Part shown: piece after piece, positions 1-64,000 of the stretch
Numbering within the stretch: position 1 is the first letter of the stretch
Layout of the letters: every line of letters starts with the position of its first letter
Origin: Ginglymostoma cirratum
Taxonomy: Eukaryota
Assembly: GCA_024137785.1 (NCBI GenBank)
Contig: JAHRHZ010000062.1
Location: 36,441,424-36,505,423, forward strand
Length of the DNA: 64,000 nt
Direction: 5' to 3'
The notes under the pieces: generated by a model
What the model saw: only the letters and a program-made list of their open reading frames with translations
The model's database searches: none
Told to the model about the DNA's origin: nothing
Translations under genes and position numbers: made by a program

Positions 1-169
1 GAGGTAGATTTTGGGGTGTGTATTGAAGGGAGAAAGCAGGAGCAAAGAGGTGAAGATGACCAGTTTGTGAATTCCAGATCTCAGGGTCTTGACTGCCAAA
101 ATGCCAGTCGCCAATTCTGCAGCCTTCTAAAATTGGGGTGTCTCAAGAGGTGGAATGTTTTGAAAAGGA

Positions 170-1000
170 AGAGAGTGCAGAGAAGTGGTGTGGTCAGGTC
201 ATGAGGAATTTAAAAACAAAGATGAGGAGAATTTTAAACGCAAGCTATTGATGAACTAAAGCAAATGTAGTAAGCACTGCAATGATGGATGAAGTGTGAT
301 TAGTATGAGGTGGAACTACTGTTTCAAAGTTATGGAAGTTATAAAGTGGAAGCTGGCCAGGAGTGCATTGGAATTGCAAAGCCACGAGATGGCCAAGAGA
401 TAGACAAGGGTTTCAAGATTGTGAACAGTCTGGATCAGTTTTAGTATGGGAGAGAGAAGTCGTTCATGAGTTGCTTCAGTCCTTCCAATGTTTTAATTAG
501 AGGCAATTTCTACTGATTCAGTTCCTGTTAGACAAGTAGTCCGACAATTTAGAGAGTAGAAGGTCAAAGATTCACGTATTCATGTAGGAACTAATGATGT
601 GTTTTCGAATTTTGTCTCCAAGTGCCAGCCTGAAGCTGAGAAATGGAAGTGGCTGAGGAGAGTTCCTCTGAGGGACACCTGAGGAAACTCTGAGGGAGTG
701 GGAAGGGAAGCTATTACAGGTGATTCTTTAGCTATGACTGAAGTGGTAAGAAGAGAACCAGGCAAGTTTTAGTCTTGCTTAACTGGAAGACAGCAGAGAA
801 GTGTTGGAGGAGGGCGATGTGGTAAAGCTTGACAGGAGTTGCAGTCAGGTCAAGAAGAAACAGAATGGATAGTATATCTCTGTGACAGCCACATAGGGTG
901 TAATTTATGACTTTGAGATACATTTTGGTTGTAAGGTAGGGAATATTCTATTTAGAGAGATTCAAATGAACTTGTGGCAATGATAGATGCAGATTTGGGG
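170..1000 (-). mobile_element. Degenerate L2-clade LINE reverse transcriptase fragment
   Basis: ORF 732..923 'SILFLLDLTATPVKL..IALLQH' resembles the L2 RT motif LLDLSAAFDTVDH. The reverse complement near 660-685 reads GVPQ. Confidence 0.6.
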
Positions 1001-1384
1001 GCAACGTGTTCAAGGTCTACGGTTTGTTATTGGGAATATTATTTCAGAGAAGCGGAGAGATTGAGAGATTTGATGGAGAGGTGCACAGTGTCTGAGGAGA
1101 GAAAACTATGGAACAATATCAGCTAACAGGAAGGAACGTTGGATGGTTAGTCGTTAGTGGGAATCGCGTCAAGGGAGCAGGATGTGCCCAGAATGATCTA
1201 GAAAAGGACACTGTAGGAGCTCAGAGAGAAACTAGAAAGACAGCCACAAATTCAGAGCTTGGGGATGGAGAAATCTTAAAAGAAGTTTGGCCTGGCAGGC
1301 TCAGGAAAGAAAGGACAGTGGTAATAGGAGTTGAGTGAAACAGAATGCACAAACGGAACTCAATCATCCTCGTAAAGTGAAACA

Positions 1385-1585
1385 AAGAACTGCAGATGCT
1401 GGAGAACTGAAACAAACAAAAACAGAAACTGGTGGAGAAACTCAGCAGGTCTGGCACCGTCAGAGTTAACATTTCAAGTCCAGTGACCCTTCTTCAGAAC
1501 AGTTCTCAAGGAGGGTCTCTGGACTTGAAACCTTAACTCTGCTTTCTCTTCACAGGTGCTGCCAGGCTTGCTGAGTTTTTCCTGA
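1385..1585. mobile_element. Palindromic short Penelope-derived element with two degenerate hammerhead motifs
   Basis: Inverted arms centred at 1500/1501 (gaac-a-gttc). The - arm reads gttCTGAAGAagggtcactggacttGAAAtgttaact. The same terminal module ends the PLE remnant at 12900-13578. Confidence 0.75.
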
Positions 1586-2735
1586 CATATTCAAGTCATA
1601 GGCCTTAATATCCATTCGACAACAGAAGGAAAAGGTGCTCACTTTCATGTTTAAGGCACTGGATGTCAAGGCGTTGAAATGCCACAGCATGGAGAAGTAG
1701 GATGCTTTGCACATTTGAAAGTAGACTGATACAGTGGAATTATTTTCACAAATTGGAATTAAATGGTGCTGCACAGGCTTTCTGGAGACATGAGATTTGA
1801 CATTGAAACAGAAACAGGAGCTGCCAACTCTTCACATTAAATGATTTTGTTTTAGTGCTGCAGGTGGGTCAAGAGGAGCTGTATCTACCAAGCCTCTCTT
1901 TCAGCCTTCCCTAGATGGGTCCTTCCCCAACAACCAATGGATCTTTGACCTCCTCCCTTCTCAACACAGCATTCCCAGTCATGGGCTCTCCGTCTCCACT
2001 TGCAGTCCTCTGTCACCCATTGTCATTTGATCAATTGGCACATGGGAGTTGGATCTACAAGTTATAAACGTGGCCCTGACATTGCGACCCAAAATGTCTC
2101 CATGTCCTGTGTCTGTTTTTGGCCCCATATTCACCGTTCTGAAAAATATTGTGGATTTCTGACTTAATTTTTGCATCAGTCCAGTACAAAATTGTATGTC
2201 TGCATTTCAGGTGTTTCCATTACAAACAGGCTTATATCTTGTAATTCCACTCTTGCAATGATTTTACCTCCACTGGTGAAAAAAGTTAATTATCTCCCGG
2301 CCAGTTTATATAGACAGTTTGTATTATAAATGAAGACTTAGGAACTTTGTGGGGAAGAAATAGGCACAAATACAATGTTTACTATCATAAAACGGATCTT
2401 CCCATGTTTTGTGCATGGAACATTAGGACACAGATTTTAAAATATAGTCATTCAAGATTTAGAACAAATATTCATTAATGTATATATTATACCCCAATAC
2501 ATTTGCAACAATCTTCAGCAAGAGGTTGCAAGTGGATGAGACATTTTGTTCTCCTCCCACCATGAGAGAATTCAATTTCAGCCAATTTAGTTTGGTCTGT
2601 ATAATATTAAGTAATTGCCAGGCTCACTAGCTGCAGAAAATGTTACAAAGCTTGACAGCATCTTACCTCTAGGGCTAAAGATCTTTGCTCCAGAACTAAC
2701 TCTATCTCTAGACAAACTGATCTCGAGAGAAAGCT

Positions 2736-2840
2736 CTTCTGAGGAAGGGTCACCAGATTCGAAATGTTAACTCTGATTTTTTCTTCACAGATGCTGCCAG
2801 ACCTGCTGAGCTTTTCCAGCAACTTCTGTTTTTATTCCAG
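2736..2840 (+). mobile_element. Short Penelope terminal module with degenerate hammerhead motif
   Basis: CTGAGGAagggtcaccagattcGAAAtgttaactctg...cacagatgctgccagacctgctgag; same family as 1385-1585. Confidence 0.75.
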
Positions 2841-2944
2841 TAAAATTGAACTCAGTGGAAATCAAGGGGTGGGGGGGGGGGGGCGGGGCCGGAAAACGCA
2901 CCTCTGCTAAAGCCAAGCTTAGCACAAAGAAAGATAGTGTCATA

Positions 2945-3700
2945 GCAGTACGAAATCAATTATCTTATGTCATTGCAGGTATTTGTCAGGGTAGTGACCC
3001 AGGCCTAATCATCTTCAATTTCTTTATCAACAATCTTCCCTCTATCTTAATGTTGGAATTGAAGATGTTCGCAGATAATACCATCAGGTTCAGTTCCATT
3101 CACAACTCCTCAGATAAAGAATGCCCCCGTCAACGTGACAACATTCAGATGCAAGTTGGTAAAATAGCAAATAAGAGACAACACAGTGTGGAACTGGAGG
3201 AACACAACAGGCCAGGCAGCAGTAGAGGAGCAGGAAAGTTGACCTTTCTTCTGAAATGAAGGGTCCGACCCAAAACGTCAACTTTCCTGCTCCTCTGATG
3301 CTGCCTGGCCTGCTGTGTTCCTCCAGCTCCACACTGTGTTCCTCCAGCTCCACACTGTGTTGTCTCTGACTCCAGCACTGGCAGTTCTTGCTATCTCAAA
3401 ATGGCAAATAACATATTTACTACCCAGGTATCAGACAATGACCACCTTCAACAAGGTTAAGTTCAATCACATCCTCTTGGCATTCAATTGTATTAACATT
3501 GCCAAATCTCATCCACATCTGGGGGTCACCATTGACTATGTATAACAATTACTATATAGTTATATAATGCTATTAAATACTTGTCTAAAATAGCAGGTTG
3601 GAGAAACTGCATATTCTACAGCAAATGACACACCCCTCGATTCCACAAGCCTTTCCACATCAACAAGGCACAAGTCAAGAGTGAAATGAAAATAAATGCC
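2945..3700 (+). mobile_element. Degenerate CR1/L2-group LINE RT fragment interrupted by a palindromic insertion
   Basis: ORF 2846..3259 'AGICQGSDPGLIIFNFFINNLPS...MFADNT' is RT domain 4-5 like. Same family as 30710-32545. Confidence 0.7.
3175..3397. mobile_element. Palindromic Penelope-derived insertion with 14-bp target-site duplication
   Basis: Inverted arms at about 3174-3243 and 3277-3367, with central ctgaaatgaagggtccgacccaaaacgtca. Flanks are aaaatagcaaataa (3161-3174) and aaaatggcaaataa (3398-3411). Confidence 0.75.
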
Positions 3701-3809
3701 TGATCTTATTAACTCATTCATTTGTCACTTTATTACAGCAAAAACCAAAGTGGTTATTTTATCATTTTCTGAAATAGAAGTCATTTTAGCACTTTTTACC
3801 CTTTTAGAA

Positions 3810-4152
3810 GGCCATGGTGGCTCAGTGGTCAGCCTTGCTGCCTCACAGCACCAGGGACCCAGGTTCAATTCCACCCTCAGGCAACTGTCTGTGTGGAGTT
3901 TGCATGTTCTCCCTGTGTTTGCATGGATTTCCACTGGGTTTCCCGGTTTCCTCCCACAGCCCAACGCTGTGCAAGTTAGATGCATTGGCGATGCTAAATT
4001 GCCCGTAGTGTTCAGGGATGTGTAGGTTAAATGTGTTAGCCATGGGAAATGTAGGGTTACAGGGAAAGGGTAGAGGGATGGGTGTGGGTGGGATACTCTT
4101 CGGAGGGTCATTGTTGGGCTGAATGGCCTGTTTCCACATTGTATGGATTCTA
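3810..4152 (+). mobile_element. HE1-type V-SINE (tRNA-derived)
   Basis: A box tggctcagtgg, B box ggttcaattcc, V-domain gtgtggagtttgcatgttctccc, CR1-like tail gcctgtttccacattgtatggattcta. Confidence 0.9.
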
Positions 4153-4256
4153 AAATGGTGTATAATTTAAACCATTTGCAGCAAGATAGCCCAAGACTCA
4201 ACTCAGTAGAAAACTTCCACATTTGATTCAGTAGTGTTTTGGTAAATCAATGAACG

Positions 4257-4646
4257 ATAGCTCAGGTCATAGCATTTCCTCTCTTGATACAGAATGTTCC
4301 AGTTTTAGTCACACTCCCAGAACCAGAGCACAAAAATAAAAGTTGATACTCCAGCGCAGTACTGATAGAGTACTGCGCTGTCAGACATGCTGCCTTCGGA
4401 CAAGACTTTAAACCAAAGCCCTATCTGCTCTGTCAGATAGAAGTAAATAACCCTTGGCATTATTTCAGAGAAGAGCAGGAGAGTTAAATATTTATCTGAT
4501 TGTATGGTCATTATTATATTGCTGTTTGTGGAAGTTGGCGGTGTACAAATCAGTTGCTACTTTATATACAGTACAATAGTGATTATGCTTCAAAAGGAAC
4601 TTCATTAACGGTAAAGTAATTTAAGCCATCTAGTGATCATGAAAGA
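4257..4646 (+). mobile_element. DeuSINE (SacSINE1/AmnSINE1-like), degenerate
   Basis: Contains ctccagcgcagtactga, ttaaaccaaagccctatctg, gaagagcagg and ggtcattattatattgctgtttgtgg, matching my recollection of the Deu domain and tail. Confidence 0.7.
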
Positions 4647-4899
4647 GCAGTTAGGAATAAGCAATAAATGCTGATGTAGCTAGTGATGCCTATATACTAT
4701 GAAAGAATTTTTTAAAAAATGCATGTCTTGAAAGATCAAACTGGGCAACAAACACTGAGACTGTAAAGAAGCTGTTCCAATTTTTACTGTAGAAGCTCTT
4801 ATAGCTCATTTCTATGTTTCTTGCAAGTTTGCTTTTATAATCTACTTTTCCATTCTTAATCAAACTCTTAGTCCTCCTTTATTGAATTCAAGTACGTCA

Positions 4900-5370
4900 G
4901 TATCAGCAACTGAAGGTAGACCCACCCATGATGGTGCATTGGAATGAACAAGAGGATTATAAGACTGAAGGAAATTACAAGATATGAAGAAGCAAGGCCA
5001 GGAGGGATGTAAAAAATAGGGATAAGAACTTTAAAATCAAGACGTTGTTTGATTGGAAGCCAATAATGCACAGGACTAATAGGGAATTTGGATTGCTGCA
5101 AGATACAGATGTGTCGGTTTTTCGATTACTTCACGTTTCTGGAGAGTAGAATGTAAAACACCAACCAGGAATCTTTTGCAATGGTGGAGTGTGAGGTAAC
5201 AAAAGCAGGGTTTCAGCAGCAGATCAGCTGAGGCTGGAGACCCCTCAGAGACAAAGGTTCCCCTAAATGATACAAAGGTCCAAATGGTGATCTTACAAAT
5301 GACAAAAATATAAACTCATCTTAGGATCAAATGTGACACCAAGATTGTAAACAGACTGATTTATGTTGCC
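4900..5370 (-). mobile_element. L2 LINE ORF2 C-terminal fragment
   Basis: ORF 4868..5101 'HYWLPIKQRLDFKVLI...GLASSYL' resembles the L2 C-terminal LHWLPV..RI.FK...GLAPSYL. Confidence 0.7.
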
Positions 5371-5872
5371 AGGGATACATTACAACTTTAAGGTTCACCA
5401 ATTATGTCACTCATAGGTATGAGAGATAACACACTAGGCACACCCAGATCCTTTGAAATACACAAAAAGGAACCTCCATTCTTCCACGACAAGTTGAGTC
5501 TAAAGTACTTGTTTGACACCAAGACTATACAAGGATCAAAGTTCAATCATAAAGCAATAAAGCAAAAGGTTTCAGTCAATAAAGTAACATATGGTAATTC
5601 ATTTTGTGCTGTGTTGTTAACCGCTGTACAAAGTGGCAGAACAGCTGCTGCCAGAACAATCTCAATCTTCAAACATTTCGATAGTAATTGTTATGATCCT
5701 TGAGCAGACTACTAATTTATGTCACTGGATAGGAATCATTCATGTTTTCTTTCAAAATGTTAACAAATTGTGTGATCCCAGGTACTTAGAAGAAAATAAA
5801 GTCACAAGATAATGGTTTTGAATGAACCTAAACTTCCTTGTACAACATTAGACTATTAACATGATCGGAAAT

Positions 5873-6072
5873 GCAAGTCGTTATAGTCCTGAAGGATCAC
5901 AGACTGTTCTGTCATTGGACAGACACATAATTGGTGGTGAGTTTAGCCTAAAGGGCACCATGCCTCGGGCAAGGGATGCAGCTGAGAAGGTGTGGCCCTC
6001 ATGGTGACTCAGCCAGTGCCTGCACTGTTGATATCATTCTACATTGCAAACCATCTGTTCAGCCAACTAACC
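5873..6072 (-). mobile_element. tRNA-derived SINE (same family as 7960-8290)
   Basis: Shares the blocks ggtggtgagtttagcctaaaggg and ttgcaaa..agccaact with 8135-8290. Confidence 0.6.
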
Positions 6073-6414
6073 CCCAATCTACAACATATCTGCAATTTAT
6101 AGTCTAACATCCAAAGTTAACCGGAGGTAAATACAGGTAATAGAGACACTATGGTGAAACATCCCAAAGAGCGCATTAAATGGCAAATGCAGTCAAGACA
6201 GATTGCACAGATTTCTTAGCCACCCCACTGATGTTAGTGCCACTGTGGGCCATCAAATCTCATGAAATGTTCCAAGAGATTCCAATTTCTTTTTGAAATA
6301 ATGAGCTTCAGAAACCCCTTTCTTACTACTTGATCACAGACAGGTCACGTTCTGACTATCCACCTTCCTTTCCTTTGCCCTCAACACTTGGAAACTGCAC
6401 TCCAGCTAAAAAAA

Positions 6415-6975
6415 ATAGGTGTGAAAATAGGCCATTCAATAATATCATGGCTGGTCTGATAATCTTCAGCTTCACTTTCCTGCCTTATCCTCACAATCCT
6501 TAATTCACTTTGCTGACTAAAAATCTGTCTATCTCAGCCTTGAATATACTTAACGATTCAGCCTCAATAGCCCTCTGCAATAAAGAATTCCACAGATTGA
6601 GACTGCACTCTGAAATAAATTTCTGCTCATGTCTTAAATAGGTGACCCCTTACTCTGAGATTTTACCCGCTGGTCCTAGACTGTCCCACATGGGGAAACA
6701 ACCTCTCCACATCTACATTGTTCAAGACCCCTAAGAATCTTACATGTTTCAATAAGGTCCCTTCTCATTCGTCTGAACTCCGGTAAGTACAAGCCCATCG
6801 TACGCAACCTCTCCTCATTAGAAAGTTTCTCCACACCCAGAATCAATGTAGTAAACCTTCCATGGAATGCTGCCAGAGCCAGTATATCTTCGCATACATA
6901 AAGGGATCAAAACTGTTCACACTATTCCAGATGGTCTAATTGGTTCCTCGTACGGTTTTAGCAAGACACCCCCTA
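6415..6975 (-). mobile_element. CR1 LINE 3' fragment
   Basis: aggccattc..catggctggtctg..gaattccacagatt; similar to 19570-20020 and 59105-60120. Confidence 0.75.
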
Positions 6976-7959
6976 TTTTTATAGTATATTACTCTTCCTC
7001 TCAGACAAAATCCAGCTTTTCACAAACAGCTGGCTTCACCAAACTGGTACTGCCCCTTGATTTTCTTTCTACTGAGTTCAGACCTAGCTTAGTCACATTA
7101 AGTGTGATCCTGCTAGTCAGCTTTCAACCAATCCCCCACCAACTCTGTGCTCTACTAAATTCTCAATAGCACACAGCTTCTTCTGAGCCCTGACAACTTC
7201 CAAGATTTTCCTGAGCCATAAACCCAAAACTTAGCTGCACCTCCTGGCTTCCCAGTCTTTTCCTCAGTCCTAACTGCTTGGAGTCTGCTACAGCAGCTGT
7301 TTTTCAGAATTAAGTTTCTTCTCCTTGCTAAAGTACTTGACTAACCAGGAGCCTGAAGGTAATAATTCTGTCCTCTGGCTGTCTCCATCCGACCGACTGT
7401 TCAATAACGCCTGGGTACTTTTACATGTCTTTTTGCATGACTTTAGTTCCAAGTTCCTAGGCAGAATTGAATGTAACTATTATTTTTAGAACAGGCAAAT
7501 GTAGCAAATTGTTGGAACTCTCTGTTCCTTCCCTATTATAATTTTTGCAGATTGCTGGTTCACATAGTACAAGTGGATACAAAAAGAGGATTTCATCAGA
7601 GCATTAGAAATGCATAACTAACCTGCATGATGAAGTTAATTGTGTTGAATGCTTCTTCAGTTTTAGAGATAGCATCATAATGTGCTCAATTTGTACTGAT
7701 GGGTGAATTTGAGAGTGGTACTTTCAAAAGGATAAGAGTTTTTGTGCTGCAGTGGGCAGCATCTGAGCCAGAACTCTTGAGTTCAAATCTCAACCTAGGA
7801 CTACATGGGTGAAGAAGGTATAATCAAACAGATAGAGTATCAAGCTGAAAATTCTGGTTATTCCAGATTTTTGATCCACAAACCTGCAATAACCTACAAC
7901 TAAGCTACAATATTAACATACACCAAAATATTGCACACTGAAACCTATACATTAGTAGT

Positions 7960-8290
7960 AGTAGATGCCAAAGTCCCAGAGGATTTTAGGTCAGCTCTCC
8001 CATTACAGAAAGAGAGCAAGAGCGAGAGAGAGAGAGAGAGGGGAAGTGAGGGAGGGGGAGCGAGAGAGGGAGAGCGAGAGGGAGAAACAGAGCAAGAGAC
8101 AGAGCGAGAGAGAGGTAGAGAGTGAGAGAAGGGGGACTGGTAGTGAGCTTAACCTGAGGGTCCCCATGCCTCCAGTGAAGCATGAGATCTTGATGGTGGG
8201 ACCATCACGGTAAACTTAGCCAGTCCACAAGTGAATCCACACTTTTGGTGTCACTATGTATTGCAAATCAACTGTCCAGCCAACTGAGCA
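7960..8290 (-). mobile_element. tRNA-derived SINE with expanded internal (GA)-rich tract
   Basis: Flanks align with 5873-6072; purine tract at 8006-8136. Confidence 0.6.
8006..8136. repeat. Imperfect (GA)n polypurine microsatellite
   Basis: Seen directly; it generates the spurious ERERE ORFs. Confidence 0.9.
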
Positions 8291-9756
8291 GCTTTCCCCG
8301 TTGATAGCTGTAGATATTTTTAATTAATCTGTTATGGCATGTGATGTCACACCTTTGGATCATTGAAACTTGAACACTGGCCTTCTGGTCCAGAGATAGG
8401 AATATTACCACTGCACCAAAGCCCCCTGACAGTGTCATATTACTGCTGTACATCTTGTTTTTTCTTGATGACTCACTGAAAATAGAATCATGCTTTTTTT
8501 AAGCAGTCAAATGTAACTACGTTTTCATGGATTTTATATTTTGGATCAATTGTGTAAATTCGCATTCTAGACTACTGCATGCCGAATTTGAGTGTCCCTC
8601 TGTATCTGTAAATCACATAGCAGGGGACAAAGGGTGGAAAGTTGTGTAGGCAGTGCAGCAGAGCCAGTAAAATTCCTCACATCCTCAACTGTGTGATGGT
8701 GGAATGGATATAAAAAGCCAGGACAGGGCTCTCAGTCAACACATGCCCTCTCTGATGGCCCTAAATCAGACACAGACTGTCTTTAAATGAGGGACGATCT
8801 CCCCCACCAACAAATGTCTGCATTCACATGAGTTTACTTGTCTTTCTTTTCACTTGGGAAGCTCCCTACTGAGTTAACGGGATCGGATGCGGTCCTGAAA
8901 TGACTATCAATTTCCCACTTAAGATATTCAATTGGCAGCAGAACAGAAAGGTTGTCCACAGGCTTTCCCACTGCAGACTGGAGTGAGGGTGAAGGAAAAA
9001 GTGTTGGTGAGGTCTCAATCCCCCATCCTCCCATTGGTTAAACTCCCACCACCAAACAACCCATGGAGTGGACAGAAGGTTCCACCCAATATGTGAAAAG
9101 GGAGTAAAATTGCTAGAGGTACGGCAGGTCATTCAGCATCTGTAGAAACATTGTAAGGGTGTGTTCAAGGGTGTGTTTTTTAGCCAAAGGTAGAAGCATT
9201 TGTTGTCTTTCAATTATAGTCCTGTCCTCAAAGCCAAAACAATGACAACATGACAATGCATATCAGTATCAGAAAGACTGGGAAAGGAGAAAAAGCACAA
9301 CTGATTGAATCACAGAAAAAGAAACGCAAGTTAAAGGAATCTGCTTAGCAGCAAAGATAAAATAAAAGTATGATATAACTGGGGAAACAGCCATTACAGG
9401 TCTAAAATAATAACTGAAATGATAAAAACAGATACTGGGCATATCACTTGTGTAAGGAATTTTTAAAAAATGTCAACAATCTCACTCACTTGGTAAAAAT
9501 GTAATCTGGCAAAGGATCTACACCTAGAATTTCAATCCACTTCGGTGCAGACAGGTTCACCTCAATTCACTATCACCTGTTTGAAAGGCAATGAGGACAG
9601 ATAAGGTTTAACCTCAGATCACAGTGCTGAGGAGACATCAAGAGGCCCTGAAGCAATTGCCTGGTTTACAGCGATGGGACACAGTTCCCAGGGACACGTG
9701 GCAGTAAGCTATAGGCATACAGCTTATTATTTCCCATCGGGACTCTCCTCAAGAGC

Positions 9757-9930
9757 AAACAGAAATTGCTGGAGAAGCTCAAGATAAACCCTTCTTCAGA
9801 ACTATTACTGGACCTGAAATGTTAACTCTGCTTTCTCTCCACAAATGCTGCCAGAACTGCTGAGTTTCTCAAGTAATTTCTGGTTTTTTCCCCCAGATTT
9901 CCAGCATCCCCCAGTTCTTTGTTTTATTTC
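9757..9930. mobile_element. Degenerate palindromic Penelope terminal module
   Basis: cccttcttcagaact followed by ctggacctgaaatgttaactctg..tgctgccagaactgctgag. Confidence 0.7.
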
Positions 9931-12899
9931 CTCAAGCACTGTTCCCAACCAAGTGTTTGGAACTGGACCATTGTTCCTAAAACTTGACATCACACAGTAA
10001 TCATGCAAAAATGGAAGCAAGTACTGCATGGTTACAAGCTACACGGGATGTTTATGCACATTAAACTAATTTCCTTCCCAAACTGCCACTGACAACTCAT
10101 TTGTATGATCAATATTTTCTGTTTCTCATTGTACATTGTTAGTTCTTCCAGATTATTGACAGACTAATCTACTATTCTTTCCTTCCTCAAATCTATTGTA
10201 TCATATTGGATTATAATTTAATTAGCAACAGGATTGTCACTCTTCTTGATGTTTGAACTTTGACAGGGAGTGTCAGCAAGCAGTGATAAATCAATAATGG
10301 AAAGGAGGGAGGATCTCAGGAAAATCACAATCACCAGAGAAATAATGTTGTATAAATTGTTAGAGCTGTGAGCTGTCAAGTGCCTGGGTCCTGATGGACT
10401 TCATCTTTGGGTCCTAAAATAAGTGGCCAGTGAGATAATTGATAGCTGAAACAGAAAAAGAAATGTAACATATAATGCGGGGGATAGCTATCTCCCTTTC
10501 TCACAGAAAGTCACTTCTTGCAGAATTCTTGTGATTTGCCTTCCAGGAATATGCAAAAAAAAGTTACAAGCTGACTTTGACACTAAATCGTATGCATTAT
10601 TGGCCGAATGTGACGAATGTGATTTCAGGCTCATACCTCTGAAGACAGCTATTTAAACACCTCAACCCTGCAGGTAAAAGAAAGGGAAAAGATATTCCCT
10701 CAGTCTGCGTTCTGCTGAAAGGAACCAGGACAAAAGAGTTTTAGTCTACTGACAAAGCTAAAAATTTCAAAATTGACATTTTAATTACCACGATCATCGC
10801 TACTGCTATGAACAAAACACTCCACAATCCACTCTTCATGAACCATTCAGAAAGTGATTGTTGTATTGTTTTAAAACCTTTTCATTTGTTAGACTCACCT
10901 TTTATTTTATTGTGTGTGTATGTATGTACGTATGTCTGGTGCACTACTTTTTTTTCTCATGTTTTAGTGCTTAATGAACTCACTCTTTGCTATTTAAGAA
11001 CACTCAGTTAAATTTAAAACATAAATTAATTTGGGTTTGGGAGAAAGCTCGGGATCCTTTTTTGAAATTAATCTTTCGTGACTAACTGAGAGAAGAAACA
11101 AGGGGAGCCAATTGACCATGGTGGGGGGCGGTGTGGGAGGTGCTTTGAAGTGTCCTGTCTAGAATAAATTAGCAAATTGGGGAATATTGCCTAGGAATTG
11201 CTCAGAACTCTAATGAGCTGTCTGCCTGAAACAGGGCAAAAAGGAAAAAAGGCAGCTGGTTGAGGAGTAGAAGAGGTCAGATGTGTGATTAAAGAAGTTT
11301 GGGTGGCTTCAGTGGTATTCCTTTATAGCTGGTTGCTACAGACCATCCTTTCCTAAGGTATGGGGAAGGATGTTTAAAGATGGTCACAAAAGATGCAAGA
11401 AAGAATGTGGCAGACAGAGGAACAGTCCTATTCTTCCTGTATGGACAAAGGAAATATTACAATTTGTGCTTTTCTGTTGTTATGCCCAGTCCCCAACTCC
11501 CTTATTCATTTTGATCCTAGTTGAGGAACTTGCTCCGCATGTCTGTTCAACCAACTTGTACTGTTGGTTGTAACAAGGTTAACTTAAAGCAAAAAGGTCT
11601 GTTCCTTCATGGAAAACTTTCTAAGTTCCAATCCAGTGATGTTTTAAAAGGAGCCAATTTAACCAGAGCTTCTCAAATTAAAGGAAGTGTGTTTTTTAAT
11701 TACTAAAACATACAGGAAAAATAAACTGCAACACAGACACAGACAATAGAAATGAGGAGTAAAAATATAACAGTTTAAAAAAAAATTGAATCATTCTTTG
11801 ATATATCTGTGTGCAGTAGATGGTGAATTGTCGCACCGTTAAGATGGGTGATTCCAGTGGCATTGACTCTGGAAGTTAAGCAGTTATTTTGGGGAATCTG
11901 AGCCCTGCAGATGAGCAAAACATTGTCCCCTATGCTGACCAACTATGACTTTTGAATGATGGCTTGCTCCCTGCAATCAGAGAGAGCGAGAGACACACAG
12001 AGAGAGAAACTTAGTTCCTTTTCTTTTGACATGCAAGCACAGGAATGTTTTGTGGATGTTCCCAGTTATAACCTTCACAGCACACTAGAATCTCAGGCTG
12101 GCACACCAACACTGGATTAGCACATTATGTGAGAGCTACAGTTAGTTTCGAAGCCATTTTCTAGTCTATTTCTGGCAGGGAAAAACATGGGTAAGCATTT
12201 TTCCCCAGATTATTATAGCTCACATTATGCGAAAAGTCTCAAAGGAGATGGTTCAGATTTTTGCATTGTATCTCTTGCTTAAAAATGTCATTTTGAAAAT
12301 CCTAGGCACTATTCTAGCTGCAACATTTATGGTCTTGTCTCAAGACTGAGTGCAATTCATGATGGAATTTTTGCCATCTTTTGAATTGCATTTTCAGCCA
12401 TCTTTAGCTTTATGACCTTTGCTTTTAAATGAAACCTGTCTCACTGAATGGTTCAGGTAACCCTAAGAAATTTGGTTGTGAACTGTTTGCATGAAATGGT
12501 TAGAGAGGACCATAACTTTCTGTGTGAATGCCAGAGGAGCACAAATGCTTTTCTTGAAACTAAAAAGGACTTTCTGTCTACAAAGTTATTTCAGCCTGGT
12601 GGGATAGTCATAGAGGTTTTCTCACAGGCTCCAGTTTTCAGATTATCTGATGTAGTGAAACTTCAAATTTTATTAGGGTAAATGCTGGAAACCTGAAACA
12701 AATGCAGATTGTGTCCAAATTACATAAATGTGTTCGGTGGGGGTCATCATTCACCTTCAGAAATCTAGGAGATATAATGAACAATCTTGATCAAAGCATT
12801 ATGAAGAGGTAATTAACTTCCTCTTAAAATGTCTATCCACCTGGTTTCCACTGGGGGTGTAGGGTAAAATCAACCCGCATGTCTTTTGCTGGAACAGTC

Positions 12900-13578
12900 T
12901 CTGCTTATTTCTGGCTGGGTGACTACTTTGCACAACTTCACGTTCTGTCTGCAAAAATTATCCCAAGCTTCCAACTGCCTGTCAAGTCAACACACCACTG
13001 TGTTCCCACACCAACATTTCTGTCACAGACCTGCCGCAGTGTTCCAGTGAGCCTCAGCACAAGCTCAAAGAATAGCATCTGTTTTTTCCACTATAGTTTC
13101 TAGGTTCAACATCGAGTTCAATAACTTTGGAGACTGATTCCATCCTTCTATGTTTTTTTTACCCACCTGGCACCCAGTCCTGTTATGACATGGGTTGCTT
13201 TTAGGACAGTCACCCATTCTCATGTACTCCTAGTTCTGTCATCACACTATATGGGTTGTATTGAGCACAGTGCCCCACTTTTTCACTCTTAGCTCTTATT
13301 CAACCTTTCTCCTGGCCTGTTGGCCAATGATCACCTTGTTTACATACCCTTTCATATCTCTTTCTCTCTGGGCTTTGGCTCCACCCATTTGCTCACTTCT
13401 CCTCTTTGCCATCAACACCGTTCTTCCCAACTTGCGTTCAGGATTAAATACCACATTTTCCTAGCTACTAACAGTTCCAAAGAAGAGGCCACTGGTTTCA
13501 AACATTAACTCTGTTTTCTTCCCACAATTGCTGCCAAGGCCTGCTTAGCTTCACCAGCAGTTTCCATTTTTGTTTCTG
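12900..13578 (+). mobile_element. Penelope-like element 3' remnant (GIY-YIG C-terminal region plus terminal module)
   Basis: Degenerate 'LGDYFAQL..' and 'QCSSEPQHKLKE.HLFF', collinear with 47870-48367. It ends in the same terminal module as the short elements. Confidence 0.7.
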
Positions 13579-13764
13579 CTTATTTATCAGCCTATCTTTA
13601 AAGTTATTTCTCACTCTCCTTCTCTCTAAACATGCACGTTTCTAGCCTCTACCTTTACATACTGTAACCCTCTCTGACCTAGAGAAAATGCCCCTTCTTG
13701 CAACTGGAGGCCAAAAATGTAAGATAGTCACTAAGAAATTCGGCAAGTAATTTAGAAAATAATA

Positions 13765-13877
13765 AAAACAACACACTGTGGACACTGGAGACCTGAAATT
13801 AAAACAGAATACTCAGCATCTATGGAGAGAGAAACAGAGTTAACATTTCATGTCAAACAAATTCAATTCTTCAGAAT
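13765..13877 (-). mobile_element. Short Penelope terminal module, degenerate
   Basis: cagcatctatggagagagaaacagagttaacatttc..ttcttcagaa. Confidence 0.65.
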
Positions 13878-15049
13878 GAAATTTAGAAGAAACTCCTTCA
13901 CACAAAAAAAAGTGGTAAGAATGTGAAATTTATTAGCATGGCAGATTGCTGAAGCAAGTAGAGATGAAATTAAAGAAAATGAGACAAAAATATGAGTGAA
14001 AATAATGAATAGATAATCATTTTGGTACAATAAATGACAAAATAGGAGAGGAGGCTCAAGTGAAGCATTAACACTGACTAACAGCCTCTTTCCATGCCAT
14101 ACACTCCATGTAACATTTTTCCCTTCATAAATTTCAGGGCACTTTAAAACTCACACATGCACTAATATGGCTTCCATTTTTTGAGAAAATAATCATCAAA
14201 ATATAGTATTGTTTCTTTCTTGTTCAGCTGTTGCAGAATTCCAATATTTGATGTACAATTTGCAAAGTCATCACAACTTGCCTTTTGCAATAAATAATGC
14301 ATTAAATTTACAATAAGCCTTTTGTTAATAACATGCATTGTCAAAAATGAAGGTTATAAATATTTGAAGTATTCTTTTGTCACTGCAGTCTCAGTAGTTA
14401 CGTTACACTAATCGCACAGGTTTCATGACGTTTATTACTCTGGTGTATTTTACAGTTGGTGATAATTGGCATGGTATTTACTGTTAGTCTTTCGAAAAGC
14501 AGCCTATCATTTATCAATGGTTGTAATCACGCGAGGAGGGAAGAATTAAGGCTCATGAATCAGATTATTTTGGTGTTGCTTTGTTGATCTTAAACAGGAC
14601 TTGGGACCTACTGAGTGTGGAACCTTTAAGCATCAGAGCTTGAGTGGGGCCTAATAAATGGCTGTATCAGTGTCAGAAATGCAGGAGGCATTTGATCTTA
14701 GAGTGAATGGCCAAGGAAGTATGTCATGCCTAATTTTTAATGAGCAATTGAGTGGGCCCTGAGCACATGGTGGAGTGGACTGAATTGAACCTGAAACTTT
14801 GGTCTGGATCTTTGAGGAAAGAAGAAGGATACAGGTTCTACATTCCTGACTTGGCTCCTCCATTACTGGGCATGCAGCTCCTGGTCCCCAGGAAGTTTCT
14901 TGGAATCAGGCCTACTTCTCAAACACTCCTATTTTATAGGCATTCAGAGGTGAAAATAACTTTAAAAACATCTTATCCATACACCTCCAAACATCACAAA
15001 GGGCTTTCATACCCTCCATGACAACTCCATGAATGGCCCCCTCTTAGCC

Positions 15050-15363
15050 AAGGTCTTTTTCCCAGGGTAGGGGAGTCCAAAACTAGACAGCATAGGTTTA
15101 AAGTGAGAGGGGGAGAATTAAAAGGGATTTAAGGGGCAACTTTTTCACATAGAGGGTGGTGCATGTATGTAATGAGCTGCCAGAGGAAGTGGTGGAGACT
15201 AGTACAATTACAGCATTTAAAAGGTTTCTGGATGGTTACAAAGCATTTAGAAGGATATGGGAAAAAGCTGGCAAATAGGACTAGATTAATTTTAGGATAT
15301 CTAGTTGGCATGGACAATCTGGACTGAAGGATCTGTTTCTGTGCTGTACATCTCTATGACTCC
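15050..15363 (+). mobile_element. CR1 LINE 3' end
   Basis: ggggcaactttttcacatagagggtggt..gagctgccagaggaagtggtgga; tail ctctatgactc. Confidence 0.8.
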
Positions 15364-16094
15364 AAGAACCATTTCCACATGCTGTGGTACAATAGGGTTC
15401 ATTTTCTTTTCTATACAGAGTATATATGAGATGAATGGGCATGGAAGTGCCCTATGTTGGCTTATGGAGCTGTGAGACCCCAGATGGGTTGGATGGAGGG
15501 TGATTGGTTACATGGAGGGTACAGTACCTAGTGCGGAGAGGTGGAAAGGCCCATGTTTCGATGGAAGGGATAAGAGGCTGTCGGAGGTGATTGAAGGCAG
15601 AAGTTGGCATGGATTGGAGGTGGGGGGAATGGCTTGAAAGGACATAAGGGATAGAGAGTGTAATATTGAACAAAATGACTAATACAAAAGTCCCAGAGAA
15701 TGTAAGACCTTTTTAACCAGCTCCCCAAGCAGCTCAAGTGGCTGTTTCCAAACTGTTTCCAGGGCAGCAGACCTGACTCTGACATATATCCATACAAACA
15801 CATCGTCCTCAAATCCCCACACCATCCTGCCCTCTGGATCCCAGAAGGAAAACCATACCTTTGGAGACATTTTCTTCTGAGGCTCACGTATCAAGCCCGG
15901 AGATGACATGACCTGTGCTACCCACAGCCAATGAACTCTGCTTCTCTCTTCACAAATGCTGTTAGACCTCCTGAGTATTTGCAGCATTTTCTGTTTTATA
16001 TCAAATTTTCAACATCAGCTGTATTTTGCTGCTAAAATTTCAGATCTTCCAACTATCCACTTTCTGCATAGTTTGAATGCATTCTTTATATCAT

Positions 16095-19015
16095 GCCATA
16101 AGGGAGGATTTAAACTAGTTTTTAAGGGAGATGGGAACCTGATGGCAATTCAAAATGGGAGGCAGAAATTCAGTGAATGGTTCCAAACGACTGAGGAATC
16201 AGTGATTACTACATGTACAAAACATGATTTTTGCAGTGTGAGCAACATGTAAATACAAGGTGAATACCAAATGAAGCTGATGATCTCATGGTACAGATGG
16301 ACAGATGGCAGCAAGATATCATTGCTATAATAGAAACTTGGCTTAAAGGCGGGGGGGGGAGCAGCCTGATATCCCTAAATATAAAGTTTTCAGGCAAGGT
16401 AGGGAAGTAGCATTATTGGTTACAGAATCAACAACAGCTGTCAGGAAGGATAATGTACTGAATTAAGTATTAAATTTAAAAAGTCAAAAGAACTGCAGAT
16501 GCTGTAAATCAGAAACAAAACCAGAAATTGCTGGAAAAGCTCAACAGGTCCAGCAGCATCTGTGGAGAGAAATCAGAGGTAACGTTTTGGGTCGAGTCAT
16601 CCTTCCTCAGAACTATTAAATAAGGCCTTACGGGTTGACCTCAAATGAAAAAGAGGAGCAGACACACTACTCGACATGTAATATAGACTCTCTAATGGTG
16701 GGAGAGAGTTAGAGGAGCAGATATATAGGTAATGCTCTGAGCAGAAAAAAACAACATGACAATAATAAATCGGGACTTCAATTACTCACTTGTCAACTGG
16801 AATACAAACAATGTGAAAGGCACAGAGGGCACATGATTCTTGAACTGCATCAAGAGAAGCCCTACAAGATATAATTTCAGGTTTAGTGTTCGGAAATGGG
16901 TAGGTGGATGAAGTAGTATTGGGTGACAATTTTGGAATTAACGATTAAAATACAGTTTGATTTAGCGTCATTATGAAAAATGACAAAGATTGGACATGAC
17001 TACAAGTTCCAACCTGGGGAAGGCAAATATTACAAAACTGAGATATGATTTAGCAGAAGTGGACTGGACATAGCTACTTGAAGGAAAGTCAATGGCATGT
17101 TATTGAGAGGCATGCAAAAACAAGATTCCATGGCAGAACAGCAGCATGTCCCCACAAAGATAAACAGTGGTACTGCCAAATCTAGGATCCCCTGGCTATC
17201 CAGAAGCATATAGCCCAGGATAAAACAGAGAAATAGAGAATGGTAACCTCAAAAAAGTAACATTTCAGGAATCTTAGAGGAGTATAGAATGAATAGGGAT
17301 AAAGTGAAAAGGGACTTCGGCATAGAAAAGGGAAAACACCTTTTAAACAAGAATGCTTCCATTCTATCCCAGCTCACTATTTTGAGCACCTCAATTTAGT
17401 TACCATCTCCTCTGTTCTAGATCAGTGCTTCAAGAACAAGGAGGATAAATAAGGGAAGGGTCAGGATTATTAAAAATACACATGGTAAAATGTATATTGG
17501 ATGCAGAAGGATGCAGGTTTCTTATTGAGAACTTTGCTTCTGTCTTCACAAAGGAAGAGGAACATGCAGGCATTCTGAATAAAGAAGAAAAATATGAAAT
17601 ATTCAATAAAATAAGCATAATAAGAAGAGAAATATTGGAGGAATTGACTTCCTCAAAAGTGGATGAATCACCAGAACCTGAAGAGTTTTATCTGAAGCCA
17701 TTGATAATGCAGTCAATACTGAGAGGTTGGATTAACTATTACTTAGAAAGGAATGGCTTAACTACATATCGTCAGCAAGGTTTTGTTAAGGGAATGTGGT
17801 GTCTTACTAAGTTAATTGAATTATTTGAAGAAGTAACAAGGAGGATTGATCAAAGTAGTGCAGCAGATGTTAGTGACATGGATTTTAGCAAGACATTTAA
17901 CAAGGTCAAACGTGGCTAACGATCAAAGAATTAAAGCCGATTAGATACATTGCAAATTATTTTGTGCCAATGTGGCAAAATCTTTCCAAAATTGGCTCAG
18001 TTACTGGAAATAAAGGGTCGATGGATGTGAAAGGAAAGTGGTTTCCAGAGGTGTTCCACAGGGGTCTGTGTTGGGTTCCTTGTTCATTGTGGTATTTGTT
18101 AATGATTTAAGCTTAAACGTTGGAGGTGTAATTGGGAGATTTACAGATGACACAAAAAATGACCAACGTTGACAGTGAAGACATGGCTGTTGACTGCAGG
18201 ATGATATTGATTTGGCTGAGGGAGCAGAAAAGTGATTAATGGAATGTTACGCATTGAGGAGAGGGTGGATGGGTGGAAACAAAACAAGGGAATACCTCAT
18301 TAACAGGAGGATATTGAGAAAATTAAATGAAGTGAGAGACCTTGGGAGTGCACATCCTCCACCAACTTCCAAAGGTTTTAGGACAGGTACATAAGGTAAT
18401 AAAGAAGGTGTCTAGGAGACTTTCCTTCATTGGGCTTTGCATCAAATACAAAAGCTGTGATGTAATACTGAAACTGTACGTGACACTGGTTGGGCCCCAG
18501 CTGGAATTCTGTGTACTGCTCAGGCCGCCACATTACATGAAAAATGTAATTGCTCTCAAGAGGCAGAGCAGAAATTTACGAGAATGTTACCAGGGCTTGA
18601 AAATTGCAGCCAAAAGGAAAGATTGGGTAAATATGTTTCCCTGAGAACAGAGGAGGTGGTGACTAAATTGAGGGTACACAAAATAATGACCTTGGATAGA
18701 GTGGAGAGGGATGACCTGTTTCCCTAGTAGAGAATTCAATTACAGATTTTACACGATTGCTGGAAGGCTTAGAAGAAGCATGAGGAAAAGCCTTTTCACT
18801 CAGAGGGTGGTGTGTGTCTGGAATTCACCTTGGGGTTTGAGGTGAATGGAAAACCTCAACTCATTTAAAGGAAATTTGGAACAACACCTGAACTGCTGTA
18901 ACCTGTAAGTCTATGTACCAGGTGCTGGAAAGTCAGATTAGAATGGGCAGATAGTTTAATTCAGCTGGCATAGACCTAAAGGGCCAAATGACCTTTCCCT
19001 CGGCTGTATACAATT
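16095..19015 (+). mobile_element. Long, highly degenerate CR1 LINE (endonuclease, RT and 3' UTR)
   Basis: 'QQGFVKGMWCLTKLIELFEEVT..DMDFSKTFNKV', ggtgttccacaggggtctgtgttggg (GVPQGSVLG) and 'LYVTLVGPQLEFCV'; many stops and frameshifts. Confidence 0.85.
16476..16614 (-). mobile_element. Short Penelope terminal module inserted in CR1, 8-bp flanking repeat
   Basis: The - strand reads agttCTGAGGAaggatgactcgacccaAAACGTta; tattaaat occurs at 16468-16475 and 16614-16621. Confidence 0.75.
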
Positions 19016-19569
19016 CTTAGAATATCATGTCTGATTTGAAATAAGCACGAAGAGATCAGAATAGGTCTATTGCTTTCTGTTGGAAATTTTGAGTGTTCCC
19101 AAGGACAAAGATATTCATTTTGCTTTGGTATTGGAAGAGTATAGTAGAGATTGGAGTAACTGGACAGGAGAGAGAAGTTTGCAATTTTTATTGGTAATTT
19201 GTGTCACATCTGTGAACAGAGTTTATGCTTTAGGTCAATGACCTTTTGCCATAATTGACAAATTTATTGTGCATCCATTTAATTTGCATAAGAAGGGGGC
19301 AGATGTCCACATTAAAAATAAATCAATACAGAGAGTCAGGAAACAATTAGAATTCTGCTATTTCATTCCCAGAATTTGCTAAACCCACAAATTAAATAAA
19401 GAAATAAAATAACTGGATGGAACTTGAACTAGCAGTTGAGAACTTAGGAGTTTGGTGGGGTTAAACATATGGAAGTTGACAGGTTGTAGATAAATTGGTT
19501 CTGACCCATCAATTTCGTCAGCACATTAAGCTGTGGGTGAACAACCCCCTCAGGAAAGATGCTTAAATA

Positions 19570-20020
19570 AGAACTAGGAGAAGGAGTAGGCCATCTGGCC
19601 CCTCGAGCCTGCCCCGCCATTTAATAAGATCATGGCTGATCTTTGAGACTCAGCTCCACTTACCCGCCCACTCACCATAACCCTTAATTCCTTTACTGTT
19701 CAAAAATTTATAGCCTTGCCTTAAAAACATTCAGCGAGGTAGCTTCAACCGCTTCACTGGACAGGGAATTCCACAGATTCACAACCCTTTGGGTGAAGAA
19801 GTTCCTCCTGACCTCAGTCCTACATCTGCTTCCCTTTATTTTGAGGCAATGCCCTCTAGTCCTAGTTTGACCTGCTAGCGGAAACAACCTCCCTGCCTCC
19901 ACCTTATCTATTCCCTTCATAATCTTACATGTTTCTATAAGATCTCCCCTCATTCTTCTGAATTCCAATGAATATAATCCCAGTCTACTCGGTCTCTCCT
20001 CATAATCCAACCCTCTCAAC
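19570..20020 (-). mobile_element. CR1 LINE 3' fragment
   Basis: ORF 19708..20019 'LGLYSLEFRRMRGDLIET..FFTQRVVNLWNSL'. Confidence 0.9.
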
Positions 20021-20110
20021 TAGTTTATAGCTATTTAGGAGCAAATTTTACCGTGTTAGCTTTTATGATTTTACTATGGCTGCATGTTTGCCTCAAACTC
20101 AGCTGTGAAA

Positions 20111-20436
20111 GGGGTGACATGGTGGCTCAGTGGTTAGCAAGACAGCCTCACAGTGCCAGGGATCAGCCTCGATTCAAGCCTTGGGTGACTGTATGTGTGG
20201 AGTTTGCACTTCTCCCTGTGTCTATGTGGGTTTCCTCCGGGAGTTCTGGTTTCCTCCCACAGTCCAAAGATGTGCAGGTTAGGTGGATCGGCCATGCTAA
20301 ATTGCCCATAGTGTCCAGGGATGTGCAGGCGAGGTGGGATAGCCATGGGAGAAACTATGGCATGCTCTTCAGAGGGCTGGTGCAGATTGGATGGGCTAAA
20401 TGGCCTGTTTCTGCACTGTATGGATTCTATGATTCT
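20111..20436 (+). mobile_element. HE1-type V-SINE
   Basis: ggtggctcagtggttagc head, V-domain, tail ggattctatgattct. Confidence 0.9.
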
Positions 20437-21227
20437 GACACAGCGAAAATTAAGGGACCTGAAGAAATAGCACTCAAAAATAGCTTACAAAAAGCTTACT
20501 TCCCTAAGTGTGGCATAGCTTTTTGATCTATTTCAATAAACTTCCATTAATTTATGAAGCTATTCCACTAGTTTGCCAACTTTGACTAGTTTTTAAAGCC
20601 TGTCCATTTAATCTTTACTTTGAAGCTGGAATCTCTCAAATCAGCATAGCTGCCATTTATGCTGTATTTTGTTCAAGCTCTGGTGAGGACCAAGATGATC
20701 AGCAAGATTCACAACAATGTCAGCACCAAAACATGACAAGCGAAGCAGCAGCATGTTGCATACAGATATAACACAGAAATCAGGTTACATTTTGAATGTG
20801 TCACTGTACTCAGTTTTCCTGCCCTGATTAGGTCATTAAACCATCTTAGTCACTGAATCCACTGACCACATTCTCACTGTTTAGTTCCCAGGTAACCTCC
20901 AGCCATACCTTTCTCTTTTTGCTGGCATGCACATTCCTTTCATCAATTCTTCATAGAACAGTAACTCCCTTTGGGCACTTACAGGCATCAATATCATATG
21001 TAATGAAGCATCACTGCAGTGAGGCACAGATTTTGAAACACTGGAACCAAGAGCTATTAATATAAGGTAGACACTAAGAAATACAAGAAAGAATTCAGGT
21101 GAAGCTTCTTTATCCAGAGAATATCCAAGGATCATCCCCTGGACTCAGTTTGTTATGGTCTGCTATTTTTAAGGATAAAATCTCTAATTTTTTACTATAA
21201 TCCTTTACTGTAGACCTTTACTATAGT

Positions 21228-23310
21228 CACTGAGAGGGACAGGAGCAGACAATATGGGAAAGTATTTAATTGGGGGAGGGGGAATTATCATGCTATTAGG
21301 CAAGAACTGCGGCGCATAAATTGGGAACAGATGTTCTCAGGGAAATGCACGACAGAAATGTGGAGGTTGTTTAGGGAGCACTTGCTATGAGTTCTGGATA
21401 GGTTTGTCCCACTGAGGCAAGGAACGGATGGTAAGGTGAAGGAACCTTGGATGACAAGACATGTGGAACATCTAGTCAAGAAGAAGAAGGAAGCTTACTT
21501 AAGGTTGAGGAAGCAAGGATCGGATAGGGCTCTAGAGAACTACAAGGTAGCCAGGAAGGAACTGAAGAATGGACTAAGAAGAGCTAGAAGGGGGTATGAA
21601 AAAGCCTTTGTGGGTAGGATTAAGGAAAACCCCAAGGCGCCTTGGGGTTTTCCTTAATCCTACACACGAAGGCTTTTTCATTTCTAGCACGTCCTCCTTC
21701 CTAACATCAACCTATTCCAGCAAAGTATTGAAGCAAAGTATTCATTAAAGACTTCCCCAACCTCCTCTGATTCCACACACAAATTCCCTCCACTATCCCT
21801 GATTGGCCCTATCCTGACTCTGGCCATCCTCTTGTTCCTCAAGAAGGAGTCAGAGGAGGTTGGGGAGGTCCTTAATGAATACTTTGCTTCAATACTTTGC
21901 TGGAATAGGTTGATGTTAGGAAGGAGGGCATGCTAGAAATGAAAAAGCCTTCATTATTCACCAGTATTTTGCTTCAGTATTCACCAGTGAGAGGGACCTT
22001 GACGTTTGTGAGGACAGCATGAAACAGGCTGATATGCTGGAATAGGTTGATGTTAGGAAGGAGGACGTGCTAGAAATTTTAAAAAACATGAGGATAGATA
22101 AGTCCCCTGGGCCAGACAGGATATACCCAAGGTTACTACGGAAAGCGAGGGAAGAGATTACTGCGCCTTTGGTGATGATCTTTGTGTCCTCACTGTCCAC
22201 TGGAGTAGTACCAATAATTGGAGGGTGGCAAATGTTCAAGAAAGGGAATAGGGATAATCCTAGGAATTACACACCAGTCAGTCTTACTTCTGTGGTGGGC
22301 AAATTATTGGAGAGGATTCTGAGAGATAGTATTTATGATTATTTGGAAAATCATAGTTTGATTATAAATGACTTGGATGAGGAAGTGGAAGGGTAGGTTA
22401 GTAAGTTTGCTGATGACATGAAGGTTGGTGGAGTTGTGCATAGTGTGGAGGGCTACTGTAGGTTGCAACGGGACATTGACAGGATGCAGAGCTGGGCAAA
22501 GAAGTGGCAGATGGAATTCAAACTGGAAAAGTGTGAAGTGATTCATTTTGGAAGGTCAAATTTGAATGCAGAATACAGGGTTAATGGCAGGATTCTTGGC
22601 AATGTGGAGGAACCGAGGGACCTTGGGGTTCATGTCCATAGATCCCTCAAAGTTGCTACCCAAGTTGAAAGGGTTATAAAGAAGGCATATGATGTGTTGG
22701 CATTTCTTGGCAGGGGAATTGAGTTTAAGAGCCGTGAGGTTATGCTGCAGCTCTATAAAACCCTGGTTAGACCAAACTTGGAATATTGTGTTCAGTTCCG
22801 GTTGCCTCATTATAGGAAGGAAGTGGAAGCTTTAGAGAGGGTGCAGAGGAGATTTACCAGTATGCTACCTGGACTGGAGACTAGGTCTTATGAGGAAAGT
22901 TTGAGGGAGCTAGGGCTTTTCTCATTGGAGTGAAGAAGGATGAGAGGTGACTTGATAGAGGTGTACAGGATGATGAGAGGCATAGATAGAATGGATAGCC
23001 AGAGACTTTTTCCCAGGGCAGAAATGACTATTACAAGGGGGCATATTTTTAAGGTTATTGGAGGAAGTTATAGGGGAGATGTCAGAGGTGGGTTCTTTAC
23101 ACAGAGTGTGCTGGGTGTGTGGAATGTGCTGCCGGCGGTGGTACTGGAGTCAGATACATTAGGGACCTTTAAGTGACTCTTGGATAGACACACGGATGGT
23201 AGTAAAATAAACGGTATGCACGGTAGTTTGATCTTAGAGTAGGATAATAGGTCGGCACAACATCGTGGGCTGAAGAGCCTGTACTGTGCTGTATTGTTCT
23301 ATGTTCTATG
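21228..23310 (+). mobile_element. 5'-truncated HER1/CR1 LINE, internally rearranged and deleted
   Basis: 'DKSPGPDRIYPRLL', 'NYTPVSLTSVVGKLLE', KFADD and 'RGDLIEVY'; tail (GTTCTAT)n; palindromes at 21597-21952. Confidence 0.92.
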
Positions 23311-24225
23311 CTGTAATGGTCATCACAGTTTGCACACTTATCTACATTCTGAGTGATTATATGGCAGCTTCATAATTTTTAAATCCTATTCCATGATATT
23401 GCTATTTCAGGGCGATATTCAAAGGTTATGCAAAGTTGAGTTGCAAAATGACTGAAAGTTAACAGCTCTTATTTCACGGTCAGCAATTAAACCACAATGT
23501 TCACCATTGAACTGTGAGAAAGATGACCGCAAAGAACTAACAATCCATGTTAGTAAAATGAACCACATGGTATGATATCAAACTATAAAGATTAGAAAAA
23601 AAATTGCTGTGCAATCACTGTACAGAATTTGCTGATCTAATTTTGAAGCATAGGAGTTGGACAATGAACCTCAATAGAGTGATTCTTTATAGGGTGATAC
23701 ATCATACGAAGTGCACAAATATCAATGTCAAGTGAAAGCAAATTTGATATCAATGTCATACCTTTTCTATAACAGACAGGTTTTTCAAACAGTCACTATT
23801 TAGTTAGTATTTAATGAATAGTTAAGTTAGCAAGGAGCTGAGAAGGTGATGGCAGGAATGGAATCCACATAAAATATAAAACTTGCTACAATATAAATTA
23901 CAACATCTTTGGTTTCTTCAACATAATAAACATCCCAAGGTACTTTGTAGAAGCACATTTTAAAAAAAGCTGGAAAAAAAGGCAGATACGCTTGGTCAAA
24001 TAATTAGAAAACTCTTAAAGGTGTAAAGCAAGATAGGGAGATGTAGATATTTGGGTAGGAAATTCTGGAGAGAAGGGTGGAGGCAGCTGAAGGCAGTTGT
24101 TGCTTTTTATATATTTTTGCCACACTTTCTTCCTCTTCACAGTCAACGGGTTAGAATAAAACACCAAGGACATTAAACAGTTTAGTGCTATTACATGAGT
24201 GTACTGCCTTGATGGTGTTACAAAA

Positions 24226-24240
24226 CACACACACACACAC
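24226..24240. repeat. (CA)n microsatellite
   Basis: Seen directly. Confidence 0.8.
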
Positions 24241-24749
24241 TTGCAACAATAAAGAGTGGGAAATCTATTTGGTCCTCCCTCAGTCACGAAGTGCTACTGG
24301 AATCAATTGAAATGCCCAAATCTTACTCTCTTGGCTGGGAAGTCCTCATTTATTACATAGTCTGCATTGGCATCAATGCTGAGATATGCCTTGTGCTCCA
24401 TAATGCTTAGGTAATTGTAGACAAGGCATCCATAATCACCCAAATATTAAACAAACATTGAAAACTATATTTTTAAAAACACTCATTCAATTGACTTTAT
24501 TTCAGGAACTGAACTGACCTAAACCCATTTGGATGGAAATATGGATTCTGCCAGGAAAAATTAACCTCATTATTTATTGAGAACTGTGTGATCGCCGCAT
24601 TATACCGGGTTCAATGAAAATTGTTAGCTTCTTTGGAAATGGCATTAAGAAGAAAAACTAATTTACTATTATGTTTGATTGAGACATCAGTAATATTCTT
24701 CATTTTATTGTATCGATTTTGTTATATAGAGTCTCGAAGGCCTTTTTTT

Positions 24750-25520
24750 TTGTTAAGGTATAACGTTCCCAATATACGTTAGAGTCCAGGCGCCTTAACA
24801 TGTATCTGGATGCAATATACTCGATTTCTTCGCGCAGTTGTCGATAGTTTTCATTACGATATCGCATTTCAATGGGTTCACTGTGTTGAATCTACTGCCA
24901 AGAGTTTATGGAAGTGTGTCCCTCTGCTCCTCTGACGGCGCTCGACTCCCAGGGTTGAGTGAGATCGTTCCTGGGCAGAGCGATTGCTCAGAACAGGGGA
25001 AACATTCCGGAAACTTTATCACAAATATCAACATTTAAAGGCGCTTTACTCCAGGTACACCGTTCGAACACTACGAAAACAGAGCTGAATGGAAATAGAC
25101 ATCTTTTTTCGGGAAACTAACAATGCCCTTCCCCCACTGTTATTGATACTACTGGGTCCATAAGTCTCACATAACCTAAGCTTACGAACTCTTTGAGCAC
25201 AGCAACAACGTCCTAACGCTAATAGAAATACGTTCAGGATAAGTGAAAAGCTGTGTAGTTTTCAAATTTTGCAACTTCTCTCGCTCCCTACCTTATGTCT
25301 GAATTCTCTGGCCACCTTTTTCTCCATTCTGGCCGGCTGAATGCGATGGGAACAAGGAATGACCGGCCCCCTTTCCTCTGAACCCGCTGGGTGTGGAGAG
25401 CTCGCAGTTAATGACAGCAGACAGGGCGAGATAACAAAACAAACTTTAAACATGTCTTGTGTCTCTGTGAAGTATCACCGTTCGCATGTATGCTTCTGCT
25501 ATGACCGCATTGCTTTACTT
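24750..25520. promoter_or_regulatory. CpG-retaining region around USH1C exon 1 (probable promoter)
   Basis: CpG dinucleotides are visibly denser than in the flanks and the region is repeat-free; not quantified. Confidence 0.55.
25292..25327 (-). CDS. USH1C: Harmonin (Usher syndrome 1C protein), coding exon 1
   Basis: ATG at 25327 gives MEKKVAREFRHK (human MDRKVAREFRHK, recalled). It is a 36-nt phase-0 exon followed by donor gtaggg, as in human c.36+1, and lies divergent from OTOG as in human. Confidence 0.93.
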
Positions 25521-25739
25521 TAAGTTGTTAAAATGTTCACGTTCATTTATAAAGCGGTTTTGTTCAGTTTTTTTTTAAATACCCATTCTGCACAGGCAGA
25601 CAAATGCAGTCCAAATAAATCTCATGTATATAATATCTAGCTGTATGTTTTGAGGTGTCTTAATAGGTTTTTTTTCTGTGTTTATTTCAAGGTTCCCTGA
25701 GCAAAACACCATGGACCTGGTTTAAAAGAAGGAACATCT

Positions 25740-26165
25740 GTTTAATCAACCTGTTCAGAGACGTTATGACACACCTCCACCGATTGAGAGATTTGAACCT
25801 ACATTTTCTGGCCCGGAGCTAGGAACGCTACCACTGCCCCATAAGACCCCCAGCATGGTTCTGGCAAATATTACGACACATGTCGGTAGGTGGAACTTGA
25901 ATTTAGGCTTTTTGGCCGAGATATAACGATACAACTTTCAACAGTATATACCAGTATCTTGCGCGCTGGGATTTGAACATAGTCCCCACAGTTTTAGCAT
26001 GGAGCTCTGAATTATTCAGCTCCTGACATTACTTCTACAACACTAGCTCCCCAAATTTTTAATCAACTAGTTCAAATCTGTTATGACACACGTCTGTGGC
26101 AGCTGGGTCTTGAACCTAAACCTTCAAGTCCAGAGCTAGGGACACTATCACTGACCTATGAGATT
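25740..26165 (-). mobile_element. Cluster of four short tRNA-derived SINE units
   Basis: Repeated gacacac..ttgaacct..gagctagg..accactg units; a + copy of the family lies at 58975-59080. Confidence 0.65.
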
Positions 26166-27079
26166 TCAATCCATGAGGCTCGAATGCATGCTGCAGATGA
26201 CCATTAATTAATAGTTGCAGGCAAGCAATGTGAGCGTTTTATTTCTTTGATTTTCTTACTGTTCCTGTGGGGAGAAGGCTTGATTTCTATTTTGGCACCT
26301 CCTGAAATCATTATATTTAAAATCAGAAACTTGGCATCTAACAGAATCACAAGCACCAGTTTATACTGCACCCCGTTGTGGCACAGGGCTGTCTTTTTGA
26401 AGTTCACCAAGGTTTAGCTTCGGCTTATCAAAATGTATAATACCAACTGCAAATGAGAATTAGCATAAATACAGTGTTTTACAATGGTCTGAATTTTGCG
26501 CAGTGCTGAAGCAAAGACACACTGGAGGTGCAATGATCTCCCTGGCTTTTTTTCTCTCTCACCCTATGCTTGATTCTTATGTTGTTTTCTGGGGAATCCC
26601 TGCATGCAGCTGCATCAAGATGTCATCAAGCTGTATAAACAGCCAAAGAATTCTCTCAATTAATGAAAAGCACTTCCATAAAATCACTGTTTTAAAAATT
26701 GACAAAAGCAAAATAAGGACTGGCATGTATGCATGGGGTGAAGCTACATAGTGAAACATCACAAAAATATTTTTAAAGAATTATTTACAAAGCTTGGTTT
26801 TAAACGACTTAAGTTAATCATAAGAGAGACATTTTGTATCACACCACAAATACAAAAATGCTTCTTCAGGGCCAGATCTATTTTTGGATTGGGAAATTCT
26901 CACCACATACACTTGGTTCGTTATTTGCTAGCTTTGCACGTGAGTCAGTGTCCACACATCAGCCTGTGGCAGAACAGTGAGTGACAAGCCACAACTTCAG
27001 CATTTCCAAATAATATGACAGATTTCTAAATCCTGAAGTTTGGGTCAGTTTGTGTGTGCTCCAGAACCTTGTGGAAAAA

Positions 27080-28560
27080 ATGGAGTGCCTTGGGAATCAG
27101 TGCTGAGGCCTCACGTATTTGCAATCTTGATCAATGCCTTGGATAACTGGACTGAATGTATGGCAGCTAAACTTGCCAAGAGGTAAGATAGGTATGAAAG
27201 TACATTGTAAAGAGGACATAAGGAGTCTAAAAATTACAGGAAGGATGTGGAAGCATTGGAAAAGGTGCAGAGGAGATTTACCAGGATGTTGCCTGGTCTG
27301 GAGCGAAGGTCTTATGAGGAAAGGCTGAGGGACTAGGGTCTGTTCTCATTGAACAGAAGAAGGCTAAGAGGGGAGTTAATAGAGACACACAAAATGATCA
27401 GAAGATTAGATAGGGTGGACAGTGAGAGTCTTTTTCCTAGGATGATGACGTCGGCTAGTACGAGGGGGCATAGCTGCAAATTGAGGGGTAATAGATTTAA
27501 GACAGATGTCAGAGGCAGGTTCTTTACTCAGAGAGTGGTAAGGGCGTGGAATGCCCTGCCTGCCAATGTAGTTAACTCAGCCACATTAGAGGCATTTAAA
27601 CAGTCCTTGGATAAGCATATGGATGATGATGGGATAGTGTAGGGGGTGGGCTTAGATTAGTTCACAGGTCGGCGCAACATCGAGGGCCGAAGGGCCTGTT
27701 CTGCGCTGTATTGTTCTATGTTCTATGTTCTATGTTCTAAAAATGTATACAAATAGGTAATGAGAGTGAGCAAAACTTTGGTAGATGGAGTGCAGTGCGG
27801 AAAAATGTGAACTTGTCAAGTTTGGCAGCAAGAATAATGAAGCAGCACATTAATTAAATGGGCAGATTTAAACACAGAACTCATCATGCAGAGGGATCTG
27901 GGTATCTCAGTACATACATCACAAAGTTATATGCAAGTACAGCATGTGATTAGGAAGACATACGTAACAGAGTCATAGAGGTCTACAGCACAGAAAAAGG
28001 CCCTTCAACTAATTGAGTCTGAAACAGTCAAAAACAACTTCCTAACTACTGTAATCCCATTTTCCAGCACTGGGCACATATCCATGTTAACCTTGACATC
28101 ACACGCATCTAAATATTTCTTAAAAGTCATGAGAGTTTCTGTCTCTATCGTCCTGACAGGCAATGTTGTTATTTATCGAAGGGTAATGGAATATAAAAGT
28201 AGGAATATTTTCCTAGTTGTACAGACCATTGGTGAGATCTCATCTGCAATACTATGTAGATTTGGACTCTTTATTTAAGAAAAGACATAATTTCATTAGA
28301 AGAAATTCAGAGAAAGTCTGCTCATCTGATTTCTTGGATGATGGAGAGCTCAGGTGGTTTTGGGGTGAGGGTGGAAGAAAGGTGAAGAGGAAAGGTTGGA
28401 CATGTATCCATTGAATTTAGAAGAGTGAGAAGCATTCTAATTGAAATATATAAAGTTCTTGGGGACACTCAAGGCACAATTACCATCGTGGGAGCATTTA
28501 GAATTAGGGGACAGAATTTAAAAATAAAATTATCTCCATTTAAGATGGAGTTGGAGATTT
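27080..28560 (+). mobile_element. Old CR1 RT remnant hosting nested younger insertions
   Basis: ggagtgccttgggaatcagtgctg (GVP.GSVL-like) and 'YRPLVRSHLQYYV'; interrupted at 27235-27740 and about 27968-28165. Confidence 0.7.
27235..27740 (+). mobile_element. Younger HER1/CR1 3' fragment with (GTTCTAT)n tail
   Basis: ORF 27349..27642 'RLRGELIETHKM..FFTQRVVRAWNALP'; tctaaaaat occurs at 27226-27234 and 27736-27744. Confidence 0.9.
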
Positions 28561-28629
28561 TGTTTTGCCTAGTCAGCAGCGTTATTAACCATATGTAAAA
28601 TTGAGTTGGATAGGTTCCTTACAGAATAC

Positions 28630-28975
28630 TGAGAGGCCTGGGTGGAGTGGAAATGGTGAAGATGCTTCCACCATTCGGAGAGACTAGAACCCAAGGGCAC
28701 AGCCTCAGTAAAGAGATGACCCTTTAGAACTGAGATGAGGAGGAATTTCTTCAGCCAAACGGTGGTTGATCTATGGAATGCATTACTGTGGAAGGCTGTG
28801 GAGGCCATGTCATTGCATGTACTTAAGGCAGAGATAGATATGTTCTTGATTAGTAAGGGGGTCAAGGGTTATGGTGAGAAGACAATGCAATGGAATTGGG
28901 AAACATATCAGCCATGATTGAATGGTGGAGAAGACTTGATGGGCTGAATGGCTTAATTCTGCGAATATACCTTAT
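28630..28975 (+). mobile_element. CR1 LINE 3' end
   Basis: ORF 28735..28917 'MRRNFFSQTVVDLWNAL'. Confidence 0.8.
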
Positions 28976-30709
28976 GATATCAATTAACAAGGAAGTGAAA
29001 AGATGTCATGGGCAGACAGGAAGACAAAGTTAAGGTCAAATCAGATCAGCCGTGATCCTATTGAATGGAATGTTTTGTAGCAGCTGATATTAGTACCGGA
29101 TTAGTTAGATCTCACATTGAAACCTGGTTTGATAGACACTACCCCTTCTCTAAACTGCAGAGGTCAGTTACATTCAGAAGAGTCTGCAAGTGCATTTTTA
29201 CCACAAAGAATTAAACATTTATTAGACAGGTAAAAACACGAACTACATTAAATGAGATGAAAAGGTTGGAAAGTTTCATAACAAACACCAGAAAAGTAAT
29301 GGCACTCACTATTCTTTTTAGCGCAGCAATATTTTTACAAATGTCAAATCCCACCAAAGGCTTACTACTATCTCCACTCTAAAGCTTCTTGCTCAGGCTG
29401 GCACAGCTGCAGCCTGTTTCCTTCTGGCAAACTCCTGCACATTCATTTAGTGTTTTTCTTCGGCTGGGATCTTCCTGGAGCAACTAAAACATAGTGCAAA
29501 CCGAACTCACTATTACTTTAACTTCAGAGTCAAAACGTGAATTCCCTAAACTCAGTTTTCAGCAGTATTGAAGATTTCTTACCGAAACTCTCCTGTTTTC
29601 ACTCTCTGGTACACCCACACACTGATTTATGTTGTGATTTTCTGTTTGTGCCCCCTCCCAGACACCAGTTACTACATAAGAGCACAATCTTTTCTACCTT
29701 TTTTTTATTACACTAAACCACCAAGCTTCATCCCTTCAGTCATGGTGATAAAACTTTACTAAACGTCTGTGTATACAGGTAGATTTCCTGACCTCCTGGC
29801 ACCCAAGTCTGCAAAAGCAACTCTATAATGAACCTAGGGCTAAGCAATAATTGCTGGCTTAGCCAGTAATGCTCACATCTTGTGAATGAATGAAGAAAAA
29901 GTACCACCGAAGAGACCCATAACTGGGTTTACTACCATGACCTGGGAACTGTCTCAAAGTATTTTAAGGAATTAATGCAGCTTTACATTTTATTTGTTTG
30001 TTTTCCCATCATTTTTTGTAAGTTTTTTTCTGCTCAATGGGATTAATGCCTAAGAACTAGTTCTATATAAAATATAGAAGCCATTTCTGCATTCAAATTT
30101 AAATTGTTTTGATGAAAACAATTATAGTATAAAACTATTTACTTTTTCTACATAATTTCATTTTTGTATGAGTGGAAAAATGTATTATTACATTTGACCG
30201 TAAAACCATATAAATTTTATATGCCAATATCCTAACCACATATTATGTACTGCACATCACCACCTAGTGGAAACAAAGTTCATAAAGCAACCATCTGAAG
30301 AAATAGTTACCTGAAATCTTTGTGATAGAGACATGCAATTGACTGCATTTCACTACAGACTTGTAATAAACAATATGTAACAGACAATTCACTAAAATAC
30401 TCTCAGGGCTTCCAGCAAAATATAGTGGATAATTTTAACCCTACCGTTCTGGCAAAAACTGGGTGTGAAAGCAATTAATGTTGCTAAGCCTATTGTTAGA
30501 GTGACTGCTTGAAATTTTAACTTGTTTAGATTCTTTTAATTGTAAGAAAATTGGATTCAAAAATGATGATGGATTTTTATTGCAACTTTAAATCAATAGC
30601 CTACACACTAGCAAGAGTGAGTTTAGTAGAGAAAAGATTCAGGACCAAAACATTCCGAAAAGGTGTATTTTATAATGCTCCAGAAACTTCAATGGTCAGA
30701 TCATTTTTT

Positions 30710-32545
30710 TTTTTATTTATTCATTTGTGGGATGTGGTGATCGCTGGCTGGCCAGCATTTATTTCCCTTCCCTAGTTCCCCTTGAGAAGGTGGTGGTGAG
30801 CTGCCTCTTGAACCGCTACAGTCCACCTGCTGTGGGTTAACCTACAATTCCATGAGGGAGGGAATTCCAGGATTTTGACTCAGCAACAGATAAGGAGCGG
30901 TGATATATTTTCAAGTGAGGATAATGCGTAGTTTGTCGGAGAACTTGCAGGTGGTGGTGTTCCCATGTGTCTGCTGCCATTGTCCTTCTAGATGGGAGTA
31001 TTTGTGGGTTTGGAGGCTGCTGTTTGAAGATCCTTGGTGAATTTCTGCAGTGCACTTTGTAGACAGTATCGCTGCTACTGAGTGTTAGTGGTAGAGGGAA
31101 TGGATGGTGTAGATGTAGTGCCAATCAAGTGGGCTGCTTTGTCCTGGACAGTGTCAAGCTTCTTGAGTGTTGTTGGGGCTGCACTCAACCATGCCAATGG
31201 GGATTAATCCATCCGCTTCTGAGTTGTGCCTCATAGATGGTGGACAGGCTTTGGGGAGTCAGGAGATGAGTTACTCACTGCAGTATTCCTAGCCTCTGAC
31301 CTACTCTTGTAGCCACTGTGTTTATGTGGTGAGTCCAGTTGGCTTTCTGGCCGATGATAACCCTGAGGATGTTGAAAGAGGGGGGATTCAGTGACAGTAA
31401 CACCATTGAATGTCAAGGGGCAGTGGTTAGATTGTCTGCTATTCGTGATGGTCATAGCCTGGCATTTGGCATGAACATTATTTGCCACATGTCAGTCCAA
31501 GCCTGGATATTGTTCAGATCTTGTTGCATTTGAACATAGATTGCTTCAGTATCTACGGAGTCATGAATGATGCTGAACATTGTGCAATCATCGGCAAACA
31601 TCCCCACTTCTGACCTTATGATGGAGGGAAGATCATTGATGAAGCAGCTGAAGGTGGTTGGGCTGAGGACATTACCCTCAGGAACTCCTGCAGAGATATC
31701 CTGGAACTGAGACGACTGACCTCTAACAACCTCGACTATTTTCCTTTGTGTCACAACTATGTGTACGACTCCAACCAGCGGAGAGTTTGCCCCAGATACC
31801 AATTAATCCCAGTTTTCCTTGGGCTCCTTGATGTCACATTTGGTTGAAGGCAGCATTGATATCAAGAGCTGCCACTCTCACCTCACCTCTGGAATTCAGC
31901 TTTTTTATCCATGTTTGAACCAAGGCTGCAATGAGATCAAGAACTGAGTGGCCCTGGCAGAACTCAAATGAATAGGTTATTGCTGAGCAGGTGCTGCTTG
32001 ATAGCACCGTAGATGACACCTTCCATCACTTTACTGATGACCGAGAGCAGATGGATGGGGCAGTAATTGACTGCATTGGATTTGTCCTGCTTTTAGTGTA
32101 CAGGACAGACTTGGACGATTTTCCACATTGTCAGGTAGATGCCAGTGTTGTGACTGTACTGGAACAGCTTGTCTCGGGGAGTGGCAAGTTCTGGAGCACA
32201 AGTCTTCAGTACTATTGCCAGAATATTGTCAGAGCCCATAGCCTTTGCTGTATCCAGTGTCTCCAACTACACATTGGTATCACATGGAGTGAATTAAATT
32301 GGCTGAAAATTGGCATCTTGATGCAGGGGACCACTGGAGGAGGCCGAGATGGATCAACCACTAGGTACTTCTGGCTGAAAATTGCTACAAATGCTTTAGC
32401 CGTATCTTTTGCATTGATATGTTGGGCTCATCCATCATTGAGGATGGGGATATTTGTGGATCCTTCTCTTCTAGTGAGTTGTTTAATTGCCCGTCACCAT
32501 TCGTGACTGGATGTGGCAGGACTGTAGAGTTTAGATCTGATCTGT
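30710..32545 (-). mobile_element. Degenerate CR1/L2-group LINE (RT plus 3' UTR)
   Basis: 'VAALDINAAFNQM' and 'AGVPEGNVLSPTTFSCFINDLP..GMFADDCTMF'; 3' end shared with 49595-49800 and the SINE at 53348. Confidence 0.85.
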
Positions 32546-32845
32546 TAATTCTTAATTTCTGCACAGTCAATTAGACTTGTATAGGGGATAATTCAAAAGG
32601 CTAGCAACATTTGATATTATGTGAGAAGAGAGCTGACTGGTTTGCAAGTGGACTCTGATTAGAGGCATGCCCATTGAAGAATGCACCAACTATGTGTTGA
32701 CTGACCGTTAACTACCAAGATTTGTTCAAAGTTGTACCAGGTATTTTGGCACTGACTGTTCAGAGTATTGTTCTGAGAAATGAATCAGGGAAAACGTTTA
32801 CCTATTTTAAATAGAAAGAGGCACACATATATACATGAGAGATAA

Positions 32846-32963
32846 AAGGTACTGCAGATGCTGGAGAATCCAAGATAACAAGCATGGGGCTGGATGAACA
32901 CAGCAGGTCAAGCAGCATCATAGGAGCAGGAAAACTTGACGTTTCGGGCCCGAAACGGGCCCG
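32846..32963 (-). mobile_element. Truncated Penelope-derived module ending in a small palindrome
   Basis: Same family as 3175-3397; ends cgtttcgggcccgaaacg followed by ggcccga. Confidence 0.7.
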
Positions 32964-33559
32964 ATATCTACACATATATACATGTTCTTTCTTTGTACAA
33001 AAAACAGGATTTTGTAAATTAATTGATGTTGTGCAATACTCAAAATCTGTACCATCAAATGACAATAACAATATTCTTTTAAAATTTCACACATGATGTC
33101 AATGACTAGTAAATTAAATATTATATGAGAAGTATTTGTGTACTTATTCCCCGTCAAATAAGTAAGGTGATAAGTAAAGAAACTTTCCCAATACATTGTA
33201 GTACTTAATTAAAAAAAGTCACAATTATTGGAACTTGTTCAAATGAACAATTTGCTAAATAAACTGAAGTGAAACATATTCTTCTATTTAATAAGGTAGA
33301 GAATTAGCAGAATTAGCATTAAAAAGCTAATATTTTAAACAATATGCTCACACCTGGAAAATTTAGGGATGAATTCTCCAAGGAGACTTAATGTCCTAGC
33401 AGCCCTGGGACTGAAAATGGAAGGCACACCCCCTCTAGCAGGTGGCATGAATGTGGGATGGCATTTTGACACACTTCGTCTGAAATGCCTCCAACATCTA
33501 TTGCATCTCCCCCAAAAATCTTCCTCTGTCAATTCCTCAAAAATTTCCAGTAAGTTAAT

Positions 33560-36150
33560 AGTAAGACACGACCTTTCCTAATAAAACCTCACTGACTATT
33601 CCCAAATAACCTATGCTTTTATGATAGTTAAGCCTACCTCGCAGTCTTGATTCTAGTAATTTACCCTGCACTAAAGTCAGACTGACTGCCAATAATTATT
33701 TGTTCTATCCATTGCACCATTTTTGAATGATGGTACAACATTAACAGACCACTAGATGTCTGGTACTTTGCTTGCATCTAGTGAAGATTGGAAAATGATC
33801 CACAGAGCATCTGCTGTTTCCTCCCTGGCTTCTTCTTACAGCCCAGGATTTATCTGCCTTCAAGGAGTTCAGTTCCTCCAATCATTAGCCCCTCCCATGA
33901 GTTCCTCCCATCTCATTATGCTTATTTAATCCAATACTTCACACTCCCTCTCTTTAACTAGAATATCTGCCTCTCCATTAAGAAGTCGGAAACAAAATGC
34001 AGATTAAGAACACTGCCTTCATCTACTGTTTCCACACACAGGTTACTATGTGAATCTCTGATAGGTCCTATACTTCCCTCAGTCATCCTCTTGCTCTTGG
34101 CATTCTGACAAAACATCTTTGAATTTTCCTTAAATTAACCAGCTAATGTTTTGTTTTGTATCCTCTCTTTGCTTTTTTGACTTCATTTTACCCCTGTAAT
34201 TTCTTTACCCCTTTAAGTTTTTTAAAGTATTACTTTATATGAGATTGTCGTTAACTCTATTTTACTGCTTTCTCCCACCATGAATCCTCTGCATAATCGA
34301 TTCCAGATTTGGCAATACCACTCTCTTTCTTTGTGGGAGCATGCCTGCACTGTACCTGCAGAATCTCACTTAAATGCTTCCACTGGTTAGCACTGACTTT
34401 CATTCATGTATTTGTAACCAGTTCAATCTTTGCCAATCATCTCTCAGCTTTGCAATATTTGCATTCTCCCAATTTAGAACTTTTATGCCTGTTTTATGTT
34501 TCTGTGATGATGCTGAATCAAACTGTTTTTTGATTGCTCTCTCCAAAATGACCAACTACTGCTTCTTCATCAACCTGCCCAGTTTCATTTCTTCAGACTA
34601 AATCTAGAATTGCACTTTCTGCCATTAGGCTTGTGGTGTACTGACTGAAAAAATTATCTTGAATTAAATTCAAGAATTATGTGCATTCTGTGCCTCTCAG
34701 ACTGTTTGTACACCAGTTAATATTTGGATAGTTGAAATCCTGAACTATTACTGCCATTTTTTCAATTGTATCAGAAATTTGTTGACACATTCGCTCTTCC
34801 AACTCTCTCCCAAGATTTATGGGCCTATACCATACATCTGTCAGCTTAGCTGCCCCATTTTTGTTCCTGAGCTCAACCCATATGGTCTCATTTGATGTTT
34901 CTTTTTCAGTTCATCATCCCTCCTCATAGTTGTTGTTGATTCTGTGACCAATAATACTATGCCCTCACCTTGGATATCTCTTTTCTGCCTGAAAAATCCA
35001 TATTCAGTGATGTTGAGCTATATCCTTGCCTATCTTTAAGCTGCTGTGAGTCTATCTGTGCTCTCAGCTCATTGGCTGTATTTGCTAAACTCCTTGTGTT
35101 TACACACTTACCCTTTAATAAGCATATTTCCTATTCTTATTTTTTTCAACCACCACCTCCCTCTATTTTGCCAGGTGAAGTGCTAAATTTTTGCCTCTTG
35201 CCCCCTGTTCTGAATTTACCATCAGATTCCCAAACCCTCTGTCAAACTACAGTAAACCTAGCTCAACAGCACTATGAAATCTCCTTGCAAGAATACTTAT
35301 CCTGCTCCTGTTCAGGTGTCGAACATTGGCTTGTACAGCTCGCAGGTCCCACTTTCCCCAGAATGCATTGCAATACCCCAGAAATCTGATGCTTGCCCTC
35401 TTCCACTCGCCATGTGTTCTGTCACTCAAATCTTCTACTTCAATACTTACTAGCTCATGGGACCAGAAATACTCGCAAGTTACAGCTTTTGAGGTCCTGC
35501 CTTTCAATTTCCTATCCAGGTCCCTGAAATCTGCTTTAAGGACCTCATCCCCATTCATATCTAAGTCATTTGTGCCAAAGTGGACCATGATCTTTGGCTG
35601 GTCACCCTCCTCCAGAAGACTATCATGAAGCTGCTCTGTAACATCCTTTATCCTGGCACCAGGGAAACAACATCCCATCCTGGGAGTTATGTCAATGCTT
35701 GTTTGATCCCCAACCATAGAATCAACTATCATTATTGTTCTTCTTTCTTCCCTCCCTGTAGAAATGAATCACACACTATGTCATTCATCTGTCTCCAGCA
35801 ACGTTCTCCTGAGGAATTATCACGCTCACCAGTATCCAAAATGGAATATTGATTTGCAAGCAAATTAGACTCAAGGAACTCTTGCAATACTTGCATTGTA
35901 TTCGTACCCTGGCAGTCATCCATTCCCTCTATGCATGTATGCTTCTAACCTATGGTGTGGCCATCTCTCTCAATGTATTTTCCATGTAATCATGTGCCTT
36001 GCAGATGCATGGCAGTGACTTCAGCTGAAGCTCAAGTTCCCAAACCCAGAGCTCAAGCTTGTGTCGCTGGTTATGCTTCTTGCAGATGCGTTTGTGTGGC
36101 ACATAATTTGTATCCATCACTTCACACAAATTAATCTGCCAACCCATAAC
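33560..36150 (-). mobile_element. CR1 LINE 5' half, including ORF1 esterase (SGNH-like), degenerate
   Basis: ORF 35247..35732 'DSMV..CCFPGARIKDV..MVHFGTNDL' matches the CR1 ORF1 esterase; a Cys-containing N-terminal ORF lies at 35950..36147. Confidence 0.8.
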
Positions 36151-36469
36151 TATTTATTACCATTAAAATAGCACAATGACTTACAAGTGTTCACCGATCA
36201 GCTTCTTTCCCTGCAGTGAATGAAGTAAGCGCCAGTTACAGCATAGTATAAACAGGACAAGAAGAGATGTGCATCCCCCTCACCTCAGCCCCATTCCCTC
36301 TAATACAGTTGACTTTCATTCTGTACTCTGTCCAAACAATACAGCACTCAATGCAGACAAGGCAGGACTATGGATCTTCTGAAAAGAACTGACTTATGGT
36401 TTAAAACATTGGGTTAAGCCAGCCACTAATTAACTAACTACAGTTTTCTTCTGAACTTATATACCCCCA

Positions 36470-37465
36470 AGGGTGTTCCAAAGGGATCAGTAGCAGGTTC
36501 AATTTTGTTTGTAATTTATATAAAATATTTGGGGAGAATTTAGGACTCATGGTTAGTAAGTTTGTGGATGACACCAAAATTGATGGTATAGTTGATGGTG
36601 AAGAAGGTTATCTAAAATTACAAAGAGATCTTGATCGATTGGGTCAATAGGCTGAGGAGTGGCAGATGGAGTTTAATTTGGATAAATGCAAAGTATTGCA
36701 TTTTGGCAAAAACAAACAAGGACAGAACTTATACATTTAATGGTAGGGCCCTAAGTAACGTTGTAGAACAGAGAGACCTAGGGTTTCAGATATATAATTC
36801 TCTTTAAGTTTGTGTCACTTGTAGAGAGGGTGGTTAAGATGGCATTTAGCTGGTTGCCTTCATTGCTCAGACCTTAGAGTACAGGAGTTGGGTTGTCATG
36901 TTGAGGTTTTACAGGACAATGGTCAATCCTCTTCTGAGGTACTGTGAGCAGTTTTGGTCACCATGCTATTAAATTGGAGAGGGTTCAGAAAAGATTTACC
37001 AGGATGTTACCAGGAATGGAAGGTTTGAGTTGTAAGGATGGACTGGATAGGTTGAAATCTTTTTCCACTGGAGCTTGGAAGGTCGAGGGATGATTTTATA
37101 GAGATTTATAAAATCATGAGAGGCATAGTTAAGATGAATAACAAGAGTCTTTTCTCTGGGATAGGGAAGATCAAAGCTAGAGAGCATATTTTTAAAGTGA
37201 GAGGAGAAAGATTTATAAAGGTCATGAGGGCTTCTTTTTTCACACAGAAAATGGTTCCTATGTGGAATGAACTTCCAGAGGAAGTGATGGATGCAGGTAC
37301 AGTTACAACATTTAAAAGACATTTGGATAAGTACATGAATACGAAAGGTTTGGAGGGATATAGGACCAGCGCAGGCAAATAGGATTAGTTTGGTTTGGAA
37401 ACATGATTGGCATGAACTAGTTGGATGAACGGGTCTGTTTTGATGCTGCATGACTTTATGACCCT
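36470..37465 (+). mobile_element. CR1 LINE 3' part (RT to tail)
   Basis: ggtgttccaaagggatcagta, aagtttgtggatgacaccaaa (KFVDDTK) and 'FFTQKMVPMWNELP'. Confidence 0.88.
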
Positions 37466-39599
37466 AATAAATCTTAAGTTGTATTAATTTAAAAAGTAAT
37501 GGTTAGTAAATTGCAAAGAAAAAGCTACTCTTTAGAACCAAATTACCTAAAGACTCTCGTACTCACAAGCTTGCAATACTGAGCTTTCTTACTACCGGCA
37601 AGATGTCAGAAAGTGGCACTTAGTGTCTCGGTTGGTGAATGAGCTGCCAGGATACTCACAACTGACAATATGCCTGAGAGCAGGAAGACATTGGTCCCTC
37701 CCTGACCCCATGTTGCCAAATCTCCCACTTGCTAGCAGATGGCCAAGAGCCAAGAAAATTCAGCTTATAATCTTTTGCAGCATTCGCCTTCTCAGGTTAC
37801 CTTTAGTTTTTATCTTCTGATTACACGTTCCCGGCCTGCTGTTGCCTTTTTATTGGCAGAGTTCATTGTTAAAACTAAAAGCCTTTTGAAAAGGATTTCA
37901 TAAGGAAGGAAATTAAAATGCACCTGGATATTTTTTGGGTTCATTGAACACTAATATTCTATTTTCTTCGACCATGACAATCTTAATATGTTATTAAAAT
38001 TAATTGACAAAGAATTGCTGGAAATGTATAGCAGATCTGTTCACATCTTTGAAGGGAGAATAGGTTAACAGGTGTAACACGAGGGAAAAAGAGGCAACAC
38101 AAAGCCTAGGCCTTGAATTATTATATAAAACAAGTAACTGAATTTTACACATTGACTTTAAATATACTAGCAAAACAGTGTTTTTTACATTATATGCATC
38201 TCCTGCCATAAATATAAGCTTTAGGTAAAACTTTAGGAAATGCTGCCTTAAACATTTGTTTGATGGAAATTATACTGAAATTTGAATCCATCTGAATTGA
38301 TTCTAATGTTAAATAAACAACATTTGTTCTGTTATTGGCTTAGTTGATAGGAAACCAAAACTACTTTATAACATACATAGAATTTATCAGGCAACATGAA
38401 ACTACAATCCATTTTACCAAAAAGTTGAAGGAGCATGGTATTATATGCAATGATGAATAACCGATTGGTTTGGAAGTCTACTTTATGGTATCAACCACAA
38501 TGTGTTAGACATTGTTGTAAGAGAAAGTTTTACACTGTCCTATGCTTTATCAGGTTATCAATTGCAATATAATCCACAAATAGGTTGCAACATTCCAAGA
38601 CTTTTATCTTATTAGGATGATGTTCATGCTGAGAATAGAACATTTAAACATTAAACATACTTTTGAAAATGAAACTTGCAACAGTCATGTTATAATAAAT
38701 GTGGTTGATATTAATTGATATTAATCAGCTAGAAATACAAGACAGCCTTGTATTAATGAAATTAACACTCCTGTCAGTTGTGAGGTAATATGACAGATGT
38801 AAAAAGAATGGGAAATGAAGAAAGAAATCTCTGCAGCACTGGAGAAAATATAATGCGGGAAATGACTGTATAACTAAGTATGTGGACTCTGCAATACAGG
38901 TGTCAGTCTATAACAGAAATAACTTGCCTCCCCTTTCCCCCAAACCCCATGATCACCGCTCTCCCAATAAGCCTTTTCCTACTTCAGTTTCTTTTATATT
39001 CTTGTATAGGATGTTGGTTTTACTTTGAAAACTAACATTTACTATCTATCCTTATGATGTCCCTGGAGAACAACAAACCAAGAGAACCAAATTTATCCGA
39101 GCAAGAAAATCAACACACAAAATTGCACTTCAGATAACTTTTACTCTAACGATTGAACCAAAATCAACATGAATCAACGGGCAAGCTTTGGTCAATATAG
39201 ATTATAAATTACACATTAAATAGCAGATACAAGAAAGAGAGATCTCATGGAATTACGTTGCAATCCACCGAGCATATAATTTCAGCCACAACATTCTTCA
39301 AAACTATGAATTTTCTCAAGTAGAATTCTAGCTCCTTTTCTTTGAATATTTAGTTACTGGTCCTCATCCAACAGCAGCTCCCAAAGAACCCAAATCCCAC
39401 AAACACAGTCTTAACCACAATGGCTTACTTTGCCAGTGTGTTCTCAGCTCAGTTCACAACAGTCTTAATAGTAGAGAACAACCAGAAAATCCTTATCCTC
39501 CTTAACAAATTTGTGTACTTTTTGGCCAGTGCTAATTAATTAGTTTCTTTAAAATAACTAAAGCACCGGTGGACCTTCTAGCCTTTCAGGAGGGTGGTG

Positions 39600-40310
39600 G
39601 TATCTTGGCCTTTATTGTAAGAGGATTTGAGTACAGCAGTAGCAACATCTTGCTTCAATTGTGTAAAACTTCAATTAAATCACACCTGGAATTACTGTGT
39701 GTAGCTTTGGTCCCCTTACATTATAGGAAGGCTATCGTTGCCTGAGAGCAAGTATGGTGAGGAAGTACTAGACTGAAAAGAAGAAATTCTAGAGATCACA
39801 GCTGGTCAGGCAGCATCCATGGAGAGAGAGCAAGCTCACGTTTTTAGTCTAGTTGACTCTTCATCAGAGCTGATGTGAAGTGTGAAGTACTAGCCTTGTG
39901 CCCAGGACGGCAGGATAGTCACATCAAGAGGCATTGTGGAAACTGGTCTGTGTTCTCTGGAGTTTTGAAAAATGAGAGGTGATCTGAATGAAACCCGCAA
40001 AATACTTAATGGTTAGACAGGATAAATGCAGATAAAATGCTTCTCCTGTTTTTTGAAATCTAGAACCAGGAGACACAATATCAAATTAAGAGGCAAACCA
40101 CTTAGGATTGAGATGTAGAGAAAGATTTTACTTAGAGTCATGAATCTTTGGAATTCTGTTCCTCGGACATCTGTGAAATCTTGGTCATTAAGAATGTGCG
40201 AGGTATAGATTGACAGATTTTTAAGTACCACAGACAATAAAGAGACGTGGGAAACAGTGTGGGAAAACAGCATTGAAGTAAATGATCAACCTACCTCTGC
40301 TCCTGTGTTC
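39600..40310 (+). mobile_element. Degenerate CR1 3' fragment
   Basis: aatgagaggtgatctgaatgaaacc (MRGDL.E) and gaatctttggaattct. Confidence 0.7.
39772..39883 (-). mobile_element. 112-bp Penelope-derived insertion with 10-bp target-site duplication
   Basis: gaagtactag at 39762-39771 and 39884-39893; the - strand reads agctCTGATGAagagtcaactagactaaAAACGTgagct. Confidence 0.8.
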
Positions 40311-40639
40311 TAGTAGAGAACTTATTTTCCATTACCGCTGCTCCTATATCCAGCCTTCAGTTTTGCTCTTTTCCACTGCCTAATTGGGAGATCTGAACTC
40401 ATCTGGTTTTGACCCTGTTTTCCAGTTTAAGTCAGTTTCACTTGCCCCAGAAACCTGAAGTTTCAGTCTTACTTTCACTGGAAACCTGAGGGCTCAATTT
40501 CCCTTTCAATTAGTATCTGACACCAAAAATACAAAGTTTGAAGACGCCACATTATTCTTAAGTTCCTACAGGAACTTGGTGGTAAACAGCATCTTGAATA
40601 CAACTGATTGACTTGCTAGATCATTTAAGAGGGTTGTTA

Positions 40640-41110
40640 AGAATTTTGTGTGTCTGGAGTCACGTGTAAGCCAGACAGGCATAAAAATATGTACAGACAG
40701 TTCAGGGCCGTTGCTAATTTTCCTGATGCAGGATGTCATTGGCTGTATGGATATAGCCAGCAAGCTTCTCGTGGACCAACCAGTGGCCTTCATCAACAAA
40801 AGGGGTTTCAACTCACTCAGTGTTCAATTTATCCAGTAAAAGTGGGCTCTCAAATTGTTGCACCAGTTGAGAAGCAGCTACGATGCTTACATGCTGCAAC
40901 AGTCCAAGTTCCTGCAGCTTTTTTAGTCCACTCCACATATTCAGGACAGAAAACTGGTTATTATTATACTGACAAACCAATGACTGGCTCATGCTTTTGA
41001 TAAACAGATACAGAGGAGAGATACAACATCTGCCATAGGATGAGGTGAGCAATCATTGGGGAGGCCATCAATCTACTGAAGATCTTATTCCCTTGCAAGG
41101 TGCACCTGTA
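40640..41110 (+). pseudogene. Decayed PIF/Harbinger (HARBI1-like) transposase
   Basis: Across frames: 'NFP..QDVIGC', 'AFINKRGFNSLSVQ' (cf. NRKGFHSxNVQ), 'SSYDAYMLQQS' (cf. GSxHDAxIL) and 'EERYNICH'. Confidence 0.7.
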
Positions 41111-42089
41111 CTTTGCTGCTGGCTTGAGAAGTGTAAGGACATAATAGAGACACCAGGCATCTCACCCTTCTCTCACGTTGCTATGGCTGCACTGCACTTT
41201 GTTGCTGTGTGGCTGGTAACTTCAGAGGCATGTCATCAGCTTGGTGCTTAGCATGGGCTTGGCCTTTCTGAGCCCACTAGGATTCAGTGGCCGAGGTGCT
41301 TGACAACTTGTGACCTGAATTTTCTAGTCCATTTCCACGTTCTCGCTGGCATCAGGAGCTAAGTTGTTGGAAGTGGCATTCTTGTGACACACCAGGATGG
41401 TCAGTGTTTCAGGCAGGTCTAAAGGCCTTTGCTGCCTGTCCAATTGCAGGAGTGGACCCTGCAAGCCACCCTGTTAAGGGGTTGTCCTCCCAAACCTATA
41501 GTGGTGGCCTTGCTACAAGTGGCAGTTAATAGAATTAGATTGAAAAAGGCTAAAGAGAAGTTGTCTTTATCCTGCTGTATCTCTTAGTTATCTTCCGTGA
41601 CAGCTGCTTAATATGATTGATCCATTTGTGCTCTTTGGCTTCAATTCATATGGACTCTATAGCTATTTTAATATTAATTATAACCATTTCTTTATTTATT
41701 ACCTCCAGATGGTACAGCCCCCCAGTCCATTTTACTTTCCTAATCCTTTGCGATGATGTTATATATTGCAGGATTTGACATCCAGTCTTGTTCTTTATTA
41801 AACCCATTTCATCTGTCCCTCATCTATTACAAATGGTATCTTGCTGCATATCATATCTTCCAGTTTCTTCATTTTGAAATGGATGATACACACATAGTTG
41901 TACAGGCAACGCAATTTATTTTTAAATTTATTCTTTCCACTTTCTTTAAACAACTACTTTATACCTGCCCATGTCAATCTCACTGACCACAACTGATGCA
42001 CAAATCTGCTAATAACATACAAGAAAGGAATACGTATGAATTGCAAATCATCACCAGCTGCTTGCTAATTTGTTCTACTCTGCCATTAG

Positions 42090-42700
42090 TCTTGTGAAAA
42101 TGGTGTGTTGCCTTTGACTCCTCTATATGTGCATCACTCTCCTTTTAAATGAATTCACATCGTATACTTCAATCTTTCCAAAGGGCAAGGAGTTCAATAT
42201 TCTCACCCCTCTCTGTAAAATGCCTTCAGAATTATTTATCAAACGTATTAATGTTTTGCCTTTTATGATGTACCCTCACTCTTGGAAATGGCTTCTCCCG
42301 GACTAGCCTATTCACATCATCCACTTCCATTGAAATGAAATTGTTATGTTTGCACATTAAATGCCAATTGGAAGTTAATTCTCTGCACATATACAGCAAG
42401 ATCCTTCTTCTCTTGTACTCTTTCAGAATTGTACCCCTATTTTCTATGGTCTTTCAATGTTCTTCTGACCAAAGTGCAATGCCTCACACTTGTCTGCATT
42501 GAATCTCATTTGCCAACTATCTGCCCACTCCATCAAATTATCAATGTCCTTTTGGAGTTTCGTACTGTCCTTCTCAAAGCTTACAATTCTTCATATATTA
42601 GTGTCATCTACAAACGTGGAAATTCTCCTGAGCATATTAATTTCCAGATTATTCATACATATCACCAAAGGGTCATAACACTGATCCCTGGGAAACTCCA
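42090..42700 (-). mobile_element. Degenerate CR1 fragments
   Basis: accaaagtgcaatgcctcacacttgtctgcattgaa, gtgtcatctacaaac and actgatccctggg are reverse complements of CR1 RT motifs. Confidence 0.6.
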
Positions 42701-43381
42701 GGACAAGCCTTGCTCCAGCAAGTTGTACCTAGAATTTTACATTGATCACACTTTCTGTACTTTGTAATTTGAAGTATTTTGCCCTCTGGCTGAATACTTG
42801 GTGTAGGAATGTATTTGCTAAATATAAAAGCTCCTACAGTTATACATGTTTACAATTTGTTTGACAAGCCTGTCATATTCAAATTTGTTCGTTTATGAAT
42901 TTTTATGAATAAATTATATTTTGTGAAAAATAAATGCACATTCGCTTCGATGTGACGTTACAAATGTAGATATATTCAGAAAGTGCAACAAATAAAACGG
43001 GGATTTTGTTTTGCAGTGAATTCAATTTGCACCGCTGTCCTATTATACATTGGAAATGAACACTTGTAATTGGATCTGATTCTTCAAAATCAAGTTACGG
43101 AACAAGAGGGCATGAATCTTTTTTAAGGATTAACTTGATAACAAAATGTCATAATTTAATGCTCTTTCTCGGCATTACGAAATAATCTGTGATTTTGATT
43201 TGCATACGCGCCTCCTCTTAACCAGTTCACCGGAATGCGGAGTCTTAAGAACCAGATAGGAATATCAGAGGAAGGTAACTTTGGAAACATGAGCGATTGA
43301 TACACATCGAGAGCAATAGAGTATCTCCCTGCTGGAAATAAACCTGAAGATTGAAACCAACCTGCATTGTAGGCGGCACAC

Positions 43382-43460
43382 ATGGAGTTCAGACCTCAGT
43401 CCAGAATAAAGAGCAACTTTTACTCAACTTTATACTGTTTGGTAATATTAACATCACAAG
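43382..43460 (+). CDS. OTOG: Otogelin coding exon 1 (predicted)
   Basis: cacATGG start, MEFRPQSRIKSNFYSTLYCLVILTSQ, donor AG|gtaggt, phase 1 matching the next exon. No direct homology was recognised. Confidence 0.65.
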
Positions 43461-43686
43461 GTAGGTGAAAATAACATAACGGTGATATTAACGGGCGTAG
43501 TTCCGCCGAAACAAGTGTCGATCCGAATTAAAGTAACACAAACTTTGGCCGATCATTGATATATTTTCAATGTATAGATGTGGTCTTAACATTCGCAATT
43601 CATAGAAACTTCAATTCAGAATTCTTTTCTTTTTTAAAAGACAAATTCCTGTAGAAAGTAATGGATTTGTTTTTAAATCCTCTCAG

Positions 43687-43744
43687 TGTCAATTTTCTGG
43701 AGTGTGAACACCGTGCAAATGGCCATTGCGGAAACTTCGGAACA
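43687..43744 (+). CDS. OTOG: Otogelin coding exon 2 (predicted)
   Basis: cctctcag acceptor, (V)SIFWSVNTVQMAIAETSE(Q), donor gtaagt; phase 1 to 2 links exons 1 and 3. Confidence 0.6.
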
Positions 43745-44081
43745 GTAAGTCCATCGCTAGCATCGAATAAGGCGAAATATCTGGTACATGTCTTGGGCGG
43801 GGGACCTGATTAATCACTCATATATAAAAACACAAGAGAGGAGTCGATGAAATAGAAAAGGTGTGATTATATTTATCCAAACGAGTGAAGCAGATTTTTT
43901 TTTCTCTCTCTCTATAAATGACAATTTCTGTAAGTGATTTCTGTAAGTGCCTGCTGTTCACTGTTTACTGTGAAGTAGCTCGGCTTTTATTCACATTCCT
44001 TTGCAGCAATGCGCAGCACATTACCAGTGAAGGTGCAGTTTACCTGTATAGAACAAACCTGTCCTTGTTCTCTTTCACTAG

Positions 44082-44136
44082 GAAAAGCAACCGGACAATA
44101 CGGCAGAAACGAGATATCATTTCCCAGGGAGAGCAG
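44082..44136 (+). CDS. OTOG: Otogelin coding exon 3
   Basis: Pyrimidine tract plus tag, KSNRTIRQKRDIISQGEQ, donor CAG|gtaggg. RQKR also occurs in the human OTOGL N-terminus (recalled). Confidence 0.72.
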
Positions 44137-46709
44137 GTAGGGATCGCTCCCGCTCTCACTCTCATGTACCAGTTAAGAATTGTCTGAAATGTTGGTTCAG
44201 GTGGAATGCAGACACTGACGGCTGTATTTGGAGGCCGCCAGGGCAACAACCCGGTTTGCAATTTTCTTCAACCGTTAGGTATCCGCGTTCGTTAACATAA
44301 AGGCTTCAAATCTTATTATTCTTTTTTGTTTTAAAAAAGAACGTAAGTGGCAATGTGACAAAGTCCAAATATAACATCGTATCTTAAGATAAAGGTAAAT
44401 TATTGTAGAAGCTCAAACACTAGTGCGCTGGAGCCTATATATACTACGATACTGATTCGCTTCTCACAAGTCTGTAACAAATAAAGACATGTTGAAAGGC
44501 ATTCTAAAGTTTTATTGTAACTTCAAGAAGAGACTTGCTACTTGAAAATCCGACCTGATTAAAGAAAGACTGACAACTGAACTTTCTCGAACTCTACATT
44601 TCCTTCTAACTAAATTACGCTTCGGATGCACCAATAAGGGGGAAAAAAGTTCCTACTGATCAATCAGCAAATTGTTATTTGGGAGTTAAGAATGTATGAT
44701 TAAAGTAACCTTTAGCATGTAACGGGAAGGACAATGTGTCTAACATGAAATATTGAGGGAAAGGATTTCAGGATTTTACATCTGTTTGCCAATCCTTGCG
44801 CCCCACGCTTCTGTGAGATAACGTGCAGTGTCTGTTATCTGAAACGGGCGATTTAATCTTCTTCCAAATGTGCGAGGTATGGTATTTGAGGGTTATCAAC
44901 AATGCTTTCGTGTTCTTTAATTACTTCCAAATGACCACTTTTTGATTGTAACGTCTTTTTCGATGTACATATTTTCCTCAAGTGGTAGCATACTGATCAT
45001 AAAACTTTATGGCTATTTTAGTGACCCTTGGACTTTATGACATGTACGGGATACAAACACATTGCACTTAACAATTTTTCTAGAAACGTGAAAGTTTCCC
45101 TATTGTTAACACCCCCTCCATAAACCACTCCAGCTAATTTTATTTGCAATTATCCATACTTAATAATAATTAAAGCAATATTTCTTATGTGAACTTTAAG
45201 ACTTGTGAATAATAATGTAAATAACATAGCATTTTGTGCATTACTTTTGAAAATGTGCTAATTCACAGCATTTGAGTGTAATCATCAAGTGTTTATTTGG
45301 TGGTGCTCAATAAAAAGCAGGTGAAGTGAGTCTTGGTCGTGTAAAATGTGTTTGTTTTCTTTGTATTTGTACACACAATAACAACATCTTGAAATCACAA
45401 AAGATAAACAAGTGTTAAAAGAAATTAGTATTTGTTAAATTAGTAACTCCAGATACATTACATTTGCCAATTCTAACAGACAAATTATGCTCTCAAAATA
45501 ATGTCTGCCAACTATGCTAATAGAAATGTTAATCCATTATAGAGAAACTTGTTTCTTTTCTTAAAAAATTCTGATTAGTAAGCAGAGCTGTTCAAATGTT
45601 CAAAATTTGCTATTAGAGTTCATTAATAGTAAACATGTCAAATTGTAATATTTATATTACAGCTTTGTGTAATGCAATGTTATGAAGCAGCAAAAGTGTC
45701 AGTTATAAGTTTGGAGAATACAGTATTGCCAGTGTGAAGTCAACTTAATGAATGTTTACATCAGGCAACTGATTGAGCATAAAGGCATTAAATCAGTGAA
45801 GCAGTTTTCCTGTTCAACTTCCAATATTAAATGTAACTGATTACACATTAAGATCTGAATATGCACACTTAGCATCCGTTTCTACGCAGAGATCGGTTCT
45901 TACTGAACAGAGTGTGATGTGCAACTGGCAGCACATCATAAGCCTGCTAGCTGTACCTAGCACATTATTGGTGAGACTGATTTGTCTGATGTGACCCTAT
46001 AAAATTACGAATGAAAATATTTCCCCTAATTTAGGTGCTAAGTTAATTCAATGGAAGCATTTTGGAAATTCTTCACTTTTTAATGTATGCTTGCCACAAT
46101 TGCCCATGTGTTGCAATTGAAAAAAACAATCATGTAAAGATTGTTTCCTCGAGAAGGAAAAAAATTCCAGAAATGGTAGGTACACAAAAAGACAGTAGAC
46201 TATGTGGGGAGGAGATTTTGCTCTGGGTTATTGGACAAGATGCAGAAGAGTTGATCTGTTTAAGCTAAGAAAGACGTAGACTGATATGGCAAATAGGTGC
46301 ACATTTAGTATTTTATGTCTTTACACACAGATGTGCTGGACTGACCCCTTGCACATATTTCTGTATGTTAATATGATCTTAAATATGCAGCCTACAATTT
46401 TGTATTAAGTTTCATTTTGCTGAGTGTTTATTTAGTCTGCTTTTAGAGCCTGAGAAGAGATATAGCTGTAAGACATAAGAATATGCAATTTTTATAATAA
46501 GGCAATGATATTGTTGCATTCCTGAGATGTTATTTTATAAGTGGATATAAACAAGCATAAATAAAAATGAATTGCTGAGACCAGTTACCTGACTGACTGA
46601 TGCCATTGAACCAAAGTAAGAACCTATAGTTGACCTGCATTTTCCTCAGTCTTGTTAGATCTCTCTGTAGACCCTATGGAAAAGTCATTACTTTGTAGTG
46701 CAATGAAGG

Positions 46710-47287
46710 GTGGCCGAGAAAGGTAGATCCACACAGGACGGTGGTGAGGCCTCTTCTGGACTACTAAGTGCAGTTCTGGTTCTCTGCTATAGGAAGGATA
46801 TTATTAAATTGGAGTGGATTCAGAAAAGATTCACCAGGGTGTTGCTGGGAATGGAGGGTTTGAGTTATAAAAATAGGCTGGATAGGCTGGGACATTCTTC
46901 TTTGGCCATAGGAGGTTGAGGGGTGACCATGTAGAGGTTTATAAAATCATGAGGAGCATAGATAAGGTGAACAGCAAGGATTTTATCCCAAGGGTTGGGG
47001 GAGTTCGAAACTAGGGAGCATATTTTTAAGGTAAGAGGAGTAAGATTAAAGAAGGTCATGAGGGGCAACTTTTTTACACAGAGTAGTTCGTGTGTGGAGT
47101 GAACTGCCAGAGGAGGTGCAGTTGCAGCATTTAAATGACATGTGGATAAGTACATGAAAAGTTCAGGTTTGGAGGGATATAGGCCAAACACGGACAAGTG
47201 GAACTAATTTAGTTTGGGAACATGGTCGGCATGGACTAGTTAGACTGAAGGGTCTGTTTTTGTTATGTATGACTCGATGACTCTATG
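46710..47287 (+). mobile_element. CR1 LINE 3' fragment
   Basis: 'YRKDIIKLEWIQKRFTRVL.GMEGLSY'; tail gactcgatgactctatga. Confidence 0.85.
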
Positions 47288-47869
47288 AACTGCAATGGGT
47301 TCAGAGCCCAGACAGCCATGAAAATGAAGTGAAAGGATACATTCTCAATTCTTCCACCTCATAGTAACTGCACAAGTCTTGGCACTCTGAAGCCCATACA
47401 TTGTTCTGTATCTGTCCAGTACCCAGGCAAAGGTGCCAATAATATTTGTCCAGTACACAAGTAGAGGTGCCAGGAAAATTAAGTCCCAAATGTTTTAAGA
47501 AGAAAGGCAGTTAACATTTAAGAAGATTAAGCATGAGTTAGCAAATGTATTCCCAAGTTTCAAAGTGAATGGAGTGCTGAAAAATTATAGTTCAGTTAAA
47601 TTAATATTTTTGATGGGAAAGAATGCAAATTTTTACTTAAGTTGTATCAACAACAAGAAAACCTAGAAAACAAAAATATAGTAAAGGTTAGTCAGCAAAG
47701 ATTTCAGAAGTATAGATAAGTTTTTTTTTACAAATTTGGATTATTTGAAGAAGTAATGGCAAGTGTAAATAAGGGTATCTGATCACTTACAATATATTTG
47801 GATTTTCAAATTGACACATGATAAAGGTCATATCCATGCAGTGTCAGGGACAAGCAGCAGGAGGAATAG

Positions 47870-48367
47870 CTGAAACAAAAGCCAAAATTGTTGGAAAACT
47901 TTAGCAGGTCTGGCAGCATTTGTGGAGAGAAATCAGAATGAGAATAAATGAGAAGTGGAGATAGAGCCCAAGAAAATACAGAAAGAACTGGCTAAAGTTC
48001 ATCCTGAAAGAACGAATAGCTGCTAGTGGGGACTATTAGTGGCTAACAATGGGTAGTAAGGAAAAAAACAGTCCATGTGATAACAAGGACTGTTGTGTAG
48101 GGTTTTGGGTAAGGACATGGGAGAAGGTGCCTCAAGCCCTAAAATTGTTGAACTTGGTATTGAGTCCAGAAGGCTGTAGAGTTCCTGAGTGGAAAATGAA
48201 GTGCTAGTCTTCAGCTTATGCTGAGCTTCACTGGAGCACTGTACCAAGCCTGAGACAGAGATGTTGGGAACAAGGTGGTGCGTTGAAGTGGTGGGCAACC
48301 AGAAGCTCAGGGTCTTTTTTTTTGCAGGCAGAGCATAGGAGTTCTGCGAAGCAGTCACCCAGTCCAC
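47870..48367 (-). mobile_element. Penelope-like element 3' remnant within CR1 debris
   Basis: 'LGDCFAELLCSACKKKDPELLVAHHFNAPPCS' and 'NISVSGLVQCSSEAQHKL' resemble the PLE GIY-YIG C-terminal region; terminal module at 47870-47937. Confidence 0.75.
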
Positions 48368-49153
48368 TATCCAGAAGGATAGCGAGATGGTTACAAAACA
48401 GACAACGTATGATTTGGAGCCTAAAGGCAGTTATTCTGATTGGTGGAAGGTGGGGAGCAGTGTTGGAACTGGAATAACTGCTTTTTACCAAATACTTTAA
48501 TGGTCTTGATTTGGGAATCAAAAAAAGGCAACTTAACAATTTGCAAATGACATCATATTGGTGTGTATAACTGACAGTATAGTTGTGCAACAAAATACAG
48601 GAACATGTTATTAAACATACAGGATGGGGCATGTAAATTGCGAATGACTTTTAATGTAGAGAAATGTGAGGTGGTGCAGAGCAGGCTCATTAAGGAGGCC
48701 CCGACTTCCAGGCTGCTATCAGCACATATGGGGAAAACAGTCAGGCTGGTCACTGTATGTAGCTTTCACCCAGTGATGGTTAAATTCCAGCAGTGGTGGA
48801 TAGTCATTGCCCTAAAAGGGCCTCAATTTATGCACTGTTGGGTGGGCTGCCCAACACCATCCCCACTGCTGGTGTAAAGGTGGTGACAGCAGGAGGAGAT
48901 AGGTAGATTGTAAGCAGGTTGCCTGCTGGATCTAATAAGTCTCCCATTTGCTGTCCCATACTCAAACCTGTTGACTGGGGTATGTAATACACAATAACAG
49001 TGAGTGAGGAATCTAACAAGAATCAAATGTACGATATTAATTTTTTTCTATATAAGTTATTGATCATAGGATGACAGTTTTTTAGATTTAGGAGTGTTTT
49101 AATTTTCAGAAATGAGGTTCAATATTCTTTTGTACTTTTTGCACTTTATTTAG

Positions 49154-49241
49154 ATTTTACAGTCACCTGACACTCCTTCCTTTGCCTTTGGAACCACAAC
49201 CATTCCATGGAGATCAGCACCTTTATTAGAGGCATCACCAA
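49154..49241 (+). CDS. OTOG: Otogelin coding exon 4
   Basis: tttatttag acceptor, ILQSPDTPSFAFGTTTIPWRSAPLLEASP, donor gtaagg; phase 0 to 1 fits both neighbours. Confidence 0.7.
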
Positions 49242-50534
49242 GTAAGGATTTTAAATTTATTTCTTTAAGTTTCATGTTGACATTAGACAAAATAAAATTG
49301 TGTATTGACCTACTAATCTGAACACTGGAGTTTTGACTAATCCCATTCGAAGTAACACTTTTCAAGAAAGAAAACAGGAAATTATAGCCAGTTAGCCAAA
49401 CAGCAATACTGGAACTTACCATCAAAGAAGTTTCAATGATGCTCTTAGAAAATCAAAGTGATTTTATGAAGGAAAAATTCTGATCAGCTTTTATTTATTT
49501 GAGTTTTTTTGAGGTTGTAATGAATGAGTGGTTAGTTGGCACAATAAAGTTTCATGAACTTAGGGATAATATATGAACACTGATAGAGGAATGTTTGTTT
49601 TTATTCATTCATGGGAAGTGCCAATGACTGGCTGAGCCAGCATTTAATGCCTATCTCTAGTTGATCTTGAGAAGATGGTAGTGAGGTGCCTTCTTGTATT
49701 GTTGCAGTCCCTTTGCTGTTGGTAGAGCAACATCCACAGTGCTGTTAGGGAGGGAATTTTTTTGACCCAATGACACTGAAGGAACAGCAGTATATTTCCC
49801 TGTGAAGCTGGTGAATGGCTTGAAGTGGAATGAGCAGGCAATGTTCCCTCTGTTGTGTGGGCCTCTGAGGCCCATGTGCAGCAGTGATTTCTAGACTGGA
49901 AGTCAATGCCACAATTCACATTGCCATGTGTGGAACTTTAGAATGGCTTTGTGCCTGCAGGTACAGACGAAAGTTAAGTGGTATGTTTGTCTTTTATGGT
50001 AAGAGGATTGGAGTATAGGAATAAAGAAGTCTTATGACAAATACACAGGTTTTGGTGAGATCATATTTGGAGTATTATATACAGTTTAATTTTCCACATT
50101 TCTGAAACAGTTAAACTTATCAAGACAATGGTTCACCAAGTTGGCCCTGGGATGACAGAGTTAGAGTCATGGAGTCATAGAGGTCTACAGTATAGAAAAA
50201 GGCCCATTGTGTCCAAGCTTGTCAATAATGCCACCTAATTAATCCTATTTTCTAGCCCATGGCCCAGAGCCTAGTATGTCATGGCATTGCAGGTGCAGAT
50301 CTAATTCCATCTTAAATATTATGAGAACTGATCTACGAAGAGAGTCTGAGCGAATTCTGTATATTCTCCATTGTTTAGAAGTTTGAAACACAATCTAATT
50401 GTACAAAATTTCGAAGGGCCTGATAGGTTAGACAGTGAGAGATTGCTCCTGCTCGGTGGGGAAACTAGCAACTTTAGGGACACAGTCTTTGGATAAAGGG
50501 CCAATCATTGAGGATGGATGTGAGAAGAAGAGAG

Positions 50535-51752
50535 AAACAGGTCCACAGCGGATGCTATTTCCCTAGCCCCACACTCATCCGTGGAACATCTCGATAACAA
50601 GGAAACCTATGTCAGGCTCTTACTCATCGACTATAGCTCTGCCTTCAACACCATAATCCCCACCAGACTAATCGCTAAACTTCACGACTTAGGTCTTGGC
50701 TTCACCGTCTACAACTGGATCCTCAACTTCCTGACCCACAGACCACAATCAGTGAAGATTGACGATTGCACCTCCTCCACAAAAATCCTCAACATTGGTG
50801 TCCCACAAGGATACTTTCTCAGCCCCCTACTCTACTCCCTGTACTCCCATGACTGAGTAGCCAAATTCCGTATGAGTGCCATCTACAAGTTTGTCGATGA
50901 CACCACCATGGTAGGACAGATATCAAACAAAGATGATTCAGAATATAGGAAGAAGATAGAAGGCTTGGTGTCGAGTTAAATTATGATAACAACCTCTCAC
51001 TCAATGTTGGCAAAACTAAAGCCCTGATCATTGAGTTTGGAAAGAAAGGAGGAGGATGTGTCCCCATCTACATTAATGCAGTGGAGGTGGAGAGCATCAT
51101 ATTCCTAGGAGTGACGATAATGGACATCTGTCCTGGATTTCCCACATAGATGCAGCGGTCCACAAGGCAGAACAACGCCTCTTCTTCCTCAGGCTGCTAA
51201 GGAAATTTGGCATGTCCATAAAGACCCTCACCAATTTTCACAAGTGCGCCACAGAAAGCATACTGCCTGGGTGCTTATCAGCCTGGTATGGCAGCTGCTC
51301 TGCCCAGGACTAGAAGAAACTACAGAAACTTGTGTGCACAGCCCAGACCATCGCAAAGCCAACCTCCCACCCATGGACTCCATTTACATTTTTTGTTGCC
51401 ATAGAAAGGCTGCCAACATCATCAAAGACCCGTCCCACCATGGTTATGCTCCTACAACCTCTTCCATCAGGCAGAAGATACAGAAATTTGAACACATGTA
51501 CCAACAGGTTCAAAAACAGCTTCTTCACTGCCGTTATTGGACTGCTGAATGGATCTCTCCAACTTCAAATAATATTGATCTTGCTTTGTTATTTCCTGTG
51601 CAGCCGTAACCTTATATGCCTTCCTCTGTCTAATCATCCTATGATCTGTATGTCCTTGTTTGCTATGTTCGGCCTGTACTGCTCACAAAACAAAGCTTTT
51701 CACTGTACTTAGGTGCATGTGACTACAATAAATCAAATCAAAATCAAATCAA
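50535..51752 (+). mobile_element. 5'-truncated Rex1/Babar LINE inserted in a CR1 remnant
   Basis: '[32 protein letters not shown]', KFVDDTT and 'TNRFKNSFF'; aataaa then an (ATCAA)n tail. Confidence 0.88.
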
Positions 51753-53347
51753 AATAATTCATCCAAAAGGAAGTCTTTGGAAGTCTCTAGAGCTTTGGAT
51801 GCTCCATTGTTGAATTCAAATCAATCTTAACAAAAGGGCCAACCTATCTAGATGTCAAAAAATACTTGACCTGAAAACTAAGGTGAGTACCTGTTAAATT
51901 TGGCTCCCTGCTTGCTTCAAAGGAGCTCCGTGTTGGACATCAGGGACCAGTATCTCAGGGTATGTTCATGGGCACTGGCTGTGTGCAGTCCATGTCCATG
52001 GACTTTGGCATCTAACATGTGCCAGCCTCTAACAGCCTAAAGGGCACATATCCAGTTAACTTACAGGATGCTTTTAAACTTCAGTGCTGCACCTCAGGCT
52101 ATACTGGTAACTATCATTGTAATGCTGTAGCAAGGACACTGTCTGCTCAGGGACACACACCAAGCCCATGGACTGGACCAGGTTGTGTCTCTGGGCTCTT
52201 TGCTCACTGTTACAGTGTTCACTCACTCTGGGCCTACCTGAAGGCACACTGCATCCCCATCTTGCATTGCCTTAATGTCCCCTCAGCCAGGGATAAAAGG
52301 TTCATATTGCCTATGCTTTGCCTTGCCATTTAGTGCAGACTTGAAAGAAGTAAGCTTGCTGCGGTTGTCACAAGTCCTCAGTCAAAACCACGGGGATAGC
52401 CTTTGCTTGGGAGTCCTGACAGAGAAAGTCAAGAGCAGTCTCTAATACCATCCAGGCGCTTTGAAACGATCAGCCACACGCGGCAGTCGGGGTCAGGACA
52501 CTTTACACATAAGGGTGAGGAGTCAAAAGTCAGGCAGCTGACTACCCATTGTGACTCTTTCTGCCCTAAGAGGTGTTCTTTTCCATCTGAAATGAAATAA
52601 AAAGTCAGGTATTCAGGGAGATGAAAGCACATGGCACAGCTATTGCTTTTGGTGCAGGTGGAAGGGTATCTCCAGCATGTGAGCAGGCAGTACACAGGGC
52701 TTGCAGGGTTAGTGATATTGGGGGCTAGTGGTATTCCTCCAAAAACATGATACAACTGGGACTTAGCCAAAAAGTGAGTTTCAACCCAATTAGTCCAAAA
52801 CGAGCAGTGTGAAATGGATTCGTAAAAAATCAGCAAACAAGTTTTCACTGTGCCCTAATTTCTTTCCATTCATTTGTTCTCTTGTTAGAGACATCCAGAG
52901 TAAAACAAAATTATAGCAACAGGAGCTCTGGTCTATAAAAACAAGCTGCAATATTTAAAAAATGTTTGTTTGAAATTTACAGAATTTTGTTTCGATATAG
53001 GTGGTTAGCTGCAAGTACAGTTCAGAACACATCCAAAAAAAATAAACTGAGGACGTAAATTGTAGGTGAAGATTAAATAGTTTCAGACTCAATGTTGCCA
53101 ATTGTGTTACTTGTTTTGAACAAGTTTTTTTTTTAATAAGAGTCAATAACAATCTGTCAGACCATTCTCAAAATCTGGGAATCGAAATATGCTGGACTCT
53201 GAGCTTTGATGATTTTAATTTTAACGTTGCATATGATGGTCTAGCATATATATTTGACATATTAGGACAATTGAAACTCATGGGATTAAAGGATCAGTTG
53301 CAGCATAGATTCAAAAGCCATGAATTAAGTAATGGAAAGCAGAGTGT

Positions 53348-53712
53348 GTTTTTTTTTTATTCATTCACGGGATGAGAGTGTCGCTGGCCAGACAGCATTT
53401 ATTGCCCATCCCTAAACACCCAGAGGGCAGTTAAGAGTTGACCACAATGCTGTAGGTCTGGAATCACACGTAGACCAGGCCAGGTAAGGATGGCAGTTTC
53501 TTTCCTTAAAAGGACATTAATGAACCAGATGGGTTTTTCTGGCAATTGACAATGGATTCATGGTCATCATTCGACTCTTAATTCCAGACTTTTTAAAAAT
53601 TGAATTCAAATTCTACCATCTGCTATCGTGGTATTCAAACCCAGATGCCCAGAACGTTATCTGGGTCTCTGAATTAACAGTCCAACAATAATACCACTAG
53701 GCCATTGCCCCC
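53348..53712 (-). mobile_element. tRNA-derived SINE sharing its 3' tail with the LINE at 30710
   Basis: The - strand head is ggggcaatggcctagtgg..gggtttgaatacc; the tail ttattcattcacgggatg..cagcatttattgcccatcccta matches 30716-30773. Confidence 0.8.
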
Positions 53713-53970
53713 CTGTGGTGTGGTGAACATTGGTTTTTAGGCTGGAAGCAAATACAGGTTGGTGACCCCTGGAGATCACTTTTTATCTCTTTTTAGTCAG
53801 GCTTGGATATATGTCCATAATCCTAAAGTTTGCAAATGACATGAAACTTTGAAATGTAGTAAACAGTGAGGAAATAACAATAGGCTGCAGGAAATGATAG
53901 GCTAGTGCAGATGACAGACACAGGGCAGCTAAGTTGAGGTTGGTTGTCTCGCTGAGCTAGTTTGTTGCTT

Positions 53971-54012
53971 TGCAGACGTTTCGTTACCTTGCTTGTTAAC
54001 ATCCTCAGTGCA
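53971..54012 (-). ncRNA. Minimal type I hammerhead ribozyme motif (PLE type)
   Basis: UGCA-CUGAGGA-U-GUUA-ACAAGCAAGG-UAAC-GAA-ACGU-C-UGCA: full core, 4-bp stems I and II, palindromic ACGU in place of stem III, GUC triplet. Confidence 0.8.
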
Positions 54013-54468
54013 GCCTCCGACGAAGCGTCGGTGTGTTTTCCCGCCTGGTTTTTAAACCCTGGGGTCCGTTGAGATGGATTGCCTCACTTCCGGTTTTCCT
54101 TCGTAGTGGAATGTATATGGGGTCGCGTTCAATGTGTTTATTAATAGCATGCTTCGTGGAGTGCCATGCTTCCAGGAATTCTCGTGCTTGTCTCTGCCTA
54201 GCCTATTCCAGGATCTTGGTGTCCCAGTCGAAGTTGTCCCATGACTTCGATTGGGACAACACCAAGATCCTGGGATAGGCTAGGCAGAGACAAGCACGAG
54301 AATTCCTGGAAGCATGGCACTCCACGAAGCATGCTATTAATAAACACATTGAACTCGACCCTATATACATTCCACTATGAAGGAAAACCGGAAGTGAGGC
54401 AATCTATCTCAATGGACCCCAGAATTTAAAAACCAGGTGGGAAAACACACCGACTCTTCGTCGGAGGC

Positions 54469-54510
54469 TGCGCTGAGGATGTGAGCAAGCACGGTAACGA
54501 AACGTCTGCG
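54469..54510 (+). ncRNA. Minimal hammerhead ribozyme motif, weakened stems
   Basis: UGCG-CUGAGGA-U-GUGA-GCAAGCACGG-UAAC-GAA-ACGU-C-UGCG: core intact, two G-U pairs in stem I, one mismatch in stem II. Confidence 0.65.
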
Positions 54511-55911
54511 GAACAACAAACCAGCTCAGCGAGCCAACCAACCTCAACACCCACAACCCGAGCTACAGATCTACTCCAAAACCTTAGACATGACAGCTAA
54601 ATCGAAAAGAATTGGCTAAAGTTACATATTTTGGTTGGAAGAACGAGAAAAACATGAATTAAATGATACAATTGTAAAGGGGTGCAGAAATAGAAATTTT
54701 TGAAGGTGGCAAGATACATTGACAAAGCTGCCAAAAGAGCATTTAAGATCATTGGCTTTATAAATAGAGAAGAAAAGAAGTTATGTGAGACTTTATCCAA
54801 ATTATCGGTTAGATTGGATTACTGTGTTCGGTTCTGGGAACCACACAAAAGGAAAAATGTCAAAACCTTTGAGAGATACAAAAGAGCTTTACTAGAATGG
54901 TACTTGGGATGTGGGACTTCAGTTATTTGGAAAGTCTTGAGAATATGTGGTTTCTCAGCTGCGAGTAGAGATTGAAGTATATTGTGTTGTAAATCACAAT
55001 GGCTTTTGAAAAAGTAAATATGGAGAATCTGTTTCTAATGTTAACACAGTTGGTAACCAGAAGTATGTAGATTTAATGTCAGAGGTGACATGAGAGATCT
55101 TTTTCCCAGAATGATATGTTTTGCTCTGGAAGTACAATTTTAAACGACGTGGTAGTAGACTCGATAATAACTCTCAAAAGGGAATTAAAATGCACTTGAA
55201 AGAAAAAGAAAATGCTGTCCTTTCAAAAAGCTATCATAGATATGATGAGACAAATAATTCCTTTTGCACTGTCTTATTCTATGATTCTAGAAGCTACAAT
55301 GATTCCCAATATAAGGTCCCAAGGCTATACTAAATTAATAAATTTCATACGGGACTATAGTTCATTTTCCTAGGACGAAAGCAATATCTTGTAAGGAAAG
55401 ATTGAGTAAGTTGAACCTGTATTTATTAGTGTTTAGATGAGTGAGAGTTGATCTTATTGAAACATGGAAGATTCTGGGGGTACTTCACATTGAGAGGACT
55501 TTTTCTTCCCCTTTTGGGAGAAACTGGAATTAGGGAATGCAGCTTTAAGATAGGACCTCTCCCATTTAAGTTAGAGATTAGGGGAAATATTTTCTCTTAG
55601 GATATTGTTCTGTGGAGATCAGTTGGGGCAGAGTCTGTGAACAGGGAGTCAGAGTGTGTAGGAGTAGTCAGGAAAGTAGAGCTAAGTTCACAGTCAGATC
55701 AGCTATGATCTTATCCAATGGCGGACAGGCTCAAGAGGCCAATTGGTCTATTCCTGCAAACAATTTATGTATTTATATACTTGTATATAAGGCAATTGGT
55801 CTCTGTAGTCCCGCACTGGGGAAAAACATGGCATTTGTCTAGGTTTTCACTTCGGATCATTCAGCAAATTAATTAGATTTATGTATTAAATAAAGCATAA
55901 TTTTCATAAAT

Positions 55912-56263
55912 GGAATCCTCACAGTTTGGAAACAGGCCATTCGGCCCAACAAGTCCACACTGACCTTCAAAGAGCATCCCATCCAAACCCATTTCCCTAC
56001 CCTATCCCTGTAACTGTGTATTTCCCATGGCTAATGCACCTAACCTACACAACCCTGAACACTACAGGCAATTTAGCATGGCCGATCCATCTAACCTGCA
56101 CATCTTTGGAATGTGGGAAGAAACTGGAACACCCGGCAGAAACCCACACAGACACGGGGAGAACAAGCAAACTGCACACAGATTGTTGCCTGAGGTCAGA
56201 ATCGAACCCGAGTCCCTGGCGATTTGAGGCAGAAGTGCTAACCACGGAGCCAGTGTGCTGCCC
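55912..56263 (-). mobile_element. HE1-type V-SINE
   Basis: The reverse complement has the head gggcagcacactggctccgtggttagcac, ggttcgattc and the V-domain. Confidence 0.9.
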
Positions 56264-57318
56264 ATTTTCATTAGTATGTTGGTATTTTGAAATCTCTGAT
56301 AAGTGCAAGTGGTCTTACTTGAAACATGTAAGATCCTGAGGGATTTTGCAGGCTGGATGCTGGAACTAATAGGCCACAATTTAAAAATAAGGGGACTCCA
56401 ATTTAAGACTGAGATGAGGATAGATTTTTGTTTCTCAATGGGTCATAAATAATTCAATGGATCTCTTCCAGAAAAAGCAGTGGAAGCAGCTACATGATGG
56501 GCCAAGGACGTGTCCATAAGATGCCCTGGAACAGAAAATTATCAGTTTATCTGCTAAATAAACCTATTTGATATTTTCAGGAAAATTAAAGCTCAGTGAC
56601 TTGCCAGTCAAGAATGCGAGTAGTAATTGGGTTAAGGAAAGCAGCACAAGAACATGGTAGGGGTGCATGGTACTGTGGAATTGAGAACATAATCAGATCA
56701 TTCTCCTCCCCTGTAATGCTTTTCAGGACATAGTTTAGTGGTTAGTTATAATTTCGAAGCACCATCTACCGGAATTGAATTACCTACACAACAGAGGAAT
56801 CAATTCAATGCTTCAGTGATTCTGAATACAGCACAGCTGCTGAGGAACTGAACTTCATCCATTTTGCATCAGTAGAATAATTTACATTATACTCCAAAGA
56901 ATGCAATTACTGCAACCCCAGGTTCAGAACTAAAGCGAGTTTTATCTTGTTTTTTTGGTCTAATCTCATGATTTCATTTGAATTTTGCTATGTTTCTATT
57001 TAATGGTCACTTTTGCAGATTTTATTATTTATGGCAATAATGATTAACATTTTTTGATTTCTAACATGGCTTCCATAACATGTAGTATTTGCAAGATTAA
57101 AATGTTGTTTTCTCTTTCTATCAGTATTTCTTGTGAATTGCCGTGATGAGTGCAAGAAAGCTTTAATTTTTTTCAGCATAACTCGATCAACCTTTCTCAG
57201 CCATAGTATATTGCAACGTATCTATACTTTGACATTATTTAATACAGTATGCCGCTATAGCCATTGAACAAATCTGGCTAAGTACCAATATTATTGAAAT
57301 GAAGTATTTTCTTTTCAG

Positions 57319-57417
57319 CTTTATGCTCGCTCCCATGTCTAAATGCAGGAATATGTGTAAATATGGACCAATGTGACTGCACTGAATTTGAGGCAAATGG
57401 AACACGATGCCAAACAG
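57319..57417 (+). CDS. OTOG: Otogelin coding exon 5 (EGF-like domain)
   Basis: LCSLPCLNAGICVNMDQCDCTEFEANGTRCQT (human [26 protein letters not shown], recalled); AG/GT boundaries, phase 1 to 1. Confidence 0.92.
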
Positions 57418-58381
57418 GTACAAATTTAACAAAAAGAGAAATTCCAATAGCAACTTTTAAATCTATAATGCCTCATTATTAAAATTTTACATTTATAAAT
57501 GTTCGTGCAGTAAGCTAATTGTACAAGTGTTTAAAAATAATTTGTCAGGTATTTTCATTTAGCTAACTGAAATAAGTACTTTAGTATATATGGTATTTCT
57601 GATTTATATGACCAAAAGCCATTTTTGAAATTAGGAAGTATCAGATGAGCAGAATTATTGATTTGTATTCGTGCTGAAACAAGGGTTAATCTTGATTTTC
57701 GGTGATAACTATTATTTTATGCCATCAGATTAGCCACCTGTTATATAGCTTTTCCAGTTTTTATTTTCATTAACTACAGAAATACAATTTCACTTAATGT
57801 CAAATTTAGTCCAAAAGATATGATAAAAAATTATTTTAGCCAGTAAGTTCTATTATCTAAATTTATACGTTTATGTACCAGTCCACACTAAATGTAGAAT
57901 TAAAAAAAAAAATCAGAGAGAAACTGAGCCTGATGGTATGTGAAAAGTGCTTTTATAATGGTGTGCATAAATTCAGTATGATCATTATCTCTCCATTCAG
58001 AACTTTGTATTTAATTTTGATTTAAAAGAGAGTTTTAAAAATACACATCTTTTAAAGTTCACATTATATCAAATGTAATGCAATTTTCATCCTGAGATAT
58101 TCCTATATATATAATGCTCCAGGGATAGTAAAATGTAACCTTTGATGAATCTGTGAAGGGTAAGTGATTGGAAACTGATTTGGATAATTTGCTTTAATGT
58201 AAATCAGGAATAATATGTATTAGTTTGAAATTTAATGGATTGACAAATGTACTTTTTATCCATGCTTGATTGTCAAACGCATCAAAATAAATTAATCTGT
58301 TCGGTTTGAAGGTTGGTACAGAATTATTTTAAATATTTTCTAAATTTTTTAAAAAACAAGTAACTATTATCTATTTTGCAG

Positions 58382-58536
58382 TTCCCAATAAAGGTAGCAG
58401 TCGTGATTTGATCTGCCGAACTTGGGGCCAGTACAATTATGAAACATTTGATGGACTTTACTATTATTATCCTGGAAACTGCACATATACACTAGTGAGG
58501 GATTGCACACAAAATCAGCAGAGCTTCTCAATTCAG
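58382..58536 (+). CDS. OTOG: Otogelin coding exon 6 (start of VWD1)
   Basis: [51 protein letters not shown]; ttttgcag acceptor and gtaaca donor. Confidence 0.95.
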
Positions 58537-58974
58537 GTAACAGCGATTGAATGTAACATGCTTTTGATGTTATTGCAGTGTTGGTCATTTGTTCTCAGAA
58601 TGTGGTGATACTGACAGACTTAATTTTGTCTCTTGTTCTTAGTTCCTTCGAGAAGTTTGTTGGTGTTCTCCTTGAATAGTTGCGGTCTGGTATAGATGGT
58701 TCTCTGAAAATAACAAAGATAAACAGAACTTTAACGTAGCCATGGTAAAAGACTATGGCTGAGCCAGGATTGCTGACAGCCTGGAGGGAAGTTGTAGGTT
58801 ATTGCATTCCTGTTCTGAGGCTACACTTACACTAATTTGTGATAGATGTTGTAGAGCTGGGAGGTACTGACAATGTCGGTATTTTTCGTCTTTCATGTGT
58901 GATAACTTCCTGAACAGGTTGATCAGTAAATACCTTTAGCAGCACTGAGAAAGGAAGAAATAGAAGCAGGGAGA

Positions 58975-59082
58975 ATTCTTGTGGTGCATTGGTAGTGTCG
59001 TTACCTCTGGGCCAGGAGGCTAGGGTTCAAATTCCCTCTGCTCCAGAGATGTGTAGTAACATCTCTGAACAGGTTGATTAGA
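58975..59082 (+). mobile_element. Short tRNA-derived SINE
   Basis: gtggtgcattggtagtgtc..gggttcaaattccc..ctctgaacaggttgatta; related copies at about 8320-8428 and 25742-25850. Confidence 0.7.
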
Positions 59083-59104
59083 AAGTCTAAAACAGCAAAA
59101 ACAA

Positions 59105-60120
59105 AAACAATAGCAGGAGTAGTCTATTCAACATCTCGAGCCTGTCCTGCATTTCACAAGATCGTGGCTGATCTGTTTCAGGCTTCAACTCCTCTTTTGT
59201 GTCAACTGCTTATAGCCCTCAACCCTTCAGTATTTCAAAAATCTAACTACCTCCTCTTTAAATGCATTCAGTAATCAAGCCGCCACAACTCTCTGGGGTA
59301 AATAATCCCAAACATTCAGCACTCTTGGGAGAAATTCCTTCGCATTTCAGTTTAAATCAGTGTCCCGTTATTCTGTGACTATGTTCCCTAGTTTGAGATT
59401 TCCTCTTCTCAACATCTACCCTATCAAACCTCACAAGAATGTTGTTGTGAATTAGTTCATCAAAACTTGACTGAATAAAAGTCTAACCTGTTTACATGTT
59501 CTTGGTAAGTCAACCCTTTCATCTCAGTCTAGTGAATCTGTTTTGAAATGCTTCCAAAGCCAGTATATCCTTTCTTAAAATACAGGACTTAACACAGGAC
59601 TGTAACGTAGCCACGGCAAAAGACTATGGCTGAGTCAGGATTGCTCACAGCCTGGACAGAAGTTGTACACAGTAGTCCAGCTGTGGCCTCACTAATACCC
59701 TGTACAGTTGTAACAAGATTTGTTTAACTTTAAACCCTAACCCCCAGCAATCAAGGCCAACATTCCATTTGCTGCCTTGATAATTTTTTTTTTTTAAGCT
59801 GCATGCTGACATTTTGTGTTTCTTGCACAAGAATACCCAGATTCCTCTGCTGAACATTTTTGGTTGTCTCTGACCATTTAAATAATAGTCTGCCTTTTTA
59901 TTCTTCCTACCAAAGTGCATGACCTCATATTTTCCTAGATTAAACTCCATCTGCCAGGTTTTTCCTATTCACATCACCTACGTCAATCCTCTTGGAATCC
60001 TCACAGATTCCTGTGACCACGTTATGACATGTTCTCCCACCTACTTTGTATCAACAGCAAATTTGAACACATCACACTCTATGCCTTCCTCAAAATTATT
60101 AGTATAGATGATAAATAATT
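59105..60120 (-). mobile_element. Degenerate CR1 3' part
   Basis: ORF 59645..59950 'MEFNLGKYEVMHFGRKN..LYRVLVRPQLDYCVQ'. Confidence 0.82.
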
Positions 60121-61491
60121 TGATGGTAATTTAGAAGAGGGACGAGTGGAACTGGCATGTGGAAGGACCTTTTTAAGACTGAGCAGTTAATAAACTCTAT
60201 CCACGAAGAAGGGTGGTTTGGTTTCTTTCACATGGATAGGTTTGGATCTGAATAGACACAGGGCAGTCTGTAGATTGTAAGTATTGAGGCTGTAGTACAT
60301 CAATAACACGATTTTCTTTTGCTATATTTTATTTTCTTCACTTTCTGTAGGCTGTATGCACCATTGCTTGACCAACATTTATTGCCAACCTCATTGCCCT
60401 TAAGTAGGTTGTGCTAACCTCCCTTTTTTAATCATTACAGTCCTCGTGTGCACAGTGCTGCTAGAAAGGGAGATCCAGGTTTTTTGCCCAGAAACAGTGA
60501 AGTGATGACAATGTAATTCCAAGTCCTATTTGCATTTCCAGTAAACTCGAAGATGCAGTTCTTCCAGATGGAATTGAAATGCTTCCGCCTCGGCCAAGCA
60601 TATTGACTCTTTGCTTAAAATATGGTGCCTGGTTTCTGGTCATTTTTGATTCCTTCTTCAAGCGCCATTATGTCTCTGAATTATAAACCCTGGTGGTGGA
60701 TCTGAACAGGCTCTTGGACCAGATCCTGTTGCAACTAAACCTGATTCTGGCCTCTCCAAAAGTTCCCACACCCATACTTTCCAATATAAGTGTCAGGAAG
60801 AAGAACCAAGGCTGACATTCCATTCTTTATCTGTACAACATGAAGACGAGTTATATTGCTCTTTCTATCTGTCATCTGAGTTAAAACAGATTGTTTGAAT
60901 ACAGATGGGATAGAACTTTATTTCTTGATAATGCAGATATTCATTGGATTAATCAGACGATACATTTAATTATTTTAAAGACATTGACGTTTTCCCAGAT
61001 AAGTGTTCAAATTTACTTCTTTTCAATGTGATTGTTACTGTATTTGATATTTAATGCGTAGTTTTAAGGCCTCATAGATCCTTTTACCATGGTCTAATTA
61101 AAATTGTTTTCCCATCACTTTCTTTTGCCAGTAAATCAGATCAACAGTACAAGGCCCATTTGTGTCTTATTTTACAGGAATCAATCTAAATTGGATGCAC
61201 CCAACGGAATTTCCAACATTTAGGGAGGTTTATTTAGAATCACTTTTATTGAAGCAAAGTCTATGCTAAGATATTTGCACATGATAATTGTGAATTGTGA
61301 GCTTTAAAATATAAGAACAATTTTGTTTAATTGCAATATTCTACTACAGAAGGGATCTGAAAGTATCCATTTTTGATCAAATGTCTATTGTTGTTTACAA
61401 TGCAGTTTACGTCCTGAGATAGAAGACTGAAAGGAATATGGAAAGAATTTAGTTAACAGAAAATTTGGTACATAAAAACTAAACTTAACCC

Positions 61492-61848
61492 GGGGCGGCA
61501 TGGTGGTTCAGTGGTTAGCACTGCTGCCTCACAGTGCCAGGCACCCGGGTTCGATTACAACCTTAGGTGACAATCTGTGTGGAGTTTGCACATTCTCCCT
61601 GTGTCTCTGTGTGGGTTTCCTCCGGGTGCTCCAGTTTCCTCCCACAGTCCAAAGATATGCAGGTTAGGTGAATGGCCATGCTAAACTTCCCAAAGTGTCC
61701 AGAGATGTGCAGGCTAGATGGATTAGCCATGGGAAATGCAGGGTTGCAGGGATAGGGTTAGGTGGTGTGTTGGGGTGAGATGCTCTTTGGAGCGTCAGTG
61801 TGAAGCCAATGGGCCAAATAGCCTGTTTCCACACTGTAGGGAGTCTAT
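61492..61848 (+). mobile_element. HE1-type V-SINE
   Basis: ggggcggcatggtggttcagtggttagcactgctgcctcacag..gggttcga, V-domain and tail. Confidence 0.92.
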
Positions 61849-63745
61849 AAATCCAGTTTTATTTTTATGCCATTCTTAATTTTAATTAGTCCTTAGAAGT
61901 ATTTTATGAAAGCCAAAATAAATTCCTCTAGTTTTTACAATTGTCATCATATTTGTAAACCTATCAAATAAATAAAATTATTCCTGCAGCTTCTAGCAAC
62001 TGTGTGTAGACTTGCCTTGATTCATCAGGACATGCTGTGGGATGCTAACATATGGTGTCATTTAGTGATAACTATACAAAAAATATGTCCCCCCATGAGA
62101 TTCTTAGATAGAACAGTTAAACAAGGTAAATGGAAGTCAGTGTTGTATTAGGAATTTTTTTATTGACTTAACAAAATGAGCAATAAAAATTAATTGAACT
62201 GAAATTAAAAATTCATGAGGTTTCCTTCCCTTTATTCTGCTGGAGCTATTACATAAATCAATGTCAGAAAGATTTAAACCAATATTTCACAAGATAAACA
62301 GTTGGGAACTGTATGTTAAAACAACATCATAAGATAAATGAAAAAGATTTATCAATGTTATCGACGTTCCAAGGTTCTGAAGCACGCTCCTATATATTGG
62401 TTTCACATTTTTTAATACAATGCATTTAAAATGGATAACTAAATAATTTGGATAAATAGAAGTGGACAATTCCGACTCTTGTAATGAGCAGCAGAAAAAC
62501 CATTGCATATAGATCGTTTTGTGATGCAAGTTGCATAATATATATTAATGTCATTTTTGGAATTAAATTAATTTGAAAAGAGGAGGCATATGGATGTCTG
62601 TTAGTTCTGTGAAGCTGTTATTTATGTAAAAATGTCGAAGTCATTTTGGGACAATGAACTATATGCACCCATTCTAAGAAACCTTGGAGTTTTAATAGAA
62701 TAAGATGTTTATGCTTTTGGGTTTATGATTGGCAGTGTAAACATGTTAAGTCATTTGTTTTCAGTTTTGTTCAGAGAACATTGGTGATTTAATTCAGAAG
62801 AATTAAGCATCGAATTCAGAAGCAAGTGTTATTTTCTGTCCTAGCAGATTTTAGTTCAATTCAGAGGAAACCAGTCACTGCAGCAGCAGTTTTTTTTCTA
62901 GTTTTAGTTCCCGAGCCAGGGGGCCTTGGGATAGATTTAAAATGGGGGAAAAAAAAGTTTAAGCTATTACATTGTGAAAGATTTATACTATCTTAGTTGG
63001 AGAGGAATTGAAAAAGGGATTTCCACAGTTCGTGATAGAGAAGCTAGATTGAGTCAATTTAGCAGAAAACTGAGTTAACATAGCACTATAATTTTCTGAT
63101 TTGAGTCTTTATAATGGATAATGTTGGGAAACAAGTTGGAACTTCATTTTTATGACTCAGTTAATATCTTTATTATTGCATTGTGTATAATAGCTTGGTT
63201 TCTTTGTTTTCTTTCTTTTGTGTACTAATCTTGTATTATGAGGTTAAATGTAATCTGCAAATTTCTGTGAATATGTTTTCGTAACTAATGAGATATTAAA
63301 AAAAATCTGTCAAGCTAGGGTTCAATCTGGGATCTACCTTGACCACTAGTGCCATCAGCTGTTCACTAACAACCTTACTTTCATCAATTGCTGCTACCTG
63401 ATGGACAAATATATCTTGGTTTCTAAAACAAATTCATCATGCAATTGGTTTAAATACTCTTTGGTAATTATGCTCTTTAGACAGTATTTTTGTGTTCTGG
63501 AGTGGTCTTCATTATTGAGTTACTAGGCTGAGGCAGACAGATCTCATATATTTGAGATGTTTAATCCACTTTCTTGAAAACAGAAAAATTAAGCTCCTTT
63601 CCCATGGTTAGATTTATGCTTGGGGGTTTCCAGAGGTAGTGAAGAGTAACCAATATGTATGCAGTTTTGCTGCGGTACTGCTAAACTAAGATTATTTCTA
63701 AGTCAACATTACTGACTTGTCAATGCCATATTTCCTATTCTGCAG

Positions 63746-63867
63746 GTTCACAATGACCCAACATGTCAATCTTCTCCATATACTTGTCAGCGATCAGTCA
63801 GCTTGTTCCTTACATATGAAGGGGAAATTATTCTACAACGCCATGAAGTCATCCACCATGGACAAAG
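63746..63867 (+). CDS. OTOG: Otogelin coding exon 7 (VWD1); the gene continues beyond the window
   Basis: [40 protein letters not shown](R) (human OTOG [22 protein letters not shown], recalled); ctgcag acceptor and gttagt donor. Confidence 0.95.
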
Positions 63868-64000
63868 GTTAGTATTTTGCTTCAAAAAATGCCCAATTCT
63901 TCTGGGTATTTAAAGTTGTTCCAGATAAAAACCTTGTGTTGAAAATTTATTTAGATAGGAATAATTCTTTTCATTGTGACCTAATATCACTAAATCAATC

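Follow-up and report, generated by a model that had tools for sequence, protein, structure and literature searches.

The window (the whole stretch of Ginglymostoma cirratum DNA analyzed, 64 kb) contains 12 insertions of a hammerhead-bearing module and three old fragments. The insertions range from 70 to 220 bases and are mostly decayed. They are listed here with their target-site duplications (TSDs); signed numbers are positions relative to the ribozyme core, and the "tail" is explained below.

1385..1500, minus strand: tailed module with an intact minimal hammerhead (C3 at 1497); 5' end at −3; internal deletion of 15 nt
1501..1592, plus: tailless head-to-head inverted partner of the 1385 module; 5' end at −4; mutated core; TSD not found
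2737..2838, plus: solo tailless module (2736 in an earlier note); 5' end at −2; TSD not found
3175..3397, both strands: second-subfamily inverted pair; 14-bp TSD (1 mismatch) at 3161 and 3398
3175-3243, minus: tailless arm of this pair, ending near the cut site
within 3175..3397, plus: tailed arm of this pair, with a 21-bp internal duplication
9754..9928, both strands: inverted pair (9757 locus); 8-bp TSD at 9746 and 9929
within 9754..9928, minus: tailless arm with an internal deletion; 5' end at about −8
within 9754..9928, plus: tailed arm starting at +11
12915..13578, plus: long 5'-truncated remnant with a decayed coding body, 3' UTR, and tailless module at 13473-13578
13758..13879, minus: solo tailed module (13765 locus); internal deletion; 5' end at −2 to −5; 9-bp TSD at 13749 and 13880
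15934..16028, plus: tailed module, absent from the earlier note's list, starting about at the predicted cut site; TSD not found
16476..16613, minus: solo tailed module; 5' end at −3; G12A; 8-bp TSD at 16468 and 16614
32838..32969, minus: second-subfamily tailed module (32846 locus), truncated inside stem II; 15-bp TSD at 32823 and 32970
39772..39883, minus: tailless module of the AGCU/AGCU subfamily; 5' end at −16; 10-bp TSD at 39762 and 39884
47870..48362, minus: long remnant without the hammerhead core, which is deleted; homologous to 12915-13578; tailless module part at 47870-47937
53933..54589, both strands: inverted pair of Penelope-like element (PLE) 3' ends (53971 family); arms 92% identical; weak 7-bp duplication
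C3 at 54008 (minus) and 54473 (plus): UGCA/UGCA hammerheads of the 53971 family; endonuclease C terminus within the pair
9107..9145, minus: old partial copy (E = 0.009)
19207..19244, minus: old partial copy (E = 0.01)
38008..38065, minus: old partial copy (E = 0.0025)

The eight modules that the earlier note had reported are all present and can be aligned with one another. Their nhmmer profile scores (E = 1e-11 to 1e-36) are partly a matter of construction, because the same modules built the profile. The profile also recovered the 15934 module and the three weak old copies (E = 0.0025 to 0.01), and the top match in the reversed window had an E of 0.36. Five of the 12 loci (1385, 3175, 9757, 32846, and 53971) are inverted or fold-back pairs and not single modules; at 32838..32969 the fold-back is short and located at a palindrome. 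The 16476 module is inserted in an older repeat; the paralog of this repeat at 34182-34972 is without the module and so represents the empty site.

TSDs had previously been noted at three loci (14, 8, and 10 bp), which was too few: six of the eight originally listed loci have them, with lengths from 8 to 15 bp, and the chance probability of an exact duplication of ≥8 bp is 0.031 per locus. No TSD was found at the flanks of 1385 or 2736. The 3' ends of the modules fall into two classes, at about +94 to +101 and at +123 to +127. These fixed ends are thus about 30 nt apart, and the spacer between them is the tail. In all four inverted pairs with two readable arms, the tail is on one arm alone; in the 53971-family pair it is about 35 nt and on the plus arm only. 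Short palindromes or microhomologies occur at the junctions of 1385, 9757, and 32846.

The hammerhead is of the minimal type I class, not the canonical one. Its core (CUGAnGA plus GAAA-N-N-U-H) and stems I and II are present in the majority of contigs from public runs and in two window copies. The earlier note described CTGA(N)GA with GAAACGT as a motif shared by the modules in whole or in part; the 32846 module lacks CUGAnGA. Within the window a strict hammerhead descriptor was passed only at 1497 (minus) and 54008 (minus); 12 of 12 Markov controls gave 0 matches at ≤1 core mismatch. The claim that stem I stays paired within each family holds, in that AGUU/AACU, AGCU/AGCU, and UGCA/UGCA each pair best with their own partner, in a sample of three families of which AGCU is a single copy differing from AGUU by one pair. 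The intact hammerheads would be expected to cleave only as dimers or with the help of a protein. A conserved ATG frame lies downstream of the core, with the ATG some 50 nt from the start of the core. As had been suggested, many cores are mutated, often at CpG sites: among 12 arms, the CGAAACGT box (8 bases with 4 CpG positions) has 16 changes, all of them at CpG positions, and 13 of the 16 are C>T or G>A. The 39772 core carries G12A and the cut triplet GUG.

RNAalifold found 0 consensus pairs on a 12-row alignment, and single-copy folds were no better than shuffles (9 of 9 z scores between −1.05 and 1.72). Rfam reported no hammerhead in the window at E ≤ 1; its seven matches were of the hairpin type expected by chance, such as mir-761 on the 3175 inverted pair (35.9 bits versus a cutoff of 82). 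Exact motif scans gave 0 matches in viral contigs and 0 in metagenome contigs. The ATG box and the tail could pair in a long-range stem, which in the 16476 module is perfect (9/9), but it was left uncounted because comparable scores occur elsewhere in U-rich copies.

Contigs from public runs show that the module is a high-copy repeat, the majority of copies having an intact minimal type I hammerhead. The concern that a consensus might lack the core was not borne out, as in the run-wide majority everything from the second core base to the end of stem II is intact, as is the cut site. Loose contig ends at 47937 (664 and 992 contigs) show an intact core; their 5-bp stem II is perfect, and they lack a stem III loop, as in the minimal PLE type (PMC4209133). 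The peak contig depth of the module was 12 to 14 times that of the highest body bin, a value that sums several subfamilies and is not copy number, and so cannot separate discrete from random ends. Two runs presumed to be RNA gave 452 and 429 contigs, numbers that carry no information on expression.

The module had also been said to end two longer remnants. This is correct for 13470-13578; the 47870 remnant lacks the hammerhead core, with about 110 nt missing relative to 13470. The two remnants have a common body upstream of the module (66% identity over 340 nt) that is also repeated in the public-run contigs. We take the body of 12915-13578, from its motif, to be the C terminus of a GIY-YIG endonuclease. 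Repeated protein searches with the two bodies, using short, frameshifted queries, gave no match. Both bodies probably derive from PLEs and would anchor the main family to these elements. For the 53971 family the parent is clearer: its arms are 65 to 81% identical to shark reverse transcriptase (RT) proteins (18 of 18 candidates passed; tblastn E = 1e-18), and one matching protein, P0018, has both RVT_1 and GIY-YIG domains above cutoff. The arms match the C termini of proteins with RVT_1 and, in P0018, GIY-YIG, which makes the parent of this family an RT/GIY-YIG element.

Insertions of EN+ PLEs are described as having a 31-bp tail, TSDs of 8 to 10 bp, palindromic junctions, solo pLTRs, and pLTRs that include the first ORF codons (Arkhipova 2013, PMC3846280); inverted pairs carry the tail on one arm (Craig 2021, PMC8557442), and the insertion unit consists of a pLTR, an inverted pLTR, and a tail of 30 to 40 bp (PMC3846280, PMC8557442, Schostak 2008 PMC2377424). 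The modules resemble these units in their TSDs (8 to 15 bp here), head-to-head inverted partner, palindromic junction, one-armed tail, pLTR with first ORF codons, and solo copies of pLTR size, and in the 53971 family's parent with RT and C-terminal GIY-YIG. They differ in being mostly 70 to 130 nt per arm and in starting at the ribozyme edge; the accessible parts of the three papers describe no 5' hotspot there. Nor does the window contain a complete copy arranged in partial tandem between direct pLTRs, as EN+ PLEs can be. Metazoan PLE hammerheads are likewise minimal type I (Cervera and de la Pena 2014, PMC4209133), without a helix III loop and with a palindromic 15.2-16.2, an extra base after A9, and a short stem I; they too form many covarying families, mainly of single dispersed motifs, with opposite-strand pairs 100 to 700 bp apart. 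Helix II of the main family here is 5 bp versus 7 to 8 bp in Schistosoma, and the accessible text of PMC4209133 makes no mention of sharks.

The alignment, TSDs, remnant homology, contigs, and protein matches of the 53971 family thus agree with the earlier description of the modules as high-copy, severely truncated, ribozyme-carrying PLE derivatives. We consider it likely, with a probability of about 0.8, that they are very short retrotransposition products of several EN+ PLEs and not a separate retrozyme. If these elements behave like the anole PLE, their protein would nick AT-rich DNA, and reverse transcription would start at one or the other of two internal positions, lying about 100 and 125 to 130 nt downstream of the core; the two proposed priming sites would account for the tailless and tailed 3' ends. 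The template, on the same analogy, would be uncleaved RNA, which would explain why most copies still have the core, which lies upstream of the cut site. A second copy, head-to-head and inverted, would often be added at short palindromes, and the cores would decay at CpG sites after insertion. In vitro, a PLE primes internally at two sites and uses unprocessed RNA (PMC11167929). This element, PAc (a Poseidon PLE of Anolis carolinensis; Frangieh 2024, PMC11167929), is similar in having two fixed 3' ends, separated by the length of a tail and some 110 nt past the ribozyme, and AT-rich targets, and in copying uncleaved RNA, as we propose here. It differs in that its ORF starts at stem II, whereas the conserved ATG of the modules lies farther downstream, and in that it primes in an AC-rich loop, whereas the main-family end here is U-rich.

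What makes the copies so short is less certain. The 5' ends of 9 of the 12 insertions lie within −16 to +27 of the core, seven of them at −2 to −16, and none of the 12 lies between −17 and −230. In a post hoc test on 12 ends read by hand, an exponential truncation model was rejected (bootstrap P of about 0.001), and a power-law length model gave P values from 0.001 to 0.13 depending on the detection limit (0.046 to 0.13 at three of the four limits). Two copies have no TSD, and therefore their 5' ends were placed by loss of similarity. The ends scatter over −16 to +27 across three subfamilies, differing from copy to copy (n = 12). The earlier note had set a discrete family against random ends; a discrete family is not demonstrated, but neither are the ends plainly random, because they cluster at the ribozyme. 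The pile-up at the front edge of the ribozyme may mark the start of the copied RNA. If so, the RNA would begin at the front edge of stem I and the cDNA would run off it there, because the same module would occupy both ends of the PLE transcript; we put this explanation of shortness somewhat below even odds.

A plausible, if on balance doubtful, alternative is that PLEs were 5'-truncated at random in the ordinary way, with heavy-tailed lengths; the pile-up would then reflect in part ascertainment and in part polymerase stalling and fold-back at the ribozyme palindromes, without any special RNA end. This alternative assumes the same PLE identity as the reading preferred here and differs from it just in the cause of shortness. 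The power-law model was not clearly rejected, the junctions at three loci are palindromic or microhomologous, heavy 5' truncation is known for PLE insertions, and single minimal hammerheads genome-wide have been ascribed to truncated PLEs (PMC4209133). The position of the ends fits less well. RT pausing at a fold is expected at its 3' side, but 7 of the 12 insertions end on the 5' side of the fold, and the stretch upstream of these is empty of ends.

It is unlikely that the modules come from one or more discrete, SINE-like, nonautonomous master elements that are self-transcribed and mobilized in trans by PLE proteins. Short copies do outnumber long ones (9 versus 3 in the window), the summed contig depth, a weak indicator, is far higher for the module than for the body, pLTR sequence is reported to be enough for mobilization in trans (PMC3846280), and nonautonomous PLEs are known (PMC8557442). 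However, the short copies are spread over at least three subfamilies with only 50 to 60% identity between them, the main subfamily has long relatives, the 5' ends vary between copies, and there is no common leader ahead of the core, the 5'-most bases instead matching the parent 3' UTR.

The earlier label "retrozyme-like" is not supported by the features examined. Retrozymes are defined by tandem units with a ribozyme in each that are expressed as circles (Cervera 2020 PMC7229834; Li et al. bioRxiv 10.64898/2026.07.22.740005), and it is very improbable that the modules are non-LTR retrozyme monomers, whose tandem units self-cleave and circularize and whose circles are reverse-transcribed and reinserted: a type I hammerhead, a short noncoding unit of pLTR origin, long TSDs, and dispersed monomers are described for metazoan non-LTR retrozymes, including in one chondrichthyan genome, but here the window has no tandem array of the unit (15 of 15 arrays are unrelated or subunit in size), the partners are inverted and not direct, only 15934 and one 3175 arm start near the cut site so that no unit runs from cut site to cut site, and the ribozyme is of the minimal PLE type, with the PLE signature of tail and inversion. 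The 7-base word that closes the tail also opens the module; circular permutation through this word was rejected, as the sequence ahead of stem I matches the PLE 3' UTR and not that of the tail.

A partial literature search turned up no paper that treats hammerhead modules of shark PLEs or reports 5' ends concentrated at stem I; the module families may already be catalogued in repeat databases and bioRxiv supplements, which lay outside its scope. Truncated PLE ends were already known to carry minimal hammerheads, so the finding contributes a host group rather than a new system. Its residual value is the clustering of the 5' ends. Tentatively, shark PLE transcripts might begin at the front edge of stem I, and every transcript, by internal priming about 100 to 130 nt downstream, might yield a fixed, ribozyme-sized run-off cDNA; the genome would then be filled with self-generated, SINE-like hammerhead modules whose ends map the RNA start, and uncleaved ribozyme RNA would be the normal template. 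With their ends defined by TSDs, short copies in the thousands would record the role of the PLE hammerhead and the start of the template RNA, which could be tested by counting.

The eight hammerhead-bearing modules that an earlier note had placed at 1385, 2736, 3175, 9757, 13765, 16476, 32846, and 39772 were all present and mutually alignable in the hammerhead sense. Their alignment runs from the stem I 5′ strand through CUGAnGA plus an additional base, stem II, and GAAA-C-G-U-H to the stem I 3′ strand, followed by ∼70 nt and then an optional 30-nt extension (the tail). In addition to a copy at 15934, a profile search of the window found three old ones with weak scores; its best match in the reversed-window control had an E value of only 0.36. 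With the long main-family remnants at 13470 (12915-13578, plus strand) and 47870 (47870-48362, minus strand) and the inverted pair at 53971 (53933-54589), there were 12 readable insertions in the window, inverted pairs being counted once. Target-site duplications (TSDs) were found as claimed, but they adjoined six of the eight modules, not three (14 [one mismatch], 8, 9, 8, 15, and 10 bp); the null probability of an exact match of ≥8 bp was 0.031 per locus. The copy at 16476 splits an older repeat, and its insertion is confirmed because a paralog of that repeat at 34182-34972 runs unbroken across the site.

The window is otherwise repeat-rich animal DNA (33 to 43% GC), with no long ORFs apart from decayed reverse transcriptase (RT) pieces, which are likely LINE remnants:

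22397-22933, decayed RT fragment, RVT_1 match
31452-31802, decayed RT fragment, RVT_1 match
50524-50856, decayed RT fragment, RVT_1 match

Other dispersed repeats (300 to 500 bp, 66 to 84% identity) form two sets, one at 3813-4155, 20111-20350, 55910-56263, and 61492-61850 and the other at 15049-15369, 36967-37470, and 46802-47290.

Only two motifs in the window, 1497 and 54008 (both minus strand), matched a strict hammerhead descriptor; none of 12 Markov control runs contained a motif, even when one mismatch in the core was allowed. The cores have indeed decayed at CpG sites: all 16 changes in an 8-base box around GAAA (12 arms) fell on the box's four CpG positions, and we therefore regard the decay as passive. 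The 47870 remnant has lost ∼110 nt at 47938-47940, including the entire core, so that 3′ UTR is fused to the downstream module. When contigs of two DNA runs from separate studies were aligned to 47780-48530 at 80% likeness, 12,966 and 17,455 matched, and 664 and 992 had loose ends at 47937, where that core was lost. These ends bore out the expected hammerhead: the core is intact, all 5 bp of stem II are paired, and stem III lacks a loop. According to PMC4209133, this is the minimal type known from metazoan Penelope-like elements (PLEs), thought to act as a dimer. Stem I differs yet stays paired in three families, each best with its own partner; AGCU, previously given as a family, is one copy, one pair from AGUU. 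Folding energy lends no support, since RNAalifold found no consensus structure for the module alignment and single-copy folds were no better than shuffles.

The arms of the 53971 pair are 92% identical. Its coding part is 65 to 81% identical to shark RT protein C termini, one protein match contains both RVT_1 and GIY-YIG above cutoff, and the nearest named relatives are from carpet sharks, making a shark the probable host. In shark relatives P0006 and P0012 (window counterpart, 54440-54490), the predicted PLE protein continues into the hammerhead core; because it stops in stem II, ribozyme and ORF end overlap in this family. The module also ends the 13470 and 47870 remnants, as had been stated, and both are longer with a common body (66% over 340 nt, repeated in the two DNA runs). 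From its motifs we took this body to be a decayed GIY-YIG C terminus, presumably of a PLE, but protein searches with the two bodies confirmed neither reading. Homology between the remnants breaks off at an identical point (12915 and 48362), which may reflect chance, older upstream decay, or a common deleted derivative of ∼600 nt.

Even without that body, the structural signature of PLEs is strong. Module 3′ ends fell into two classes, about +94 to +101 and +123 to +127 from core position C3; in each of the four inverted pairs whose arms could both be read, the extension was on one arm only; and inverted-pair junctions were at short palindromes. Published PLE marks (PMC8557442, PMC3846280, and PMC2377424) are an inverted 5′-truncated partner, a 30- to 40-bp one-end tail, 8- to 10-bp TSDs, and solo terminal repeats (pLTRs); the modules are alike in partner, tail, TSDs, solo copies of pLTR size, and palindromic junctions. 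For an anole PLE in vitro, two internal priming sites account for the tail, and the main template is uncleaved RNA (PMC11167929). A conserved ATG frame downstream of the core accords with pLTRs containing the first ORF codons.

The label "retrozyme-like" fared less well. Metazoan retrozymes are described in PMC7229834 as tandem units, each with a ribozyme, expressed as circles; they derive from pLTRs and were found in one chondrichthyan (bioRxiv 2026.07.22.740005). The modules have ancestry and parts in common with them, but we rejected membership on the features tested: the window held no tandem array of the module unit, partners are inverted (making a same-sense dimer impossible), copies are not cut-site-to-cut-site units, and it is the parent 3′ UTR, not the tail, that is matched by the bases preceding stem I.

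Why are the copies short? We read 5′ ends by hand from the longest arm of each insertion (n = 12), excluding three old fragments with unreadable ends. Starts near the core were at −2, −3, −4, −5, −7, −8, −16, +14, and +27; the remaining insertions started at about −240, −530, and −560. Just before stem I (13452-13474, plus; 39868-39883, minus), the sequence terminates with CAG at −3, and at 13470 a branch-point-like word immediately precedes that AG. In the main family, unlike the 3175/32846 family, a pyrimidine tract plus CAG also lies ahead of the downstream ATG. Exponential truncation was rejected (P = 0 to 0.003 across four detection limits), but a heavy-tailed power law was not clearly rejected (P = 0.001, 0.046, 0.13, and 0.10). 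Summed contig depth at the module peaked at 12 to 14 times the best body bin, a ratio that is not copy number; moreover, the module is common to several subfamilies.

Our preferred explanation, to which we give somewhat less than an even chance (about 0.45), is that cDNA would run off the RNA 5′ end after priming at a 5′-proximal site; we prefer it because PLE transcripts are reported (PMC2377424) to start within the pLTR. A polymerase stall could also set the ends but fits less well, as they sit on the 5′ side of the fold, which better suits an RNA end. More speculatively, a splice or lariat stop might cause the hotspot; an intron end at helix I is described for D. virilis in PMC4209133. A single master element is argued against by the spread of short copies over at least three subfamilies, which favors a property of PLE transposition.

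The modules are real, high-copy, and well explained as short insertions of PLE ends whose minimal hammerheads have decayed. The earlier proposal stands as to PLE derivation and falls as to retrozymes, and a discrete nonautonomous family is unproven. Short PLE ends are otherwise of a known kind; what stays of interest is the hotspot of 5′ ends at the edge of stem I.

Follow-up and report, generated by a model that had tools for sequence, protein, structure and literature searches.

Within the window analysed here, that is, the whole stretch of 64,000 nucleotides from Ginglymostoma cirratum, plus-strand exons at ~44080, 49154-49241, 57319-57417, ~58381-58535 and ~63740 match shark and amniote otogelin, more plus-strand exons continue downstream, and every otogelin exon found lies on the plus strand. 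These matches place the hammerhead ribozyme motif that was originally reported from an otogelin intron within 49242-57318, as had been claimed; the insertion that carries it sits in this 8.1-kb intron, and the closest exon found is over 2.7 kb away. Because the otogelin exons are on the plus strand, the reported hammerhead is antisense to the gene, and the pre-mRNA carries instead a second copy at 54469-54510. Within the genome, an otogelin-type bird protein matches the host gene best, and the named protein hits of this gene are otogelin. The paralogue OTOGL was considered as host and rejected, the otogelin-type bird protein matching at 68% here vs 47% at the same exon of the paralogue on C21. 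That paralogue, presumably otogelin-like, lies at C21:20072403-20082630 on the minus strand and has 43-56% identity per exon to the otogelin-type query. The features of the locus are:

49154-49241, plus strand: otogelin exon upstream of the host intron
53920-53932, plus strand: left target-site duplication, 13 bp, degraded (11/13 identical to the right copy)
53933-54237, minus strand: left arm of the insertion, a 5'-truncated Penelope 3' end (remnant of the GIY-YIG C-terminus, pseudo-LTR (pLTR), hammerhead) with the short end that lacks a tail
53971-54012, minus strand: minimal type I hammerhead, antisense to otogelin, with full core and ACGU palindrome
54240-54587, plus strand: right arm, the inverted partner, with the same element end plus tail
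54240-54377, plus strand: remnant of the GIY-YIG endonuclease frame (C-terminus), interrupted in frame by a stop at 54276-54278
54469-54510, plus strand: second minimal hammerhead, on the otogelin sense strand, with a complete core and two changes that break stem II
54549-54587, plus strand: one-sided tail of ~40 nt, typical of Penelope-like elements
54588-54600, plus strand: right target-site duplication, 13 bp
57319-57417, plus strand: EGF-like otogelin exon that follows the host intron

Lunse et al. have reportedly worked on the minimal type I hammerheads (min-HHR) that metazoan Penelope-like elements carry. Re-reading of the minus strand at 53971-54012 reproduced exactly the letters and coordinates first given, and the claim that every core nucleotide and the cleavage triplet are present held: all 12 core bases are kept (consensus C3 U4 G5 A6 N7 G8 A9, G12 A13 A14, A15.1, U16.1 and H17), with CUGAGGA at 54008-54002, GAA at 53982-53980 and C17 at 53975, and the predicted cut falls between 53975 and 53974. 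Stem I joins UGCA (54012-54009) to UGCA (53974-53971) in 4 bp, all Watson-Crick. The arms of stem II lie at 54000-53995 and 53988-53983 and include the G10.1-C11.1 pair (G54000 with C53983); an unpaired U at 54001, between A9 and G10.1, stands ahead of them, and stem III is reduced to the palindrome ACGU at 53979-53976 (positions 15.1-16.1). The triplet at 54002-54000, formed by A9, the unpaired U and G10.1, matches the element's likely start codon. The second hammerhead (54469-54510) has two wobble pairs in stem I.

A strict descriptor, which demands the palindrome, the complete core and 4 bp or more in each of stems I and II, found the site in the window and gave 0 matches in 600 dinucleotide shuffles; core and palindrome alone gave 2 matches in the real window vs 0.29 per shuffled window. 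Rfam matched no hammerhead model at either threshold: gathering thresholds gave nothing over the whole 64-kb window, and relaxed E-values over 53800-54700 gave no hammerhead family, the sub-threshold matches being microRNA-like and others, mostly at the hairpin centre. A short hairpin at 54017-54034, directly upstream of the antisense hammerhead on the element strand, is predicted in both arms and in one family copy.

The insertion as a whole comprises 655 bp (53933-54587) and is a doubly 5'-truncated, inverted, Penelope-like remnant with the motif in the pLTR. Its arms form an inverted repeat (53933-54222 vs 54259-54548; 290 nt, 93% complementary) in which two element 3' ends face outward, with a remnant of the GIY-YIG endonuclease upstream of each hammerhead. 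The copy in the window retains only the C-terminus of the endonuclease and no RT, and its two hammerheads lie on opposite strands with no tandem same-strand partner between them; being inverted and carrying endonuclease coding sequence, the copies depart from the non-LTR retrozyme layout of head-to-tail non-coding units. Both arms carry a variant seen in 0 of 143 other family copies, and since they share a base absent from those copies, the comparison suggests one template and one insertion event. Very high-copy repeats, recognized by depth and unrelated to the hammerhead, adjoin the insertion at window ~53350-53715 and from ~55910; we take them to be SINE-like.

The family to which the insertion belongs is large. 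In the 4.36 Gb of genome searched, exact matches to its core plus stem II number at least 971 (control, 0), and anchors outside the ribozyme gave 1,440 matches. One decayed full-length tandem copy (L198, C12:69360300-69364800) consists of a pLTR, an RT with a YVDD motif, a GIY-YIG endonuclease, a second pLTR and an inverted arm, and its two same-strand hammerheads and pLTRs lie 2,486 bases apart, such that a single frame of RT followed by C-terminal GIY-YIG between tandem pLTRs is found at the family level, in this decayed copy. The frame opens at an AUG made of A9, the unpaired U and G10.1, inside the hammerhead, and runs through the tail into the N-terminal region, interrupted by one stop. 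The right-arm endonuclease remnant in the window is identical to the endonuclease region of L198 at 31 of 33 residues. This arrangement, with the motif placed after a GIY-YIG remnant and with an RT plus GIY-YIG frame in a full-length tandem copy of the family, upholds the attribution to a Penelope-like minimal hammerhead. Pfam matches to the fragments of L198 itself fall below curated cut-offs, and the RVT_1 cut-off was passed by two of the three homologues scanned. By inspection, the RT-to-EN linkers of L198 and P0022 have no CX2-5CxxC zinc-finger motif, an absence that serves as a Penelope/Poseidon criterion (PMC8557442) and that points to the Penelope/Poseidon clade. A public shark protein annotated as a MAP3K7 isoform (P0023) includes sequence of the element's endonuclease region, at 65% identity across 69% of the query, which would be either an exonised remnant or an annotation error.

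The number of minimal cores genome-wide is very high, with 97,506 exact matches (stems unchecked) against 97 for the reversed control. Most of the 100 core matches listed belong to a second family that has the same core and palindrome with other stems, stem II being shorter and G-C-rich; GIY-YIG-like sequence was seen in 2 of 10 fetched stretches (L209-L218), and the motif concerned is presumably Neptune-like. Several copies of this second family form very short fold-backs, and two degenerate hammerhead-like remnants that resemble it occur in the window at 3253-3278 (plus strand) and 1468-1497 (minus strand).

The structure of the window insertion is the ordinary one for its family. In a survey of 90 loci covering the first 100 of the 1,440 anchored matches, with overlapping loci not merged, short 3' ends, for the most part at +69 to +71 counted from the start codon, made up 73 of 135, and long ones, for the most part at +108 to +110, another 60; one of each was joined in 45 of the 48 pairs that face outward. 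A target duplication of 7-14 bp was present in 28 of 41 distinct pairs (two pairs at locus edges being skipped) vs 11 of 1,640 mismatched controls. Such inverted pairs, with tailed and tail-less ends inside a 7-14 bp duplication, are useful data on Penelope insertion. The window insertion shows 5' truncation, an inverted partner and a one-sided 30-40 bp tail, all three, and in these respects resembles the complex insertions of EN+ Penelope-like elements, with their 5' truncation, inverted 5'-truncated copy and tail of 30-40 bp at one end (Craig et al. 2021, PMC8557442); it differs from them in that both arms are cut to ~300 bp, with no ORF body (PMC8557442).

How the motif has fared among the copies was assessed in a set of 97 of equal length, picked by their flanks only after 3 of 100 with indels were dropped. 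The 12-base core is present in 58 of them, core plus ACGU in 31, and these together with all six stem II and four stem I pairs in 24; core retention (58/97) is near the 61% expected under neutral decay. Non-CpG changes from the majority amount to 33/1,067 in the core vs 38/1,358 in the flanks (P = 0.72), the flank figure being 90/1,552 before two subfamily-polymorphic positions are dropped, and the CpG at G12 decays like flank CpGs (17/97 vs 66/388). With 150 copies, 14 polymorphic positions dropped and a base-matched background, 41 core changes were counted vs 47.2 expected (P = 0.30). Excess conservation of the core across genomic copies, the lack of which the original prediction had named as refuting it, was not found in either comparison. 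Such an excess is not expected of dead-on-arrival copies, and its absence removes any special status from the motif while leaving chemical inactivity unproven.

Stem II gave a different figure in the 150 copies, with 26 changes vs 43.3 expected (P = 0.03, one of two tests, partner arms not being independent). We infer that this excess reflects selection in the source elements, where the same bases serve structure and coding sequence; it is uninformative for the antisense hammerhead, which itself lacks one stem II pair. Between element lineages, selection on the motif is clear. The two arms of the window insertion differ from the majority by 3.9% and 5.2% at non-CpG sites, against a family median of 3.0%. 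Contigs from two runs of a related organism, in an alignment that consists mostly of other family copies, begin within the tail, cross the right junction and extend over 906 bases of the flank with ~95% identity. Because this tail-to-flank junction is thus also present in the related organism, the insertion probably predates the split between the two.

With respect to stem II of the antisense hammerhead itself, the description of an intact motif with paired stems I and II needs correction. Stem I pairs throughout, as claimed. The stem II of the family has 6 bp and a 6-nt loop, and in the copy at 53971-54012 a C-to-A change at position 10.5 (53996) leaves 4 bp plus an inner A-G mismatch, with five of six pairs kept. 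The isolated hairpin is calculated at +0.7 kcal/mol (predicted unfolded) vs -6.0 for the family majority, its pairing probability in context is at most 0.07 vs 0.85-0.99, and stem II is equally unstable in only 1 of 31 core-intact copies. "Intact" was therefore an overstatement, and the 24 of 97 family copies noted above, which were chosen without regard to the motif, are more complete. As a double hammerhead, the antisense copy reaches -6.1 kcal/mol, the family majority -18.1 and the sense copy -0.3, and 27 of the 31 core-intact copies have a more stable double-hammerhead fold than the antisense copy. The antisense copy and the majority are equal, at 9.6 kcal/mol, in the margin that parts the double-hammerhead fold from its best dimer competitor, so that this measure does not separate them. 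When the whole insertion is folded, predicted pairing with the opposite arm takes up 40 of the 42 bases in the sense motif and 36 of the 42 in the antisense one. The energies are nearest-neighbour values, which ignore Mg2+ and help from protein.

We consider it very likely that the locus holds a minimal type I hammerhead in a truncated, inverted Penelope-like insertion within an otogelin intron, as an idle and neutrally decaying passenger. In an active tandem element, as the literature describes it, two hammerheads would pair their ACGU palindromes, making one stem III in common, and would cleave after GUC at a slow rate, probably assisted by the protein of the element. At this locus, a single retrotransposition event may have copied both arms from the same template, copying having started at the two 3' ends that are fixed in the family (~+70 and ~+109 relative to the start codon). 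The otogelin pre-mRNA would then carry only the plus-strand hammerhead, with its broken stem II and predicted sequestration in a hairpin of ~290 bp, and an antisense RNA would carry the copy at 53971-54012, equally sequestered, weak in stem II and lacking a tandem partner. Against idleness may be set the complete core, palindrome and Watson-Crick 4-bp stem I of the antisense copy and the retention of the core by both arms; against pure neutrality, the above-background conservation of stem II in the family. The persistence of the insertion, probably across the split from the related organism, likewise weighs against this reading.

Compatible with this reading is one in which the antisense copy is biologically idle yet chemically competent, such that, once taken out of its surroundings and built into a tandem dimer, it would cleave slowly after GUC in high Mg2+. 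We regard this as possible though rather unlikely. The core, the ACGU palindrome, the G10.1-C11.1 pair and the 4-bp stem I are all present, the double-hammerhead energy is still negative, and dimer and trimer constructs of a Schistosoma min-HHR were cleaved at a low level (PMC4209133). Opposed to these are a stem II that alone is predicted not to form, at a level of instability shared by a single core-intact copy, the poor performance in vitro of min-HHRs that are intact (PMC4209133), and the Anolis Poseidon hammerhead, which cut only with the element's protein (PMC11167929). Of the suggestion that this copy may still be competent, then, the core bases and palindrome stand, and the weakness of stem II, the missing tandem partner and the presence of the reverse complement in otogelin pre-mRNA count against it; competence is weakly supported at best.

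Co-option by otogelin, with the sense hammerhead or the long hairpin affecting how the transcript is spliced or edited or how much of it there is, in the manner of amniote intronic hammerheads, strikes us as highly improbable. The intron is transcribed, a long duplex is predicted, the right junction is seen in the related organism, and domesticated intronic hammerheads such as that of RECK exist (PMC6155905); the sense copy, however, has the worst stem II and almost no double-hammerhead stability, the arms are further from the majority than the family median, the nearest exon found is distant, and inverted pairs are the family's normal form. The locus does share with the amniote intronic hammerheads a type I hammerhead in a vertebrate intron (PMC6155905). 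RECK-type hammerheads are conserved across species and proposed to be domesticated, whereas the one here is minimal, antisense and drawn from a high-copy decaying family (PMC6155905), and no foldable form lies on the host transcript strand, the antisense copy being on the other strand and the sense copy broken in stem II. We give scant credence to the broader notion that the ~97,500 core-intact hammerheads might meet in trans via ACGU and thereby effect dispersed, transposon-protein-licensed cutting of pre-mRNAs and antisense RNAs in the shark, those of otogelin among them. That the short hammerhead consensus was matched by chance has a negligible probability, and the motif is real: the loose core pattern gives 12 window matches vs 8.3 expected, the single-strand fold of the 42-mer is no better than its own shuffles (z = 0.42, an uninformative value) and Rfam names no hammerhead family here, but the strict descriptor is silent in all shuffles, the motif has a fixed place in a large repeat family, and a second family has other stems around the same core.

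For Penelope-like elements, publications already cover the architecture, the unpaired base ahead of stem II, the pairs on opposite strands and a start codon within the ribozyme, and the locus itself is ordinary, being a decayed copy, one of thousands, of a type on record since 2014. The family resembles metazoan Penelope-like min-HHRs in its helix I of 4-5 bp, unpaired base 9/10.1, G10.1-C11.1 pair and palindrome 15.2-16.2, and likewise in its pLTR location, its thousands of dispersed copies and its opposite-strand pairs 100-700 bp apart (Cervera and De la Peña 2014, PMC4209133). In that study, min-HHR monomers gave no cleavage and dimers low cleavage. The helix II of metazoan min-HHRs is long (PMC4209133), that of the present family has 6 bp at -6.0 kcal/mol, and that of the antisense copy is damaged. 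The 97,506 cores counted here with stems unchecked are more numerous than the ~4,000 of coelacanth and ~9,000 of Xenopus obtained by structural descriptor (PMC4209133), with which they are not directly comparable. The abstract, Results and Discussion of that paper on metazoan min-HHRs do not name sharks; related retrozymes are reported in one chondrichthyan (bioRxiv 10.64898/2026.07.22.740005), and further comparison literature is available (PMC6765202, PMC6466107). A literature search found no paper on the locus or the family, although the supplements of PMC4209133 or of the preprint may list shark families.

Should remnants of this kind prove to cut host RNA in vivo, this would be relevant to the still open role of hammerheads in Penelope-like elements. 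Among similar systems is PAc, a Poseidon of Anolis carolinensis whose ribozyme is active in vitro when assisted by protein (Frangieh et al. 2024, PMC11167929). The PAc hammerhead cuts only with the element's protein and is dispensable for insertion in vitro, no RNA-seq ends were seen at the cut site, and the tail was explained by two reverse-transcription starts (PMC11167929). The window copy differs from PAc in being truncated to a remnant that lacks an RT and whose endonuclease part contains a stop. The shark family, probably of Poseidon type, repeats the Anolis layout, with a start codon within the ribozyme and two fixed 3' ends: as in PAc, the ORF opens where stem II starts, the distance from start codon to cut being 28 nt here and 26 in PAc, and two fixed 3' ends define the tail, with the long end at ~+109 here and reverse-transcription starts at +111 to +118 in PAc (PMC11167929).
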